Origin: Alphaproteobacteria bacterium
GTDB taxonomy: Bacteria > Pseudomonadota > Alphaproteobacteria > SP197
Assembly (NCBI GenBank): GCA_964291265.2
Contig: OZ219747.1
Coordinates: 3,616,001 to 3,680,000, forward strand
Length of the DNA: 64,000 nucleotides
Direction: 5' to 3'
How positions within the stretch are numbered: the first letter of the stretch is position 1; each line of letters starts with the position of its first letter. The notes beneath the pieces were generated by a model. The model had not been told where the DNA came from, did no database searches, and saw nothing but the letters and a program-made list of their open reading frames with translations. This document shows, one piece after another, positions 1-64,000 of the stretch. Both the position numbers and the translations under genes were made by a program.

Positions 1-750
1 GACGCCGCCACCGCCGAGGGCATCACGGCGCAGCACGCTGGCGGCGATTCGCCTGGCGAACATCTCCTCGCCCAGAGCGTCCCTCAGGGGCCTGGCTTTC
101 GGACCTTGAATCCATGCCACTTCCCGCCGCGCGGCTTCCAGAGACCGCGCCGTGTCGTCCTTCACGCACATGGAGCCCAGACCGGCGCGGCTGAACGCCT
201 CCTCGTAGACGGTGATTGGCTCGAAGAGAAAGCTGAGGCCGTAGGCTTTCATGGCATCGATCCAGGCATTGTAGAGGTGTGGGACCGCTTCGGGGCCGGA
301 GGGAACCGTGAAGTCGGCGCAGATCACGTTCCCGTCCGGGACCAGGACCCGCGCCACTTCGCCAAAGAGGGCGAACTTGTCAGGAATGTGGCAAACGACA
401 TCCTTGGCGAAGACGATGTCAAATGAGGCATCGTCGAACGGCAATGGTCCTGGCGCCACATGATGCGTTTCGATCTTCGCGGAAAGCCCGATTTCCGAGA
501 TCGTCTCGCGCGTTCGCACAACGAGACCTTCGTCGACATCGATCGATGTCACGTGCCCGGCGCCGAGTGTTCCGGCAAGCATGAGCGCAGCACCGCCTAG
601 ACCACAGCCGATATCGAGTACCGAGCGCCCGGCGAGATCGACGCCATCAACCAGGACAGCCATTTCCTCGGCGCCGCCAGGCGACAGGAACCCCTTGCCA
701 TAGAGCGCCTGCATGCCTTCTACAACGCGCGTTGAATACTGGGTTGTCAT
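1..750 (-). CDS. Class I SAM-dependent methyltransferase (phosphoethanolamine/sarcosine N-methyltransferase-like); 3' end runs off the window
   Basis: Not in the ORF track. Manual translation from ATG at 750 gives MTTQYSTRVVEGMQALYGKGFLSPGG...VLDIGCGLGG...LPFDDASFDIVFAKDVVCHIPDK...ARVLVPDG, containing SAM motifs I, II and III. Confidence 0.85.
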   Translation of the reverse strand, partial: MTTQYSTRVVEGMQALYGKGFLSPGGAEEMAVLVDGVDLAGRSVLDIGCGLGGAALMLAGTLGAGHVTSIDVDEGLVVRTRETISEIGLSAKIETHHVAPGPLPFDDASFDIVFAKDVVCHIPDKFALFGEVARVLVPDGNVICADFTVPSGPEAVPHLYNAWIDAMKAYGLSFLFEPITVYEEAFSRAGLGSMCVKDDTARSLEAARREVAWIQGPKARPLRDALGEEMFARRIAASVLRRDALGGGGV

Positions 751-983
751 GGCCTCGCCTCTCGACGCCATCTGGCAGACGACGCGCAGTATTGCATGGC
801 GACCTCGCCACAGGACAAGAAGGAATCTGCGCCAGCGTCCATCAGACCCGACGCCTTCGTTCCATGCCGAAAGAAGCAACGCGTGCAGTGAATCGGTGAA
901 CTCCCCGGGAGCTCAATGCATGGCGAGTGAGTCTTGCCCACCGGAAAAGGACACCGCGAGGCGGCGGGTCCGCGCGGACGGTC

Positions 984-1427
984 TCAGTCCGTCACCGGAC
1001 CGTGCCTCAGGGGCGCACTCTCGCCGACAAAACCCTCGTATCGCGGCAGGTCGTCGGCGACCTCCATCCACGCGATGCGCTCGGGTTCGAAGGCATGGGC
1101 CGTCGGAACCAGCGAGTCGGGCTCGTCAAAGGTGCTGATGTGGAACTCGATGATCGGACCGAGATCACCACCGTCACCTTCCCAGGTCAGAGGCGTCCCG
1201 CAGTCACCGCAGAAGCCGCGACGCACTCCTTGTGATGAACAGTAGTGCCTGCGATCAGCACCACTGAAGGTAACCTGACCGACCCTGTAGCCTGCAAGCG
1301 TCACCACGGCAGCGCCGTTGTGCTTGCGGCAACTGTGACAGTGGCAGTGCGTGACGTCGAAAGGCTCGTCCCTCGCCTCGAAACGTACGGCGCCACACAT
1401 GCAGCGCCCGGTTCTCGTTACGGTCAT
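984..1427 (-). CDS. GFA (CENP-V/glutathione-dependent formaldehyde-activating) family protein
   Basis: GRCMCGAVRF, HCHCHSCRK and RGFCGDCGTPL zinc motifs; start placed at MTVTRTG. Confidence 0.9.
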   Translation of the reverse strand: MTVTRTGRCMCGAVRFEARDEPFDVTHCHCHSCRKHNGAAVVTLAGYRVGQVTFSGADRRHYCSSQGVRRGFCGDCGTPLTWEGDGGDLGPIIEFHISTFDEPDSLVPTAHAFEPERIAWMEVADDLPRYEGFVGESAPLRHGPVTD

Positions 1428-1618
1428 CGTGTGGCTCCCCTTCATCCGATGCGCACCGTGCACCCGTCACCGTTGCGAGCGTCCCTCCCCTCGGTCCGTG
1501 GGGGCGACCCGGTACTCCGCCTGCATTCACACTCCGCGCAGTCCGAGCGAAATGCAAGCGTTCGGTCACGAACGAGCGTTCGGACTGCACCACTTGAGGG
1601 TTCCCGGCCTTATGGCCG

Positions 1619-2032
1619 GTGTTCATACGCCGTTTCCGTCATCCGTTTGACGGCCAGGAGGTCAAGGTGATCGCGCGGCGGCGGAGTGGCGGCATTTATC
1701 ACCGGCTGACCCTGCATGTTGAACTGCCTGACGGCACCCGCATGTGGCTTCCTGCGACGTGGACGAGCCTTGAGGCGCGGGGTTCGGTTGGGTCGGAGCT
1801 GGTCGGCGAGTTGTCGGACTTCATCAGGCTGCGTACTCTGCTTGATGAGTTGGAGCGGCGTCTGGAGGCGACGGATGGCGAGGGATCGGGATCTGTCTCT
1901 GTTGGCGCTTCTGGAGTGGGAGGAACGTGTGCAGAGATGGCTCCAGGTTCCGCCACCGCATCGGGAGGCGCTGGTTCGGGAGCTGGCGGAGTTGATGGTT
2001 CGGCAAGCGAAGCGCAGGGGGAGGTCCGATGA
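1619..2032 (+). CDS. DUF5372/Y4bD-like small protein of a serine-recombinase cassette
   Basis: RHPFDGQE...LPDGTRMWLPATWTSL pattern, directly upstream of a large serine recombinase start. Confidence 0.55.
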   Translation: MFIRRFRHPFDGQEVKVIARRRSGGIYHRLTLHVELPDGTRMWLPATWTSLEARGSVGSELVGELSDFIRLRTLLDELERRLEATDGEGSGSVSVGASGVGGTCAEMAPGSATASGGAGSGAGGVDGSASEAQGEVR

Positions 2033-2066
2033 GCCGGTCATCGCGGATCACGAACCGGCACCTTGA
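1875..2066 (+). CDS. Small hypothetical protein of the same recombinase cassette
   Basis: MARDRDLSLL...WLQVPPPHREALVRELAELM; overlaps the recombinase start. Confidence 0.4.
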   Translation: MARDRDLSLLALLEWEERVQRWLQVPPPHREALVRELAELMVRQAKRRGRSDEPVIADHEPAP

Positions 2067-2283
2067 GCGCTCGGCTGCGGTCCATGTACGTCAGTCGACG
2101 CAGAACCAGGTCCTGAAGAACCGGGAATCGCGCGAGCGTCAATACCGTCTGGTGGACCGTGCCCGCGCCCTGGGCTGGCCGGACGATCGCATTGTGGTCA
2201 TTGATTCGGACCTCGGCCAGAGCGCGGCTTTGCAAGGCACGCGCCGCGGTTTCGATGAGCGTAAGCGTTCGGTCCAGCGGTGA
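2029..2283 (+). pseudogene. Large serine recombinase, N-terminal fragment only
   Basis: ITNRHLERSAAVHVRQST (Y-x-R-x-S motif with Y to H), ESRERQYRL, LGWPDDRIVVIDSDLGQS; similarity is lost after about 77 aa. Confidence 0.85.
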
Positions 2284-2519
2284 TTGGGTCGATGACAGCA
2301 CTGAGCGAATTCAGGCGAGTCCCGGAGCCATGCGCAGTTGCCACCGTCACCCTCATTTCGTCACCCCTTGGCCGAACGCTTACTCTTCAGCGGTATCCCT
2401 CTCATCGTCGCCTTCTCTGTTCACCTGGACCGGTTTCCCTCGATCAACAGCACCACGCGCCAGGTGACGGAATTGGTGACCTTCCTCCGCCAGGTTCCGC
2501 CAGATGGTGTTGCCGATCT

Positions 2520-2928
2520 CGGTCCATGCCCTCATGCAACACGGCCCGGTTCAGCCGTTTCATGCGCGCATCGACACCGGACAAACCTCCATCTCGACCA
2601 CGTGCGCACGGCGCCTGCCAAGGGACCGCACGAGGAACGGGTACTCCTCGTGCACATCCTGCGCAACTCGCCAGGCCTCGCGGCGACGGTGGTCGCCCCG
2701 GGTGTAGCGGGAATCGTCGGTGGCGCGATCGTCACGGAACAGGTCTTCAAGATGAACGGACTCGGTCTCCTCCTCATCGCCGCGATCCGGGCGAACGACC
2801 TGCTGACGGTCCAGATCCTGACCTGCATGCTCGCCGTTCTCATCATCCTCTTCAATCTGGCCGCCGACCTCCTGTGCGGCATTCTCGACCCGAGAAACCG
2901 TGATCGCCGATACGGCTCATTCGCTTAG
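2520..2928 (+). pseudogene. DppB/OppB-type ABC permease, degraded C-terminal fragment
   Basis: HVRTAPAKGPHEERVLLVHILRNS (EAA loop), GGAIVTEQVF, NLAADLLCGILDPR; no intact N-terminus. Confidence 0.75.
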
Positions 2929-3536
2929 GTCTGGAAGCATCGACCCGGCTTGCGGACAGCAGAAGAGCGCCGTGCTGGGCCGAGGGTTCTTCCTCGTCAT
3001 CCTGACGGCGGCCCTCCTTGTGTCCACTCGACTTGTCGACGTGCGCGATCGCAACCCCGCGATGAGTCCACAGCACCACATCCCGGTGCGGATCAGCTCA
3101 GCCTGTGCGCATGATGGAGGGCGCCGGGGCGTCCCTGGCGGTCAGCATGCTGCTCTCGCCTGCCAGCGGCCGGCCGGTCGGGGTCCTCGCCGGACGGGGT
3201 GCCGATGCGTCTCACGGGGCCTCTTCCCGAGGCTCCCTCTCCTTCCTCCCGTGCCGGTGAACTTCTGCTGTTTCGTACACACCCCTTGGTGTTAGACCCG
3301 TTTCGGACAGGAAGCCGACGTCTTCGTGATGGTTGTCGTCGGCATCACGTGTTGAATGCAGACCGCGCCGCCGTCAGGGGAGAGGTGCTCGCATCGCGGG
3401 AACGCGACGTCGTTGCCGCCGGCACATCCTGCCCGACGCGCCGTCCGCCCTGATGGTCTCCGCGACGCTCGGAATAGGCCCTCTCCATGTCTCGGGCCGG
3501 GACTCCCTTCGGATTTCGCGACATGGAGCCCTTAAG

Positions 3537-3974
3537 CCGAAGTTCCAGGGCTGATCAGGCGCAAGTATATGATATGAATGACATTCAATGGATCTCAGAG
3601 GCGTCTGACTGGGTACATTACGGCTTTACACCGAGGAGTTTGAGTGTTCTTCTCTGGAGCGGCGTGGGCCGCGTAGTGATCTGGAAGGGCCCGGCGCCTG
3701 GCGAAGTGGAGCGCCACGGTGTTGCGTGTGATGGTGCGCTTCTTGACCTTTCCGACTTCGCGCCGGGGGCTCGTGGAGCATGATGGCGGGTGGAGGGGAC
3801 TGGTTGAGGAGGGCTTTGATGCACATGGCTACCGTGCATGGGCGTACCGCGGACGTATGTCAAGCACAAGGTGCATTCATACATGGGTACACAGTGAAGC
3901 CTGATGAATCCAACAAATAACGCAAAATCAGTGAGTTGTTGTGAAGATCAGCAGGAAATCGTCCGGAACTTCGG
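3537..3974 (-). mobile_element. 438-bp MITE-like internal-deletion derivative of an IS1634-family element
   Basis: Terminal IRs CCGAAGTTCC; 6-bp DR CTTAAG at 3531-3536 and 3975-3980; transposase N-terminal (KVKKRTI) and C-terminal (FQITTRPTPLQ) remnants fused together. Confidence 0.9.
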
Positions 3975-4071
3975 CTTAAGCTCCACGATGCCACCGATCA
4001 TCTGCAGCAGTACCGGGCCGTATGTGGTCTGGCCTCGCGGTGCATTCGGTCAATCACCTCGGTGACAAGCC

Positions 4072-6500
4072 CTACCTATTAGTCACAAATCGTGCAGGAC
4101 GTGATCGTGTCCTTCCGACGTCGGATCCAGATCGAGGGCCTCGAGCAGGCATTCATAGGCCAGGGCAGCGGTGGCCAGTCGCGGATAGCCATGCCACATC
4201 GTCTGGTTGCCCGGCGCCGGATCATGCTTGCGGTCCAGATACCCGCCGAGGATCGCCACCAGCTTCACCGCCGCCCCCAGCGTGTCGGGCGGGTCCAGCC
4301 GGTATCGCCGGGCATAGTCGCCGAGGAAGCGGAGTTCCAGGTCCGAGAACAGGCAGTCGGGCTTCATCGTCGGCACATCCCGCCCGAGCAGGGTCATCAG
4401 GGCAAGACGCCAGGCGATCACGGCGTGGATGGTGATCTGCCGTTCCAGGCGGCAGGCCTTGCGCGTCGCCAGGTGCTCCACCCGGCAGCCGGACTTCAGC
4501 ACCCGGAACCAGCATTCGATCCGCCAGCGCAGCGCGTACCAGCCGACGATCTCCTGGGCCGCTTCGGCGTGGTCCACAGGAAGGTCGGTCAACAGGAACC
4601 ATTCCACCGGAGCTTCCCCGGCCGGCGGGGCCGTCTCGAGGAGATGCAGCGCGGTCACGGCCACGGGCGCGGCATCGGGGCAGCCAGCGGTCGCCGGCAG
4701 CGTGGTCGACAACCAGCGCAACTCCAGCACCGCGTTCCGCCGGGCAGTGCGGCCGGGCTGCTTCTTGCGCCCCGAGGACTTCGGCCGGGCCGTCAGGCGG
4801 GGTATGTCGATCTGCATGGTGCCGCGGCAGGCAGACGTACGTAGTCGGGTGAACAGCTTCGCAGCCCCGCGCTTGAGAACCCGGTCATGTCGAGCCCGCA
4901 CCAGCATCGACAGACGGCGATGCTGCCGGCACCGGTCGAACAGTTCGAAGAAGTCCGCTTCCCGGTCCATCACGCACACGACCTTCACCCCGGTCGTCCG
5001 GGCCGCGAGGTCCGCGATGTCGTCGAGACCGTCGAGCCAGCGCTGCGACGTGCGCCGGGACATCTCGACATCCTCGCCCGAACCGGTCTTTGCCCGGGGG
5101 CGGGGAGGAGCGTCGAAGGCAAGACGCGCCACCCCCAGCGGCAGGCCTTCGCCGCTGACAACGTAGCTGGCGTGCAGGTGCAGGCCCAGGGTCTGCGAGG
5201 CCGTCTGGTTCGTGCCGATGATGCCCAGACCGTCGCAGCCCGGACGGGTCGCGAAGTTCAGGTCCGTCCCGTCCTGAATGCACAACGCCACCCGCTGGCC
5301 GCACATCCGCTGCACCGTTCGTTGACGGTGCGGCGCCAGGATGTTCGCCGGGGTCACCGCCGACGTCTCCGGCTGATCCAGGAACCGATAATAGGCCCGG
5401 ACACCGGCAGGATCCGGGCGCGCCAGACCGCTGTAGGACGACATCGGACTCTCTCCCTGTCTTCGTGCAATCTCCACCAGGCGCGCACTCAGACGCCGGT
5501 CGCCGATCGGCGCTCCCCCGAACTCGTGGTGCGCCCACGCCGAGGCGTCCAGACCCTCCCCCGGGGACAGGGCCGGCATCGGCTCCGCCACCCCCAGCTT
5601 GTGCCGCCAGTCCCGGTCCAGAACGTACATGTACACGGCCTTGACGCTCTCGGCCATCTCGCGCGCGCGGTCCTGACGGCCTCGGCCCCGGGTGAACCCC
5701 ACGAGCTGCCAGTTCGCCGCCCGCAGGCTCGCACCGTCGCGCGTCGGGTCGACATAGGTCTCGACCAGCCATGGCAGGAACCCGTAGCGCTGCGCAACAT
5801 CGGCGCCCAGGCGAGACAGGCACATCGACAGCGTCTTCGACGCAAGGTTCGCAACCGGCACCCGGATCAGAAACCGGCTCATCGACAGCACCCGGTGTCG
5901 CTCCGCACGACGCCGGTCGGCATCCCAGCCGATCCAGGCATCCCGATCCGCCACCTTCAGCGCCGCTGCGGCAAAGCCGAAACCGCCGAGACAGCCGTGA
6001 GCGGAATCCACCAGATAGCGCAGCTGATGACCGGCCAGGATGGGAGCGCCGAGAAAGTGCTCCCGCGCCATCAGTTCGTTCCAGAGCGCCCGTTCGGCAT
6101 CCGTGCGCACCAGCAGGATCCGCAGACCCTGGATCGCCGCCACGCTCGCCGGCACATCACGCGGCTTCTCCACCGCCTCGCCGAGCCGGCGGGGCGTTGC
6201 CCGACGCCGCTGACCGGAGGGCTCCGGCAAGCCCTCGATCCTGCCCTGCGATGCCAGCTGCTTCAGGGCCACGACACAGCTCGATACCCGCTCGCGTCCC
6301 CGTGCGTCCCGCAGGCCGAAGTGCCGGCACACTTCCAGCGCCAGGCGGTTTTGACTACTATCGCCGCTCTCGGTGACGATCGACTGCAGGCGATCGAGCT
6401 GGTCCTCAAGGACGCGTTTGATCGGAATGTGTGCTTCCATGCAGGGCAGGGTGCACCATCCGAATCATCTTGTCCAGCACGATTTATGACTAAAGGGCAG
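4072..6500 (-). mobile_element. IS4-family insertion sequence, 2429 bp
   Basis: Imperfect 23-bp IRs (CTACCTATTAGTCACAAATCGTG and CACGATTTATGACTAAAGGGCAG); 8-bp DR GACAAGCC at 4064-4071 and 6501-6508. Confidence 0.9.
4083..6440 (-). CDS. IS4/Tn5-like DDE transposase with N-terminal DUF4338 (DruA-like) domain, 785 aa
   Basis: N-terminal WNELMAREHFLG...GHQLRYL...RDAWIGW...SRFLI...LVETYVD...RAANW; WAHHEFGGAPIGDRRL; IQDGT, VMDREAD, YALRWRIECWFRVLK (YREK motif). Confidence 0.9.
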   Translation of the reverse strand: MEAHIPIKRVLEDQLDRLQSIVTESGDSSQNRLALEVCRHFGLRDARGRERVSSCVVALKQLASQGRIEGLPEPSGQRRRATPRRLGEAVEKPRDVPASVAAIQGLRILLVRTDAERALWNELMAREHFLGAPILAGHQLRYLVDSAHGCLGGFGFAAAALKVADRDAWIGWDADRRRAERHRVLSMSRFLIRVPVANLASKTLSMCLSRLGADVAQRYGFLPWLVETYVDPTRDGASLRAANWQLVGFTRGRGRQDRAREMAESVKAVYMYVLDRDWRHKLGVAEPMPALSPGEGLDASAWAHHEFGGAPIGDRRLSARLVEIARRQGESPMSSYSGLARPDPAGVRAYYRFLDQPETSAVTPANILAPHRQRTVQRMCGQRVALCIQDGTDLNFATRPGCDGLGIIGTNQTASQTLGLHLHASYVVSGEGLPLGVARLAFDAPPRPRAKTGSGEDVEMSRRTSQRWLDGLDDIADLAARTTGVKVVCVMDREADFFELFDRCRQHRRLSMLVRARHDRVLKRGAAKLFTRLRTSACRGTMQIDIPRLTARPKSSGRKKQPGRTARRNAVLELRWLSTTLPATAGCPDAAPVAVTALHLLETAPPAGEAPVEWFLLTDLPVDHAEAAQEIVGWYALRWRIECWFRVLKSGCRVEHLATRKACRLERQITIHAVIAWRLALMTLLGRDVPTMKPDCLFSDLELRFLGDYARRYRLDPPDTLGAAVKLVAILGGYLDRKHDPAPGNQTMWHGYPRLATAALAYECLLEALDLDPTSEGHDHVLHDL

Positions 6501-6642
6501 GACAAGCCTGCGCGATGCACGCGATCCCCGGATCCGCCACGGGGGAAGGCGGCGAAGACCGTGATCGGAACAGGCGCGAACAAGGGGTGAACCGGCCCGT
6601 GACGGAGTCCCATGCTCCCCGCGCCGGCTGTGGACCTGCGGG

Positions 6643-7581
6643 TCAGAACCCCACCATGTCGCCACCCTTGAGACCCAGCATGTCGCGGGCCTCGGCCGGG
6701 CTCGCCACTTCGAGGGAAAGGTCCTCGATGATGCGCCGTATCTTGGCGACCTGATCGCGGTTCGACCTCGCCAGTTCACCCTTCGCGATGTAGAGGCTGT
6801 CTTCCAGTCCCACCCGGACATTGCCGCCGAGCATGGCGGCCATGGTGACGAATGTCATCTGATGGCGCCCGGCGGCCAGCACCGACCACCGGTAGGCATC
6901 CCCGAAGAGTTTGTCGGCAATGCGACGGGCATGCATGAGATTCTCCTCGTCGGCGCCGATTCCGCCGAGGATGCCGAAGATCGACTGCACGAAGAGGGGC
7001 GGCCTCACGAGGCCCCGATCGAGGAAGTGGGCCAGGGTGTAGAGATGGCCGATATCGTAGCACTCGAATTCGAATCTCACGCCATGGCCCTCACCAAGAA
7101 CATCGAGAATATGTTCGATATCCTTGAACGTGTTGCGGAAAATGAAGTCTCGCGAGTTTTCCAGGTGACGCCTCTCCCAGTCATGGCGAAAGTCCTTGAT
7201 CTTGTCGAGAATGGGGAAGAGGCCGAAGTTCATGGACCCCATGTTGAGCGACGTCATCTCCGGACTCGCTCTCAGCGCCCCCGCCAGGCGTTCATCGAGA
7301 GACATGCCGTGGCCGCCGCCGGTGGAGATGTTGATGACGGCATCGGTCGACTGCTTGATGCGCGGCAGGAATTCCATGAAGACATCGGGGTCGGGAGTCG
7401 GACTGCCGTCGGAGTTGCGGGCATGAAGGTGGATGATCGACGCGCCGGCTTCCCAGGCGCCGATCGATGCGTCGGCGATCTCCTGAGGCGTGACCGGCAA
7501 CCACGGACTCATCGTCGGCGTATGGATGGATCCGGTCACGGCGCAGGTGATGATGACCTTGTCACGTCGAGTCATCGGCAT
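6643..7581 (-). CDS. Beta-keto acid cleavage enzyme (BKACE/DUF849; 3-keto-5-aminohexanoate cleavage family)
   Basis: KVIITCAVTGSIHTP, IIHLHAR, SLNMGSMNF, RVGLEDSL. Confidence 0.93.
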   Translation of the reverse strand: MPMTRRDKVIITCAVTGSIHTPTMSPWLPVTPQEIADASIGAWEAGASIIHLHARNSDGSPTPDPDVFMEFLPRIKQSTDAVINISTGGGHGMSLDERLAGALRASPEMTSLNMGSMNFGLFPILDKIKDFRHDWERRHLENSRDFIFRNTFKDIEHILDVLGEGHGVRFEFECYDIGHLYTLAHFLDRGLVRPPLFVQSIFGILGGIGADEENLMHARRIADKLFGDAYRWSVLAAGRHQMTFVTMAAMLGGNVRVGLEDSLYIAKGELARSNRDQVAKIRRIIEDLSLEVASPAEARDMLGLKGGDMVGF

Positions 7582-7616
7582 CGTCCTTTCCTGTTGTCTG
7601 CCGGCCGAGGCGCGGC

Positions 7617-8696
7617 TCACGCGCTGGCCAGAACTTCGGTGAGAACACGATCAAGGGCAGCCATGTCATCGGGAGGACCGATGGTGATCCTGAGATGACG
7701 CTCAAGACCGAAGTTGGCGAGACGTCTGAGCAGGATGCCGCGCGCCTTCACCCGCTGGTAGAGCGTTTCGGCGTCCATGGCGACGGCCTGCGGCAGTCCG
7801 GCCATGAGAAAGTTGCCATCACCGGGAACCACATCGAGACCGAGTTCAACGAGCCGTGCCGTCATCCGCTCCTTGAGCGCGCGTGTCTGCTGCACCACCT
7901 GGGTCGTGTGCCCGGTGTCGGCGAGCGAGGCGATGGCCGCCGCCATGGCGGGCCCGGAGAGAATGCCTGGCAGGCAAACCTTCGCCACCGCCTCGACGAC
8001 ATGGCGCCGGGCATAGGCCCAGCCGGTGCGCAGGCCGGCCAGCCCGTGCGCCTTGGAGAACGTGTGAAGGATGACGGCATTGTACCCTTCGTCGACCAGA
8101 ACATGGGCTGACGGCGCCGACGGAACGGGGACATAGTCGGCATAGGCCGCGTCAATCATGAGGAGTACGTGATCGGGCAGGGCCTCCGCGAGGCGACGCA
8201 GGGCATCCAGACCCACCGATGTGCCCGTGGGATTGTTGGGACTGGCGACGTAAAGGATGGCGCAACTGCCGGTGACAGCCTCGATGAAGGCATCGATATC
8301 GTGAGTGAAGGTTGGTTCCTCGACCAGTTTTACCCCTGCTCCTGTTGCGCGGGCAAGAACAGAAGGGAAAGCGTAGCTCAAGCGCCCGGTCACGAGAATG
8401 CGCCCGGGCTCCAGGCAGCACGCCGCCAGGTCGCGCATGATGTCCATCGAACCGGCGCCGCAGACGATGCGGTCCTCGTCGAGACCGTGATGGTCGGCAA
8501 GCGCCCGTTTCAAGGCCGAATAGTTTTCGTCGTTGTACCTGCGGGTGTCACGACACGCCTGACGCGCCGCCTCGATGGCCCTGGGACTGGGAGGGAAGGC
8601 GGATTCGTTGAAACCCAGCTGAACCATGTCCCCGACGGTCTCGCCGGAGACATAGGGCATCATCTCGCGGACCGTGCGTCGCACCGTGAATGGCAT
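7617..8696 (-). CDS. hisC: Histidinol-phosphate aminotransferase-like PLP enzyme
   Basis: C-terminal part of track ORF 7617..9392, from MPFTVRR: LGFNESAF, ASPNNPTG, DAAYADY, TFSKAHGLAGLRTGW, LRITIG. Confidence 0.8.
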   Translation of the reverse strand: MPFTVRRTVREMMPYVSGETVGDMVQLGFNESAFPPSPRAIEAARQACRDTRRYNDENYSALKRALADHHGLDEDRIVCGAGSMDIMRDLAACCLEPGRILVTGRLSYAFPSVLARATGAGVKLVEEPTFTHDIDAFIEAVTGSCAILYVASPNNPTGTSVGLDALRRLAEALPDHVLLMIDAAYADYVPVPSAPSAHVLVDEGYNAVILHTFSKAHGLAGLRTGWAYARRHVVEAVAKVCLPGILSGPAMAAAIASLADTGHTTQVVQQTRALKERMTARLVELGLDVVPGDGNFLMAGLPQAVAMDAETLYQRVKARGILLRRLANFGLERHLRITIGPPDDMAALDRVLTEVLASA

Positions 8697-8704
8697 GACG
8701 CCGG

Positions 8705-9880
8705 TCAGGCGTTGAGCGGGAGGGAGTCGGAACCGGTCGCCGCATCGACGAAGGGCTCCTTGCCCAGGATGGCAAGTCCGTAACCCTCGATGGCCCTGTA
8801 GGGTGCCGGATTGTTGGTCAGGATGCGAATTGTGCGCAGACCAAGGTCGTGCAGGATCTGGGCGCCCGTGCCGTACTGCCGCCAGTCGAGGCCGTGCAGG
8901 ACATCGTTGCGGTCCCCATCCGATTCTCCGTAGATCCGCCGGCGTCCGAATCCAAGCCCCCAACCCTGCGGTCCGCGCAGATAGAGAAAGACGGCAGCCG
9001 GCTCCCGGGCAAGCCGCTCGAGCGCAATGTCCACGAGACTGCGGCCGGCTCCCCTTACCGTGCCGAAGACATCGTCGATGGCGCTGGCTGAATGGACCCT
9101 GACGAGAACGCCGTTGCCGGAAGAGCGAATATCCCCCTTCACAAGGGCGAGATGTTCGGTGTCGTCGATGTCCGAACGATAGACGAGGACTTCGAAGGGA
9201 CCGTGCCGGGTCTCGAAGGGCGCCCGGTCGATGAGCGTGACGAGGCGCTCGGTGCGTCGCCGGTAGGCAATGAGATCGGCAATGGAGATCAGGGCCAACC
9301 CGTTCTCGCGGGCGAGGGGCACCAGGTCCGGCAGACGCATGAGAGCGCCCCGGTCGTCGACGATCTCGCAGATCATGCCTGCCGGAGCACACCCGGCGAG
9401 CCGCGCCAGGTCGACGGCAGCCTCGGTATGACCGGCGCGGGTCAGAACACCTCCTTCCCGCGCCCGCAACGGGAAGATGTGTCCGGGCCGGGCAAAACTC
9501 GACGCATCGACACGCCGGTTGCCGCCGTCGCCGGCAAGCGCCCGGATGGTGCGCGCCCGATCCTCGGCGGAAATGCCTGTGGTCGTGCCGAAACGGTAGT
9601 CAACGGAAATCGTGAAGGCCGTGCGGTGTTGCTCGGTGTTGTGCTGCACCATCTGCGGCAACTCGAGCTCATCGAGACGTTCCCCTTCCATGGGAACGCA
9701 GATGACGCCCGCTGTGTGACGAACAAAGAAAGCGACCAGTTCCGGCGTCGCCTTTCCCGCCGCCATGATGAGATCGCCTTCATTCTCGCGGTGTTCATCG
9801 TCGACGACGACGACGGGCCGCCCTGCGGCAATCTCGGCAATCGCCTCCTCGATGGACGAGAAACATCGTTCCTGCGTCAT
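8705..9880 (-). CDS. ribB: 3,4-dihydroxy-2-butanone-4-phosphate synthase fused to a degenerate GTP cyclohydrolase II domain (RibBX-type)
   Basis: DDEHRENEGDL, TAFTISVD, TTGISAEDRA, RPGHIFPL, GHTEA; the C-terminal domain reads VRVHSASAIDDVFG and lacks the Zn-binding cysteines. Confidence 0.9.
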   Translation of the reverse strand: MTQERCFSSIEEAIAEIAAGRPVVVVDDEHRENEGDLIMAAGKATPELVAFFVRHTAGVICVPMEGERLDELELPQMVQHNTEQHRTAFTISVDYRFGTTTGISAEDRARTIRALAGDGGNRRVDASSFARPGHIFPLRAREGGVLTRAGHTEAAVDLARLAGCAPAGMICEIVDDRGALMRLPDLVPLARENGLALISIADLIAYRRRTERLVTLIDRAPFETRHGPFEVLVYRSDIDDTEHLALVKGDIRSSGNGVLVRVHSASAIDDVFGTVRGAGRSLVDIALERLAREPAAVFLYLRGPQGWGLGFGRRRIYGESDGDRNDVLHGLDWRQYGTGAQILHDLGLRTIRILTNNPAPYRAIEGYGLAILGKEPFVDAATGSDSLPLNA

Positions 9881-9922
9881 GGCCGAGATCCCCGATCATG
9901 ATCAGGCGCCGGAACAGGATCG

Positions 9923-10282
9923 TCACGCCGCGAGGAGATTGTCGATCTCGCCGATGATGCTGTTGAGATGGAACCGCGGGAGCAGGCATGCCTCGTCGAG
10001 AGCCGGAAAAGCTCCCTGGCGCAAGGCCAGGACACCGAATCCGTCCAGAAAGAGGATGCGCAGGCCCGGGATGGTTGCCACCGCACGCCTGGCCAGTTCC
10101 GGTCCATCGATGTCATTCATCCTCGCCTCGGCGATGAGAATCCTGAAGGCTCCCGGCACAAGCCACGCGATCGCTTCGCGTCCGTTCGCCATCGGCAAGA
10201 CAACATGTCCCTGTCTCAACAGCCGCTTTGCCAGATATCCCCGAAGCACATCGTCCGACGCAACCAGGAGAATGCGTGCCAT
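9923..10282 (-). CDS. cpdR: Single-domain receiver protein, CpdR-like but degenerate
   Basis: MARILL...YLAKRL...DGPELARRA...GF..LAL...FHLNSIIGEIDNLLAA; divergently adjacent to N-formylglutamate amidohydrolase, the usual cpdR context. Confidence 0.7.
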   Translation of the reverse strand: MARILLVASDDVLRGYLAKRLLRQGHVVLPMANGREAIAWLVPGAFRILIAEARMNDIDGPELARRAVATIPGLRILFLDGFGVLALRQGAFPALDEACLLPRFHLNSIIGEIDNLLAA

Positions 10283-10381
10283 CGGCCCTACGTCCGCTCG
10301 CACCGATTGTCCAGACAACCCGGCACACCGACTCTCCACTCGATGCGTGACATCGACATGCGCCTAATCTAAACCGGTCGC

Positions 10382-11296
10382 GTGACACGCGCAAACGATA
10401 ATGACGGGTTGGAGATCCTCGAGGTCACCCACCCCGACCACCGGACCCTGCCGGTCCTGGTCTCGTCGCCACACAGCGGCCGAAACTACGATCCAACCTT
10501 TCTCGGGATGACACGTCTCGACAGCCAGACGATCCGCCGCTCCGAGGATGCTCTCGTCGACCGCCTCATAGCCGGCGTCCCGGCACTCGGCGCTCCTACC
10601 ATAGCGGCGCTCTTTCCCCGCGCCTGGATCGATGTCAACCGCGAGCCGGGCGAGCTTGATTGCACCATGTTCGAGGGACGGTTGAACGCCTCGCCTGGCC
10701 ACAACAGTCCGCGCGTCAGGGCGGGGCTGGGAGTCATCCCGCGCGTCGTTACCGGCGGCGCGGAAATCTACCGATCGAGGCTGCCGGCGATGGAAGCACA
10801 ACGCCGCATTGCCGGCTTCTACACTCCCTATCACGCCGCACTCGAACGGCTGATCGACGAAACCCGTCGGCTGTTTGGCGCCACCTGTCTGATCGACTGT
10901 CATTCCATGCCGTCGGCCAACCCTGCCTGCGGCCGCGAGTCCGTCGATATCGTGCTCGGTGACCGGTTCGGCACGTCGTGCGCCCCGGCGGTTTCGCGCG
11001 CCGCAACGGAAGCCCTCGAGGCACAGGGGGCGATGGTTCGCCGCAACACTCCCTATCCTGGCGGCCATATCACGAGGCGCCATGGAAGGCCGGACCTCGG
11101 CATGCACGCCATACAGATCGAGGTTGACCGGCGACTCTATCTCGATGAGACGACCTTCGAGCCGACCGCGGGATTCAGAGCCACGGCGCGCCTCCTCGAG
11201 ACCGCGATCCTGGCGATCGCGCAGGTGGTCCAGGGTCTGGTGCAGCCTGTCACGAACGTGGAGCGCACGTTGACGGACGCCGGCAGGAAAGCATGA
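10382..11296 (+). CDS. N-formylglutamate amidohydrolase family protein
   Basis: SSPHSG, SEDALVD, RAWIDVNRE, YTPYHAAL, IDCHSMPS, NTPYPGGHIT, IQIEVDRRLY. Confidence 0.92.
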   Translation: MTRANDNDGLEILEVTHPDHRTLPVLVSSPHSGRNYDPTFLGMTRLDSQTIRRSEDALVDRLIAGVPALGAPTIAALFPRAWIDVNREPGELDCTMFEGRLNASPGHNSPRVRAGLGVIPRVVTGGAEIYRSRLPAMEAQRRIAGFYTPYHAALERLIDETRRLFGATCLIDCHSMPSANPACGRESVDIVLGDRFGTSCAPAVSRAATEALEAQGAMVRRNTPYPGGHITRRHGRPDLGMHAIQIEVDRRLYLDETTFEPTAGFRATARLLETAILAIAQVVQGLVQPVTNVERTLTDAGRKA

Positions 11297-11328
11297 TTGC
11301 CAGCGGCCGGCCGACGAGGAGGATCAAC

Positions 11329-13356
11329 ATGACGGTTGACGACATCACGGTGGTGACGGACTTCCCCCATCAGGTCGAACTCATCGAGAATGCATGGATT
11401 CCACTGTCGAACGGCATCCGGCTGGCCGCACGCATCTGGTTGCCTGAGGACGCACGCGACAATCCGGTTCCGGCCATTCTCGAGTACCTTCCCTACCGCA
11501 AGCGGGACGGCACCCGTGACCGCGACGAACTGACCCATCCCTGGTATGCCGGTCACGGCTACGCAGCCGTGCGGGTGGATATTCGGGGTTCCGGGGAGTC
11601 GGAGGGTGTTCTCGAGGACGAATACCTGAAGCAGGAACAGGACGACGCCCTCGAAGTCCTTGCCTGGATCGCCTCGCAGGACTGGTGCACCGGTGCCTGC
11701 GGCATGATCGGAATCTCCTGGGGTGGGTTCAATGGGCTGCAGATCGCTGCCCGGCGGCCACCGGAACTCAAGGCCATCGTCACCATTGCCTCGACGGATG
11801 ATCGCTACAGCGACGACATCCACTACATGGGCGGAGTCATGACCAATGACTCGATGTCCTGGGCCTCCACCATGTTCGGCATGAACACGCGCCCGCCCGA
11901 TCCGGCCCTGGTCGACAACTGGCGTGAACTGTGGATGGCCCGGCTCGAGGCGAACGATCCATGGCTCATCAAGTGGTTGCACCACCAGCGCCGCGACGCC
12001 TTGTGGAAGCACGGATCCGTCATCGAGAACCACGCCAACATCGAAGCAGCCGTCTATGCCGTCGGCGGCTGGGCCGACGGCTACTCGAACGCCGTGCCGC
12101 GCATGCTGGCAGGCCTGACATGCCCAAGGAAGGGTCTGGTCGGCCCCTGGGCGCACAAGTACCCGCACTTTGCCAATCCCGGGCCGCGCATCGGTTTCCT
12201 CCAGGAGACCCTTCGCTGGTGGGACCGCTGGCTCAAGGACATCGACAACGGAATCATGGACGAACCCATGTACAGGGTGTGGATGCAGCACAGCCATCCA
12301 CCTGCCACCTGGAGCGGCCATCGTGAGGGACGCTGGGTGGCCGAACCCGGCTGGCCCTCCCCGTCCATCGAGAACGTGGCCTTCGAGTGTTCTGCCCACG
12401 GCCGTCTGGAACGCGATGGCAAACCGACATCGCCCGTCATCATCCGCACGCCGCTCACCATGGGTCAGGACCAGGGAGAATGGTGCCAGTACGGACTGGA
12501 TCACGATGCGCCGGGCGATCAACGCGCAGAGGACGGCTGTTCAATCGTCTTCGAAACCGGTCCTCTCGGCGAACCTCTGGGAATCCTCGGCGCGCCCGTC
12601 GCCGAGCTCGATGTCTCCGCCGACCGGCCATGCGCCTTCATTGTTGCCAGGCTGTGTGATGTCGCCCCCGACGGCGCATCGACGCGGGTGACCTACGGGG
12701 TGCTCAACCTCACCCACCGTGACAGCCATGAGCATCCGGAGCCCCTCGAGCCCGGAACGGTCTACCGCGTGCGGGTGCAGCTCAACGACATGGCCCAGGA
12801 GTTTGCTGTCGGCCATCGCATCCGCCTGGCGCTTTCCAACTCCCTGTGGCCCTTGTTGTGGCCTTCTCCCGAACCGGTCTCGCTCACGCTGCACCGCGGC
12901 ACCCTTCATCTGCCACGGCGCCGGCATCGTGCCGACGACGAGTCGCTGCGGGTGTTTCCACCCTCCCAGAGTGCGCAACCGTGGAAGACAGAAGTGATCG
13001 AACCACCGTCCGGCCGGCGATGGACGTCTCGTGAGGCGACCGGAGAGGTGCGCTCCTCGGTGCTGCGTGATGGCGGGCTCGTCCGTGATCCGGCCACTGA
13101 CTGGACTTTCGGCGCCCGGTGCGAGCAGCATTTCGACATCACCGAAGACGACCCCGCGTCCGCCCGCATCACCATCACCTGGACGTGGCGGCAATGGCGC
13201 GAATCAGCCGGCTTCGATGTCAGCACGACAACGCGCTCGAGCCTCACGTGCACCCGGGATGACTGGGTGTTCGAGGCCGACTGCGAGGCTTTCGAAAATG
13301 GCCGCAGGGTGTGGGCGCGAAGCTGGAATGAGACCATTCCCCGTGACCTCAACTGA
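11329..13356 (+). CDS. CocE/NonD family (peptidase S15) hydrolase
   Basis: AILEYLPYRK, VDIRGSGESEG, GISWGG nucleophile motif, GGWADGY, GPWAHKYP. Confidence 0.93.
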   Translation: MTVDDITVVTDFPHQVELIENAWIPLSNGIRLAARIWLPEDARDNPVPAILEYLPYRKRDGTRDRDELTHPWYAGHGYAAVRVDIRGSGESEGVLEDEYLKQEQDDALEVLAWIASQDWCTGACGMIGISWGGFNGLQIAARRPPELKAIVTIASTDDRYSDDIHYMGGVMTNDSMSWASTMFGMNTRPPDPALVDNWRELWMARLEANDPWLIKWLHHQRRDALWKHGSVIENHANIEAAVYAVGGWADGYSNAVPRMLAGLTCPRKGLVGPWAHKYPHFANPGPRIGFLQETLRWWDRWLKDIDNGIMDEPMYRVWMQHSHPPATWSGHREGRWVAEPGWPSPSIENVAFECSAHGRLERDGKPTSPVIIRTPLTMGQDQGEWCQYGLDHDAPGDQRAEDGCSIVFETGPLGEPLGILGAPVAELDVSADRPCAFIVARLCDVAPDGASTRVTYGVLNLTHRDSHEHPEPLEPGTVYRVRVQLNDMAQEFAVGHRIRLALSNSLWPLLWPSPEPVSLTLHRGTLHLPRRRHRADDESLRVFPPSQSAQPWKTEVIEPPSGRRWTSREATGEVRSSVLRDGGLVRDPATDWTFGARCEQHFDITEDDPASARITITWTWRQWRESAGFDVSTTTRSSLTCTRDDWVFEADCEAFENGRRVWARSWNETIPRDLN

Positions 13357-13425
13357 GCGTCGGGCCATGGAGGCAGACGACAGGACGGTTGACTTGCCGG
13401 CCGATCCATAGCCCGATAGCAGACC

Positions 13426-14370
13426 ATGCTGTTCTATACCGTCAAGCGCCTCGGCCTTGCCATCCTCATCGTCTGCCTGGCGATGCTGATGCTGTTGTCG
13501 GCCATCCACCTCGTCCCGGGAGACCCCGCCGGTATCGCTTTGGGACCCCGGGCCACGCCGGAGATGCGGGCCGAGTTCCGTGCCCTCATGGGAATGGATC
13601 AGCCGTTCTTCGTGCAGTACTTCAGGTTCATCGGCAACGTCGTCACCGGCGATCTGGGTGTCGACGTGTGGTCGCGGCGCCCGGTCAGCACCATGATCGG
13701 TGAGCAGTTGCCTCACACCATCGACCTTGCCATCGCCGGACTGGGCTGGGCCATCGTGCTGGGCATTCCGATGGGGTGTTACTCGGCGGTTCACCGCAAT
13801 AGCGTCCTCGACAAGCTGACCGGTGTGCTGTCGGTGGGCTGCATCGCCATCCCCTCGTTCATCGTCGGTCTCTATGCGCTCCTCCTCTTCGCCGTCGAAC
13901 TGAAGATCTTTCCGGCGATCGGCGCCGGTGACGCCGGCGACATCAAGGACCAGCTTGTCCACCTCGTGCTGCCGGGGCTGGCCGTCGGACTGGGCTGGGT
14001 CGGCTACCTGGCGCGGTTCGTCCGCACCTCGATGCTGGAAGTCATGGGCGAGAACCACATCAGGATGGCGCGGGCCTACGGTCTCTCGAACCGGCGCATT
14101 ACCTATGTCTATGCCCTCAAGCTGGCCATTCTGCCCACCGTTGCCCTTCTCGGCGTCGGGGTGGGCAGCCTCATTTCGGGAGCCGTCTTCGCGGAGATCA
14201 TTTTCGCGCGTCCGGGAATCGGCAAGATGGTCGTGGACGCAGTCAACACCCGGAACTACCCGATTGTCATGGGCGGCGTTCTCGTCACGACCATGCTCTT
14301 TGCCCTGTCGACACTGATCTCGGATCTCGTCGCCGCCTGGCTTGACCCGCGGATCCGCCAGGGCCTCTAG
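13426..14370 (+). CDS. Peptide/nickel ABC transporter permease (DppB-like)
   Basis: PGDPA, RTSMLEV...ARAYGL, AEIIFARPGIG, LDPRIR. Confidence 0.93.
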   Translation: MLFYTVKRLGLAILIVCLAMLMLLSAIHLVPGDPAGIALGPRATPEMRAEFRALMGMDQPFFVQYFRFIGNVVTGDLGVDVWSRRPVSTMIGEQLPHTIDLAIAGLGWAIVLGIPMGCYSAVHRNSVLDKLTGVLSVGCIAIPSFIVGLYALLLFAVELKIFPAIGAGDAGDIKDQLVHLVLPGLAVGLGWVGYLARFVRTSMLEVMGENHIRMARAYGLSNRRITYVYALKLAILPTVALLGVGVGSLISGAVFAEIIFARPGIGKMVVDAVNTRNYPIVMGGVLVTTMLFALSTLISDLVAAWLDPRIRQGL

Positions 14371-15252
14371 ATGGCCGGCACCGTCTCCAGCGACGTCGCA
14401 ATTCGCCGGGAACCTCGATTCGCCTGGTTCCGCCAGCTCCTGCGCGACCCCCTGGGCTGCCTTGGCCTGGTGCTGGTGCTTCTCATCATCCTTTCGGCGG
14501 TCGGCGCGGACATCATCGCGCCCCACGACTACAAGGCGCTCGACGTCAAGTCCAGGCTCGCCGGCCCGTCGTGGGACCATCTCCTGGGCACCGACAACCT
14601 GGGCCGCGATACCTTCAGCCGCATCCTCCACGGCGGTCAGATTGCCCTCTACGTGGCGCTGGTTTCGGTCGGTTCGTCGCTCCTGCTCGGACTGGTGCTC
14701 GGCATGCTTGCCGGATACGGTCCGTCGTGGCTCGACAACATCCTGATGTGGTTTTTCGATTCGGTGCGCGCCTTTCCCGTCATCATGTTCGCGCTGGCCG
14801 TGATCACCGTGGTGGGGCCGAGCCTGGAGACCATCATCTTCGTTGTCATCGTCACCACGACTCCTGGCTATGCCCGCATTGCCAGGGCATCGACCCTGGC
14901 GACCAAGAACACGGAGTTCATTCTTGCCGAACGGGCCCTCGGCGCCAGTGTGCCACGCATCATGTTTTCCCACCTCGTACCCAACATCGTGCAGCCCCTG
15001 CTCATCCTCTGCAGCATGGACATCCCGGTGGTCATCACCATCGAGGCCGGCCTCTCCTTCCTCGGTCTTGGCGTCAAGCCGCCGACGCCGTCCTGGGGTT
15101 CGATTCTCAACGACGGATACGGATTCATCCGCAACACGCCCTGGCTCGTCATCGCCGGCGGGATCCCGCTCATCATCACCACTCTTGGATTCACCTTCCT
15201 CGGCGAGGCGCTTCGAGACGTTCTCGACCCCAAGCTCAAGAAGGACCGATGA
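14371..15252 (+). CDS. Peptide/nickel ABC transporter permease (DppC-like)
   Basis: HLLGTDNLGRD, EAGLSFLGLG, PSWG, GEALRDVLDP. Confidence 0.93.
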   Translation: MAGTVSSDVAIRREPRFAWFRQLLRDPLGCLGLVLVLLIILSAVGADIIAPHDYKALDVKSRLAGPSWDHLLGTDNLGRDTFSRILHGGQIALYVALVSVGSSLLLGLVLGMLAGYGPSWLDNILMWFFDSVRAFPVIMFALAVITVVGPSLETIIFVVIVTTTPGYARIARASTLATKNTEFILAERALGASVPRIMFSHLVPNIVQPLLILCSMDIPVVITIEAGLSFLGLGVKPPTPSWGSILNDGYGFIRNTPWLVIAGGIPLIITTLGFTFLGEALRDVLDPKLKKDR

Positions 15253-16232
15253 CCGACCGCGATAACACGGTTCTGAAAGTGCGCGACCTCTGCGTCGACT
15301 TCCTCACGGGCCGCGGGACGGTGCGCGCCCTGCGCCATGTCGATCTGACGGTACCCGACAACAAGATCGTCGGAATCGTCGGCGAGTCGGGCTGCGGCAA
15401 GTCGACCCTGATCAACAGTGTTCTGCGCTTGCTGGCTGCCAATGCGGTGGTGGCGGAGTCGTCCTCCGTGATCTTCAAGGGGCGCGATGTTCTCACCATG
15501 AGTTCGGCGGACCTGCGCGGTATCCGCGGCAGGGAGATCTCCATGGTGTTCCAGGATCCCATGACGGCTCTCAACCCGGTGATCTCCATCGGCACCCAGA
15601 TGACCGACATTCTCTACCGACTCGACATGTCCAAGGCCGACAAGCGCCGCCTCGCCACCGACTTGCTGGGCCAGGTCGGCATTCCCGATCCGGCACGGCG
15701 CCTTGCCGACTATCCGCACCAGTTCTCCGGCGGCATGCGCCAGAGGATCTGCATCGCCATGGCGCTGATGATGAATCCGGGCCTGCTCATCGCCGACGAG
15801 CCGACGACCGCCCTCGATGTCACCCTTGAAGCGCAGATCATTCATCTGATGAAGGACCTGTGCGCCCGATTCGACTGTTCCATGCTGTTCGTCTCGCACA
15901 ATCTCGGCCTGATTGCCGAACTGTGCGACGAAGTGGTGGTCATGTATGCCGGAGAGGTCGTCGAACAGGGAGATGTCCACGACCTCTTTCACCGGGCGCA
16001 GCACCCCTATACGCGCATGCTGCTCGACTGTGATCCGGCGCGCATCGCGGAGAAGCGCCGCGACCTGCCGACCATTTCCGGCAGTGTGCCGGACCTGATC
16101 GACCTGCCACAGGGCTGCATCTTCGCTCCACGTTGTCCGGAACGCTACGCGCCCTGTTCCGATTCCGCGCCGGCGACCTACGACGTCAACGCCGTGCACC
16201 AGGCCCGGTGTTTCCAGGTGCGTGATGCCTGA
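15249..16232 (+). CDS. Peptide ABC transporter ATP-binding protein (DppD-like)
   Basis: C-terminal part of track ORF 14571..16232: [32 protein letters not shown]. Confidence 0.93.
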
Positions 16233-17238
16233 ATTGCTCGAAGTCGAGGGACTGCGCGTCCGATTCCGCACCGCCGGTCCCGTCAAGTCGCTCATCCAGA
16301 GGCTGACCGATCCCCATATCGATGCCGTGATGCAGGTCTCCTTCACCCTGAACGAGGGAGAGACCTTCGGACTGGTCGGTGAATCGGGTTCGGGAAAGAC
16401 CACCCTGGGACGCGCCGTGATCGGCCTCGTGGAGATGGCCGAAGGCAGCATCACCTTCAACGGAACCGAATTGCGCGGCCTTGACGACTCCCGCCTCAGG
16501 GCCATCAGACGGCATGTGGCGATGATGTTCCAGGATCCCGTGGCCAGCCTGTCGCCCCGCAAGACTGTCCGCAGTCTCATCACCGAACCCTTCCACATCC
16601 ACCGCATTCCGGGGCGCCAGAGCGCCCGCGACGCAAGGAGGCTGCTCGACCTGGTGGGTCTCCACGAAGGGTTCCTGGGAGTCTATCCCCACCAGCTGTC
16701 GGGAGGGCAGGCGCGCCGCGTCGGAGTGGCGCGGGCATTGGCCCTGGAGCCGCGCCTGATCATTGCCGACGAGCCGACGGCCGGACTCGATGTCTCCGTC
16801 CAGGGCGAGATTCTCAACCTGATGAACCGCCTTCAGCGCGAACTCGGTCTCTCCTATCTCATCATCACCCACAACCTCCCGGTGGTGCGCCATGTCAGCG
16901 ACCGCCTTGCCATCATGTACCTGGGGCGATTTGTCGAGACAGGAGACACCGACGGGATCTTCGCCAGTCCGGCTCATCCCTATACCCTGGGCCTGCTCGC
17001 GGCCGTGCCGGAGCCCGACCCCGACAAGCGCCGCGACAAGCTGGAGCTCGAAGGGGAGATTCCATCCCTGATGAATCGCCCCCCGGGCTGCGAATTCCAC
17101 ACCCGCTGCCCCTTCGTCCGGGAGAAGTGCCGTTCAGAGGCTCCCGTGCTGCAGAAGGTGGCGCCGGGAAGGATGGCGAGCTGTCACTTCCCCTTTCCGA
17201 ATCCGGCTGAGGCTGGTACATCCGGCGCCGGGGGGTGA
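16225..17238 (+). CDS. Peptide ABC transporter ATP-binding protein (DppF-like)
   Basis: GESGSGKT, YPHQLSGGQ, DEPTAGLDVS, PPGCEFHTRCP. Confidence 0.93.
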   Translation: MPELLEVEGLRVRFRTAGPVKSLIQRLTDPHIDAVMQVSFTLNEGETFGLVGESGSGKTTLGRAVIGLVEMAEGSITFNGTELRGLDDSRLRAIRRHVAMMFQDPVASLSPRKTVRSLITEPFHIHRIPGRQSARDARRLLDLVGLHEGFLGVYPHQLSGGQARRVGVARALALEPRLIIADEPTAGLDVSVQGEILNLMNRLQRELGLSYLIITHNLPVVRHVSDRLAIMYLGRFVETGDTDGIFASPAHPYTLGLLAAVPEPDPDKRRDKLELEGEIPSLMNRPPGCEFHTRCPFVREKCRSEAPVLQKVAPGRMASCHFPFPNPAEAGTSGAGG

Positions 17239-17296
17239 CACCCGACGTGTCATTCGGCATGGTTCGCCCCCCCTTCCAGGGAATGCAACAGGTTTG

Positions 17297-18994
17297 ATGA
17301 TGGATCGAAGCGGTACCGCTTTCCGGTCGCCGGGAGCAAGAATGAGGCGGTCGCGCGCAACCGCAAGGGGGCGCCAGGCCGATCCGCAGGCGGCGGCCGA
17401 GGTCGCGGCGCTTCTCGGCGATGCGCCGCCGAGGCGCGATCTCCTGATCGAGTACCTCCATCTCATCCAGGATCGCTACCGTCACATCTCCCACCGTCAC
17501 CTGAAGGCCCTTGCCGACGCCCTCGCCATCCCCATGGCGGAGGCCTTCGAGGTTGCGACGTTCTATCACCACTTCGACGTTGTCAGAGAAGGGGAACCTC
17601 CGCCGCCGCCCATCACCGTCCGGGTGTGCGAGAGCTTGTCCTGCGCCATGGCCGGCGCCGACGATCTCTGCCACGACCTCTCCGACACGCTCGGGTCCGA
17701 TGTCCGGGTGGTGCGGGTACCCTGCATGGGACGGTGCGCCGCCGCTCCCGCTGTCAAGGCGGGGCTGAACGACATCGACCATGCCGATGCCGCCCGTGTC
17801 AGGGCGGCGGTCGAGACCGGAGACCTCGAGGCAAGGGTACCGGACTGCCAGGACCTCGACACCTATCTTGCCGAGGGCGGCTACGCCATGTTGCGGGAAG
17901 TCCTTGCCGGCAGGTACACCCCTGACGATCTCATCGCCACCATGGAGTCGGCGTCACTTCGTGGTCTGGGCGGCGCCGGTTTCCCGGCTGGAAGGAAGTG
18001 GCGCTTCGTGCGCATGGAGACCGGACCGAGACTGATGGCCGTGAACGCCGACGAAGGCGAGGTCGGCACCTTCAAGGACCGCCACTATCTCGAGACCGAA
18101 CCTCACCGCATCATCGAGGGTACGCTCATCGCCGCCTGGGTGGTCGAGGCGACCGACGTTTATCTCTACCTGCGCGACGAGTATCCGGGGATCCGCGTGG
18201 CCCTGACGCGTGAACTGGCGCGTCTCGCCGACGCCGGGCTGGAGGGGGCGGCGCGGATTCACCTGCGCCGCGGCGCCGGCGCCTATATCTGCGGCGAGGA
18301 ATCGGCGATGATCGAGTCCATCGAAGGCAAGCGCGGTCTGCCGCGCCACCGGCCACCCTTTGTCGCCAAGGTCGGCATCTTCGACAGGCCGACGCTCGTC
18401 CACAATGTCGAGACCCTCTACTGGGTGCCGGCGATCCTGTCGAACGGCGCCGACTGGTTCGCCGGTCACGGACGTCACGGACGCAGCGGCCTGCGCAGCT
18501 TTTCCGTCTCCGGTCGAGTCGCGAATCCCGGTGTCAAGCTCGCACCGGCCGGTATCACGGTGCGTGAACTGATCGACGAATACTGCGGCGGCATGGCAGA
18601 GGGCCACCGGTTCAAGGGCTGGCTGCCCGGTGGCGCCTCGGGCGGCATCCTGCCTGCCTCGCTGGGTGACGTGCCGCTCGATTTCGACACCATCCAGCCC
18701 CACGGCGGTTTCATCGGCTCGGCGGCCATCGTGATCCTGTCCGATCAGGACGACATGTCGGATGTGGCTGTCAGCCTCCTGAAGTTTTTCGAGGACGAAA
18801 GCTGCGGCCAGTGCACGCCATGCCGCGTCGGTTGCGAGAAGGCGGTGGCCCTGATGGCGGGCGGCGCCTGGAATGCCCCACTCCTCGAGGATCTTTGCCA
18901 GGTGATGGCGGACGCTTCGATCTGCGGGTTGGGTCAGGCCGCACCCAACCCGATCCTGACTGTCCTCAAGTACTTTCCGGAGGATGTGACGTGA
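17297..18994 (+). CDS. NAD-dependent formate dehydrogenase flavoprotein subunit (NuoE-NuoF fusion)
   Basis: FEVATFY...CESLSC...CMGRC 2Fe-2S region; LRGLGGAGFP, NADEGE, GAGAYICGEE, ESCGQCTPCR. Confidence 0.92.
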   Translation: MMDRSGTAFRSPGARMRRSRATARGRQADPQAAAEVAALLGDAPPRRDLLIEYLHLIQDRYRHISHRHLKALADALAIPMAEAFEVATFYHHFDVVREGEPPPPPITVRVCESLSCAMAGADDLCHDLSDTLGSDVRVVRVPCMGRCAAAPAVKAGLNDIDHADAARVRAAVETGDLEARVPDCQDLDTYLAEGGYAMLREVLAGRYTPDDLIATMESASLRGLGGAGFPAGRKWRFVRMETGPRLMAVNADEGEVGTFKDRHYLETEPHRIIEGTLIAAWVVEATDVYLYLRDEYPGIRVALTRELARLADAGLEGAARIHLRRGAGAYICGEESAMIESIEGKRGLPRHRPPFVAKVGIFDRPTLVHNVETLYWVPAILSNGADWFAGHGRHGRSGLRSFSVSGRVANPGVKLAPAGITVRELIDEYCGGMAEGHRFKGWLPGGASGGILPASLGDVPLDFDTIQPHGGFIGSAAIVILSDQDDMSDVAVSLLKFFEDESCGQCTPCRVGCEKAVALMAGGAWNAPLLEDLCQVMADASICGLGQAAPNPILTVLKYFPEDVT

Positions 18995-21756
18995 GCGACA
19001 CCATCACCTTCTCGCTGGACGGAAGAACAGTCACCGCGCATTCCGGTGAATCGATCTGGCAGGTGGCGCGGCGCACGGGTACGCATATCCCCCATCTTTG
19101 CCATACCGAGATGCAGGACTATGCCGCAGACGGGAACTGCCGTCTGTGCATGGTCGAAATCGAGGGCGAACGCACTCTCGCTGCCTCGTGTATCCGCCAA
19201 CCGGCTGCGGGCATGGTCGTTCACAGCGCCAGCGCACGCGCCGAAGCATCGCGTCGTACCGTGCTTGAACTCCTCGTTGCCGATCAGCCCGGGGAACAGA
19301 GTGCCCACACCACCACATCCGAACTCTGGCGATGGGCCGGCGAGATGGGGCTCGACGACTCCCGTTTCCCGCGGCGCACGTCACGGCCGGCACCTGACCT
19401 CTCTCACCCGGCGATGGCCGTCAACCTCGACGCGTGCATCCACTGCAACCGCTGCCAGCGGGCCTGCCGCGATATCCAGGTCAATGACGTCATCGGCATG
19501 GCCTGGCGCGGTCCGCACTCGAAGATCGTCTTCGACTTCGACGATCCCATGAGTGAATCGACCTGTGTGGCCTGCGGGGAATGCGTCCAGTCATGTCCCA
19601 CCGGCGCCCTCATGGAAAAATCCCTCGTCGACGACGCCGGCATCGGCCGGCCGGTACCGTCACGGCAGGTGGACAGCGTATGCCCCTACTGCGGCGTGGG
19701 CTGCCAGCTCACCTATCAGGTGGAGAACGACCGTATCGTTGCCGTGAAGGGCAAGGAAGGCCCCGCCAATCACGGACGGTTGTGCGTCAAGGGACGCTTC
19801 GGTTTCGACTACATCACTGATCCTCAGCGGCTCACGCGACCGCTCATCCGCCACGACGATGCCCCCCGAGGCGCCGACGAGTGGATCGACCCCGCCGATC
19901 CCTTGTCGCACTTTCGCGAAGCGGACTGGGACGAGGCCCTCGAGGTCGCCGTCTCGGGTCTCGCCGCGATACGTGACCGCCACGGCGGTAGCGCCCTCGC
20001 CGGCTTCGGCTCCGCGAAGGGCTCCAACGAGGAAGCCTACCTGTTCCAGAAGCTGGTACGAACCGGCTTCGGCAGCAACAACGTGGATCACTGCACGCGA
20101 CTCTGTCACGCGAGTTCGGTGGCCGCCTTGTTGCAGACCATCGGCTCAGGCGCCGTCACCGCTCCCTTCACCGAAGCGCTCAAGGCGGATTGCATCATCG
20201 TTGTCGGCGCAAATCCGACTGAAAATCATCCGGTTGCCGCCACGTTCTTCAAGAATGCCGCCAAACTCGGCGCCAGCCTCGTGGTCATGGACCCGCGCGG
20301 CCAGACCCTGCGCCAGCACGCCACCCACATGGTCCAGTTCCGGCCGGGAGCCGACGTCGCGGTGCTGAACGCCATCATGCATGTCATTGTCGAGGAAGGG
20401 CTTCACGACACGTCCTATATCGAGACGATGACCGAGGGCTTCGAGGACTTGAGGCGCCACCTCGCGTCGTACTCTCCGGAAGCCATGGAACCCGTCACCG
20501 GCGTCGAGGCGGAGACCTTGCGGGCCGTGGCGCGCGCCTATGCCAACGCCGAACGCGCCATGATCTTCTGGGGCATGGGCATCAGCCAGCATGTTCATGG
20601 GACCGACAATGCCCGTTGTCTGATTTCCCTTGCGCTGATGACCGGTCACACCGGGCGTGAGGGTACCGGTCTCCACCCCTTGCGCGGACAAAACAACGTG
20701 CAGGGGGCCTCGGACGCCGGGCTGATCCCGATGAGCTTCCCCGACTATGCGCCGGTGGACGACGAGGACGCGCGGCAGCGCCTCGGCGCCCTCTGGGAAA
20801 CGGAGCTCAGCGCCGACCCGGGCCTCACCGTGGTGGAGATCATGGATGCGATCCATGGCGGAACGATGAAGGGCATGTACATCATGGGAGAGAATCCGGC
20901 GATGTCGGACCCCGATGCCCACCATGCCCGTGCCGCCCTGGCGAAACTCGACCATCTCGTGGTGCAGGATCTCTTTCTCACCGAGACCGCGATGCATGCC
21001 CACGTCGTCCTGCCGGCCAGTGCCTGGCCCGAGAAGGACGGCACGGTCACCAACACCAACCGCCAGGTCCAGCGCGGCCGCAAGGCGGTGCCCCTGCCCG
21101 GCGAGGCGCGCCAGGACTGGGCCATCATCCAGTCGATTGCCCGGGGTCTCGGGCTCGACTGGCGCTATGGCGATGTCAGCGAGGTCTACGAGGAAATGCG
21201 GCGGACCATGCCTTCCATCGCCGGTATCACCTGGCAGCGCGTCAGCACCGAGAATGCGGTGGTCTATCCGTGCGAATCAGCTGATGATCCCGGCCGGGAG
21301 ATCGTCTTCGCGGATGCCTTTCCGACGCCGAGCGGCCGCGGGTCCATGGTGCCGGCGGCCATCGTTCCGCCGGACGAGAGGCCCGACGCGAACTTCCCGA
21401 TGATCCTGACAACGGGACGACAGCTCGAGCACTGGCATACCGGCGCCATGACCCGGCGCTCCAGGGTCCTCGACAGCCTCGAGCCCGAGGCGGTAGCCAT
21501 GATGGCGCCTCGCGACATGGCCCGCCTTCACCTGGCTCCCGGGGACAACGTGCGCGTCTCCACGAGGCGCGGCGCCATCGAGGCCAGGGTGCGCATGGAT
21601 TCGGGCCTTCAGCCCGGCATGGTGTTCGTGCCGTTCTGCTACGTCGAGGCCGCTGCCAACCTGCTCACCAATCCGGCTCTCGATCCCGTTGGCAAGATCC
21701 CGGAGTTCAAGTTCTGCGCCGCCCGTGTGGAGCACGCCCGACAGGGGGGCCACTGA
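18991..21756 (+). CDS. fdhF: Formate dehydrogenase alpha subunit (Mo/W-bisPGD, Cys ligand)
   Basis: Start GTG 18991 after GGAGG; CRLCMVE, CIHCNRC, CVACGEC, CPYCGVGC, NNVDHCTRLCH, PLRGQNNVQG, KIPEFKFCA. Confidence 0.93.
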   Translation: MSDTITFSLDGRTVTAHSGESIWQVARRTGTHIPHLCHTEMQDYAADGNCRLCMVEIEGERTLAASCIRQPAAGMVVHSASARAEASRRTVLELLVADQPGEQSAHTTTSELWRWAGEMGLDDSRFPRRTSRPAPDLSHPAMAVNLDACIHCNRCQRACRDIQVNDVIGMAWRGPHSKIVFDFDDPMSESTCVACGECVQSCPTGALMEKSLVDDAGIGRPVPSRQVDSVCPYCGVGCQLTYQVENDRIVAVKGKEGPANHGRLCVKGRFGFDYITDPQRLTRPLIRHDDAPRGADEWIDPADPLSHFREADWDEALEVAVSGLAAIRDRHGGSALAGFGSAKGSNEEAYLFQKLVRTGFGSNNVDHCTRLCHASSVAALLQTIGSGAVTAPFTEALKADCIIVVGANPTENHPVAATFFKNAAKLGASLVVMDPRGQTLRQHATHMVQFRPGADVAVLNAIMHVIVEEGLHDTSYIETMTEGFEDLRRHLASYSPEAMEPVTGVEAETLRAVARAYANAERAMIFWGMGISQHVHGTDNARCLISLALMTGHTGREGTGLHPLRGQNNVQGASDAGLIPMSFPDYAPVDDEDARQRLGALWETELSADPGLTVVEIMDAIHGGTMKGMYIMGENPAMSDPDAHHARAALAKLDHLVVQDLFLTETAMHAHVVLPASAWPEKDGTVTNTNRQVQRGRKAVPLPGEARQDWAIIQSIARGLGLDWRYGDVSEVYEEMRRTMPSIAGITWQRVSTENAVVYPCESADDPGREIVFADAFPTPSGRGSMVPAAIVPPDERPDANFPMILTTGRQLEHWHTGAMTRRSRVLDSLEPEAVAMMAPRDMARLHLAPGDNVRVSTRRGAIEARVRMDSGLQPGMVFVPFCYVEAAANLLTNPALDPVGKIPEFKFCAARVEHARQGGH

Positions 21757-21789
21757 ACGCCCGGCCGCAAGGCGCCCCTCGTCCTCCCT

Positions 21790-22184
21790 GCATCGCCAAG
21801 GAATTGCAGCCGTGGACCCGAACCTTTCCTTTCGACTTCCACAGCGAGATTTTCTGGCTGAAGGGTTGGCCCGGACCGGACGGCATGGAACGACCGTCTG
21901 TTATCGGCCATGGCACGAATGACATCGTACATGCGCGCCTCGAAAGGGGCATCCTCGACGAGTTGAAGCAGAGAAATCCGGCCATCGCGCCGGGCCGGGA
22001 GAAGAGCACGCACCATCAATGGCTGACGGGCGAGGCAGGCCATCCGAAGTTCCGGGAACACCGAATCGGCGTCATGGCCATCATGTGCGCCGCCTCGAAC
22101 CGGGACGGCTTTCGCCGTGCTCTTGTCCGAGCCTGCCCGAAGCGGTTCGAGGATCGCCCGCTCGCACCCGGGGACGACGAATGA
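21790..22184 (+). pseudogene. P63C-domain (phage-associated) protein, C-terminal fragment
   Basis: IAKELQPWTRTFPFDF..EIF.LKGW...RPSVIGH.TNDIV.ARL..GILDELKQRNP...HHQWLT...GHPK; no N-terminus. Confidence 0.7.
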
Positions 22185-22615
22185 ACGCCACGATGCTGTA
22201 CGAGGACGACGTCATAGAGGCTGTGGTGGGCCATCTGGAGCAGTGTGGATGGCGCATCATAAGCACAGCCTGCGCTCGCACCAGACAGCACGGTGATGAC
22301 ATTCTGGCGGAGAAGGACGGGGCGACTCTCGTTGTTGAGGCCAAAGGTGCCACGTCGAGCGATGCCAAAAGCGCCAGACGCGATCGAGAATTCGACATGG
22401 GGCAGAAGCGCAGTCACGTCTCCAGAGCGCTCTACAAGGTGGCTTCCATCGTCAGCGCCGGGAAGCATCAAGCAGCGCTTGCGGTGCCCTCAGACGCTGG
22501 CCACCGCAAGCTGATAGACGACATCGCCCCCGCCCTCGCTGCACTCGACGTGACGGTGTTTCTCGTCAACAACGATCTCACCGTTGAGGCTCACAGCCGG
22601 CCTGTCGCGGGCTGA
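22181..22615 (+). CDS. Small PD-(D/E)XK restriction-endonuclease-fold protein
   Basis: EDDVIEAV..HLE..GW...HGDDILAEK....LVVEAKG; ATGA overlap with the P63C fragment. Confidence 0.65.
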   Translation: MNATMLYEDDVIEAVVGHLEQCGWRIISTACARTRQHGDDILAEKDGATLVVEAKGATSSDAKSARRDREFDMGQKRSHVSRALYKVASIVSAGKHQAALAVPSDAGHRKLIDDIAPALAALDVTVFLVNNDLTVEAHSRPVAG

Positions 22616-22791
22616 CCACCGAATGTCGGCTGAAACACAATACCCTGCTCCAAGAAACTCTGTCGGAACTTGATCGCTCCCAGGACCATTCTATTGTCGG
22701 GCATGGAGTGCTGATGTGGCAGAGACCGGGCATGCTTGAGGCGACCCGGGTTCACGACGTGCCGGTTTCAGTGGGCGTTGCCGGTGCATCA

Positions 22792-23747
22792 GAGTTTGAA
22801 TCATAAGTCATTGATATTGTTATGTTACTTGATTCATGCACTTAACTCCCGCGCCACCCGCCGCATGAGAAACCGGCACGCCGCCAGCCTCGCCCAGGCC
22901 AGGGAGCTCGCCTCGGTGCGCTCGAAATCCTTGGCCAGTCGACGGCATCGGCCCATCCAGGCACAGGTCCTCTCCACAACCCAGCGACGGGGAAGAATGG
23001 TGAACTCCCTGACACCCTTGTGTCTTTCGACAACCTTGATCACATCCGGCAAACCCCTGCGGGCCAGGGCAGCACGCAGCTTGGAACTCCCGTAACCGCC
23101 GTCGGCAAACACTCGCGAGACCTCCGGCGCCTTGCTCAGAAGGGTCACAAGCACATCCACAGCCGCGTCCCGATCCTGGATGCCGGCCGGATGAATGCTG
23201 AGGACAATCGGTGAACCCTCGGTGTCCACCGTCAGATGACGCTTGCGGCCCTTGATCTTCTTGCCCGCACCATAGCCAGAAGGACCGCCACACTCCGTCG
23301 TCTTCACACTCTGCGTGTCGACCACCGCAGCCGTGGGTTCAACACGGCGACCCGCCAGACGACGCGCATAAGCCCGCAACGCATCCAGCATGCGCTCGAG
23401 AACACCGCTGCGTAACCAGGCATAGAAATAGTTCTGAACCGTGGAAAACGGTGGATCATCAGACGGAATCAGGCGCCACTGGCATCCCGATGCCAGCATG
23501 GACTGGATCGCATCGAACACCCGGCGGGGGTCCGTCGTGCGGGGACGGCCCATCCGACCCTGCGCCGGAATCAGAGGCTCGATGAGTGCCCACTCCTCGT
23601 CGCTCAGATCGTTTTGCCGGTAGTCGTCGCTACGCCCATACTTCGCCTGGGTGGCCCCATTCCAAGCCATGATACCCTCCATCTGTGGGTTGTGTACCTG
23701 ATGGAATACCATGGCTTGGGGCTACCCGCGACTTTAGGAACAAACTC
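22792..23747 (-). mobile_element. IS5-family (IS1031-like) insertion sequence, 956 bp
   Basis: IRs GAGTTTG...CAAACTC; 3-bp DR TCA at 22789-22791 and 23748-23750. Confidence 0.88.
22834..23670 (-). CDS. IS5-family transposase
   Basis: DLSDEEWALIEPLIP, GCQWR, VVDTQSVKT, KKIKGRKRH, FADGGY, RRWVVERT. Confidence 0.92.
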   Translation of the reverse strand: MAWNGATQAKYGRSDDYRQNDLSDEEWALIEPLIPAQGRMGRPRTTDPRRVFDAIQSMLASGCQWRLIPSDDPPFSTVQNYFYAWLRSGVLERMLDALRAYARRLAGRRVEPTAAVVDTQSVKTTECGGPSGYGAGKKIKGRKRHLTVDTEGSPIVLSIHPAGIQDRDAAVDVLVTLLSKAPEVSRVFADGGYGSSKLRAALARRGLPDVIKVVERHKGVREFTILPRRWVVERTCAWMGRCRRLAKDFERTEASSLAWARLAACRFLMRRVARELSA

Positions 23748-23902
23748 TCAGAAGTGTTCAGGCCCGCTTTGGGGTGTTTGGACACATCTGTCCTGTTGCG
23801 CCGCCCGTCCTGGCGGCAGGTTCCCGGCGTGTTGCGGGGGTCAGGAGTGACGGTTCATCCGCCGAACGGGGTGAGGATAGCGTCGAGTGCGTCCTGGGCG
23901 CG

Positions 23903-24296
23903 TGCGGCCCCGCCTGGTCTTGCCTCGCGCTTGACATCATCCTTGACCTGCACCAAGGCCTCATGTCCTCAACACCAGCATCCTTGAGCGGAACTATTCC
24001 GACAAGCCACTCACATGTTCTCTGGAGAACCTTTGGAGAGGTCACCACGGAGCCGGTCGGCGACGGTGAGGCCAAGCGGCCTGGCCCGGTCGATGATGGC
24101 GATCTGGCGTCCCGAGGGCTGAGGTGCGCACACCCGGCGCCGGGTGAGTTACTGGATCACCTCGTCGCGCTACGGTCGCCTCGGCGGCCTGGTGTTCTGT
24201 GCGGCCCGTTGGCACCAGAAGGCGCGCGACGACTTCAGCGGCCGGTCCCAGGGAGCGCGTGACGTCCACCTCGGCAAGGTCGTCAACCACGATCGC
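23903..24296 (+). pseudogene. Fragment of a DUF4338-IS4 transposase
   Basis: DNA similar to the reverse complement of about 41780-42170 (SYWITSSRYGRLGGLVF.AARWHQKARDDF). Confidence 0.8.
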
Positions 24297-24785
24297 AAGC
24301 CTTGGGCGGGGACCTCGAGACCGTGGGCGCCCTTGCCGAGCACGAACAGAGGGCCCACCGCGCGACCTGCGGCATGAAGGCGCAGGCCTTCGTCGCCCTG
24401 GCCGCCGCCGTGCCCCTGTGGCGCGCCACCGACGCGGCCCTCGTCGGCCTCGGCGACTGGTCGAGGCGGGCCACCGAGGTGCTTCGCCAGGGCAGCGAGG
24501 GTCCAACCGTCGCTGCGCAGGATGTCGAACGGGCGCCCTGATCGAGAAAGGCCGCAGGTTTGCGGAGGAATGGGCCGCGGCATCCCTCTCACGCGACGAC
24601 ATGGAGGGCGCCCGGGACGCCGTAGGAACCATCAGGCAGCTCGAGGCAGCGAGGCAGCCCGGTTGTTGACGGCCGCATGCCAGGCGTTCACCCCCATCAA
24701 CACCCCAGATGCTGACGGCCCTGGAGAACCTCGCCGGACGCGAAGACACGCCGCAGGCAACGCGTGACCTGATGGCCGGATGGGG
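24297..24785 (+). pseudogene. Internal fragment of the MOBF relaxase C-terminal repeat region
   Basis: AVPLWRATDAAL, DMEGARDAV and TPQATRDLMA match the 47576-54343 protein (about 49720-50250). Confidence 0.85.
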
Positions 24786-24789
24786 AAAC

Positions 24790-24823
24790 GCCGAAATCCC
24801 GCCGTTCTATGCAGCCATCAACA
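24790..24823 (-). repeat. 34-bp TGT-ended transposon-terminus-like repeat, copy 1 (reverse orientation)
   Basis: Exact reverse complement of TGTTGATGGCTGCATAGAACGGCGGGATTTCGGC. Confidence 0.85.
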
Positions 24824-24924
24824 GAGGAGAGACCAGCCGCCGGGTTATGCTTGACGTAATGCGGATGCCGGCGCTAGGATGTGTACCGTGCGCCGTGCAA
24901 TCGTAGCGGAGAACGTGAATTGTC

Positions 24925-25206
24925 GTGATAGTCGGCTTCGCTGACAGGAAAACCGAGGCGTTTTACGAGGGCCGCCGGGTAGCCGCCTTCTCCGGCTTTG
25001 CCCGCACCGCGTCGCACAAGCTCGACCAGCTCGACGCCGCCACCGAGCCGGGCGACCTAGCGCGGCCCGGCAATCGACTGAAGGCACTCAAAGGTCGGCG
25101 CAGGGGACACTGGAGCATTCGCATCAACGACCAGTGGCGGATCTGCTTCAAGTGGTCCGAGGAGAGTTCCGGTCCGACCGAAGTTGAAATCGTCGACTAC
25201 CATTGA
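24925..25206 (+). CDS. higB: HigB-type (RelE/ParE) toxin
   Basis: MIVGFADRKTEAFY...PGNRLKALKG.R.GHWSIRINDQWRICF.W...VEIVDYH. Confidence 0.92.
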   Translation: MIVGFADRKTEAFYEGRRVAAFSGFARTASHKLDQLDAATEPGDLARPGNRLKALKGRRRGHWSIRINDQWRICFKWSEESSGPTEVEIVDYH

Positions 25207-25219
25207 GAGGAGGCAGAAC

Positions 25220-25531
25220 ATGCGTGAACCCATCCATCCCGGCGAGACGTTGCGTGAGGACCTCGACGCGCTCGGCATGAGCGCGGCGGAGTTGGCGCGG
25301 CGCATCGAAGTGCCGGTCAATCGCATCACCGAGATTCTCAACGGCCGGCGGTCGGTCACGGGCGATACCGCCCTACGCCTGGGGCGCTTTTTCGGCACCT
25401 CGGGCGAGTTCTGGCTCAATCTCCAGAAGCTCTACGAGCTGCGGAGTGCTGAACAGAAGAACGGAGCGAAGATCGCCCGGCTGAAGCCGCTGGAACCGGA
25501 ATTGGATATTCAGCCGCATGCGCTCACTTGA
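25220..25531 (+). CDS. higA: HigA-type antitoxin (HTH)
   Basis: PIHPGETLREDL...RITEILNGRRSVTGDTALRLGRFFGTSGEFWLNLQ; RBS GAGGAGG. Confidence 0.93.
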   Translation: MREPIHPGETLREDLDALGMSAAELARRIEVPVNRITEILNGRRSVTGDTALRLGRFFGTSGEFWLNLQKLYELRSAEQKNGAKIARLKPLEPELDIQPHALT

Positions 25532-25588
25532 ACCGCCGTCCCCCAACCGACGCGGTTGAGGGGTCGTGATGCATCAGGATCCCGAGCC

Positions 25589-25934
25589 ATGACGGAGGGT
25601 CAGATGAACCTCGACCTTGCAGGGAAGCCGAGCGCGCGTGTCATTCTCGACCGCATTCGCGGGGAGAGCCACGATGAGGCCGAGAAAGGAGCCGGAGTTC
25701 GAGATCGACGGGATCTGGCGCTGAGCGGAGTGGTCCGAGCGCGAGGCATTGACAAGACTCGACGGGCGCGACATCGGGATCGATCTGGTGGCGCGGCGTA
25801 CCTCGGGCGAGTGGGTCGCCATTTCAGTGCAAGTGCTACGACACCGGCATGTACTCGGCAAGAGCGGGATTGACAAGTTTCTCGGCTCGCAACAGCCGGT
25901 CTTCCGCCTGCGGTGGGTCGTGACGACTTGCAGC
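25589..25934 (+). pseudogene. Mrr-like nuclease N-terminus of a type ISP restriction-modification/helicase protein, frameshifted and cut by IS630
   Basis: Spread over several frames: LDRIRGES.DEAEKG, RDIGIDLVARRTSGEWVAI(Q)CKCY, IDKFL. Confidence 0.65.
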
Positions 25935-26931
25935 TAGTGTCCTGTCATTCGTCAAATGTCGGATAGAGACGTTTGAGTTTCACGCGGGCATCTTCGGTGG
26001 TGAACTGCCAATCCACCTTGGCTTGGATGCGGTCGCGGGAGGCCTGCGAGGCGGTGACTTCCCGGCGTAGCACCTCGATGCAGTCGATGCGGCGGTTGAG
26101 GCACTGGCGGATCATGACGTTGAGTTCCACCTCGGCCACGTTCAGCCAACTGCCGTGCTTGGGTGTGTAGACGAACTCGAAGCGGTCCCACAAGGCCTTG
26201 GCCTCGTCCGGCGGGTAGGCCTCGTAGAGGGCGCCCGGCCGATGGGTGTTGAGGTTGTCCATCACCAGGGTGATGGTGGTGGCGTCCTGGTAGCGCGAGG
26301 CGATGTCGGCCAGGAACTGCGCCCAGTCGATCTTGGTCTTGCGCTTGGTCACCTTGGTCATGCGCTTGCCGGCCAGGGGTTCCGTGGCCATGAAGACGTT
26401 GCAGGTGCCGCAACGTCGATACTCGTCGTCGTCACGCGCTGACCGCCCTGGCGCCATGGCGATCGGTTGCCGTGTCTCGCCGATCAGTTGTCGGGGCGTT
26501 CCGTCCATGCAGAACACGGGGAAGGCGGCATCATAGGGGCGGCGATAGACATCGAGCACCTTCTCCATCGCCGCGGCGAAGTCGGCGTTCCCTTGAGGAG
26601 GAATCACCCATCCGACCCGCTGCCATGGCTTGAGGCAGTTTTTTTTAGAACACGCCGCACCGTCTCGTGTGACACGGCATCGATGTAGCCAAGCTCGACA
26701 ACGCGATCAGCCAGCAGCCGCAACGACCATTGCGCGTGACCCTCGGGCGGTTCGCCGCAACTCAGGGCCACGAGGCGCGCCTCGAAGGCACCGTCGGCTT
26801 TTCGCACGGAGCTGGGACGACGTCCCTGCCGGCCACCCAATGCCGCCTCCAGACCCTCTTCCACGAAACGCTTCTTCACCCGGTCTACCTTGCGCATGCT
26901 GATGCGCAGAATCCCGGCAATGACCTCCCCG
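25935..26931 (-). mobile_element. IS630-family element, 5'-truncated; two ORFs joined by an A8 slippery site near 26640
   Basis: HTH ORF (VKKRFVEEGL..PPEGHAQWSLRLLA..SHETVRRVLKK) and DDE ORF (EYRRCGT, VMDNLNTH, YTPKHGSWLNVAEVE); first motif reads CMDG rather than CMDE. Confidence 0.88.
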
Positions 26932-27012
26932 TGTTGATGGCTGCATAGAACGGCGGGATTTCGGCTTATCTTGCCAGGTGTTGATGGCTGCATAGAACGG
27001 CGGGATTTCGGC
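26932..27012 (+). repeat. Two tandem copies of the 34-bp terminus (26932-26965 and 26979-27012)
   Basis: Exact direct repeats separated by 13 bp. Confidence 0.9.
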
Positions 27013-27830
27013 GATTTGCCGCGCTTTGTCAGGGTCGTGTTTCTTCCCTGTTGTCAGGTCCTATTGTCACGTCCTGTTGTCGTGGGTTCAGTGTTCGGTT
27101 GATTGTCTCACCGAGCGCCGCCCGTCTTTTCCTATTGTCGTTTTGGTCCGGTTCGGGTTGTTCCGTCGGCCTCTGATTTGGGCTTGGTGACGGTTGCCGG
27201 GAGGGTTCCGGTTCCGAGGCACTCGCGGGATCGTTTGTCTTCCCTGTCGTCTGGGTCGCGTTGTCCGGTCCCGGGGCGGCGAACTGGCATGTGTCCGGAA
27301 TGCCCACACGCGGAACTTCGCGTGGGCATGAACCCGCACCTGGGACGAGTTGCTACATCCGATCAACCTCCCACAGTCGCGCAGCCGGGGCCCATCATGA
27401 GCATGAGTTCATCCTGACGACCCTCGACAAGGACGTTGCCCCCCTTCGTCAACGAGGCCGGCCCGCACCCGGTCCCTTGCCAAGCCGATGTCATTGCGGC
27501 GACCTTCTTGCCCACCGATGTGATTGCGCCTGGATGTTCAGTCGTCGGACAGGACACCGAGAGCTTCCTCGCACCTCGTTGGCGGATGCAGATCAGGTAG
27601 CCCGGCAGTTCCTGCGCTCTGGGGAACAGCCATCCAGGACCAGGACAGCGATACGGTCCGCCAACGGGCGCCGTCAACATTGGTGCCTCCGGCGTACAGG
27701 CCATCCATCACCCCTGATGCTGGCTTGCGGCACCACAGGCTGGAACATCGAACTGACATGCCGTGTCCCGCCACGCAAACACGGTGGGGCCGGAACGATA
27801 CGAGATGGATCGTTACGGCCCTTTCAGCAA

Positions 27831-28973
27831 CTACATGCCGGCGAGGACCTCGTCATGCAGATTGACGAGCTTGCGCTGGATGTCAGGTGGCACCGTTTGG
27901 AACCACAGGCTCCCCGAGAGGATCGCTTCGGGATCCTCGAGTCCGAGATTCTCGATAATGGCCTGCGACGCCATGTCGTAGGACTTCGCGTTGGTGGCGC
28001 CGTAGGCGTATTCCTCGATCATGAAGACGCCGACTTCCGGAGCCAGAGTGGCATCGAGATAGTCATAGCGCTGTTCCTCGGTCCCGACATGGCTCCTCAG
28101 GAGCACGTGGCCGTCAACCCAGGTCAGCAACCCTTCCTTCGGTACCATGTATTCGACTTCGACCCCTTCCGCCTTCAGTGTCGCGTATGCGGAATTCCAG
28201 GCGTACATGGCGACAATCTCACCGGACGCCAGGGCCGCCTGAGCATCCACCTCGCTCGCCCAGTAGAAGCGGTTGAGACCGCGCTGTTCCTGGAGCAGCT
28301 TGCGGACCTCCACGATCTCGTAATCCGTCATCGCGAAGGGATCCTCGACTCCCGCGATCAGTCCCGCGGGAATCGTTGTTCCGGCCCAGTTGTCACGCAT
28401 GGCCACCCGGTTGGCGTACTTGGGATCCCAGAGGATATTCCAGGTGTGGTTCTCCTTGCCGGAGTACTCGGGCGCCAGGTCGCTGCGAAACACGATGGAG
28501 GAGTTCCCCCAGGACCACGGAGCGTAGTACTGGTTGCCCTCGTCATCGAACGTGCCGCGGATGTTCCGCAACTGATCGAAGATGTCAGGCCAGTGGCTGA
28601 GCCGACTGGTGTCGATGGGTTCCGCCAGGCCTGCGTGAATCCAGCGGATGACGGAGCTGCCACTGGGGCAGACGACGTCGGCCTCAAAGCCGGCGCGGAT
28701 CTTCTCCAGGGCCTCGTCGTTGTCGGCATAGAAGGACGAATCGGGTTCGCGTCCATACTTCTCGGTGAACGCCGGGTGAAGCTCCGGCAGTTCGTAACCG
28801 TTCCACGTGAAGAGATAGAGCCAGCCGTCCTCACCCGACGCGGGCTGCTGGACGAGCGGCATGGTGGCTGAGGCCACACCGACCGCTCCCAGGGTTCTGA
28901 CGACATCCCTCCTCGTCAGCGCCTTCTTGGACAGTGCATCCTTGAACTCGTCGACTGGCATGATTCCGGGCAT
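27831..28973 (-). CDS. Polyamine-type (PotD/PotF) ABC substrate-binding protein with Tat signal
   Basis: LTRRDVV twin-arginine leader; FTWNGY, PIDTSRLSHW, PWSWG, YMVPKEG.LTWVD. Confidence 0.88.
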   Translation of the reverse strand: MPGIMPVDEFKDALSKKALTRRDVVRTLGAVGVASATMPLVQQPASGEDGWLYLFTWNGYELPELHPAFTEKYGREPDSSFYADNDEALEKIRAGFEADVVCPSGSSVIRWIHAGLAEPIDTSRLSHWPDIFDQLRNIRGTFDDEGNQYYAPWSWGNSSIVFRSDLAPEYSGKENHTWNILWDPKYANRVAMRDNWAGTTIPAGLIAGVEDPFAMTDYEIVEVRKLLQEQRGLNRFYWASEVDAQAALASGEIVAMYAWNSAYATLKAEGVEVEYMVPKEGLLTWVDGHVLLRSHVGTEEQRYDYLDATLAPEVGVFMIEEYAYGATNAKSYDMASQAIIENLGLEDPEAILSGSLWFQTVPPDIQRKLVNLHDEVLAGM

Positions 28974-29065
28974 GGCGTCTCCTTATCGACAGGTTTCTTG
29001 TGGGGCAGGATACGGAAATGTCGGACACTTGACCAACCGGCGGCCGATCTGAAGGAGAAAGCGCC

Positions 29066-29701
29066 ATGGCACTGTCACGCAAGGAGCTGATGAGACGGAT
29101 CTACCAGCCGCGGGATATGCGGGAACTGCGCCAGACGTACGACATCTGGGCCGACGACTACGATGATGACGTCGCACGCCGGGACTACAGACTCCCCGGA
29201 ATCATCACGGCCCTCGTGGCGCGTCACGTCACCACCGGTGCCGGAACCATCCTGGATGCCGGGGCCGGTACCGGCATTCTCGGAGAGTGGCTCTCCCTGG
29301 CCGGGTACCGAGACATCCTGGCCCTCGACATGTCCCCGGGCATGCTCGGGGGTGCCGCCCGCCGGGGTGTCTACAGCAGTCTTCAAACCGGTGAACTCGG
29401 GCAGCTGATCGATCTGCCGGATGGCCGCTTTGCCGCCGTTGCCTCGGCCGGCGCCTTCGGCATGACCCATGCGCCGGCCCACGGCTTCCGTGAGATGGTC
29501 CGCCTCACCCGGAAGGGTGGATATCTTGTCCTCTCAATCCGCCTCGAAGGTATGGATGAGGGAGGATTCGAGGAGGAAGCCCGACGCATGGAACGGGACG
29601 GTCTGTGGCACTGCGTCGAGTCCTTGGCCCCCTTCGAGGCCTTCGCCGGAGACCGCGAGAGCCTCTACGTCATATGGGTCTTCCAAAGCCTCTCTCCATG
29701 A
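29066..29701 (+). CDS. Class I SAM-dependent methyltransferase
   Basis: YDIWADDYD, ILDAGAGTG, LDMSPGML; RBS GGAGA. Confidence 0.88.
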   Translation: MALSRKELMRRIYQPRDMRELRQTYDIWADDYDDDVARRDYRLPGIITALVARHVTTGAGTILDAGAGTGILGEWLSLAGYRDILALDMSPGMLGGAARRGVYSSLQTGELGQLIDLPDGRFAAVASAGAFGMTHAPAHGFREMVRLTRKGGYLVLSIRLEGMDEGGFEEEARRMERDGLWHCVESLAPFEAFAGDRESLYVIWVFQSLSP

Positions 29702-30149
29702 TCTCGAGGCCCGTCAGTCACGCGACCCGGGGCAAGCTCTCGAACAGACGCATCCGAGACAGTCCGCGCGGTACGCGGCAATCATCCGGAACAGCGCCCT
29801 CGGCGGACCCAGCCAGCGTAGCGCGATCGGGGACCGGCACGAGAAGGACGCCGTTGTTTCAGGCATGGGAGCGACGACCGGTCCTCCGCTTCCAACGCCT
29901 GAGCCGGTCGTCTGGAACCCTGAGGACAAGGCGGCTGCTTGAGCCAGTTTGAAGGCACTTCCCATGTCCTCCTGAACTGACCCCGGATTGCCGCCTCGCG
30001 GTTCTGCAGCCGTTCAGGCTCACGGAGCGAAGCGCGCACATCGTGCGCGACGGTGCCCGACGTCCCGGGACCTGCCATTCGAGTACTTCCGCCCGAGTCG
30101 ACAAGTCGACGATCTCACCCGCGTTCCGGACGGACAACTCGGCTGCATC

Positions 30150-30420
30150 TGTTGATGGCTGCATAGAACGGCGGGATTTCGGCAATTCACCGCGCTATTC
30201 CGTGATCGTATTCCGTCCCTGTTGTCACGGTTCGAGTATTCATCTGGTTGTCTCTGTGAGCGTCGCCCGTTTTCTTCCCTATTGTCGTTTCGGTCCGGTT
30301 CCGGTCTTTGTGCCGGCATCTGAGCCGAGCTCCCGGCGGTTGCCGGGAGCGTACCGGTTCCGGGACTGTCACGCGATCGTTTGCCCTTTCTGTCGTCGGC
30401 TCCTGCTGTCCGGACCCAGT
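30150..30420 (+). repeat. 34-bp terminus, copy 4 (30150-30183), plus about 240 bp homologous to 27013-27290
   Basis: Exact 34-mer followed by a diverged segment rich in (C/G)TTGTC-like motifs. Confidence 0.8.
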
Positions 30421-30834
30421 GCCAGATCGGCATCGCGAAAAAACGATGCAGTACCGGGCAGAGTTTCACTCGACACCCCTCCGGTGCAGTACCGGGGTGA
30501 GCCGGTCACGGGAGACCACACCGTTCAGCATTGTCAGGATGAAGTTTCGTGTGGAACGCGGTGATGAGATCATGCACCGCAAGGTTGCTCGGCGTGTTCG
30601 TCATGGTGGCCCCTGGACGGAGCTGAAGCCCCGAAAGCCTGACGGGACTTCGGGGTGCGGGCGCTCCCTGTCGCGGCCATATCCTTCGTCCCTTGCTTGT
30701 GGAAAGGCAGGCGGATAGCGTGGTCGTTGTGTTCAGGCGGGACCGTTTCGGGACATCGGGAGCCACGGCAAGGTAAGTAAGGTTCCGCGCCCCCGCATCA
30801 ACCGCAGGTTCCGGCGCCGCGAAGGAAGAGACCG

Positions 30835-32397
30835 ATGAGCCGCCGCCGTCTTCCGATCGGGATCCAGGACTTCCTGACGATCCGTAGCGAAGACTTCTAC
30901 TACGTGGACAAGACCTCGCTCGTCCGGCGTCTGGTGGACGAGGGGCGCCACTACTTCCTGTCGCGTCCGCGCCGTTTCGGCAAGAGCCTGCTGCTCGACA
31001 CCCTGGGATCGCTGTTTGCCTGCCACGAACCCCTGTTCCGGGGCCTAGACATCCACCCCCGCTGGGACTGGTCGGCGCCGCATCCTGTGGTGCGGCTGAG
31101 CTTCGACGGAAAATACAACGAACCCGAAGACATCGAGCGCAACATTCTCAACCAGCTGGCGATCATCGAACATGGCGCCGGCCTCGACGAGGTGCCGGTC
31201 GCCAACACGGGTCCGGAGCGTTTGCAGAATGTCCTCTATCACCTGCGTTGCGCCACCGGCCGGCAGGTGGTGGTGCTGGTGGACGAGTACGACAAGCCGA
31301 TCCTTGACGTGCTCCACGATCCCGAACTCGCGAGGGCCAACCGGGACTACCTGCGCGGCTTCTACGGTATCGTCAAGGGCAGCGCCAGGCATGTCCGCTT
31401 CGTCTTCGTCACCGGTGTCAGCATGTTCTCGAAGGTCAGCCTGTTCTCGGGTCTCAACAACCTGAAGGACATCAGCCTCGATCCGCGCTTCGCCACGATC
31501 TGCGGCTACCGCGAGGAGGATCTCGACCGTGTGTTCGGCCCCGAGCTGGCGGGTCTGGACCGCGAGAAAGTCCGCACCTGGTACAACGGCTACCACTGGC
31601 GGGGCGGGGAGCGGGTCTACAATCCCTATGACGTGCTCCTGCTGCTCGACAGCCGCGAGTTCCGTCCCTACTGGTTCGAGACCGGGTCGCCGGACTTTCT
31701 GTTCCGCATGCTGATGGAGAAGTCGGTGAGTCCGATGGAACTGGAGGGGCGGCTGGCGGGCACGTCCCTGGTCTCCAAGTTCGATGTCGACGACATCGCC
31801 ATCGAGGCCCTGCTCTTCCAGACCGGCTACCTGACCATCGCGGGGGAGGAGCGGGACGAGTTCGACGCTCTCTACCGGCTGGACTATCCCAACCTTGAGG
31901 TCCGCATCAGCCTGAACCGCGGACTGCTTGCCTGGCTGAGCAGGAAGGGGGTCGAGCCGCTGGAGCGGGGCCGGGAGTTCTGCGCCCTGCTGGAGGCGAA
32001 CGACTTCGCCGGCTTCGGCGAGAAGCTCCGCGCCTGGCTTGCGGGCATTCCCTACCAGTGGCATGCGAAGGGCGACCTGGCGCGCTACGAGGCCTGGTAC
32101 GCGAGCCTTCTCTACATGTGCCTGCGTTCGGTCGGGGTGGACCTGAGCGTGGAGGAGGCCTCGCACCGCGGCCGTGCGGACATGGTGGTGCGCCTCGGCG
32201 GTCAGGTCTTCGTGCTGGAGTTCAAGATGGCCGAGGGCGAGGGGGACGGCGCTGCGGCGCTGGATGCGGCGCTGGCGCAGATGCGCGAGCGGGGCTATGC
32301 CGAGACCTACCGCGACCACGCCGGCCCGGTCCACCTCGTCGGCGTGGCCTGCGGTCGCGAGGCGCGCAACCTCCTCGACATCCGCGCCGAGACCTGA
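30835..32397 (+). CDS. AAA-ATPase-like protein with C-terminal PD-(D/E)XK nuclease (PDDEXK_9/DUF1703)
   Basis: LPIGIQDF, YYVDKT, SRPRRFGKSL, VLVDEYDKP, WYNGY, GRADM...VLEFK. Confidence 0.93.
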   Translation: MSRRRLPIGIQDFLTIRSEDFYYVDKTSLVRRLVDEGRHYFLSRPRRFGKSLLLDTLGSLFACHEPLFRGLDIHPRWDWSAPHPVVRLSFDGKYNEPEDIERNILNQLAIIEHGAGLDEVPVANTGPERLQNVLYHLRCATGRQVVVLVDEYDKPILDVLHDPELARANRDYLRGFYGIVKGSARHVRFVFVTGVSMFSKVSLFSGLNNLKDISLDPRFATICGYREEDLDRVFGPELAGLDREKVRTWYNGYHWRGGERVYNPYDVLLLLDSREFRPYWFETGSPDFLFRMLMEKSVSPMELEGRLAGTSLVSKFDVDDIAIEALLFQTGYLTIAGEERDEFDALYRLDYPNLEVRISLNRGLLAWLSRKGVEPLERGREFCALLEANDFAGFGEKLRAWLAGIPYQWHAKGDLARYEAWYASLLYMCLRSVGVDLSVEEASHRGRADMVVRLGGQVFVLEFKMAEGEGDGAAALDAALAQMRERGYAETYRDHAGPVHLVGVACGREARNLLDIRAET

Positions 32398-33042
32398 ATG
32401 AGCGGCGCCCGCGAACGCCTGCCTGACATCACGTCCCATCCCGGATCCTTTCAGCCGATGCGCCCATCCCGTGCGCCGCTGTTTCACCACGCTGTCCGCG
32501 GCGCCGGGTGCATCACCTCCGACAGCATGCGACACGCATCACGAGGAATTGTCGAGACGGCAAGCCGGTGCTCCTGGTACGTGGTGTCGGAGAGCGACTC
32601 AGAGCATGAGAGTCCTGGCAGGTGCCTTGTCCGCATGGGTGCATCGAGGTGGTGTCTGTGGAACGTGATGTGGGGAGCTTCAGGCTTTTGCGCGGAGTCT
32701 TGTCCTGACGTTCTCCGGCCTCGTCGTGGTTCGTCGGGCGGGACGACCTCGAGGCTGGAGAGCTTACGGTTTCTGTTGCGCTGGGCGAAGAGGCTGCGTG
32801 CGTTGCGGTGGCGGCGGCGCAGGGTGCGGCAGGCGTCGAGTGTTTTCGGGCGGATGCTGCGACCTGTGAGTCAGTCCGGCGGCGGATCGGGCGTCGCTGC
32901 GGCTCAGAGGCTGCGGCAGTCTCGTGATGCGGTGTCGTTTGGACGGCCCGGGTGTTTCCCGGGGAGGCTGAGCGGCGCGTCGGGGTGAGACGTTCTCATT
33001 CCTGGATGGTAACGCGTGACCGCGTTCAAGGGTCTTGCGGGA

Positions 33043-33333
33043 TCACGTATCCCTTCCGTAGCCGCGTGGCGGTTCGATGTCCTCGAGGGCCTCGATGTCG
33101 GCATCGGCGACGATCTGCAGGCGTTCTCCGTAAGGCGTGTCACGGAGGCTTTCGGGGATGCTGTCGAGGTGGTCACGCCATTCGTCCTACAGGGCGCGCA
33201 GTTCGGCCACGGCGTCGTTCCAGCGTTGCGGTCGCGAGCGCCGGTCACGGTGCTTTGGGGTGTGGACGGGAGGGATGCCGGCCTTGCGCCGTTCCCGGTA
33301 TCGCCGCTGCTTTTCGGCGGGCGTGAGGGGCAT
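33043..33333 (-). pseudogene. Small mobile-element hypothetical protein with an internal TAG stop
   Basis: MPLTPAEKQRRYRER...RSRPQRWNDAVAELRAL*DEWRDHLDSIPESL...IEPPRGYGRDT; stop at 33187-33189. Confidence 0.6.
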
Positions 33334-33519
33334 GAGTGGTCTCCTGACAACAATCGATGAGCCATGCACGTGTCGGGAGCGATATGGCGGCCATTCATCG
33401 GCGTCTCGCGTCGTCCGGGACTCTTCGATACCTCTGGGCGTCCCTGGACAATGCCCGCGAGCCCGCGGCAGGCCGGACGCCCCGCCACGTGACGGGTCTG
33501 AGCCTGGTCAGAGTTTAAC

Positions 33520-35469
33520 CCGAAGTTCCGGACGATTTCAGCGGCAGAGTCACGATAACCGGTTGATTGTGTTGGCAAAATAGCGCGATGATGGCGCGAG
33601 AATGTTCCCATGTAACGGCGAAGTTTTCCCTTGACACGGTGGGCTTACGCCCCCATATACGTTGCCATGTACGTAGACATCGTCCCCAACCGTAACTCAC
33701 CCCCCGCCGTCCTCCTGCGAGAGGGATGGCGCGAGAACGGCAAGGTCAAGAAGCGCACCATCGCCAATCTCTCCTCCTGGCCCATGGAAAAGGTCGAGAC
33801 CCTGCGGCGGTTCTTGAAGAACGAACCCCTCGTCGGTCGTGACGACGCCTTCGACATCGTCCGCTCCCTACCCCATGGGCATGTCGCCGCGGTGCTGGGA
33901 ACCCTGAAGAAGCTGGGACTGGACAGGCTGATCGACCCGAAGCCCTCGCCTGAGCGCGATCAGGTCCTGGCCATGATCGTGGCACGCATCCTCGAGCCCG
34001 CCTCGAAGCTGGCCACGGCCAGGGGGCTGGCCGAGGCCACGGCGGTCAGCACCCTGGGCGAGGTCCTCGATGCGGAGATGGACGAGGACGCCCTCTACGG
34101 CGCCATGGACTGGCTCCTGGAGCGTCAGGAGAGGATCGAGCGGTCCCTGGCGAAGCGGCGCCTCGAAGAGGGCTGCCTGGTGCTCTATGACCTGACCTCG
34201 GTATGGATGGAGGGGAGAGCGTGTCCCCTGGCCAGGAGGGGTCATTCCCGGGATGGCAAGAAGGGCAAGCTGCAGATCGAGTTCGGCCTTCTGTGCGATC
34301 GGGACGGCTGTCCAGTGTCGGTGGAAGTGTTCCCCGGCAACACGGCGGACCCCGGGACGGTGGCATCACAGATCACCACGCTGCAGGAGCGCTTCTCCCT
34401 GGCGAAGGTGGTGCTGGTGGGAGACCGGGGGATGCTGACCGAGGCGCGCATACGCGAGGAGGTGAAGCCTGCGGGCCTGGACTGGATCAGCGCCTTGAGG
34501 GGACCGGCCATCCGCGCCCTTGTGGAGGCCGGCGACGTCGAGATGTCGCTCTTCGACGAGAGGGACCTGGTGGAGATCACCAGCGATGCGTATCCCGGCG
34601 AACGCCTCATGGTCTGCCGCAACCCCCTGCTGGCCGAGGACCGGGCCCGCAAGCGCCAGGAACTGCTCGAGGCCACCGAGGCCCTGCTTGAACCGATCGC
34701 CGCAGCGACACGGCGCGACAAGCGCCGTCTCAAGGGTGCCGACAAGATCGGGGAGCGGGTCGGCAAGGTCATCGGTAAATACAAGATGGCGAAGCACTTC
34801 ACGTGGTCCATCGACGACGAGGGTGTCTTCACCTATGGGCGCGATGAGGCTGCCATCGCCGCCGAGGCCAGGCTCGACGGCCTCTACGTGATCCGCACCA
34901 GCCTGCCGCAGAGCGAGCTCGACGGTCCCGGCACAGTGCGCGCCTACAAGCGGTTGAGTTCGGTGGAACGGGCCTTCCGCAGCCTGAAGACCGTGGATCT
35001 GAAGGTCCGCCCCGTCTACCACCGCACCGAACCCCGGGTCCGCGCCCATGTCTTCCTGTGCATGCTCGCCTACTACGTTGAATGGCACATGCGCCAGAGA
35101 CTGAAGCCCATGCTGTTCGACGACGAGGATGCCGAAGGCGCCGAGGCCCGGCGGCCGTCCGTCGTGGCGCCGGCAGAAGTCTCGGCGAGCGCCCGGGCCA
35201 AGGCGGCAACGAAGAGGACGCCCGGGGGTGATCCGGTGCACAGTTTCCGCACCCTCCTCGATGATCTCGCGACCATCACCCGCAACACCGTGGCGCCCCG
35301 CCTTGCGGGCGCCAAACCCTTCCAGGTCACCACGCGGCCCACGCCGCTCCAGAAAAAGGCCCTGGACTACCTCGGCATACGCCTGCAGCGTTCCCAGTAG
35401 CGACACACCCGATTTTTTCAAACGTCAATACATTCATAACGATACGTCTGATCGGTTCTGGAACTTCGG
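33520..35469 (+). mobile_element. IS1634-family element, copy A, 1950 bp
   Basis: IRs CCGAAGTTCC...GGAACTTCGG; 6-bp DR TTTAAC. Confidence 0.93.
33667..35400 (+). CDS. IS1634-family transposase
   Basis: MYVDIVPNRNSPPAVLLRE, LYDLTS, VGDRGM, YKRLSSVERAFRSLK, RVRAHVFLCMLAY. Confidence 0.93.
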   Translation: MYVDIVPNRNSPPAVLLREGWRENGKVKKRTIANLSSWPMEKVETLRRFLKNEPLVGRDDAFDIVRSLPHGHVAAVLGTLKKLGLDRLIDPKPSPERDQVLAMIVARILEPASKLATARGLAEATAVSTLGEVLDAEMDEDALYGAMDWLLERQERIERSLAKRRLEEGCLVLYDLTSVWMEGRACPLARRGHSRDGKKGKLQIEFGLLCDRDGCPVSVEVFPGNTADPGTVASQITTLQERFSLAKVVLVGDRGMLTEARIREEVKPAGLDWISALRGPAIRALVEAGDVEMSLFDERDLVEITSDAYPGERLMVCRNPLLAEDRARKRQELLEATEALLEPIAAATRRDKRRLKGADKIGERVGKVIGKYKMAKHFTWSIDDEGVFTYGRDEAAIAAEARLDGLYVIRTSLPQSELDGPGTVRAYKRLSSVERAFRSLKTVDLKVRPVYHRTEPRVRAHVFLCMLAYYVEWHMRQRLKPMLFDDEDAEGAEARRPSVVAPAEVSASARAKAATKRTPGGDPVHSFRTLLDDLATITRNTVAPRLAGAKPFQVTTRPTPLQKKALDYLGIRLQRSQ

Positions 35470-35548
35470 TTTAACAAGTGGCCGTCTTGCGTTGACGAAC
35501 CCCATCGGCCATCATGGCTCATCCACTCGATCAGGCGGAGTTCATCCC

Positions 35549-35911
35549 ATGACAAGGAAGCCCGTGCGGCTCAAGCACGACGGCCATGCCGGAGGACTGG
35601 TGGCGTCCGATCTCATTCCCCAGGAAGCCTTCACCTCCGGCGACACGACCGAACTGGTATCCGAAGCCTGGACGGCCGACGACGGCAGCGTCCTCACCGG
35701 CGTGTGGGCCTGCGCGCCGTGCCGCGTGGACATCGATGCCTATCCGGTCAACGAGATGATGACCGTGATCGAGGGATCCGTCACGGTCACCGACGATACC
35801 GGCAAGGCCGAGACCTATGCCAAGGGCGACACGTTCTTCATTCCCAAGGGCACCCAGTGCACCTGGGAAATCACCAGCGCACTCCGCAAGTTTTACATGA
35901 TTGCCGCCTGA
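35549..35911 (+). CDS. Cupin (EutQ/DUF861-like) protein
   Basis: TGVWACAP...EMMTVIEGSVTV...GDTFFIPKG..CTW....LRKFY; RBS GGAG. Confidence 0.88.
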   Translation: MTRKPVRLKHDGHAGGLVASDLIPQEAFTSGDTTELVSEAWTADDGSVLTGVWACAPCRVDIDAYPVNEMMTVIEGSVTVTDDTGKAETYAKGDTFFIPKGTQCTWEITSALRKFYMIAA

Positions 35912-35913
35912 CC

Positions 35914-38127
35914 TCAGGGATCCGGCATACCGACAGGCATCTCGAAGGGTTTCGGGTCGAGGAAGCGGTTCAGCACGTTGCCGCTGACCCTTGCCACATT
36001 GTTCTGCCAGCCGGCGTGCGGCAGGCTCGCGCCCCAGGCGATGGATCCGGTGGAGAAGACGGCGCCACCCGATGGCGTCTCGAAGAATGTCATGTCGGCG
36101 CGGATGTCCGGATTCTGGACTCCGTCCATGGCGCTGTGATGGAAGCCGGTTTCGTCAGGCACCAGCCAAGTGTCGGCTGAATGATCTTCCGAGCGGGCGA
36201 CGACAAGGGCATGGCGGGGTGTGCCCAACCGGGGATCGGTGGCGTCGATCTCCGAACCGCTGGCGCCACCACCCTGGATGCCGAAGGTACCGATCAACTC
36301 GTCCGGACCGATGCCCTCGAAGATGAAGGACGCCCGCGGATCGAGGCTTTCCGGGGTGCGCCGGTAGAACCCCGAGCGATCGAACCCCACGGCCACGGTT
36401 CCGACACCGACGAGCGCCTGGGGCGCCATGCCGAGGCGCCGCCACAGCCCGCCATACTCTCCGGTGAACTCCAGGTAGTATTCGCCGGGTTCTTCGTCAC
36501 GGTAGCGGATGCCGTCCTCGGCGCGACGCAGTTCCAGGGCCCCCGGCCATTCGTCCGAAAAGGCGCAACGCCAGATGAAACCGTTGCCTCCGAGATAGGC
36601 AAAGCGACCACCTTGTGAAAGGTATCCACGCATGCCATCCCACATCGGTGTCGTGTAGTACTCGGGATGGGTTCCCGTGACCACTGCCCGGTAGGGCTGC
36701 AGGAGTTCAGCCCCTTCCCGGTGCAGATCCTCGTCGGTGATGACATCGAAAGCGAAACCACAGTGCTCGAGCCAGGCCAGAATGTGGGTGTCTGGATTGA
36801 AGCTCCACAGAGGCGTGCGCGGCGCCATGTTGAGGACCGGGCGCAGCCTGGAAGCGTAGCGAACGCCGGAGCCGTCGGCATGGGTGTCATAGGTTGACAG
36901 GCCAAACTCCTCATGCTCCTGCAGGAAGACATCGTTGGGCGACAGCGTGGTCCAGAAGGTCTCGGTTACCTCCGCGAAGGGTTCGCTCATGTGCCAGCGA
37001 TAGTTGCCGTAGGCCATGTAGGTCGCCGTCGAGGCCAGAAAGGCAAGCCTGGACGCCGCCCTTCCCGAAGGCGGCCGCACGAAGAAAGTGATGTGCCACT
37101 CGTCGTTTCCGGCCCTCAGCCTGGCGGCATAGACCCCGCTTGCCAGGGTGTCCGGCACGGTGAAGGTGAAGTCGGTCTCCCATCCGGCATCGTAGTGATC
37201 GTCTTCATGAAAGTGGATAGCTCCGTACTCCGAAGGCGCATGGCGCCAGTTCTGCTCCCGGCCCGACCAGTTGAATCCCTTGACGCCGCGTGACGGCAGG
37301 TTGACCGTCGAGCCGTGAAGGCGGTGGTACCCGGAGTCCGTGACCCGTGCCCGACCGATGTCGCGCGAAAAGTCCCAGGCGCCCACCACAGCCGCTTCAC
37401 GTTCATGGGGAGAACCGGACCACGCCAGGACTTCGACCTCCCGTCGTTCAAGAGCCTGTCCGACAAGGATCGGCCGATCGATCTTGCCGTTGAAGTGACC
37501 ACTCCTGCCCGCCTCTCCGGCAGCGATGACAAGCGCCCCCGATGCCGGCCGGAAGCCGCCCTCACCGCTGGCCTCAGCGTTCTGCCCGGCCTCGACCTCG
37601 CTCGCCAGGCGCTGAAGACTGAGGCCAAGGGCGCCCTTCGCCGCATCGAAGGTGCCGGCGACAAGGTACCAGCGCCGGGACTCGAGCCTTGCCTCGAGGC
37701 TGAGTTCGTGGATGGCCCCGTCACCGGTCCTGAGGGCAAGCATGCCGGCAACCGTGATGACGAGGGCAAATCCGCGCGACGCCGCACCATCCCATAGGGT
37801 GATGATCCCCTGTTCGTGCCCGCCCGGCAGCGTGGGAAACACCCACGCCTGGATCGTGAAGCTCGCGAGACGCTCCAGGGGAGCCGCCGGTGGCACGATG
37901 ACGCACGAGCCTGCTGCCATCGCCTGGGTGCGACCCTCGTGAGTGCCGTTGAAAGGGGCCTCCATCTCCCCTTCGCGGAAGAGGTCGCGATGGGGATCGT
38001 CGTCGCCGCAGACGATGCGTACGAGATCGGCCCGGTACTCTGTTGCACCATAGGTGCTGACCATGAACTCGATGGTATCGCCTGCGGTGGCGCTCCACCG
38101 GTCGGCATAGCCGACGATCGTCTTCAT
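35914..38127 (-). CDS. N,N-dimethylformamidase large subunit family protein
   Basis: IVGYADRWS, LamG-like region, YGAIHFHEDD, TYMAYGN, GLSTYD.H.DG.G, GTHPEY, YLGGNGF, GGAVFSTGSI. Confidence 0.9.
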   Translation of the reverse strand: MKTIVGYADRWSATAGDTIEFMVSTYGATEYRADLVRIVCGDDDPHRDLFREGEMEAPFNGTHEGRTQAMAAGSCVIVPPAAPLERLASFTIQAWVFPTLPGGHEQGIITLWDGAASRGFALVITVAGMLALRTGDGAIHELSLEARLESRRWYLVAGTFDAAKGALGLSLQRLASEVEAGQNAEASGEGGFRPASGALVIAAGEAGRSGHFNGKIDRPILVGQALERREVEVLAWSGSPHEREAAVVGAWDFSRDIGRARVTDSGYHRLHGSTVNLPSRGVKGFNWSGREQNWRHAPSEYGAIHFHEDDHYDAGWETDFTFTVPDTLASGVYAARLRAGNDEWHITFFVRPPSGRAASRLAFLASTATYMAYGNYRWHMSEPFAEVTETFWTTLSPNDVFLQEHEEFGLSTYDTHADGSGVRYASRLRPVLNMAPRTPLWSFNPDTHILAWLEHCGFAFDVITDEDLHREGAELLQPYRAVVTGTHPEYYTTPMWDGMRGYLSQGGRFAYLGGNGFIWRCAFSDEWPGALELRRAEDGIRYRDEEPGEYYLEFTGEYGGLWRRLGMAPQALVGVGTVAVGFDRSGFYRRTPESLDPRASFIFEGIGPDELIGTFGIQGGGASGSEIDATDPRLGTPRHALVVARSEDHSADTWLVPDETGFHHSAMDGVQNPDIRADMTFFETPSGGAVFSTGSIAWGASLPHAGWQNNVARVSGNVLNRFLDPKPFEMPVGMPDP

Positions 38128-38432
38128 GGCCGCCTCCGGCCGGGGTCGATTCCCGTCACATGCTGCCAGCGTCGGCGAAAGACCTCGCGGCAGGCGTCGT
38201 CATGGTCTTCGAACACGGTTGCGTCGGTGAAGGCGACGGGCTCGCCTCTCGCCGGCATCCGCGCCAGGCGCCATCCGCCCCCTGCCCCGATCTTCACCAG
38301 GATGACGCGTTGGGCCATCGGCAGCAGGCGAAGGCGATTGACCAGCAGTGCGAGTTCCGGGCTGTGGGGACCGCCCGGCTGCCGCATGTACTCCGCCACG
38401 AGATCCATGCGCTGGGGATTGACCTCGTACAT
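38124..38432 (-). CDS. N,N-dimethylformamidase small subunit family protein
   Basis: LVAEY...PGGPHSPELALLVNRLR...EVFRRRW; ATGA overlap with the large subunit. Confidence 0.8.
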   Translation of the reverse strand: MYEVNPQRMDLVAEYMRQPGGPHSPELALLVNRLRLLPMAQRVILVKIGAGGGWRLARMPARGEPVAFTDATVFEDHDDACREVFRRRWQHVTGIDPGRRRP

Positions 38433-38481
38433 GGCTTGGGGTTCTCCCCTATCACGACAGGCCATCCGTGATGCAACATCA

Positions 38482-38901
38482 TCATGGCGTCAAGCAGACA
38501 ACCACCAGAAGCCGCAGAAGCACCTTCTGCAAGCTGCCGGAATCGAAGGCGTTGAACAGGTCCGAAAACGCATCGTGGCTCGGAATGCCGTGCTTCAAGC
38601 TCATGAAACGGCGCAGAAACCCCTCCTTGGCCCGACCGAACCGCTCCATGTCCGCGCATCCCTCCCCGCCGCACAAGGTCGAAAGCAACGCAATCATCAG
38701 CATCTCGTGCAGCGAATGGCGCGTCGCATTGCTGCGACGCGGGTCCGCAACCCCTTCGAATACGGACGAAAACTCTTCCATCCCACACCTCCACTCTCCA
38801 GAAACCCAAGCGTGATCGACGTCCGGCGGTACCAACCGGCATGCATGCCGCGCCGCGCAAAATTTTTTACATCATGCCACAGGGTGCGCATGCGGGGCCT
38901 G
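38482..38901 (-). pseudogene. ISAs1-family left end and N-terminal transposase fragment
   Basis: VFEGVADPRR...HSLHEML...GIPSHDAFS; CAGG-type end near 38901. Confidence 0.85.
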
Positions 38902-39174
38902 CCTGTAAGCGTTCGGTCGCGCAGTGATTGTTGGTGATATTCACCGGTTGAGGATGAGTTTCCAGTCTTTGCGGAGAGGCCTCAGCCAGATGTCCTTTTT
39001 GGACGAAGGCCGCTTCGCGGCCTTGGGTGCTTGTGATCGAGCACTGTGCTGAGCAATCGATGTGAGCGGTTGTGTTGAGAGATCGACGTTCCTGATGTTT
39101 CGATGATCTGATCGAGGCACCACACTTCCTGGTCTCCCGACTGTTCGGGAGGGCCATCAACCAGGGAGTGAGAG

Positions 39175-39743
39175 ATGAAGGCAAAGGAAGTTTCGCCTCT
39201 GCGCCAGAAGACGATCGATGTGATGACGATGAAGGGTCTGTCGTCTGGCACGCAGGAGAACTATCTGCGTGAGATTACGATGTTCGACCTCTATACCGGA
39301 CATCAGCTGGAGAGTCAGACGGGCGAGGCGATCGGGGCCTGGATCCTGGAGCGGATTGGCAAGGGTCTGGCGCCGCGCACGACCAACGTCACGGTGACGG
39401 CGATCCGCCTGTTCTATGATAGTGTGCTCGGTCAGCCCGAGAAGGTCGAACATCTGCGTTGTCGCCGGGTTCCCGACCGCCTGCCGCGGACGATCCCTTC
39501 AAGAGGATGTCGAGCATCTGATCCAGGCGTTCACCGACGTACGCTACCGCACGGCAACCGTTGTTGCCTACGGCGCTGCGCTGCGCATCTCGGAAGTGGT
39601 GTCGCTGCAGGTCACGGACATCCGCCGTGAGCAAGGTCTCCTGCACATCCGCGAGGGCAAGGGCCACCACGAGCGCATGGCCTATCTGCCCGACGCCGTG
39701 CTCAAGGAACTGGAGCGCTACTGGAAGACCACCTGGCCACGTC
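39175..39743 (+). pseudogene. Tyrosine recombinase (IS91-associated type), frameshifted and truncated by ISAs1
   Basis: SPLRQKTIDVMTMKGLS..TQENY; after a frameshift AYGAALRISEV..L...DI...LLHIREGKG..ER; HxxR and Tyr are missing. Confidence 0.85.
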
Positions 39744-40006
39744 CAGGACCATTCTTTTGTCAGTCCTGTGGATTGTTGATGTGACAGGGACCGGCATGGT
39801 TGAGGCGCCCGGGTTCACTGTGGGCTGGTTTCAGTGGGCACTGCTGGTGCATCAGGGCTCACCAGGCACGTTTTTTCGAGTGTGCGAACAGAGCTGTCCT
39901 GTTGCGCCGTCAGGCGGCGCGTTCCCGGCTTGTGGCGCGGGGTCAGGAGCGAAGGTTCATCCGCCGGGCGGGATGAGGATAGCGTCGAGTGCGTCCTGGG
40001 CGCGAG

Positions 40007-42374
40007 CTTTCAACCAGACACTGTTGAATCCATCTTTTTCAGCATATCGAGTTCCTGCAGTTTCCGCATATTTCGGTGATGTTCGACGAAGGTGAGGAGG
40101 ATTTCGTATCCCTGCCAGAGTTTCTCAGTCCCCGGCAGGGGTTGACGTTTTCTGGGAATGAAGCCCGCCAGGCGTGCGACGTCGACGGCGAAGGCTGCGA
40201 TGGTCGGTTCGGGATCGGGAGGTCCACGCGGCGTGCGCTGTCGGCTGACCTTATAGATGTTCAGGACCGTGATCTCGTCGCGGTGGACGATGTGGCTTGC
40301 CGGGGTGTCTGGTGCCGAGCGTGCGAGGCGCTCGACGGTCATGACGCGGCATGCGGTGATGGCGTCGAAGGCCAGACACTTCCTCAGATCGTCGGCCTGG
40401 TTGAGGCGCCGGTCCTTGATCCGGGTGCCGACCTTCAGGGCCTTGAAGTACTCTTCGATCCACCATCGCCTCTCGTAGAAGGAGACGGTCTTGAGGGCAT
40501 CGTCTGCGGTGACGTCGCCTTCGGTGGTGAGCAGCATCCAGTCGAGAGGATCGCGGCCTGGCGGTGGGGCGGGTTCCGTGACCCGCACGGCCATCATGGA
40601 GAGCGGCGGCGTTGCCTGAGGCTTCTTGTCCGGCGGAGCCAGGTCGACCCTTGCCGCACGGACTTCGAGGCGTACGCCCTTGCGCTCCTTGCGACGACGC
40701 GGCCCTCCGCAGGCTGCGATGTCGATCTGCTTCGTTGCGATGCACGGCTCGTCCGCCATGTAGTCCCAAAGGTCCCGGCAGGCGCCCGTTGCGGTGACCA
40801 CGCGGCGCCGTGTCGAGCGCCTGACGCGCACCAGCAGACCGGCCTCGTGCTCCGTGCTCCGGGCCAGCAGGTCCCAGATGTCGCCTTCACGGTCACAGAT
40901 CACCAACACCCTTGTCGAAGGACAGGCAGCGGCCAGTTCCACGGCCTTGTCGTACCCGTCGAGCCAGCGCCGGCTCTCCTTGTCGTCTGGCTCGTCCTTC
41001 TTCTGATCCGGCTTGAGACGGAAGTCGGCGTCGAGATGGAACAGGCCGAGGGATGAGCCGCCTTCGCTGAAGGCAACCCCGGCATGGGCCGCCATGCCAA
41101 GGGCGCCCGAGCCGCCGCCGATGTCAACAAGACCCTTGGTCGCCTCCAAGCCGTTGTCATTCAAGAACGTCGTGTCCTGGATGGCAAGAATCAGGCGCTG
41201 CGAACGGCAGCGTTCCACCATCGCTTCCTGGTGCCCCTCAAGGATATGCTCCATCGTCACCCTCGGATTCGACAACAGGCGGTAGGCCGCCTTCTGCTCC
41301 GCCTCGCCGGGGAAGATCACCGGCAGGATCGCGCCGGGACGATCGTTCCACGCCCGGCCCATGGTGACAAGGCGCTCGCGGATGCGCACGTCACTGTGGC
41401 TGCTGCGGGCGTACTCCCTCATCGCCCAGTCGGTCCTGTCATCACCGACAAGGGGCGCCGCCTGGCCCATGACACGCTCAGGCTCCCGGCACAGCACGGC
41501 GCGCCAGTCAGGCGTCAGGGGCTTCATCCATACGGACCGCTGCACGCCCGGGCCGGTGGCCCCGGGAGGTCGACCCGAGGTCATCTCCTCACAGCGCTCC
41601 CAGCCCGCCGCCCGGTAGCTCACGCCGCTGTGCTCGGGACCCACATACGTGTACGCCAGAACCGGCATCACCCCGTACTTCTCGTGCCAGTCCGTAGCCA
41701 GACGCCGGCAGGCACAGGCCAGGGCATGGGAGGCCAACTCCTTCACATCCACCGATGGAAGAATCAGGAAGCGATCATTGTTGACGATCTCGCCGAGGTG
41801 GGCGACACGGGCTCCCTGGGACCAGCCGATGAAGTCGTCGCGCGCCTTCTGGTGCCAACTCGCCGCACCAAACACCAGGCCGCCGAGGCGACCGTGGCGC
41901 GACGAGGTGATCCAGTAGCTCACCCGGGCTCCGGGTGCGCACGCCTCGCCTTCGGGATGCCAGGTCGCCATCATCGAACGGGCCAGGCGCTTGTCCTCGC
42001 CCTCGCCCACAGGCTCCAAGGTGACCTCTCCAAGGTCCTCCAGAGAACAGGCGAGGAGCTTGTCGGGATAGTCCCGCTCAAGGGTGTCGGCGCCGGTGCC
42101 GAAGGCATCAGGCCTTGGTGCAGGAAGGGCGATGTCGAGCGACGCAGCAAGGTCAGGCAGGGCCGCACGCGCCGAGGCAAGACACAGCTCGCCCTTCGCG
42201 TTGCGCCACTCCTCGCGCTCGCACAATCCCCGCGCCAGAGACGAACGTGTGCTGCCCTCGGCAGCCGACGCCGCCTTCAGCCAGTCAACCGTCGTCGCAG
42301 ATGTCGAAAGCCGATCCTCATGGGCCACTATGTAAGGCCTCATGAACATCGAGTCAAGCCTGTCCCGTTGAAAG
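40007..42374 (-). mobile_element. IS4-family insertion sequence, 2368 bp
   Basis: IRs CTTTCAACCAGACA and TGTCCCGTTGAAAG; 9-bp DR GGGCGCGAG at 39998-40006 and 42375-42383. Confidence 0.92.
40010..42349 (-). CDS. IS4/Tn5-like transposase with N-terminal DUF4338 domain, 779 aa
   Basis: RDDFIGWS, VNNDRFLILP, YRAAGW; IQDTT, ICDREGD, YERRWWIEEYFKALK. Confidence 0.9.
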   Translation of the reverse strand: MFMRPYIVAHEDRLSTSATTVDWLKAASAAEGSTRSSLARGLCEREEWRNAKGELCLASARAALPDLAASLDIALPAPRPDAFGTGADTLERDYPDKLLACSLEDLGEVTLEPVGEGEDKRLARSMMATWHPEGEACAPGARVSYWITSSRHGRLGGLVFGAASWHQKARDDFIGWSQGARVAHLGEIVNNDRFLILPSVDVKELASHALACACRRLATDWHEKYGVMPVLAYTYVGPEHSGVSYRAAGWERCEEMTSGRPPGATGPGVQRSVWMKPLTPDWRAVLCREPERVMGQAAPLVGDDRTDWAMREYARSSHSDVRIRERLVTMGRAWNDRPGAILPVIFPGEAEQKAAYRLLSNPRVTMEHILEGHQEAMVERCRSQRLILAIQDTTFLNDNGLEATKGLVDIGGGSGALGMAAHAGVAFSEGGSSLGLFHLDADFRLKPDQKKDEPDDKESRRWLDGYDKAVELAAACPSTRVLVICDREGDIWDLLARSTEHEAGLLVRVRRSTRRRVVTATGACRDLWDYMADEPCIATKQIDIAACGGPRRRKERKGVRLEVRAARVDLAPPDKKPQATPPLSMMAVRVTEPAPPPGRDPLDWMLLTTEGDVTADDALKTVSFYERRWWIEEYFKALKVGTRIKDRRLNQADDLRKCLAFDAITACRVMTVERLARSAPDTPASHIVHRDEITVLNIYKVSRQRTPRGPPDPEPTIAAFAVDVARLAGFIPRKRQPLPGTEKLWQGYEILLTFVEHHRNMRKLQELDMLKKMDSTVSG

Positions 42375-43398
42375 GGGCGCGAGCGGCGTCGTGCCGGTTG
42401 GCTTCGGGCATATAGTCGAAATGTCCGCCGCAGCGCACGATGGCGATGGCGGCGTTTGTCAGGCAGGAGAGGTTGCGTGGCAGATGGCGCACATGGACCC
42501 TGCAGCGGTCCTCGTCGTAGGTGAAGTCGCGTACGTAGTGGAGTCGATTTTCGATGACCCAGTGGTCGCGCACGAGGGCCAGAAGCATCTCGGGTCCGTG
42601 CAGCGAGTCTAGCTGCTGTACTTGCGGGTGAAAGTCCCGCCGGCGCAATTGTCAGTTTGGCGCCGTAGCATATCCCACTGGTTCAGGGGCGACCTTGGAC
42701 CAGCGAGCTGGGACGTAGAAAGCCGTTGTGGGCTGGCTGGGACACAGTGCCCAGCCGGTTCGGTCAGCCAGGGCGGCGAGCAAACCGGAGGGCCGTAGCG
42801 AAAGCGAACGATTGGATGAAGCCACGAAATGATGCTCCCACACGAAGCTGATTTGTGGGGTGGTCGGGAATGCCAAGGGCGTGGATCCGGCCCGATGGCC
42901 AGAGTCGATGCGGAAGAACTGATGAGCACGCATCGGGTTCCCCGGGGTACAGACGGCGGCAATCCGGGACAGTACAGCAGTGAAAGGCCGGAAGGTGAGG
43001 AGGACAGACAGGATGAAGTGACCCTTGAATGTCAAGGACCGCGTCTATAACCAGGATTGGGAAAGGACGCGGAGTCCTCCTGACTGGCGGATGAGGTCGA
43101 GTAAGCGTTGACGGGCGGGACAACACAACCCGTCCCGAGCGAGGACCTCAGGGCTCAGGTGGCCTATGCGGCAGGTCAAGTCGGTACTCAGAGACCGGCA
43201 CCGACCGACAGACTGCAAGGTCGAAGGACGGAGCAAACGCAAGGAGATGCCGTGGGTATGGATGGGTCAGCCTTGACCATGGCGTGTCCGGCGGAAGGCT
43301 CCGCACCGAACTCCAAGTGGGTGCCTGATGCTTGAAGCCGTACCCGGGAAAACCGGACGTACGGAATTTTAGGGGGGCTGCTGGAAACGTGGTCTATG

Positions 43399-45348
43399 CC
43401 GAAGTTCCGGACGATTTCAGCGGCAGAGTCACGATAACCGGTTGATTGTGTTGGCAAAATAGCGCGATGATGGCGCGAGAATGTTCCCATGTAACGGCGA
43501 AGTTTTCCCTTGACACGGTGGGCTTACGCCCCCATATACGTTGCCATGTACGTAGACATCGTCCCCAACCGTAACTCACCCCCCGCCGTCCTCCTGCGAG
43601 AGGGATGGCGCGAGAACGGCAAGGTCAAGAAGCGCACCATCGCCAATCTCTCCTCCTGGCCCATGGAAAAGGTCGAGACCCTGCGGCGGTTCTTGAAGAA
43701 CGAACCCCTCGTCGGTCGTGACGACGCCTTCGACATCGTCCGCTCCCTACCCCATGGGCATGTCGCCGCGGTGCTGGGAACCCTGAAGAAGCTGGGACTG
43801 GACAGGTTGATCGACCCGAAGCCCTCGCCTGAGCGCGATCAGGTCCTGGCCATGATCGTGGCACGCATCCTCGAGCCCGCCTCGAAGCTGGCCACGGCCA
43901 GGGGGCTGGCCGAGGCCACGGCGGTCAGCACCCTGGGCGAGGTCCTCGATGCGGAGATGGACGAGGACGCCCTCTACGGCGCCATGGACTGGCTCCTGGA
44001 GCGTCAGGAGAGGATCGAGCGGTCCCTGGCGAAGCGGCGCCTCGAAGAGGGCTGCCTGGTGCTCTATGACCTGACCTCGGTATGGATGGAGGGGAGAGCG
44101 TGTCCCCTGGCAAGGAGGGGTCATTCCCGGGATGGCAAGAAGGGCAAGCTGCAGATCGAGTTCGGCCTTCTGTGCGATCGGGACGGCTGTCCAGTGTCGG
44201 TGGAAGTGTTCCCCGGCAACACGGCGGACCCCGGGACGGTGGCATCACAGATCACCACGCTGCAGGAGCGCTTCTCCCTGGCGAAGGTGGTGCTGGTGGG
44301 AGACCGGGGGATGCTGACCGAGGCGCGCATACGCGAGGAGGTGAAGCCCGCAGGCCTGGACTGGATCAGCGCCTTGAGGGGACCGGCCATCCGCGCCCTT
44401 GTGGAGGCCGGCGACGTCGAGATGTCGCTCTTCGACGAGAGGGACCTGGTGGAGATCACCAGCGATGCGTATCCCGGCGAACGCCTCATGGTCTGCCGCA
44501 ACCCCCTGCTGGCCGAGGACCGGGCCCGCAAGCGCCAGGAGCTGCTCGAGGCCACCGAGGCCCTGCTTGAACCGATCGCCGCAGCGACACGGCGCGACAA
44601 GCGCCGTCTCAAGGGTGCCGACAAGATCGGGGAGCGGGTCGGCAAGGTCATCGGTAAATACAAGATGGCGAAGCACTTCACGTGGTCCATCGACGACGAC
44701 GGTGTCTTCACCTATGGGCGCGATGAGGTTGCCATCGCCGCCGAGGCCAGGCTCGACGGCCTCTACGTGATCCGCACCAGCCTGCCGCAGAGCGAGCTCG
44801 ACGGTCCCGGCACGGTGCGCGCCTACAAGCGGTTGAGTTCGGTGGAACGGGCCTTCCGCAGCCTGAAGACCGTGGATCTGAAGGTCCGTCCCGTCTACCA
44901 CCGCACCGAACCCCGGGTCCGCGCCCATGTCTTCCTGTGCATGCTCGCCTACTACGTGGAATGGCACATGCGCCAGAAACTGAAGCCCATGCTGTTCGAC
45001 GACGAGGATGCCGAAGGCGCCGAGGCCCGGCGGCCGTCCGTCGTGGCGCCGGCAGAAGTCTCGGCGAGCGCCCGGGCCAAGGCGGCAACCAAGAGGACGC
45101 CCAGGGGTGATCCGGTGCACAGTTTCCGCACCCTCCTCGATGATCTCGCGACCATCACCCGCAACACCGTGGCGCCCCGCCTTGCGGGCGCCAAACCCTT
45201 CCAGGTCACCACGCGGCCCACGCCGCTCCAGAAAAAGGCCCTGGACTACCTCGGCATACGCCTGCAGCGTTCCCAGTAGCGACACACCCGATTTTTTCAA
45301 ACGTCAATACATTCATAACGATACGTCTGATCGGTTCTGGAACTTCGG
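43399..45348 (+). mobile_element. IS1634-family element, copy B, 1950 bp
   Basis: Near-identical to copy A; 6-bp DR TCTATG at 43393-43398 and 45349-45354. Confidence 0.93.
43546..45279 (+). CDS. IS1634-family transposase
   Basis: Differs from copy A at only a few residues (E/D, A/V, R/K, G/R). Confidence 0.93.
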   Translation: MYVDIVPNRNSPPAVLLREGWRENGKVKKRTIANLSSWPMEKVETLRRFLKNEPLVGRDDAFDIVRSLPHGHVAAVLGTLKKLGLDRLIDPKPSPERDQVLAMIVARILEPASKLATARGLAEATAVSTLGEVLDAEMDEDALYGAMDWLLERQERIERSLAKRRLEEGCLVLYDLTSVWMEGRACPLARRGHSRDGKKGKLQIEFGLLCDRDGCPVSVEVFPGNTADPGTVASQITTLQERFSLAKVVLVGDRGMLTEARIREEVKPAGLDWISALRGPAIRALVEAGDVEMSLFDERDLVEITSDAYPGERLMVCRNPLLAEDRARKRQELLEATEALLEPIAAATRRDKRRLKGADKIGERVGKVIGKYKMAKHFTWSIDDDGVFTYGRDEVAIAAEARLDGLYVIRTSLPQSELDGPGTVRAYKRLSSVERAFRSLKTVDLKVRPVYHRTEPRVRAHVFLCMLAYYVEWHMRQKLKPMLFDDEDAEGAEARRPSVVAPAEVSASARAKAATKRTPRGDPVHSFRTLLDDLATITRNTVAPRLAGAKPFQVTTRPTPLQKKALDYLGIRLQRSQ

Positions 45349-46436
45349 TCTATGGGAGAACTGCGACCCCGCCCGCAATCGAAAGAGCGGTGACGGACAA
45401 AGCCTCTGCCTACGGATGCGCGCGCCAGTGGCCTACCCGACGGCGCGTTCGGGAGCGAGCGAGGTGAGGCACCAGGTGGTCTCGACACTGCGTTCTTTGG
45501 TCTTGCAGATCTCGCGTTCGCGCTCGATGCGGATGGCTTGGTGGCGACCGTGGAGAGCGGCGTAGCCGTCCCACTCGGCGCCGGAGATGTCGACCACGGC
45601 ACAGCGGCGGCGCTCGATGCGTCCGTGCCCCTTGTCGAGTGTCTCGAACGAAGCCGCGCCCTTGAAATCGATGGCCTTGAGATCGTCGAGCATGGTCTCC
45701 TGGTTATCCTTGATCGCCGTGATGACATAGTCGGCGCGGCGCTCGAGAAGCCGTTGCGCGGTCTCGTGCTGAGCGTGCATCGCGTCCAGGGTGACGATGC
45801 GGCCCGTGACGTCGATGCTGCTGGCGAGGTCCCGCACGGCGGGGATCTCGTTGCTCTTCGCGTCGACCTCGACCTGGCCGAGGACCATGCCGGTTCCGTG
45901 CTCGACCGCTGCGACCATCATCCGCCGCCCGTTTTTGGTCTGCCTGGAGGCGCCGCGGATGTCCTTGCCGTCCATGGCGAGCGGTGTGTCTGCACCGGCC
46001 TGCTGGGCCGTCCACAGGCCGATGGCGTGGTCCAGGGTCTCGGGCGGCAGGTTGGCGAGGATGGTGTAAGCACAAGATCAGTCCGTAACGACACCAACCG
46101 GCCAACGGCAACCAAGCGTCTTCTCTCACTTCCCGGCCCTTCTACAACAGGTTACGGGACAGTGCAAGAGAAATTTCGATCGCGCGAGAACAACGCGATG
46201 TCGTTCCGATGTCGTCGAACTGTTGCACTCGGGGAAGCAGCACGGCAACGACAGAGCTCTTGCCAGATCCCTCACGGCCGTCCAGGATGGCACAACAGCG
46301 ACACATCAGCGCGCCACAAGAACAACACAAGAAAGGGCCTCGATATCGCCATGCAGGATGAGAACAGGAGAATGTCACTCGTGATAGACCCTCGCACGGC
46401 GCATGTGTTTCCCCAGTCAACGCCGGTACCGGCGCC

Positions 46437-46775
46437 ATGACCGACCGCCGCCAGCACGCCGTCATGGCGACGGACGCCGAGTGGGAACGCATCACCCGGG
46501 CGGCCCGGGCGGCCGGCATGGAACTCTCCCGCTTCATCGTGCAGCGCACCCTGATGCCGGATGCCCTGCCGATGGAGGTGCTGCGGCGGGCCGTGCGGGA
46601 GGTGCTCGTCATGGCCCGCCTGGAAGAGCGGCGCCTGTGCGAGGCCGGCGCCGGGGAGGCCTGGGAGGAGGCCGGCGAGGCGGTCGACGCCTGGCTGGAG
46701 AGCGAGGGCGTCCTGGCGCGCCTGACCGATCCGGGAGCGGCCAACCGCTGGAAGGCGGCGGGAGACGGGGGATGA
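46437..46775 (+). CDS. Ribbon-helix-helix (MobC/NikA-like) protein 1
   Basis: HAVMATDAEWERITRAARAAGMELSRFIVQR. Confidence 0.65.
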   Translation: MTDRRQHAVMATDAEWERITRAARAAGMELSRFIVQRTLMPDALPMEVLRRAVREVLVMARLEERRLCEAGAGEAWEEAGEAVDAWLESEGVLARLTDPGAANRWKAAGDGG

Positions 46776-47065
46776 CGCGCCAGCTGAAGCGGCAGCGTTC
46801 CGTTCACTGTCCGCCCGAGGAACAGGAGATGATCCGCGGGAAGGCGAAGGCCGCCGACAAGACGGTGTCGGGCTACCTGCTCGACCTTGCCCGCAAGGAC
46901 GATCCGCAGATCCATCCCCTGGTGCTGTCGCCGGAGGATCAGCGTGAGTTCCTCGAGGGCACGAGGACCCTGCAGGAGGTGGCAAGCGCCCTGCGCCGGG
47001 AGCTTCCCGGCACGGAGGGTCTGACCCTCCTTGCGGCGGTGGCGGTGATGAGTCGATGGCGATGA
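46772..47065 (+). CDS. Ribbon-helix-helix (MobC/NikA-like) protein 2
   Basis: RSVHCPPEEQEMIRGKAKAADKTVSGYLLDLA; ATGA overlap. Confidence 0.65.
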   Translation: MTRQLKRQRSVHCPPEEQEMIRGKAKAADKTVSGYLLDLARKDDPQIHPLVLSPEDQREFLEGTRTLQEVASALRRELPGTEGLTLLAAVAVMSRWR

Positions 47066-47538
47066 GGCCGCGGCGGCGTCGCCGGAAGAAGCCGCCGTCG
47101 AAACACCTGACGGTCTCGGCGACGGACGACGAGTGGGAGATGGTGAGGTCGCAAGCGGCAGGCCGCGGGCTCTCGATCGCCCGCTATCTCGTGGGCCTGG
47201 CGGCCCGGGACGGGGCCGAGGGCGACAAGGGACCGCCGCTGGTGCTGGCCGGGGTTCAGCAGAGGGAGCTCCTGGAGCTCCACCGGGAGATCCTCTCGCT
47301 GCTGCAGGGCGATGAGGACACATCGTCGCTGATGGCCGACATCCAGGCGCGGGTCGCGGTGATGTTCAACCTGTGGGCGAAGGACATGATCGCCCGCGGC
47401 CGGGAAGATGATCTCCGGGCCGAGCTGGCCTCGATCCTCGGCGAGGAGCAGGCGGCCGCCGTCATGGCCTCCGTCAGGAGAACGACGACGGAGCGCCCGC
47501 GGGCCGCGGACACGGTCCAGCCGGATCTCTTTTCCTGA
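47062..47538 (+). CDS. Ribbon-helix-helix (MobC/NikA-like) protein 3
   Basis: LTVSATDDEWEMVRSQAAGRGLSIARYLVGLA; ATGA overlap. Confidence 0.65.
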   Translation: MRPRRRRRKKPPSKHLTVSATDDEWEMVRSQAAGRGLSIARYLVGLAARDGAEGDKGPPLVLAGVQQRELLELHREILSLLQGDEDTSSLMADIQARVAVMFNLWAKDMIARGREDDLRAELASILGEEQAAAVMASVRRTTTERPRAADTVQPDLFS

Positions 47539-47575
47539 ACGGCAGGGGATCATCGGGGGAGCATGAACCTCTTGC

Positions 47576-50500
47576 CTACATCGACAGGCCGCGGGACCGT
47601 CCACGCCTGCGGGCCTCGATCTCGCGGAGCGTCTCGGCCATGCGCCTCTCCCGCGCCGTCTCGTCATCCCAGGGGGCGCGTACGCATCCGCGCGTGAAGA
47701 GGGAGCGCATATCCTGGCGGATCGTCGAACCGGCTGCAGGCGCTCCCTGCATTCCCCAGGAGCGGACCACGCGGAGCGTCACCCCGTCTCCCACCACGTC
47801 GTTGACGCCGGGCTCGACGGCCTCGACGATCGCCTCGACCTGCGCGGTGTCGCCCTCGATTGGGGGCTGGACCGGGCCGGCATGCCGCACCATGGTCCAG
47901 CGTATCCTGTCGTCCGGAAGGACCCTCTCCTCGCAGGCGAAGGGGAAGGCGTCGTTGCGGACGGGATACTGCCGGTCGCGTTCCCGCTGGCGCAGCGCCT
48001 CGTCGGGCCACAGGAGGCGTCGGCAGGTGACGTTGCCGGCAAGGGGGCGGAGCGTCTCGGCGTGGAGACTGCGGGTCTCTGTGCCGCCGACGGGACGAAT
48101 GCGCAGGCGATCGATGACGTCGGGGCCGGTGACGTGGCTGACCATCTCGACAACCGCGTCGTGGCGGCCCTCTGCGTCGATCCAGCTGAGCCGGTCGCCG
48201 CGGAGCAGGGGCTCGGTCCCGTCCCAGCGGACACTGCGGGAGACGTCGAACGGCGCCTCCCGCAGCTGCCGCATGGCGGTGCGGACCTCGAGGAGGTGGC
48301 GGGTCCGGCCTGCCTCCTCGCGCACCGCGTCGTCCTGGGCCAGGCGTTCCGGGAGTGCCGCCACGATGTAGGCGAGGCGCCGGGGCGAAGCGCCCGCGGC
48401 GCGGATGTGGGCCTCCTGGTTCAGCGACCCTGCCTCCACGGCCTCCAGCAGCATCCGGGCACGGCGGCGCCAGGCGTCGGACAGCGCTGCGCTTCCCTGG
48501 AGGCCGGGTTGGAGAGCCAGGGCCTCCGCGACGAGCTCATGAACCCGCTGGCGTTCGCCGTCCCAGCCATCGAGCGTCTCGCGCCACGCGCCGACGGTGG
48601 TCCGGTCCTCCGCGGTGAGGCGCGGATCGTCCCGGAGCTGCCGCAGCACCTCGCGCAGGGGCGCCATGTGGGGCGAATCGAGGGGATGGCGATGATGGTC
48701 CCGCACCTCCCCATTGATGGCGTCTGCCCGGCGCACGAGAGCCCGCAGGCTGTCGCCGAGGAGCATGGCGTCGATGCGCTCGGCCTCGGTCTTGACGACA
48801 TCCCCGGCGCCCGCCATGTCGCGGGCCGGCAGGCCGTCGGCCTTCCACGCGCCGGGAAGCGCGCGACCTTCGGCCAGGAGCGCCGCGGCGTCGCGGCGCC
48901 AAAGGGGATCGCCCGGTTCCGCCGCCTCGCCCAGGCGGCCGGCGCGGCGGCGCCAGTTCGCGAGAACATCGAGGGCGGCGTCCGTCGCCATCCAGGAGGG
49001 CGCCGAGGCAAGACGCTGCCGGAAGGCATCGGGGGATGTTCCGAGGGCGCGAAGCTGCGCGGTGCGCTCGCCTTCGGGGATGGCGTCCATCGCCGCACCG
49101 GCTTCCTCTGCCGCCGCCGGGGCCGCGGCGCGCCAGGCCGCACGGTCGTCGCCTGAGCCGCCGAACGTGGGCCGGTTCGTCTCGGCCTCCGCGAGGCGGG
49201 CGAGGGCTTTGGCGAGACGGGCGCGGTCACGGCGCCAGCGCCTGTCGTCATCGAGCCGGCGGGTGAACGCGCGCACAGTTCCATCCGCCGGCGCGCCGTC
49301 GGCCACCGCCCCGGGGACCTCCTCGAGAAGGCCGGGCCAGTCAGCGAGGTCGCATGGGAGCCGCCCGGCGGCCTCGGCGCGGTCCTCGATCTCCTTCACC
49401 CGCTGCAGAAGTGCGGCGCGGTCCAGGGCTCTGAAGGTCGTCTCGATGGTTGCCGCCGCCGCAACGAGGTCGCGGCGGGCGTCGGCGAGGGCATCGAGGT
49501 GGCGGGCCTTCAGCGACCTGTCGGCCAACATCGCCCGGGCAGCCGTCAGCATTGCCGCCGCCTCGGTGCGCCAGGCCCGGGCATCGGGATGGTCCGCATC
49601 GGGATGGTCCGCCGCCGCAGGCGCCGGCCCCGTCTTCGCCAGGACCCGGGCCCTGGCGACGGTGGCCTCGGTCTCGCGGCGTTCCGCCTTCCACCTGCCG
49701 TCGGCGTCCCGCCAGTCGGCCATCAGGTCGCGCGTTGCCTGCGGCGTGCCCTCGTGTTCGGCGAGATCCTCCAGGGCCGCCAGGAGCCGGGGGTAGTCCG
49801 CCGCATCGAGGGGATGCACGCCGCCTTCCTCATGGGCCCGGTTGACGGACCGGGTGAAGGCGGCGAACGCCTGGCATGCGGCCGTCAACCGGGCTGCCTC
49901 GAGCTGCCTGATGACGCTGTCGACGGCGTCCCGGGCGCCCGCCATGTCGTCCGTGCGAGAGGGATGGGCGGCCCATTCCTCCACAAGCCTCCTGCCCTCC
50001 TCGATCAGGGCGTAAGCCCGTTCGACATCCTCCTGCGCGATGGTCGGACCCTCGCCGCCCTCGCGCAGCACCTCGGCGGCCCGCCCCGACCAGTCGTCGA
50101 GGCCGGCGAGGGCCGCGTCGGTGGCGCGCCACAGGGGCACGGCGCCGACCAGGGAAGCGAAGTCCTGTGCCGTCATGCCGCAGGCTGCGAGGTGGGCTCT
50201 GCGCTCGTGGTCGGCGAGGGCGACCACGGTCTCGAGGGCGCCGTCCAGGGCTTCGGCCCCGTTGCGCCACGCTCGGCGATCCGGCGCGTCGCCGCGGATG
50301 TCCGCGTAGCGGGGCCTTGAGCGTTCGAGGTCCCTCAGCAGGCCGACGGTCTCCGCCACGCGGCGGCGGTCGCGGCGCCAGCGCCCGTCGTCTGCCAGCC
50401 AGCGTTCGAGATGACGGCCCACCGGATCGCCGGGTGCGGCGGCATCGACGGCACGGCGGATCTCGCCCAGCGTGCCGAACCATTCCGCGAGATCGAGGGG

Positions 50501-53500
50501 CAGCCGGTCCTCGAGGCGGGCCCGGCCAGAGATCCCGCAGACCCGCCACAGCAGCGTGGCGCGGTCAAGCGCCTCCAGGCTCTCGACGACCTCCCGGCCC
50601 GCCGTCACGATCCCGTCGCGCTCCTCCAGCATGGCGGCGATGTACGGACCATGAGGACCGTCCGTGTCAAGGAGCGAACGCATGTGCCGCAGGTGAGCCT
50701 CCGCGTCGCGCCGCCACCGCGTGACATCGGCGTCCCCGGGATCGACCCCGCCCGCGCCATCGAGCGGCACGTGGTCTGCGAACCATGCCGCCAGCATGCC
50801 GGCTCTCTGACGCGCCGACCTGAAGTCGTCGACGAGAGCGGTCTCCGCGGCATGGCGCGCCTGCCAGGCGTCCACCGCACGGCGTTCCTCCGCCGTCAGC
50901 CCCGTGGACCGCGCCAGGGCCGCGCCGCGGCGGGAGATGTCCGCATGGTCCGTCAGGAGGGAGGCCGGCACGGCCTTCTCCCGCGACCGTTCGACCAAGG
51001 CCCGCCAGTCGCGGGCAAAGCGCGCGGCATCGTCCTTCAGCCGCACCTTCTCCACACCGGCAAGCGCGACCCCGAGGCGCCGACGGTCACCCTCCGGGAG
51101 TGCCGGCGCCTCCTCTCCGGCGAGCCGCCGCCGGGCGCTGTCGACAAGGGCCGTTCCCGCATCGCGCCACGTCCGCCAGGCCGGGCCGTCTCCTGCAGGG
51201 TGGCCTGTGGACCGGGCCGCCCATGCCAGTTCCGGCCAGCGCCGCGGCTGGTCCTGCAGGCCGGAGATGAGCTCCCGCACCTGGCGCTCCGCAGCACGGG
51301 ACGCTTCATGGGCTCCAAGGCGCTCGTCGACGAAGGCGCGCATCTCGGCCGGCAGGTCCTCGACCGCCGCGAAGGCGGCAAGGCGCGCCATCACCCCGGC
51401 ATAGGCCGGAACCGACGAGGGAGGCGAACCCGCCGCCTCCCGTTCCACCTCTTCCCAGGCAGCGACGACGGCGGCCCACGCCTCGGGATCGACGATCGGG
51501 CCGTCGAGATCCTCGCCCAGGGCCTCGAGCGCGGCGTCGGGCACGTCGGGCGAGGTCTCGAGACACTCGATCAGCGCCTCGCGGTCGTCCGTCAACAGGG
51601 TGAACCCCTGCGAGGCACGGCTCACCTCGACGTAGAACATCTCCCGGTTCGCCATGTGTCCGGCATCGAGGACGGCGATGACCTTCTTCGCCGTCTTCCC
51701 CTGGGCGCCGTGGACCGTGGAACTCCAGGCATGGTCGAGATGGCGCAGGTGGGGATCGCTGCGGGCCAGGGAGTACTCCGTGCCGTCGTCCGCCAGCAGC
51801 CGCACCCGCTCGGGCCCGATCGACAGCACGCGGGCTTCCTCGCCGTTGACCAGGGCCGGCGTGCGCCGCCGGGCCTTGCGGTTGCGCGTCCAGCGCACCC
51901 GGTCGCCGGCCCGGATCTCGATCTCCACGGTCTCGTGCACCCCGAGGTTGCGGGCGGCGTTGCCCGAGGGCCGGAAACGCCGTTCCCGGCCGTCGGCATG
52001 GTCGAGGACGACCCAGCCGTCGCCGACCCCGGTGATGGTGCAGACATCGTCGGCACGGCAACCATAGGCGTCGCGGTGGAAGACCACCGTGTCCCCCGGT
52101 TCGTAGTTGGCGAGAACCGAGGCCTCGATGCGGGTGTAGCGCCGGTCGACGAGGCGCCGGATGGTGAGCGTCCCTCCCGTCAGCACGCCTTCCTGCGCCA
52201 GGCCCTCGCGGATGGCCGCGTTGATCTCCCGGCGCACGGCATGGGTCGGGGCGAGGACGGCGCAGGCCTCCCGGTCCTCCGCCCCGAGGGCGAGCCACGC
52301 CCGGGCCGCTTCTGCCCCGAGATCCTCCACCCGGTGTTCCGTCACCCGGTTGGCGAGCCGCGTCATGGCCTCGCCGGCTTCGCCCTCGCGGGCCCGCACC
52401 ACCGCCTCCTTCAGGTCCGCATCCTCCTGGCGCAGCACCTCGTCCATCACCGCCGTCGCCATGCCGCGCTTCTGCATGAGGGCAAAGGGCTGGCCGGCGT
52501 CCACCGCCTTCAGCTGCGCCGTGTCGCCGACGAGCACCACGCGAGCGATACCAAGGGTTCCGGCCAGGGCGAGCAGCCTCTCCATCGCCACCGTGCCGAT
52601 CATCGAGGCCTCGTCCACCACCAGCACCCCGCCATCCATGTCCTCGCGGGCCCGCTCCAGGCGGTCGGGGTCCGAGAGATCGCCGTAGCGCACCAGGAAC
52701 CACTGAAGGGTGCGGGTCGAGACCCCGGCTCCCTTCTCCAGCACCCGCGCCGCGGCGGCCGAGGGAGCAAGGGCAATGAGCGGGCGCCCCTCCACGAGGC
52801 CCGCCACCTCCTTCAGCATCGTCGTCTTGCCGCTGCCGGCCCGACCCTGCACGCCCACCACCACATCGCCTGACCCCAGGACGTGACGCACCGCGTTCGC
52901 CTGCCCGGCGGTCAGCCTCGTCGCCGCAAGGCGGGCCGTCACCGTCTCTTCCGGGACCAGGGCGACGGCCAACGTCCGGCCCTGCCTCACCGCCTCCAGG
53001 ATGCGCCGTTCCGCCTTGACCGCCCGGTCGGTGACGAAGGAACGGTCCGAGCCCCGCAGGACCGTCTCCAGCAACTCCCCTTCCGCGACGAGGCGCTCGA
53101 TCGCCGCGTCGATCTCCTCCAGCCGGTAGCGGCCCGGCGCATGGCCCAGGACCAGTGCCCGGATGTCGCGAGCCGGGATCACCGTGCGTCTCTCCTCGAC
53201 GTGAGCCACCGCCCGCGCCACCGCCTCGAGGACGCCCGTCTCGGGCTCGGCGATGCGTTCCGCCGGAGCCGCGGGGCGGAACCGGCGCCGCCGCACCACG
53301 GTCTCCACCACCGGTTCGAGGTGCGGCGCCGCAGGCGACCGCTGCCGCCGCCGGCGTTCGTTCTTCGTCAGCCCCGCTTCCGGGTCCACCGGCAGCGCCA
53401 TCTCCCGGCCCGTCTCCGGTTCGACCGGCCTCGGCGGCCTGAGCGCCGCCTCGTCGCGCACAAGGCCCAGGGCGCGCGCCCGGGCGCGCCACTGTGGCAC

Positions 53501-54343
53501 AAGCTCGGCAAGGCCCGCCTCGACCTTGCGACGGCGCGTGTGGAGCGTCGCCTTCTGCGTCGCCTCACGCGTCGCCGGAAGCCCGTGCTTCTCGAGGTAG
53601 GCAAGGATCTCCCGGCGGCGCCCGGAGAAGGCGTCCAGGAACTCCCCGTCGTAGCCCGCCAGCTCGAAGCCCGGAACCGGGCCGATCATCCGCGGCGTCA
53701 CCGCGAAACCCTGGGCCACCAGGCGCGACGCCAGTTCGTTGCGGTAGTGCGCCCCGATCAGCTTCTCGCTGCGCCGCAAGGACGTCGGCTCGATGCTCTT
53801 CCAGGCGCCGTCGGACGAGCGCGTCATGTTCGCCAGAACGCAGTGCGTGTGAAGCTGGGGATCGAGATCACGGTTTGTGAGATGGCGAAAGCCCGCCACC
53901 ACCATGCCGTCCGCCTTCACCCGCGGCCGGCGCTTCGTCGCCGGATCCCAGCCCCGGGTCTGCAAGAGGTCCCGCTCGATCCAGTCCAGGGTCGCCCGCA
54001 CCGCCTCGTCGTGCGCCCGGATGACACGCACGTCCCCCATCACCAGCGCCTCCAGAGACACCGACTTCGGCGCCGAGAACGTGATGTCCCAGCCCGGACG
54101 GTGCCGGCGCTCTCCCTCGACGATCCTCCCCAGACGGATGTCCGTCTTCGGCACCTTGCCCTGCAGCACCGACTCGAAGCGCGACGGCACAACGTGGCCC
54201 CTCAGCCCAAGGTCGCCCGCCGCACGGCCATGCCAGAAGCTCGCCTTGCGATGCTCGGGATCGTTGCGGGCGTAGTACCCATCCTGCTCGTAGTACGAAA
54301 CCGCGGTCGCCGAGGACGCAAGCTCGTGAACCGTCGCCACCAT
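47576..54343 (-). CDS. MOBF (TrwC/TraI-like) relaxase-helicase with long repetitive C-terminal extension, 2255 aa
   Basis: SYYEQDGYY, WDITFSAPKSVS, FRHLTNRDLDPQLHTH, QGRAGSGKTT, VVDEASM, LVGDTAQL, TVHGAQGKT; basic tail RRRGRSRGLSM. Confidence 0.93.
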   Translation of the reverse strand: MVATVHELASSATAVSYYEQDGYYARNDPEHRKASFWHGRAAGDLGLRGHVVPSRFESVLQGKVPKTDIRLGRIVEGERRHRPGWDITFSAPKSVSLEALVMGDVRVIRAHDEAVRATLDWIERDLLQTRGWDPATKRRPRVKADGMVVAGFRHLTNRDLDPQLHTHCVLANMTRSSDGAWKSIEPTSLRRSEKLIGAHYRNELASRLVAQGFAVTPRMIGPVPGFELAGYDGEFLDAFSGRRREILAYLEKHGLPATREATQKATLHTRRRKVEAGLAELVPQWRARARALGLVRDEAALRPPRPVEPETGREMALPVDPEAGLTKNERRRRQRSPAAPHLEPVVETVVRRRRFRPAAPAERIAEPETGVLEAVARAVAHVEERRTVIPARDIRALVLGHAPGRYRLEEIDAAIERLVAEGELLETVLRGSDRSFVTDRAVKAERRILEAVRQGRTLAVALVPEETVTARLAATRLTAGQANAVRHVLGSGDVVVGVQGRAGSGKTTMLKEVAGLVEGRPLIALAPSAAAARVLEKGAGVSTRTLQWFLVRYGDLSDPDRLERAREDMDGGVLVVDEASMIGTVAMERLLALAGTLGIARVVLVGDTAQLKAVDAGQPFALMQKRGMATAVMDEVLRQEDADLKEAVVRAREGEAGEAMTRLANRVTEHRVEDLGAEAARAWLALGAEDREACAVLAPTHAVRREINAAIREGLAQEGVLTGGTLTIRRLVDRRYTRIEASVLANYEPGDTVVFHRDAYGCRADDVCTITGVGDGWVVLDHADGRERRFRPSGNAARNLGVHETVEIEIRAGDRVRWTRNRKARRRTPALVNGEEARVLSIGPERVRLLADDGTEYSLARSDPHLRHLDHAWSSTVHGAQGKTAKKVIAVLDAGHMANREMFYVEVSRASQGFTLLTDDREALIECLETSPDVPDAALEALGEDLDGPIVDPEAWAAVVAAWEEVEREAAGSPPSSVPAYAGVMARLAAFAAVEDLPAEMRAFVDERLGAHEASRAAERQVRELISGLQDQPRRWPELAWAARSTGHPAGDGPAWRTWRDAGTALVDSARRRLAGEEAPALPEGDRRRLGVALAGVEKVRLKDDAARFARDWRALVERSREKAVPASLLTDHADISRRGAALARSTGLTAEERRAVDAWQARHAAETALVDDFRSARQRAGMLAAWFADHVPLDGAGGVDPGDADVTRWRRDAEAHLRHMRSLLDTDGPHGPYIAAMLEERDGIVTAGREVVESLEALDRATLLWRVCGISGRARLEDRLPLDLAEWFGTLGEIRRAVDAAAPGDPVGRHLERWLADDGRWRRDRRRVAETVGLLRDLERSRPRYADIRGDAPDRRAWRNGAEALDGALETVVALADHERRAHLAACGMTAQDFASLVGAVPLWRATDAALAGLDDWSGRAAEVLREGGEGPTIAQEDVERAYALIEEGRRLVEEWAAHPSRTDDMAGARDAVDSVIRQLEAARLTAACQAFAAFTRSVNRAHEEGGVHPLDAADYPRLLAALEDLAEHEGTPQATRDLMADWRDADGRWKAERRETEATVARARVLAKTGPAPAAADHPDADHPDARAWRTEAAAMLTAARAMLADRSLKARHLDALADARRDLVAAAATIETTFRALDRAALLQRVKEIEDRAEAAGRLPCDLADWPGLLEEVPGAVADGAPADGTVRAFTRRLDDDRRWRRDRARLAKALARLAEAETNRPTFGGSGDDRAAWRAAAPAAAEEAGAAMDAIPEGERTAQLRALGTSPDAFRQRLASAPSWMATDAALDVLANWRRRAGRLGEAAEPGDPLWRRDAAALLAEGRALPGAWKADGLPARDMAGAGDVVKTEAERIDAMLLGDSLRALVRRADAINGEVRDHHRHPLDSPHMAPLREVLRQLRDDPRLTAEDRTTVGAWRETLDGWDGERQRVHELVAEALALQPGLQGSAALSDAWRRRARMLLEAVEAGSLNQEAHIRAAGASPRRLAYIVAALPERLAQDDAVREEAGRTRHLLEVRTAMRQLREAPFDVSRSVRWDGTEPLLRGDRLSWIDAEGRHDAVVEMVSHVTGPDVIDRLRIRPVGGTETRSLHAETLRPLAGNVTCRRLLWPDEALRQRERDRQYPVRNDAFPFACEERVLPDDRIRWTMVRHAGPVQPPIEGDTAQVEAIVEAVEPGVNDVVGDGVTLRVVRSWGMQGAPAAGSTIRQDMRSLFTRGCVRAPWDDETARERRMAETLREIEARRRGRSRGLSM

Positions 54344-54349
54344 GGAGCG

Positions 54350-55147
54350 TCACTCCGGCGTCACGATCTCCAGCGACAGGTCCGGCGGCGGCCAGGGCGG
54401 CAACTCCGCCGCCGGCAGCATGGCCGTGACCGCAGGAGGAGCCTCAAGATAGCGCACCACGAAGTCGGTCATGAGGCCGAAGAAGAATGCGCAGCCGACG
54501 AGAAGGGGAAGCGCCACGCCGGTAAGCCAGAAATCGCGCCGGGAGCGCTTGAGCGCCTGCTCGACATGACCGAACCGACGGCCGAGTGCGGCCGTCCCAC
54601 TGGCAATGTCGCCCAGCGTCCGCGCCTCGCCGGCCTGCGCCTCCTTCCTCTCCGCCATGGCGTCGTGCGTCTCCTTGCGCAGCGTCTCGACGGAAGTCGA
54701 CAGCGCCGGGACGGCATCCGCGGCAGCGGCGAGCCGACGGTCATGGTCCGCGAGCGTGTCGGCGATCCTGTTCAGCGTGTCGTTCAGGGCGGCAAGGTCG
54801 GCGTGAACGGCGGCTGCCGACTTCACGTTGGCCTCGTCGAGCCTCACCGCAAGACCGGCGACGGCGGCAAGGACGCTTCGCACCGCCTTCATCAGCTCCG
54901 CGTGTCCCTCCGCACCGTTGCTGTCTTGCTCCTTGAGCCGCTCCGCAAGGGAACTGACAGCATCTACCAGGGCCTTCAGGACTTTGAGTTGCTGCTCCAT
55001 CGACTTCTGCAACGCCGCACCCTGCTCGCTGACGAGGGACTGGCACGCGTCCACGGCGGCCTGGATTGTCTCCAGCGTCTCACGGTCCGCCGACGCCAGG
55101 CGCTGTGCCGGTTCAAGCGGGCGAAGAAGGGTCTTTCCTCGTGTCAT
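54350..55147 (-). CDS. Coiled-coil protein with C-terminal TM helix (possible mobilization accessory protein)
   Basis: RBS GGGGAGA before MTRGKTLL; heptad-rich; hydrophobic WLTGVALPLLVGCAFFFGL; ends 6 bp upstream of the relaxase start. Confidence 0.6.
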   Translation of the reverse strand: MTRGKTLLRPLEPAQRLASADRETLETIQAAVDACQSLVSEQGAALQKSMEQQLKVLKALVDAVSSLAERLKEQDSNGAEGHAELMKAVRSVLAAVAGLAVRLDEANVKSAAAVHADLAALNDTLNRIADTLADHDRRLAAAADAVPALSTSVETLRKETHDAMAERKEAQAGEARTLGDIASGTAALGRRFGHVEQALKRSRRDFWLTGVALPLLVGCAFFFGLMTDFVVRYLEAPPAVTAMLPAAELPPWPPPDLSLEIVTPE

Positions 55148-55282
55148 GGCGCATCTCCCCCTGTCGTGACTTCGGCTCCTCCCCAAGCCATGACAGGGAT
55201 GTGCACAGGAGAAGGCGGAATGCAACCGCTGAATCGACGGGGCGGAGGGAGCAGGCCGTTTTTCCGTGGAGCCGGGACGATA

Positions 55283-55322
55283 TGCCGTGACGGCACACTC
55301 GGCAGTCAGCGTGTTGTCTGCC
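55283..55322 (+). promoter_or_regulatory. Candidate MOBF oriT/nic site
   Basis: GCGTGTTGTCT at 55309-55319 resembles R388 nic GCGTATTGTCT; short IR TGCCG-TGA-CGGCA upstream; lies just before the relaxase operon. Confidence 0.4.
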
Positions 55323-55445
55323 CACCCATCCGATGATCGCTGGACGCGGATTTGCCCGCTGACATGATGGGAGTCGTATCAGGGGAGTCGAACCAGGATA
55401 CTCTCCGGGAACGTTGCGCAGACCGACGGCCCGTCCGGCAGACGT

Positions 55446-55700
55446 TCACTCCTCGAACCCGAACGATTCTTCATCCAGCTTGAGGTCTCGGGCGTTGGCC
55501 TTGACGGTCTCGACCACATCGTCGGGATATCCTTCGTCAGGACCGTTGCCTTCGAGTTCGACGGTGAGGTTCAGGGATGACCCTCTCGGCCTTGTGAGTT
55601 CGGCCAACAACCCGTCCATGATGCGTGCAACCTCCAGACCCGCACGGTCGGGATCGATTTCGATGGTGTCAAAGAACCGCGTCGGTTGCATCCGTCTCAC
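55446..55700 (-). pseudogene. C-terminal fragment of a DUF499-type ATPase (defence-associated)
   Basis: PTRFF..IEIDPDRAG.EVARI...L...L.VELE...GYPDDVVETVKANARDLK...FGFEE. Confidence 0.6.
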
Positions 55701-55758
55701 CGGGCCAGGCACTTGTCCTCGCAGTCGCCCACAGGCTCCACGGTGACCTCTCCAAAGT

Positions 55759-58204
55759 CAGACGTCCTGACCTCGGCTATGAATTTGTCCAATCAGTTTG
55801 ATGCTTCTGGGCCGAGTTTGGGTGGGTTGTCTGGCATGTCGTAGATCATGCGCAGGTCGGTTCCTGGGAAGATCGTGCGTGTCTGGTTGAGTTCATCGAG
55901 CAGTCCGGCGATGTCGGCGTCGCGCGCGTTGCTGGCGGTGCCGAGGAAGCGCACCCGCAGGACGCGGTTTTCCTGATCGGGGATGATGTCGGCGTCCGAC
56001 TGGAACAGTTCGGCGAGAGGGCGTCGCGGGCGCTGCTTTGCGCCCTGGGCCTGGGCGACGGCGGCCATCATCCGGGTTTCGGCGCGGTAGGCGATCATGC
56101 GAACGATGTCGAGCAGCAGCCTCTCGCTGGAGGGCAGGGCGTCGAGCCTGTCGTTCTCGTCGAGCTCGGCCACGGTGACATGTTTCGGGATTTCTGAACG
56201 CCGGACCTTGAGCGCCTCGTGCTCGGCGTCGAGCGTCACGATCTTGTCCTGCAGCGTTGCGGCGGCCGTGATGGCGGTGTCGGACGGGGCGCCCTTGAGC
56301 AGGTCGGCGACGCGGTTGCGCAGTGTGCCGAGCTTCTGGCGCAGCTGGCGGATGCGGCGGTCGCAGCGGCGCCAGTGCGGATGGACGACGCGCGCTTCGG
56401 GGTCCTGCTCGACAAGGCCGTGCACGGCCAGCGCGTCGAGGCCGAACTCCTGGCGCATGGACTTGAAGAAGTTCTCCTGGGACCAGCGCGAGAACAGCGC
56501 GCCGGCGACCCGCTCCATGGGCGTGTGCATGTCCGTGGTGACAAGCGGCACCTGCCGGCCGCTGTCCAGAAGACGCCGGATCTGGCGCACCTGCGGTCCG
56601 CCGGACAGCGTGATCCGTCTCTGTGCGAGCCGCACCTCGGCGGTGCGGACGCCACCTGGTGAGTGGAGCGGCGCCCGGACCGTGCGGAACTCCCCCTCCG
56701 GCCAGGGACCGCCCCGGAACCCCTTGTGCCAGGTGATCACCGCCACCCCGCGCCGGGCGAGGCGGGCGAACAGCGCCGGGCTCCAGCCCTCGCGGTCGAA
56801 CACCAGCGTCAGCCCCGGCGCGACCGCCTCTCCCCTGGCGAGGTTCGGCGCCTCCGGCCCCGGCAGGCCGAGCCGCTCCAGCGCGGGCAGGATGTCGTGC
56901 TCCAGCGCGTGCGTCATGGTCGGGTCGAGGTCCTTGTGCAGGCACAGGAGCGGCCGGCCGCCGAGCGCGTTGACCCAATAGCCTGTCGAGGCCGGCAGAC
57001 AGAGCTTCTGACGTGACACGAAGTGCTTCGGCAGGCGACCCTTGCGGCCGGTATACACCTTCACGTGCCCGTCCACCGACAGTGTCGCGCAGACATCCGG
57101 CGCCTCCGCGATCCAGTCCTTCGCCAGCGCGTCCTGTCAGTCCCGGACCCGCTGCGGGTCGCTCGCCAGCGCCCTGATCTTGCGCCGCAGCGTCTTGACC
57201 TCCGGGCAGCGGTCGAGCCCCAGGACCGCACCCCGTTCCCCGGGCGCCTCGTGGCGCAGCGCCTCGGGGTTGCGGATCCGGGCCATGAACAGGAAGGCGA
57301 GCATGAGAAGCACGCTCGTCAGCCCATAGTACCCTTTCGGCAGCGACAGGAACCTGTCCGCGTGCTCCAGGAGACCCTCCTTCAGCAGCGCCGGCAGCGC
57401 CGCCAGGACGCCGCCGCCGGCGACCGCCGAGAGTGGCTCGTCGAAGCGCGGCGGCGCTTCGCTCATGGCCCCCGTCGAGGCCGCGACGCGCCCGGCGCTG
57501 TCGCGCGCGCCGCGCCCCATCGGCGCGACCCTGTCGCGACGGTCCCGCTCGCCGCGGCCGAGAAGATCGTCCGGGCATCGCGTGGCCTCGTCGACTTGCG
57601 CCGCCTGCGGCCGCTCTCCGCCGCCGATGAAGCCGTTGCTGAGGTTGTAGTACGCCGTCGATCTCGCGATCCCCAGTTCCCGGGCCAGTGCCGCGGCGTT
57701 CATGCCCTCGGCCAGGAGACGGTTCGCCGCGGCTGCCGTCTCGCCTGTGATCACGCTGAGACCACGGCCCTTGCGTGGCTCGTAGAAGCTCGCTTCGCCC
57801 TCGTCCCGGAGCTTCCTCACCGCCCGCTGCACGGTCGCGCGGCTCACGTCGAAGGCCGCCTGCAGGTCTCCTTGAGGAACGCCGTGCCTGGCGAACCTGG
57901 CGATCCGCAGCAGCATGGCCGGCCGGTCGCCCTCGTCGTGGCAGTCGAAGGGCTCCATGTTCGAGAAGTAGACGGTCTGTCCGTCGAGGTCGGCAAGGGA
58001 GAAGCACGAGGTTCCGATCTGGACGGCTTCGGGAGGGTGCATTGCGAGCGTGTTCATGGCCTGGACTGCTCCAATATAGGCGTCATGTTATATTGGATCA
58101 CCCCACGGCTATGTTGTCAAGCAAAAAACTGGGAAACCCGTTCATTGTGTTGGAAAAAAAAGGGCCGGACTGATCAAGTCAACTCACTGAGGTCAGGACG
58201 TCTG
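55759..58204 (-). mobile_element. Unclassified (ISNCY-like) insertion sequence, 2446 bp, inserted in an IS4 relic
   Basis: Perfect 16-bp IR CAGACGTCCTGACCTC; 5-bp DR AAAGT at 55754-55758 and 58205-58209. Confidence 0.88.
55793..58057 (-). pseudogene. Putative DDE transposase with N-terminal HTH domains and one in-frame TGA at 57137-57139
   Basis: Two track ORFs lie in the same frame: GLDRCPEVKTLRRK..RVRD*QDALAKDW..SVDGHVKVY, LVFDREGWS, RWSQENFFK. Confidence 0.8.
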
Positions 58205-58543
58205 AAAGTCCCCAGAGAACAGACGAGGAGCTTGTCGGGATAGTCCCTCTCAAGGGTGTCGGCGCCGAAGGCATGAGGCCTTGGTGCAGGCAGGTCGACG
58301 TTGATTGACGAAGCAAGATCAGGCAGGACCGCACGCACTGAGGCCAGTCGCAGGCCGCCCGTCGCGTTGCGCCACCCCTCGCGCTCGCACAATCCCCGCG
58401 CCAAGAACGAACGCGTGCTGCCCTCGGCAATCGACGCGGCCTTCAGTCAATCTCCCGTCGTCGCTGACAGGTGTCGAGAGTCTATCCTTGGGGATCACTA
58501 TGTATGTCGTCATGAACGGAAAGTTAAGCATCCAGGTTGACAG
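58205..58543 (-). pseudogene. DUF4338-IS4 left-end and N-terminal relic (continues at about 55710-55758)
   Basis: LARGLCEREGWRNA..LASVRAVLPDLA..TLERDYPDKLL matches the N-terminus of 40010-42349. Confidence 0.85.
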
Positions 58544-58765
58544 AGGCAACTCCGGTCGAAATGACGGTATGGCGTTTCGACCCGTAACAGACAAGATGCG
58601 CAACGGTCCTATGAACAATCCCGATGAAAACAACGGCCAATTAGCGATCGACTATTTCAGCACCAACCGCCTCGACTTCCACGGCGTGCTTGCCCAGTAC
58701 TCTCTCCTTTTCAGCAACATAGAGGACGAGTTGTGCCGTGCGTCGCGGGATCGAGTGTATACCCC

Positions 58766-59854
58766 TCAAGAATCCCTGCTACTCCGCTGTTGGGGCTGAC
58801 AATTCGCCTGGTCGATCCTCATCGAAAGATTCGAAAGCAGCTTTTCACCAGCTGCTCCCGTGGGTTGTGCCGAGACGTCATTGCCGCAAGGATTAAAACA
58901 AAGACGACTTTGAGATTCACGTTCGCGCCAGCGGGATACAAATTTTTTCTTGACACGACTTCTAAAGCAAAGCATAGCGGCGGTAAGCAAAAGCACAAAG
59001 GGAACAAAAAGCGCAGCACCAACTTCCGTCTTCATGAAAGCTGACATTACCGCAAGATAAACAACCGATAGAGGCAGGGCGCAAATTATGCCTACACTCC
59101 ATTCCAGCCCTTCCCATTTCCTTTCAACATAGTTATCTATCTCTTCACCGATTCTAGTAACTCTTGCTCTCTCAATTTTATCTCTTTCAGCCAACCATTT
59201 CCTTTGTGAAGCATTCCCGCACTGATCGCAAGCAAGATGTCCATTTTGACCAACAAACCAAACCTTCGTTGGCTCCTTTGACCAAAGCCAATTTCCACAC
59301 CCAGTGCATCGACCCTTTTGTTCTCGTGCCTGCCTAACGATTTCTGGCGACTTCATTGCCTCCCATATTCTTTGCGCGATGCGAATCGGGCTGTCGTCAC
59401 GGCTGCCGTCACCCGCACGGAGGTTGCAGTCGGAGCAGAGCGCCTGGCAGTTTTCCCAACCGTCCCGGCCGCCTTTGCTTCTCGGTACGATATGATCGAC
59501 ATGGATCGAGACGGCCGGCAGCGCCAGTAGGTTGCGTCCGCATCCTTTTCCCGTCGGGTCCTTCTGCGGGTCGCCGCACTTGCCGTTCTGTGCGACGATG
59601 CAATGCAACCAGTGACGCCGATAGTCGCTCTCGTCCCGAACCCGTCTTGACCGGTTACACCACCGTTCTTTTGCTTGCTCCGGTCCTTCCGGTCCCCACT
59701 GACCCGTGGCTGTCCCCTTGCGGATTGTCTTTGCAATTTCGAGGATCTTCTGATGTTCGGCGCAGCAAGTTTCGGTGCGATTCTTCCACGGCTCCGCCGG
59801 GCGACACACTGCGCAGTGTTTATCGGGAAGCGACGCTTGCTGCATCTTCTCCAC
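58766..59854 (-). CDS. HNH endonuclease with extra Cys motifs and two C-terminal TM helices
   Basis: HVDHIVPRSKGGRDGWENCQALCSDCN; CAVC, CTGC, CDQC; hydrophobic WSVGIICALPLSVVYLAVM and ALFVPFVLLLTAAMLCF; RBS AGGAG. Confidence 0.8.
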   Translation of the reverse strand: MEKMQQASLPDKHCAVCRPAEPWKNRTETCCAEHQKILEIAKTIRKGTATGQWGPEGPEQAKERWCNRSRRVRDESDYRRHWLHCIVAQNGKCGDPQKDPTGKGCGRNLLALPAVSIHVDHIVPRSKGGRDGWENCQALCSDCNLRAGDGSRDDSPIRIAQRIWEAMKSPEIVRQAREQKGRCTGCGNWLWSKEPTKVWFVGQNGHLACDQCGNASQRKWLAERDKIERARVTRIGEEIDNYVERKWEGLEWSVGIICALPLSVVYLAVMSAFMKTEVGAALFVPFVLLLTAAMLCFRSRVKKKFVSRWRERESQSRLCFNPCGNDVSAQPTGAAGEKLLSNLSMRIDQANCQPQQRSSRDS

Positions 59855-59914
59855 TACTCCTGTCGCTTGATGGATATCCTGACGTCACGATGCATAATTT
59901 GAATCCGAGTTATG

Positions 59915-60688
59915 CTATTGAGAACCAGGCGGCGGCCAGATCAAAGGCATTCCGGTATCGGGATCGAAGGCGTCATCGAGCTTTGGCTCCCTACCGAGTT
60001 TGGCGCAGGCACCATGAAGTTGGGATTGTTTGAGACCGCGTACGCCAGAAAGAATTGCTCCAGACAATTTTGTTCTGCATAGTCTAACACGATCTAGGCA
60101 GGCACTGGGCGGAAACCAAACGTTTTGTAATTTTGCTCCTTGCAAGTCGATTATAGCGTCGTGTTCTTTTTCGAGCTCTCGGCCTTCGATGGAACGTTTG
60201 CTAATACCTACGATGATAGTTTGAATGTCTTCGCGAGGACGGCGTGATCTTTTCTTTTCAGATGCGGATGGCGGACAACGGACAAATGCAGCCAAAATGC
60301 GAAAGACAAGAGTATGGAATCCCTTAGGATCAAACTTAGCCAGTCGAAGAAGACTATCAATTGCTCCCATGCGTACTGCATGAATGTCGCTACCGATCAA
60401 TTGCACTGCACTTTGAAAGCGCTCAATTCTTAGAGATTGCTGAGTGGTTGCGATCTGTTTTTGTGCAGCATTCGCTTGATCGCGTGTAGCTTCAGTCTGC
60501 TTCACTGCAACAACGCTTCGCCACATAGCCAATATGATGGCTACCGCTGCAGCGATGACGAGACTGATGTTCCGGATAGTTTCGCTAGGCGCGCCATGTA
60601 GCCATGACCAATAGCACACCATTGAGCCGGCACCGGCCACTACTACCACAAATACTACTATTACCACTATTGACGCCCAAAGTCGCAC
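59915..60688 (-). CDS. Two-TM protein with C-terminal pentapeptide repeats
   Basis: Two N-terminal TM helices; ERFQSAVQLIGS....RMGAI.SL..LA; IDLQGAKLQNV..LSGAILSGVRGLKQSQL; RBS GAGGGG. Confidence 0.8.
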   Translation of the reverse strand: MRLWASIVVIVVFVVVVAGAGSMVCYWSWLHGAPSETIRNISLVIAAAVAIILAMWRSVVAVKQTEATRDQANAAQKQIATTQQSLRIERFQSAVQLIGSDIHAVRMGAIDSLLRLAKFDPKGFHTLVFRILAAFVRCPPSASEKKRSRRPREDIQTIIVGISKRSIEGRELEKEHDAIIDLQGAKLQNVWFPPSACLDRVRLCRTKLSGAILSGVRGLKQSQLHGACAKLGREPKLDDAFDPDTGMPLIWPPPGSQ

Positions 60689-61183
60689 TATTGCCCCTCC
60701 GCTTGCATTTACTGCTCATGCTTTTCAGGCTAGGTGGGGATGGAGCCGTTCGAATGCAAGGGGGCTCTTCCGAGACGATACTGTTACACGACTATGATGT
60801 TAAAGAGTGCGGCATTGTCGGTCATCACCTCCTTGACCGTGCTGTGGGTCTGCATAGCTCCTTGTCCAGGTTCACGCGCCCCTTCTAGGTAACTCTTTCA
60901 GCATGTCTCTTCATACTTGCGGCCCAGCCATGACTTGTTGGAGTTGATGAGGGATTGGCGTTCACGCAGGAGGTGGAGGGCGCAGAGCGCGTGATCGCAT
61001 TTGTCATGGGATAGTCAGCTGGCCCAACGGCTGTGGACCAGGGTTCTGTGGTAACAAGGTATGTGCCGATGTCGCCCATGGCGGTGCGACACCGCTTCGG
61101 ATAGCAGAAGGACAACCGCTTCAGGTTGCTGACGCATCCTTGCTTGAGGCCGAACCACATACCAGTGTTCAGCGTGTCCTAGT

Positions 61184-61567
61184 CCGAAGTTCCAGAACCG
61201 ATCAGACGTATCGTTATGAATGTATTGACGTTTGAAAAAATCGGGTGTGTCGCTACTGGGAACGCTACAGGCGTACGTCGAGGTGGTCCAGGGCCTTTTT
61301 CCGGAGCGTCGTGGGCCACGTGGTGACCTGGAAGAGCCGCAGGTTTCGACCTTCTCCATGGGCCAGGGGGAGAGATTGTTGGCGGGGGCCTCATGCGGTT
61401 GGGGGCTATGTCCACGTACATGGCAACGAATATGGGGCGATGGACGCATGTGTCAACAGAGATTTCCACCGTTACATGGGAACATTTGCATGCTGTCCCT
61501 CTGCCATTTTATCAGCAAGATCAACGACTTGGTGTGGTTGTACCGCTGAAATCGTCCGGAACTTCGA
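61184..61567 (-). mobile_element. 384-bp MITE-like internal-deletion derivative of IS1634
   Basis: IRs CCGAAGTTCC and GGAACTTCGA; 6-bp DR CCTAGT; right-end about 80 bp identical to copies A and B. Confidence 0.9.
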
Positions 61568-61610
61568 CCTAGTCGAACGAAACCGGGTTGGACCGACGCT
61601 GAATGAGGAC

Positions 61611-62768
61611 TCAGGATCCCGCGTTCGATGCCATGATCTGTGTCATGACGTTGCCGACCCGTTCCGCTGCCGCCTCGACATCCTTGTCCGCAACGTGGGC
61701 ATAGCGCAGGGTCATGGAAACCTGCCGGTGACCAAGGAGCCTCGCCACGGTCGGAAGCGGCACACCGTTCAGGACAGCCTGGCTGGCGAAGTTGTGTCGC
61801 AGGTCATGCAGACGCACATCCTCGATGATGGCCCGTTTGCGGAGGGTGAACCACAGCTGCTGGACACTCACAATGGGTATGGTCGGATCGGAGGGTGACG
61901 GAAAGACATGATCACTGCCTGTCCTGGACTGACGAGCGATGATCCCGCGGGCCTTGCTGTTGAGGTAGACTTTCCGTGGTCCGGTTTTGCTGTCCTCAAG
62001 GTCGAGCGTGTCGGCACCGACTTCGGACCACCTGAGGGTGCGGACCTCGCTGCAGCGGCATCCAGTATAGAAGAGCAGGCGAATGATGTCTGCCTGGACT
62101 GATCGTTCCGGACGTTCGGCGACCAGCCGGTCTAGTTCGGCATGCAGGCGACGGGCCTCGTCCCGGGACAGGAACCGGTTGAACCGGCGTTGCGGGTTCC
62201 GGCGCATTCCGCTTGCCGGATTGGTCTCGAGATGACCATGAACCACCGCGTGATTGAGAATCTGGCGCAACACATCGAGAACCCGGTTGGCGCCGCCTGG
62301 TGCCGACATGCTGTAGCGGTCGAACCAGTCGATCACGTCCGTTCGTCGGATCCGATCCAGCGGAATGTCGCCAAACGCCGGCAGGAGTTGGCTCGCGAGT
62401 GTGTAGTCTATGCTGCGCCGGGTTGAAGGCTTGAGACGATCGAAGCACTCGGAGCGCCAGATACGTGAGACAAAATCGCCGAAAAGAGGTACGGGAACCG
62501 AGGGAATGTCCGGCAGCGGTACCGTGTCGTCGGACTGAATGGTGAGACACCGGGAGCGCGCCTCATCGACAGACATGCGTATCACGGGACCCAGCGTCCG
62601 GCGTTTCAAGGAACCGTGCCGGTTGTTCAGAACAACGAACGACTTGTGACCGGAAGACCGCACCCTGACGCCAAGGCCCGTGATCCGTGTGTCCCATACG
62701 GTATACTCGTCGGGCATCGTCGCAAGGCGCGCAATGGCGCGATCACTCAACCGCATCTTTCGCTTCAT
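61611..62768 (-). CDS. Tyrosine integrase with N-terminal arm-binding domain
   Basis: WDTRITGLGVRV, YTGCRCSE, DSKTG, RLHDLRHNFAS, LLGH, TLRYAH. Confidence 0.93.
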   Translation of the reverse strand: MKRKMRLSDRAIARLATMPDEYTVWDTRITGLGVRVRSSGHKSFVVLNNRHGSLKRRTLGPVIRMSVDEARSRCLTIQSDDTVPLPDIPSVPVPLFGDFVSRIWRSECFDRLKPSTRRSIDYTLASQLLPAFGDIPLDRIRRTDVIDWFDRYSMSAPGGANRVLDVLRQILNHAVVHGHLETNPASGMRRNPQRRFNRFLSRDEARRLHAELDRLVAERPERSVQADIIRLLFYTGCRCSEVRTLRWSEVGADTLDLEDSKTGPRKVYLNSKARGIIARQSRTGSDHVFPSPSDPTIPIVSVQQLWFTLRKRAIIEDVRLHDLRHNFASQAVLNGVPLPTVARLLGHRQVSMTLRYAHVADKDVEAAAERVGNVMTQIMASNAGS

Positions 62769-63901
62769 GCCTCGACCCTCCCGCTCAGGGCCGAAACAAG
62801 GGACTCGGCGGCCTCGTGAAGCGTGCCATCGGCAAGATGCGTGTACTTGAGCGTGGTCGCTGGATCAGTGTGGCCCAAGAGCCTGCCTATGGTGGGGATC
62901 GTCTCGCCATGAGCGAGTGCTATCGAGGCGTACGTGTGACGCAAGTCATGGCAGCGAACATCCGCGATCCCCGCTTTCGAGCGCACATTGAGCCAGAAGC
63001 TACTGAGTGCACCCCGCGTCAGGTGGCGTTCCCCACGGGGAGACGGGAACATCCAGCGGCCCCTTCGGGGCAGTTCGTCCAGGATCCGGCGTGCCGCTGA
63101 TGACAGCCAGACCGTGCGCGGGCCCGTCTTGCTGTCCGGCAAGTAGAGCTTGCCCTCACGGTAGTCCGACCACCGGAGACCGAGAATCTCGCTCCGGCGG
63201 CATCCGGTGAGAAGCAGCAACCGCACGATCGCGACCAACAGGGGGCGTTCTTCGCGCTTGTCGTCGAGAACCCGGCTCAAGCGCCTGATCTCGTCGTGGC
63301 TAAGGAACCTCTCGCGATGGCGCCGGCGGTAGCGCTTGATGCCGGTGCACGGATTGGATCCCTCGGGGCGATAGCCGTAGACCTCGGCCTGTCTCATGAT
63401 GACGGAAAGAACCGGCGCCGAACGGTCCGCGGCAACCGGCGTGGCATGAAGTGAAGCAAACCAGCGCTGAACGTCGCGGCGCGTGATATCTTCTATAGTA
63501 CGCCCCTTGAAACACGGCAGGATCTGTTTCCTGAGGTAGCCGAGATTGACCTCCAGGGTGCTTGGCTTCCAGTGCCTCCGGTATCGCCTGAAGACCTCGT
63601 CTGCGACATCCTCGAACAGGATGGGGGCGGTTTCGACAGACAAGGTTCCATCAGTCGTGGAGCCTGACACCAAAAGGGATGTCGCGCGGTCCCGGGCGCA
63701 TTCCAGGGGCATGGTTCCGGCGTCGCCTATGGCGTGCCAGACCCTCTTGCCGTCGACCTGGCTGTGAAGGAAGTATCGCTTGCGGCCTGAGGGGAGGACA
63801 CGTACACCGAAACCTTGGATGACGGTATCCCGAACGTCGAAGGTCTTCTTCTCCGGTTTGAGGGTATCGACCCGTCGTTGCGTGAGGCGTCTCTTCGGCA
63901 T
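62765..63901 (-). CDS. Tyrosine integrase with N-terminal arm-binding domain
   Basis: RDTVIQGFGVRV, LTGCRRSE, DSKTG, RCHDLRHTYAS, LLGH, TLKYTH; ATGA overlap with the downstream integrase. Confidence 0.93.
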   Translation of the reverse strand: MPKRRLTQRRVDTLKPEKKTFDVRDTVIQGFGVRVLPSGRKRYFLHSQVDGKRVWHAIGDAGTMPLECARDRATSLLVSGSTTDGTLSVETAPILFEDVADEVFRRYRRHWKPSTLEVNLGYLRKQILPCFKGRTIEDITRRDVQRWFASLHATPVAADRSAPVLSVIMRQAEVYGYRPEGSNPCTGIKRYRRRHRERFLSHDEIRRLSRVLDDKREERPLLVAIVRLLLLTGCRRSEILGLRWSDYREGKLYLPDSKTGPRTVWLSSAARRILDELPRRGRWMFPSPRGERHLTRGALSSFWLNVRSKAGIADVRCHDLRHTYASIALAHGETIPTIGRLLGHTDPATTLKYTHLADGTLHEAAESLVSALSGRVEA

Positions 63902-64000
63902 GGCATTCTCTCCGGTTCCTGTTGCACCGGGGGTACGGAAACGACATGAATCCGCTTCCCCGGCGAAACTTCGTGAGAGAGAACGCTCTTTATTTCAGTG

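Follow-up and report, generated by a model that had tools for sequence, protein, structure and literature searches.

The 64,000-nt stretch of DNA analysed here (the window) contains, at 42598–45441, an ORF-less group II intron inserted antisense to an ISAs1 transposase frame and measuring 888 nt once 1956 nt of inserted DNA are subtracted. Its structure and boundaries were defined, its EBS loops covaried with the flanking exons, and insertions of the family showed a strand bias. The intron is probably a non-autonomous element that inserts at sites complementary to EBS1, EBS2 and EBS3, likely by retrohoming at replication forks, using an endonuclease-less reverse transcriptase (RT) borrowed from a different intron class, most likely the RT present in 16 copies in the same genome.

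Boundaries and structure of the intron

An earlier note on this DNA had proposed that removal of 42598–45441 rejoins the transposase gene. Excision restored the ISAs1 frame on the − strand (...SLAPERA/GPEMLL...) without a duplication, and the proposed termini, GTGCAG and AC, were seen again. The AC 3′ end agrees with GUGYG...AY ends, whereas the 5′ end reads GUGCAG and is conserved in the family as GT(G/A)CAGCG. The exact intron-free junction was present in 8 of the 10 ISAs1 target sites of the genome (empty sites). In the sequencing runs, which were assembled contigs only, from unknown or non-matching libraries, the joined form was also found in runs X1 and X2, and RNA run X21 had no coverage of the intron. 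Intron contigs of run X1, whose library type is not on record, had far greater depth than unique flanks. The host ISAs1 copy is 5′-truncated, and a neighbouring element replaces its 3′ end. The features of the insertion were as follows:

42340–42597, − strand: host ISAs1 transposase frame, 3′ part (5′ exon for the intron), NF033564 profile positions 265–313, part of the rejoined frame
45442–46067, − strand: host ISAs1 transposase frame, upstream part, 5′-truncated, NF033564 profile positions 80–261
42598–43398, + strand: 5′ part of the intron, 801 nt, domains I–V and start of domain VI
45355–45441, + strand: 3′ part of the intron, 87 nt, distal domain VI with its 3′ strand (45425–45438), branch A45435 and the AC end
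42622–42803, + strand: RF02003 (group-II-D1D4-4) match, domain I, 66.6 bits, E 2.2e-12 (gathering score 49)
43146–43332, + strand: domain IV, roughly 190 nt and ORF-less, with approximate, inferred borders
43334–43370, + strand: domain V, AGC triad at 43336–43338, 5-nt GAAAA loop, AC bulge, extra AA bulge
43372–43384, + strand: domain VI basal stem, 5′ strand
43399–45348, + strand: insertion sequence of the IS1634 family, within the distal domain VI arm, NF033559 340 bits, terminal inverted repeats
43546–45279: IS1634 transposase
43393–43398, + strand: IS1634 target duplication, left copy (TCTATG), single in sister copies
45349–45354, + strand: IS1634 target duplication, right copy

The 1956 nt removed consisted of IS1634 (43399–45348) and a single 6-bp copy of its target duplication. 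A transposase of the family, terminal inverted repeats and the short target duplication place the element in the IS1634 family, and it has many copies in the genome.

Covariance-model searches matched the intron with RF02003 in domain I and not with RF00029, the domain V–VI model, which gave no match in the window even at E≤5; nor did any intact sister copy match, in a search that scored 150 of 255 candidates. Sixteen weak RF00029 matches in the genome were found to be ORF-deleted copies of another intron class and were set aside. Domain V was nevertheless recovered as a hairpin at 43334–43370 carrying the AGC triad that the earlier note had described, with a folding z of −3.1 and 97% of cells paired across 13 relatives. 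RF00029 misses this domain V because of the extra AA bulge; L106 and L108, two RT-bearing introns of RF02003 type, reach the RF00029 gathering score. The domain VI stem with bulged A45435, also read earlier, held up as well: 95.8% of basal-helix cells were paired across the 13 relatives, and the branch A lies 7 nt from the 3′ end. Covariation in domains V–VI was modest, with three pairs showing two-sided changes, a number not above shuffles, while the covariation score was above that of all 500 shuffles. Domain IV contained no ORF, in agreement with the reported absence of an RT ORF from the approximately 888 nt; RT similarity in it was none below E 0.06, and weaker matches lay on the opposite strand. 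Mean identity within the family was 67% in domain IV compared to 79–98% in other domains. A sigma-70-like promoter was not found at 40000–46500.

Exon recognition

The EBS1/IBS1 pairing with one G-U and the EBS2/IBS2 pairing of GATGCT with AGCATC had been claimed from this copy by eye. Both were upheld by column covariation, since across copies the EBS loops covaried with the flanking exons. The pairing elements were as follows:

42584–42589, + strand: IBS2 AGCATC, pairs with EBS2
42592–42597, + strand: IBS1 GGGTCC, pairs with EBS1 with one G-U; C42591 gives a seventh pair
42831–42836, + strand: EBS2 GATGCT, top covarying columns for exon positions −9 to −14
42883–42888, + strand: EBS1 GGATCC, in a 9-nt loop
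42950, + strand: EBS3 C, top column for exon position +1, with 12 Watson-Crick pairs and 13 of 16 paired

These came from an unbiased column scan, which picked out EBS2 and EBS3 as well as EBS1; the EBS1 columns ranked top at −1 to −5 in the exon, with 42888 tied for top at −6. Over 16 distinct EBS1 variants, 94 of 96 positions were paired, compared to a mean of 51.4 and a maximum of 73 in 20,000 shuffles; over all 44 junctions, the count was 261 of 264. EBS3 (C42950) was newly located, its partner IBS3 being the first base of the 3′ exon, G45442 on the + strand. EBS1-IBS1, EBS2-IBS2 and EBS3-IBS3 pairings together make the exon recognition IIB-type.

Copies in the genome and their targets

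Six other full copies, 95–99.6% identical, were found in the genome. The earlier note had emphasized a transposase gene as the target. The insertion in ISAs1 stands, and only two of the five loci of this EBS type lie there; ISAs1 is one of several targets of the intron. A specialisation of the element for ISAs1 transposase genes, with dispersal along with them, is very improbable. The same ISAs1 site does hold 3 of the 6 copies of the EBS type, at two loci, but it is filled in only 2 of 10 cases and empty in 8. Of the three loci elsewhere, two are unique sites with a perfect EBS1 match, better than that of ISAs1, which needs a G-U pair, and the third, at C2:3117383, is a sense insertion in a fibronectin-III-domain gene. 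Relatives, moreover, carry 16 different EBS1 sequences.

A sibling intron in domain VI

All six other full copies were found to be twintrons, in which a sibling intron, 93.5% identical to the outer type, is inserted 7 nt into domain VI. This retargeted sibling, the main biology of the family, lies outside the window and was beyond the sight of the earlier note. The inner EBS1, EBS2 and EBS3 are GCCCCC, GAAATT and G, respectively, and match the domain V–VI junction of the outer type. The inner type occupies six of the seven exact sites in the genome and none elsewhere in it; the window copy, with the insertion point between 43378 and 43379, is the sole unfilled target:

43365–43379, + strand: unfilled inner-intron target of the window copy, IBS2 at 43365–43370, IBS1 at 43373–43378 and IBS3 at T43379

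The six inner copies were 100% identical and shared the same junction, indicating very recent activity, while the outers of the window EBS type differed from one another by 3–8 nt. One further outer, 95% identical and with a third EBS set, carried the same inner intron. The inner type appears to have swept through the outer copies once these had dispersed, homing independently into each. Spread of the twintron as a unit, by composite retrohoming or DNA duplication, or gene conversion after a single inner invasion, is improbable. With the inner intron looped out, pairing of the domain VI basal stem would still be possible, and several outers share some alleles with the inner type, which suggests conversion. 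Against this are the differences among outers where the inners have none, the presence of the same inner in the outer with a different EBS set, and twintron flanks that are unrelated and free of duplications.

A second genome, G103, carried an inner intron at the same domain VI position. In both cases, the inner and outer introns of the same genome grouped together (93.6%; support 100/99 and 100/100), indicating that domain VI targeting arose twice.

Under independent homing, the inner intron would usually have to splice first so that the branch helix of its host is rebuilt. Nesting may stop at two levels through a structure-neutral G-to-A change in the inner domain VI, which mismatches the inner EBS1; the inner EBS3 is itself a G, unable to pair with the first base (G) of an intron, and would be a second block. 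The outer EBS3 (C) can pair with an intron-initial G, which would explain a head-to-tail tandem at one ISAs1 site, a mechanism with a precedent described in PMC12584367. The inner EBS1 of G103 (CCCTCC) perfectly matches its own A-containing domain VI, so self-immunity fails there; the G-to-A change may thus have another cause, and the idea that self-immunity evolved twice was dropped. A contig of run X4 through the inner/outer junction, considered as self-nesting, had mixed alleles and is probably a collapsed repeat.

Strand bias relative to replication

Replication landmarks were dnaA at 647.6 kb, a skew minimum at 722 kb and a maximum at 3.25–3.29 Mb. The lagging-strand template carries all five twintron loci; of the seven inner-intron targets, that of the window copy, in the opposite orientation, is the only one on the leading-strand template. 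Of the 10 ISAs1 sites, the one occupied by the tandem twintron is the only one on the lagging template; the eight empty sites are all opposite. The controls showed the same bias, in 14 of 16 cases both for the RT introns and for their ORF-deleted siblings; for the family it was only 9 of 13 when partial copies were included. A lagging-strand-template preference is reported for the En-minus intron RmInt1 (PMC8914252). The window copy may have escaped the inner intron through a target on the disfavoured leading-strand template, through IS1634 lying 20 nt downstream, or both; for this single copy (n=1), orientation and IS1634 are confounded.

The reverse transcriptase

An RT acting in trans had been proposed earlier. 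The need for one is supported, but a search of the genome for the RT-bearing helper found no intact RT of the RNA class of the intron. The only intact RTs are 16 copies of a 443-aa protein with only RVT_1 and GIIM domains, which belong to another RNA class, the classes being split by Rfam RF02005 versus RF02003 and by a tree without named references. From motifs, we take the RT introns of this genome to be E-like and the others D- and F-like.

In 21 genomes, none of 54 distinct domain V matches of the family had an RT, and in 35 of them the 5′ end lay 703–772 nt upstream of domain V. Among metagenome matches, the 59 preceded by 800 nt or more of sequence all had a domain IV without an RT; the patterns behind these searches were derived from the ORF-less intron and would overlook RT-bearing relatives whose domain V differs. 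A distant plasmid search gave only short Streptomyces domain V matches, which were dropped. Within the genus, a group II RT match (E≤1e-45) was present in all 7 genomes holding the family compared to 2 of 16 lacking it, a count in which kin genomes are not independent. Among the matches listed, only 10 of the 21 family-bearing genomes had an RT that was nearly complete in length, free of stops and 60% or more identical to that of this genome; of the others, six had RT pieces only, three only distant RTs (41–50%) and two no match at 1e-45.

Mobilisation by a cognate RT of the RF02003 type (long domain VI), recently lost, located on an unassembled or visiting replicon or supplied by a co-resident cell, is rather unlikely. 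RT-bearing introns of that type do occur in the family-bearing genomes G102 (L108) and G104 (L106), and at C2:1340273 lies a broken RT with 48% identity to an RF02003-type RT. A review also describes ORF-less bacterial group II introns as rare and almost always accompanied by related IEP-bearing introns as donors (PMC4424553). However, the genome is rated 100% complete, all 14 of its above-cut-off RF02003 matches are the ORF-less family, and the RT at C2:1340273 is truncated at 206 aa and lies within a different RNA. By blastn, the similarity of L106 and L108 to the intron is confined to short stretches of at most 29 nt, and the very recent activity implied by the six identical inners also counts against a lost cognate. 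Counting against a helper of another class, an IEP often acts specifically on the intron that encodes it, as described for TeI4h (PMC2882425). Judged by sequence, cross-class mobilisation by RTs of another RNA class is likely, and the 16-copy RT remains our preferred helper.

Implications

The exception allowed by the review is introns whose domain V departs from known ones (PMC4424553), and a later census relies on RF00029 (PMC8919778). The ORF-less family fits this loophole. Tentatively, and with some doubt, we suggest that a long-domain-VI lineage may live RT-less across phyla, SINE-like, on borrowed RTs of other classes, and spawn siblings that parasitize the branch helix with a stop to self-nesting; it would be under-counted because its domain V escapes RF00029. 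A single genome offers a test set: its introns come in three EBS variants, their targets occur filled and empty and on both replication strands, only one type of RT is intact, and a protein gene contains a twintron. Cross-class RT use, the splicing order of domain VI twintrons and self-avoidance are therefore directly testable. A compact ribozyme retargetable in trans would interest bacterial gene targeting.

Comparison with known systems

A literature search, with subscription journals outside its coverage, found no paper on a sibling twintron in domain VI in bacteria. The closest known system is the TeI3/TeI4 twintrons of Thermosynechococcus elongatus as described in PMC2882425, which likewise have ORF-less introns diversified by EBS change, trans mobilisation, targets in other mobile elements and identical inners in diverged outers; in the present family, the EBS match to the outer was also found. 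In TeI3/TeI4 the inner intron lies between the first two ATGs of the IEP ORF of the outer, at the start of a domain IV ORF, whereas here it lies 7 nt into domain VI, in the branch helix. In TeI3/TeI4, a close cognate CL/IIB1 IEP serves as the helper; in the present genome, no close IEP-bearing intron and no intact same-class RT was found, and both twintron partners are without an ORF. Repeated site-specific homing into group II introns also occurs in Methanosarcina acetivorans (summarised in PMC4424553), where up to five introns are nested by homing into related intron ORFs, compared to two levels and the catalytic 3′ end here. The bacterial twintron of Trichodesmium (PMC4649490), which splices sequentially, has its inner intron in domain I and IEP ORFs in both introns, unlike the ORF-less domain VI arrangement described here. 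RmInt1 (En-minus; PMC8914252) has the same lagging-template preference but encodes its own IEP. With group IIF ribozymes (PMC3753933) the intron shares a 5-nt domain V loop and a long, structured domain VI, and with L106 and L108 the same Rfam domain I model; it differs from all of these in having no IEP and in the extra AA bulge of its domain V.

Boundaries and structure of the intron

The ORF-less group II intron described in the earlier note is real, there is more to it than was reported there, and each coordinate claimed for it was borne out. Excision of 42598-45441 rejoined the ISAs1 transposase frame (profile NF033564). Eight of the 10 ISAs1 target sites in the genome were empty, with the same junction as that left by removal of the window intron, and this joined, intron-free junction was also present in public contigs. 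The host ISAs1 copy is truncated. A check against Rfam group II models, suggested in the earlier note, succeeded in part: RF02003 matched domain I, and the RF00029 covariance model did not match domain V of the window intron. The domain V fold includes an AGC triad, a loop of sequence GAAAA and an additional AA bulge. The locus and its surroundings contain the following features.

43399-45348: IS1634 with a 6-bp duplication, inside the distal arm of domain VI
40010-42349, reverse strand: 779-aa ORF, a DruA-like domain fused to Tn5-like transposase domains; its end adjoins the ISAs1 3' end, an arrangement repeated at 4.252 Mb of the contig
46437-54343: NikA-like mobilisation gene and 2255-aa TrwC relaxase-helicase beside the intron locus, which suggests an integrated conjugative region

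The distal domain VI arm is absent in some relatives, so IS1634 need not break the branch helix of the window copy, and this copy may still be active.

Exon recognition and targets

When each alignment column was compared with each exon position in 18 representative introns, the best columns were 42883-42887 for exon -1 to -5 (42888 was tied at -6), 42831-42836 for exon -9 to -14, and 42950 for exon +1 (12 of 16 Watson-Crick). Once four 5' ends and one register of the loop had been corrected, pairing was seen at 94 of 96 EBS1 positions across 16 distinct EBS1 sequences, where 20,000 shuffles gave 51.4 on average and at most 73. With all 44 junctions counted, the figure was 261 of 264. This covariation shows that the EBS/IBS pairings are real; exon recognition is of the IIB type.

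Loci of the window's EBS type comprised two ISAs1, two unique loci and one sense insertion in a fibronectin-III-domain gene, which has five homologues without the intron. ISAs1, emphasized earlier as a transposase gene target, is therefore one of several.

Twintrons in the source genome and elsewhere

Besides the window copy, the genome holds six full sister copies, and all six are twintrons. The inner sibling (888 nt, 93.5% identical) is inserted behind base seven of the domain VI 5' strand, and its EBS1, EBS2 and EBS3 all fit this junction. Among the six inner copies no base differs; outer copies with the EBS type of the window copy, six in number, show 3-8 nt differences, and a seventh outer (95% identical) has a third EBS set fitting its own exon. 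Of the seven exact occurrences of the inner-intron target, all but that of the window, between 43378 and 43379, are filled. The inner intron's own version of the site carries a G-to-A change at -4, which keeps the helix (G-U to A-U) and creates a mismatch to inner EBS1, and was filled in none of six cases.

In G103, another family-bearing genome, one of five loci inspected has an inner intron at the same domain VI position. Each inner intron clusters with its own outer in both genomes; on these sequence relationships, domain VI targeting therefore has at least two separate origins. At the -4 position the G103 inner intron likewise has A, to which its EBS1 does pair; putative self-avoidance is therefore supported in the source genome only.

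One ISAs1 site held two twintrons head to tail. An inserted intron begins with G, with which EBS3 of the outer type (C) can pair and EBS3 of the inner type (G) cannot; the tandem may thus have formed through this pairing, the mechanism proposed for EcKTE56.groEL tandems (PMC12584367). Other copies and nested relatives were also observed, and several family relatives are inserted in introns of other classes or in the RT genes of such introns.

Contig OZ219747.1, 3544651-3544718: 5'-truncated family copy (last 68 nt) at the same IS-end target as sister copy E; incomplete reverse transcription would be expected to leave such a copy
Contig OZ219747.1, 1767898-1767668, reverse strand: diverged partial copy, with an IS1634-type end likewise inside domain VI
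Locus L045, 1-400, reverse strand: family member inside a sibling's domain I, another twintron site within the family
L017 (a locus in family-bearing genome G002): domain VI with its initial G-run grown to 11 G, by slippage or sequencing error

Replication strand bias

In this genome dnaA lies at 647.6 kb, and the skew extremes fall at 722 kb and 3.25-3.29 Mb. By these landmarks, the five twintron loci are all on the lagging-strand template, opposite to the window copy. Of the 10 ISAs1 targets, a single one is on the lagging template; it holds four introns. The same bias was found in the RT introns of the genome (14/16) and in their ORF-deleted siblings (14/16); the family count including partial copies was 9 of 13. 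It agrees with the template strand of En-minus RmInt1, whose preferred pathway uses the lagging-strand template (PMC8914252). The window copy may have been spared invasion because its target is on the non-lagging template, an explanation confounded with IS1634 20 nt downstream.

Candidate reverse transcriptases for mobilizing the family

A PF00078 search of the genome found 18 places, 16 of them full-length copies of one RT (RVT_1 and GIIM domains only) and two broken. The intron RNA of this RT matches RF02005 and not RF02003, and all 14 RF02003 matches over cut-off belong to the ORF-less family. In 21 other genomes, from Alphaproteobacteria, Candidatus Binatia and, in one case, unclassified, an exact domain V pattern gave 54 distinct matches. 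RT motifs were found upstream of none of them, and the 5' end was located 703-772 nt from domain V in 35. A looser pattern gave at least 120 matches in metagenomes; among those listed, 59 had 800 nt or more upstream, and an RT in domain IV was present in none of these. The sole RT match ends ~800 nt upstream as part of a neighbouring intron. Both patterns were derived from the ORF-less intron itself and are thus biased towards that kind. Group II RT matches were found in 7 of 7 genomes of the genus with the family compared to 2 of 16 without it. The 16-copy RT is proposed as the probable helper in this genome, which would mean mobilization by an RT from another intron class, and an unseen cognate RT is considered rather unlikely. 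The RT of this type is intact in only 10 of 21 family-bearing genomes, and the helper class is therefore not fixed.

The RF02005-type introns showed further features. The ORF-deleted siblings are a second non-autonomous intron family, with its cognate helper present.

Contig OZ219747.1, 16 places (e.g., 376771, 766933, 858100): RF02005-type siblings lacking the RT ORF, many within one IS-like element
Contig OZ219747.1, 1339360-1340570, 1375420-1376270 and 2248623: group II introns of other types nested in the RF02005-type intron; the RT of one of them is truncated

Comparison with known systems

Two group IIF traits (PMC3753933) are present in the family RNA, which makes IIF a candidate class for it; an IEP would be needed for a firm assignment. 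Compared to the T. elongatus TeI3/TeI4 system (PMC2882425), the insertion site and the presence of a cognate IEP in the genome are not shared, but the twintrons described here work alike.

Follow-up and report, generated by a model that had tools for sequence, protein, structure and literature searches.

The 64,000-nucleotide stretch of DNA analysed here (hereafter the window) harbours an 18-kb mobile island that interrupts a multi-copy IS transposase gene and belongs to a family with many copies. The element spans positions 46,055 to 64,041, its right end lying 41 bases beyond the window, and a common 13-bp direct repeat is carried at both ends. Judging from its sequence, it is an integrative mobilizable element (IME): it has integrases, flanking direct repeats, an empty counterpart of its target and its own relaxase, and it encodes none of the proteins expected of an ICE (VirB4/TraC, coupling protein, MPF proteins). 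Since the short end repeat sits inside a nic look-alike, the two integrases likely insert the island at many different chromosomal sites. We consider it probable that they excise and insert it via a 6-7 bp core located inside a MOBF nic-like site, that its own relaxase nicks this site, and that the T4SS is borrowed.

A preliminary description had placed the island between 46,437 and 64,000. The island stands, with its left limit moved to 46,055 and its right limit to 64,041, just outside the window. That description had also suggested searching beyond 64 kb for att direct repeats, and the right copy of the 13-bp repeat is indeed found just past the window edge. The left copy (attL, 46,055-46,067, plus strand) reads GCG, core AGGATG (46,058-46,063) and GTGT (46,064-46,067). 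The host target is represented by the 3' part of a DruA-like/DDE transposase gene (45,441-46,067, minus strand), which is contiguous with 64,024-65,033 in eight empty copies of the IS; the intact transposase has 512 residues in an empty copy. The exact core of the window copy with GTGT is absent from the empty IS copies, of which six read AGGATG-CTGT and two AGAATG-GTGT; this counts against our reading. Two tRNA-Arg calls by ARAGORN in the window were discarded as att site, as they fall inside a multi-copy IS, not the target. The repeat also shows as a joint with 13 shared letters (555->18530) in assembled contigs of sequencing runs; the empty-site joint in these contigs is accounted for by other IS copies. 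No circle joint (right end to left end) was detected in the assembled contigs of three runs, assembly being a step that drops rare molecules.

Both ends include non-coding segments. The left one (46,068-46,436, plus strand) harbours a subterminal CTCTC motif, which we predict to be an arm site for the integrases, as well as the putative promoter region of the RHH genes. The right one (63,902-64,000, plus strand, cut by the window edge) contains a GAGAG motif, also a predicted arm site, and the start of an IHF-like site. By eye, motifs of the CTCTC type are inverted at the two ends of 19 paired elements, and a GAGAG-like motif is present in 69 of 70 ends. IHF-like sites with at most two mismatches were found in 55 of 70 ends and 2 of 70 host flanks.

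Three NikA-like RHH genes, RHH1 (46,437-46,775), RHH2 (46,772-47,065) and RHH3 (47,056-47,538, with a longer C-terminus), lie on the plus strand and converge on the relaxase gene, as originally proposed; RHH1 is predicted to be a relaxosome accessory protein or regulator. Single RHH genes fall below the Pfam cut-off, and the family match is NikA-like in 31 of 36 (E<=0.01), the family profile matching NikA in the PDB. The giant relaxase announced in the preliminary description is a 2255-residue MOBF relaxase-helicase (47,576-54,343, minus strand), with a TrwC domain at residues 13-291 (PF08751, E 1e-76), paired tyrosines (YY-x4-YY), the HxH motif of HUH enzymes, a fused SF1 helicase extending to ~930 and matches to TrwC/TraI in the PDB. 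It continues with ~1300 residues of degenerate helical repeats and a basic tail ending in RRRGRSRGLSM. Residues 1000-1400 are confidently modelled as all-helical (pLDDT 88.7), and this model has no match in Foldseek, nor the tail in the Atlas; its best VIA Z score (11.4, rmsd 4.0, 120 aligned) is to generic three-helix bundles and amounts to helical-protein noise. We considered that the tail may contain a BID-like secretion signal. The coiled-coil/TM gene described as co-oriented with the relaxase is present (54,350-55,147, minus strand, 265 residues), most likely starting at 55,147. It is accessory: of eight paralogs inspected, two have no such gene ahead of the relaxase.

The cargo has a lower GC content than the relaxase gene (0.52 versus 0.73), as first noticed. 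It includes a C-terminal remnant of HmaC of the Hma defence system (55,446-55,712, minus strand; PADLOC E 1.3e-11), for which a paralogous element has a full hmaABC set, and two low-GC genes on the minus strand, coding for an HNH nuclease with a predicted TM segment (58,766-59,854) and a membrane protein with a weak pentapeptide match below the cut-off (59,915-60,688; E 0.003). DISARM, Hma and type II R-M systems are carried by elements of the family. Insertions of IS or MITE type make up approximately 3 kb of the element, namely a multi-copy IS with a split Transposase_29 ORF (55,758-58,205, minus strand) and a multi-copy MITE-like repeat (61,180-61,575) related to the IS at 43.4-45.35 kb. 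The two coupled integrases also hold up: int1 (62,765-63,901) and int2 (61,611-62,768) overlap by 4 bp on the minus strand and code for tyrosine recombinases of 378 and 385 residues, respectively, 36% identical, each with Arm-DNA-bind_3 and Phage_integrase domains and intact R, K, HxxR, H and Y residues. We take Arm-DNA-bind_3 to be the DUF4102 of the IntSXT subgroup. The catalytic motifs are at least 90% conserved in 65 Int1 and 61 Int2 proteins, drawn from 70 ends and kept by length and an HxLRH filter.

The right copy of the repeat is part of a nic-like site (attR) at window-equivalent positions 64,017-64,041 (G000:C2:3680017-3680041), composed of the hairpin GCACC-ACA-GGTGC, a G, the core AGGATG and GTGT. 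The nick is predicted after 64,041, exactly where the repeat ends. More generally, the integrase-side end consists of the hairpin, TGCG, 6-7 nt and GTGT, and thus has the hairpin, TGCG and GTGT that precede the nick in a MOBF oriT. This is close to the nic site of R388, an oligonucleotide of which has the same hairpin and TGCG, nucleotides 22-25 being GTGT in most MOBF plasmids (PMC4176350). Among 101 ends, the spacer is longer than in R388 and variable, with 7 nt in 62, 6 in 36, 8 in 2 and 5 in 1; the 4-nt spacer between G17 and G22 of MOBF oriTs was not encountered in element ends, and unsplit nic versions with such a spacer occur downstream of MOBF relaxases in congener elements. A hairpin loop of 3 nt was seen in 92 ends and one of 4 nt in the other 9, and the closing pair is CG in 96, GC in 1, TA in 1 and mismatched in 3. 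The target motif, GGTGT followed by a purine, is found in 77 of the 101 ends against a background of ~30%.

It is likely from this anatomy that the att core and the oriT are fused in one site, and that the nic-like right end is the transfer origin for a borrowed mating machine. Relaxase clades also follow the spacer class, with one exception, which counts against our reading. Moreover, since the spacers are of 6-8 nt as opposed to 4 in R388, and TrwC contacts most bases of the latter (PMC4176350), nicking of the right end is not assured. The spacer being too long and variable for these known contacts, the nic resemblance might be inherited and unused by the relaxase, the integrases descending from enzymes that targeted a helper oriT, like those of IME_oriT, and a working oriT residing elsewhere in the element. 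IME_oriT shows that integrases can target nic sites (PMC7563843), and relaxase-free copies of the present family retain the hairpin. We nevertheless hold this to be quite unlikely, as 98 of 101 ends retain a paired hairpin, the base that most often opens the spacer in the 7-nt class (T, in 33 of 62) fits MOBF position 18 and the commonest last base (G, 88 of 101) fits position 21. Furthermore, no other MOBF-type hairpin-nic was found between 46,437 and 64,000, the site at 64,017-64,041 being the sole one. An oriT upstream of the relaxase gene (55.2-55.4 kb) was rejected, with no hairpin-nic there and no non-coding stretch shared across paralogs. The candidate nic site reported earlier within the window, for which no coordinates were given, thus has no counterpart in that interval; nor can it be the 64,017-64,041 site, as only the window had been seen.

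The modules recur together well beyond this locus. We identified 9 end motifs in this genome and 82 motif matches in 13 of 22 congeners, and 7 copies here and 19 in congeners have the modules together within paired direct repeats, which disposes of the earlier reservation that they might not do so in other genomes. The decayed relaxase paralog signalled at 24.3-24.8 kb does match the relaxase, over residues 1354-1548 of the helical repeats only, and has no relaxase domain. End motifs reach 15-18 per genome in the family, and backbones that are 96% identical bear swapped cargo. In a metagenome motif scan, 2 of 31 matches were beside an integrase and the remainder look like chance; a class-wide scan matched 14 of 401 genomes, with single matches at control level, and one genome (G322, 13 ends) was inspected.

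Of 28 elements, 23 share one 6-nt core between their two ends and 3 have end cores that differ by a single base, the other 2 lacking a resolved pairing; as a control, 14 of 754 wrong pairings reach at most one mismatch. Targets include an IS, other repeats and ordinary genes, and the host arms at attL have no hairpin. The cores are host-derived, as three multi-copy targets bear the element's core in their empty copies as well (27, 16 and 4 such copies, respectively), and they are highly diverse, with 90 distinct 5-nt cores among the 101 ends. Of four independent close pairs (>=93% identity, a threshold chosen afterwards) at different targets, three differ by one core base, compared with 2.7% of all pairs; this count left out pairs sharing one target (L062/L092, E953/E2142 and G322 groups of 5, 2 and 2). 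Against homology, one pair at 93% identity differs at 4 of 5 core positions, and a Mantel test over 70 ends revealed no general signal in core distance (rho -0.01, p 0.35). Two related elements share one site of a repeat that contains 29 of 43 perfect targets. The one-base differences between closest relatives suggest homology-checked targeting that drifts. Alternatively, the same integrases could choose targets without core homology, the host 5-6 bp being duplicated at the two ends when the second-strand joint is repaired, like a transposon duplication. The identity of core and host target wherever testable, the diversity of the cores and the lack of signal below 93% identity would all fit such a scheme. 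It appears unlikely given the one-base differences in three of four close pairs and the reuse of one repeat site by related elements; in addition, mismatched ends retain the non-target allele at attL, which is unexpected from a fresh duplication.

Mismatched elements also bear on which enzyme makes the junctions. In two informative cases the target allele is at the integrase-side end (3 of 3 empty sites, 8 of 8 orthologs), and one attL reads GCCT while its empty targets read GTGT. Had the relaxase made the joint at its nick, both observations should be reversed, with the donor core at the hairpin end and the target GTGT at attL. This polarity argument involves three elements, in each of which later mutation is possible; a fourth mismatched element is ambiguous, its nearest ortholog matching one end and three others the other end, and a fifth is uninformative. 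We also found relaxase-free elements of 3.0, 7.2, 8.7 and 10.4 kb with perfect repeats, and likewise one of 3.6 kb, the 3.0-kb element containing int1-int2 alone. Such mini-elements could be in-place deletions, which counts against our reading. Together, crossover polarity and mini-elements favour the integrases over the relaxase as the makers of the junctions. A scheme in which the relaxase links element and host DNA at nic-like GGTGT sites, the integrases having only excision or a secondary role, is therefore improbable, even though the repeat ends at the predicted nick, GGTGT plus purine is near the 6+2 core of TrwC, and TrwC integrates into minimal targets in the laboratory (PMC3264647). 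It also fails to explain a core that changes faster than the flanking DNA. A modelled Int1-Int2 complex is weakly supported, with a score of 0.52 versus 0.01 for the best control, with runs agreeing on at least 90% of contacts and partner pLDDT of at least 77. As this level is attained by 18 of 157 solved pairs and also by both of the two passing mismatches (of 215), and as tyrosine recombinase oligomers have already been solved, the model was set aside as evidence.

Consistent with the preliminary description, no T4SS, coupling-protein or rep domains were detected among the 17 window ORFs scanned. It had envisaged that an adjacent T4SS would make the island a standard ICE or plasmid; none was found, adjacent or genome-wide. 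In this 100% complete genome, PF03135, PF10412, PF19044, PF03743 and PF04610 have no matches, so that VirB4, VirB6, VirB10 and a full coupling protein all went undetected; TIGR03744 also gave none, as did its controls. A RepC/TrwC-primase/type IVb pilin island (C2, 1.03-1.085 Mb) was rejected as a helper, having only a short coupling-protein fragment and no VirB domains nearby in the ORFs scanned to ~1.14 Mb. Two of the 22 congeners have F-type ICEs, G004 (F-type T4SS with TraD and TrwC) and G015 (TraD, TrwC and a TraG P-loop match), and these are candidate helpers. The missing T4SS fits a helper acting in trans; that this genome has no helper counts against our reading. With no T4SS, several paralogous relaxases interrupted or truncated, and 2 of 9 right ends in this genome lacking a left end within 120 kb, the copies could be the remains, no longer mobile, of an ICE or integrated plasmid that has decayed. 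Precise paired ends at many unrelated targets, cargo exchange between near-identical backbones and intact integrases largely refute this for the family, leaving it very improbable. The mobilizable island proposed earlier is supported, and that it borrows a conjugation machine is what we infer.

In the mechanism that we favour, Int1 and Int2, probably a XerC/D-like pair acting with IHF and the arm sites, would join the ends into a circle and thereby restore hairpin-TGCG-core-GTGT beside the RHH operon as a full oriT. The relaxase would recognise the hairpin and GTGT, tolerate the 5 variable nucleotides and pilot one strand via a helper T4SS. In the recipient, the integrases would select GGTGT (or CGTGT) plus a purine, with the preceding 5 nt matching the circle core; 9-43 perfect sites per core exist in this genome. 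One-base mismatches would occasionally be accepted, the core would drift through them, and so would the target. More tentatively, somewhat short of an even chance, this might describe an IME family of several phyla in which attP equals oriT, with a two-subunit integrase, a freely variable 5-bp core in a MOBF nic, a relaxase evolved to ignore that core, and a target that these 5 bp determine and that drifts as they do.

Fusion of att core and nick site would couple transfer to excision without extra genes. The family offers a natural test of two integrases sharing one asymmetric site and of MOBF relaxase tolerance of spacer changes. If the model is true, a change of core would redirect the two integrases to other targets, making the 3-kb int1-int2 unit a simple retargetable integrase, and each integrated copy would leave a nickable half-origin facing host DNA that could mobilize the chromosome. 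We found no description of the family among openly readable main texts. It may have gone unreported because att finders that require alignments longer than 15 bp overlook its repeats, which measure 10-13 bp and are different in each copy (bioRxiv 10.64898/2026.01.13.699239). It represents a relaxase-bearing MobF IME in Proteobacteria; in the parts covered of a 2017 review, MobF and Proteobacteria are both absent from the relaxase-bearing IMEs listed (PMC5704250).

Among known systems, the combination of tandem integrases and a variable 5-nt core in one IME has a precedent in MTnPi1-3 of Prevotella intermedia, multi-copy IMEs of low specificity with two tandem tyrosine integrases, their own relaxase and an att consensus TT(A/G)C-N5-AA with five unspecified bases, in which failure to excise was associated with a lost second integrase (PMC4755523, PMC5704250). 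Compared by description, they differ in belonging to Bacteroidota, in their AT-rich, near-symmetric core, where att here is (CG)-N5-GGTGT or CGTGT, in having no MOBF relaxase and in integrases without significant homology to each other; the main-text parts covered do not report overlap of att with oriT. Members of the IntSXT subgroup share the N-terminal Arm-DNA-bind_3 of Int1 and Int2; those described insert beside conserved genes, and the main text covered never uses the word 'tandem' (PMC8138268). SE, GInt, Tn554 and RIT elements also have several tyrosine recombinases and a 6-bp spacer, and the target's 6 bp finish at the intA-proximal end of SEs, the polarity of our two mismatch cases. 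Unlike the present family, whose ends match and which has a relaxase, they are non-mobilizable, need Tfp/Srap-type genes (or TnpC), and have non-matching 6-bp footprints and terminal inverted repeats (PMC10214605). R388 similarly combines a TrwC-family relaxase-helicase, RHH accessory proteins and a hairpin plus TGCG before a GTNT nick motif; it has a fixed 4-nt spacer and its own coupling protein and T4SS (PMC4176350, PMC3264647, PMC4853378), whereas our element has three RHH genes, a 1300-residue helical tail and a variable 6-8 nt spacer that doubles as att core. Finally, IME_oriT of streptococci is likewise a tyrosine-integrase IME with its own relaxase and att at a nic stem-loop; it has one integrase and a Rep_trans relaxase and is site-specific for its helper's MobT oriT (PMC7563843). 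By contrast, the element described here, not inserted in a helper oriT, has the nic-like half as part of its own DNA and uses ordinary chromosomal sites for insertion.

The family described here consists of real, widespread integrative mobilizable elements (IMEs). Its member in the window, of approximately 18 kb (46,055-64,041), is inserted into an insertion sequence (IS), as the flanking IS pieces (45,441-46,067 and 64,024-65,033) are contiguous in eight empty copies, and it is bounded by a 13-bp repeat whose copies are spaced 17,974 bp. Its right, integrase-side end is located 17-41 bases beyond the window edge. The window spans C2:3,616,001-3,680,000 of the source genome, G000 (4.83 Mb in 2 contigs, rated 100% complete, ~22% repeats), which contains nine right ends, seven of which are paired with a left end ~360-530 bp upstream of RHH1, the first of three ribbon-helix-helix (RHH) genes; for the other two, no left end was found within 120 kb. 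The end motif has 82 matches in 13 of 22 congeners, compared with 11 matches of a reversed control across all 23 genomes, and Int1, the first of two tyrosine integrases, is present in 14 of the 22 congeners, as is the relaxase. Tandem int1-int2 genes with the same end were also found in records titled Boseongicola, Defluviicoccus, Ruegeria, Amylibacter, Paracoccaceae, Gammaproteobacteria and Acidobacteria, and the presence of RHH1-3 with the relaxase outside the genus was confirmed in G322, a genome of a different family.

One 52-kb G000 copy with an interrupted relaxase (C2:2,108,116-2,160,236) holds a complete 13-kb family member (2,129,340-2,142,636). L047/L059/L070 and L054/L062/L092 each represent the same locus in different genomes, with elements 68-83% identical (96% for one pair), reflecting either repeated use of one site or in-place module exchange. 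In the target IS and in window segment 40010-42349, an N-terminal DruA-like domain is fused to DDE or Tn5-type domains, a fusion shared by several G000 transposases. Two ARAGORN tRNA-Arg(acg) calls (33778-33878 and 43657-43757) are probably false, since they lie inside the start of a multi-copy IS transposase and several identical 101-nt calls occur genome-wide. A permuted tmRNA in the source DNA suggests an alphaproteobacterial origin.

The element codes for three RHH proteins, a 2255-residue TrwC relaxase-helicase, a coiled-coil/transmembrane protein, a HmaC remnant and two overlapping arm-domain tyrosine recombinases; it also carries a MITE, an IS insertion and two cargo genes of low GC. 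The RHH assignment is weak gene by gene but is sustained family-wide, where 31 of 36 members match NikA-like proteins and the family profile matches NikA in the PDB (E 0.0016). Int1 and Int2 share ~36% identity. In both, the catalytic residues (R, K, HxxR, H and Y) are at least 90% conserved among the 65 Int1 and 61 Int2 copies that were selected, out of 70 ends, for their length and for the presence of HxLRH, a criterion that pre-selects part of this catalytic motif. The relaxase tail (48500-51400) harbours a ~380-residue internal duplication made of smaller helical units. Relatives that are full-length measure ~1430 to 2270 residues, compared with ~970 to 1050 for the relaxases of congener G020 and those linked to coupling proteins. 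Most full-length family relaxases have a basic C-terminal tail, a frequent feature of T4SS substrates. The cargo of paralogs includes hmaABC, DISARM class I and type II R-M genes. A relaxase-free member (L187:11220-17201) has non-defence cargo, a 1993-residue Calx-beta protein; a copy with RHH1-3 and no relaxase (L193:11226-18392) carries ARPP-1 and NUDIX/NrtR genes, its matching left repeat not being found within the stretch examined.

The right end resembles a MOBF nick site, with the order hairpin GCACC-N3/4-GGTGC, G, 6-7 nt, GTGT and host DNA. According to the R388 study (PMC4176350), the R388 substrate shares the hairpin and TGCG, after which come 4 nt, GTCT and the nick, the last four pre-nick bases being GTGT in most MOBF plasmids and position 20 being free. 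The hairpin still pairs in 98 of 101 ends; two closing pairs are compensatory, and the loop comes in two lengths. Downstream of MOBF relaxases in congeners G015, G020 and G013, and also at two places in G000, the site is unsplit, its spacer being 4 nt; unsplit sites of the form hairpin-TGCG-TCGG-GTGT are present at L121:9385-9407 (G000:C2:3,749,385) and C2:3,778,752. The former is situated ~200 bp upstream of two tandem integrase genes that are more distantly related and possibly represent a sister family with a fixed spacer. An IHF-like site adjoins the hairpin, with at most 2 mismatches to the consensus in 55/70 ends versus 2/70 host flanks. An inverted CTCTC motif inside both element ends is placed as predicted integrase arm sites would be.

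Among 28 pairs of ends (21 of the 40 left-side loci examined, having an RHH1 anchor and an available right end, plus 7 G000 copies), 23 have exactly the same 6 nt preceding GTGT at their two ends, 3 differ there by one base and 2 are unresolved; 14 of 754 wrong pairings had at most one mismatch. The 101 right ends harbour 90 different 5-nt cores, and in multi-copy targets the empty copies carry the core of the inserted element. None of the empty copies of the IS has the exact site of the window element, the occupied copy being closest to the CTGT haplotype. A purine follows GTGT at 77 of 101 targets (~30% in the background), and the left arm is weakly read in a class-specific manner, with CG in 7/13 six-nt-spacer elements (p 0.002) and YG in 10/13 seven-nt ones (p 9e-5), both patterns picked post hoc. 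At the L182 and L201 right ends (5-nt spacer in L201), the host side resembles a tRNA gene 5' end; tRNA genes naturally contain GGTGTAG.

Random choice of the target followed by core duplication fits these elements less well. Independent close pairs at different targets (threshold of 93% identity set afterwards, same-target pairs excluded) differ by one core base in 3 of 4 cases, versus 2.7% of all pairs, and two related elements share one site of a repeat that is group II intron-like by its motifs. Of the 10,319 GGTGT sites, 43 match their core perfectly, and 29 of these 43 belong to this repeat. Conventional overlap homology that tolerates a mismatch now and then, with drift of the core, thus fits better. 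Over all 70 ends, core distance gave no signal (rho -0.01).

If the relaxase joined the ends at the nick, the target core and target GTGT should be found at attL, the RHH-side repeat, and the donor core at the hairpin end, but the reverse is seen. In one G322 element, the hairpin end carries the allele of three empty targets and attL another base, the hairpin-end allele of a G000 paralog is that of 8/8 orthologous genes, and another G322 attL reads GCCT where the empty targets read GTGT; of two further cases, the fourth is ambiguous and the fifth gives no information. Elements without a detectable relaxase keep perfect repeats, down to 3.0 kb with int1-int2 alone, although they may be deletions made in place. 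This allele polarity and these relaxase-free elements, few as the cases are, lead us to locate the crossover within the core and to attribute it to the integrases.

The preliminary description had proposed a borrowed conjugation machine. PF03135, PF10412, PF19044, PF03743 and PF04610 had zero matches in the G000 genome, with controls matched; genus-wide, PF03135 was found in 0/23 genomes and PF19044 in 2/23. G004 encodes an F-type T4SS adjoining TraD and TrwC, and TraD adjoins TrwC in G015 and G020. Any transfer would presumably occur in trans. An island beside a tRNA-Arg gene in G000 (C2:1,033,000-1,085,000; L101-L103) has genes for RepC, TrwC-helicase-primase, ArdC and type IVb pilins; its coupling-protein gene is broken, and no VirB matches were found; VirD4 is intact in a related island of G009 (L114-L115). 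The full mechanism, an integrase-recombined core inside a MOBF nic-like site with transfer via a borrowed T4SS, appears moderately probable.

No published description of this family was found in the literature searched. Like MTnPi1-3, its members have tandem integrases, five free core bases and multiple copies, but they fall outside the MTnPi att consensus. Their transfer module is of the R388 type, without the 4-nt spacer of R388. The family shares the att-at-nic theme with IME_oriT, whereas it is not inserted in a helper's oriT, and it has several recombinases and the same polarity in common with SEs, but differs from them in being devoid of SE genes and of the SE footprint.
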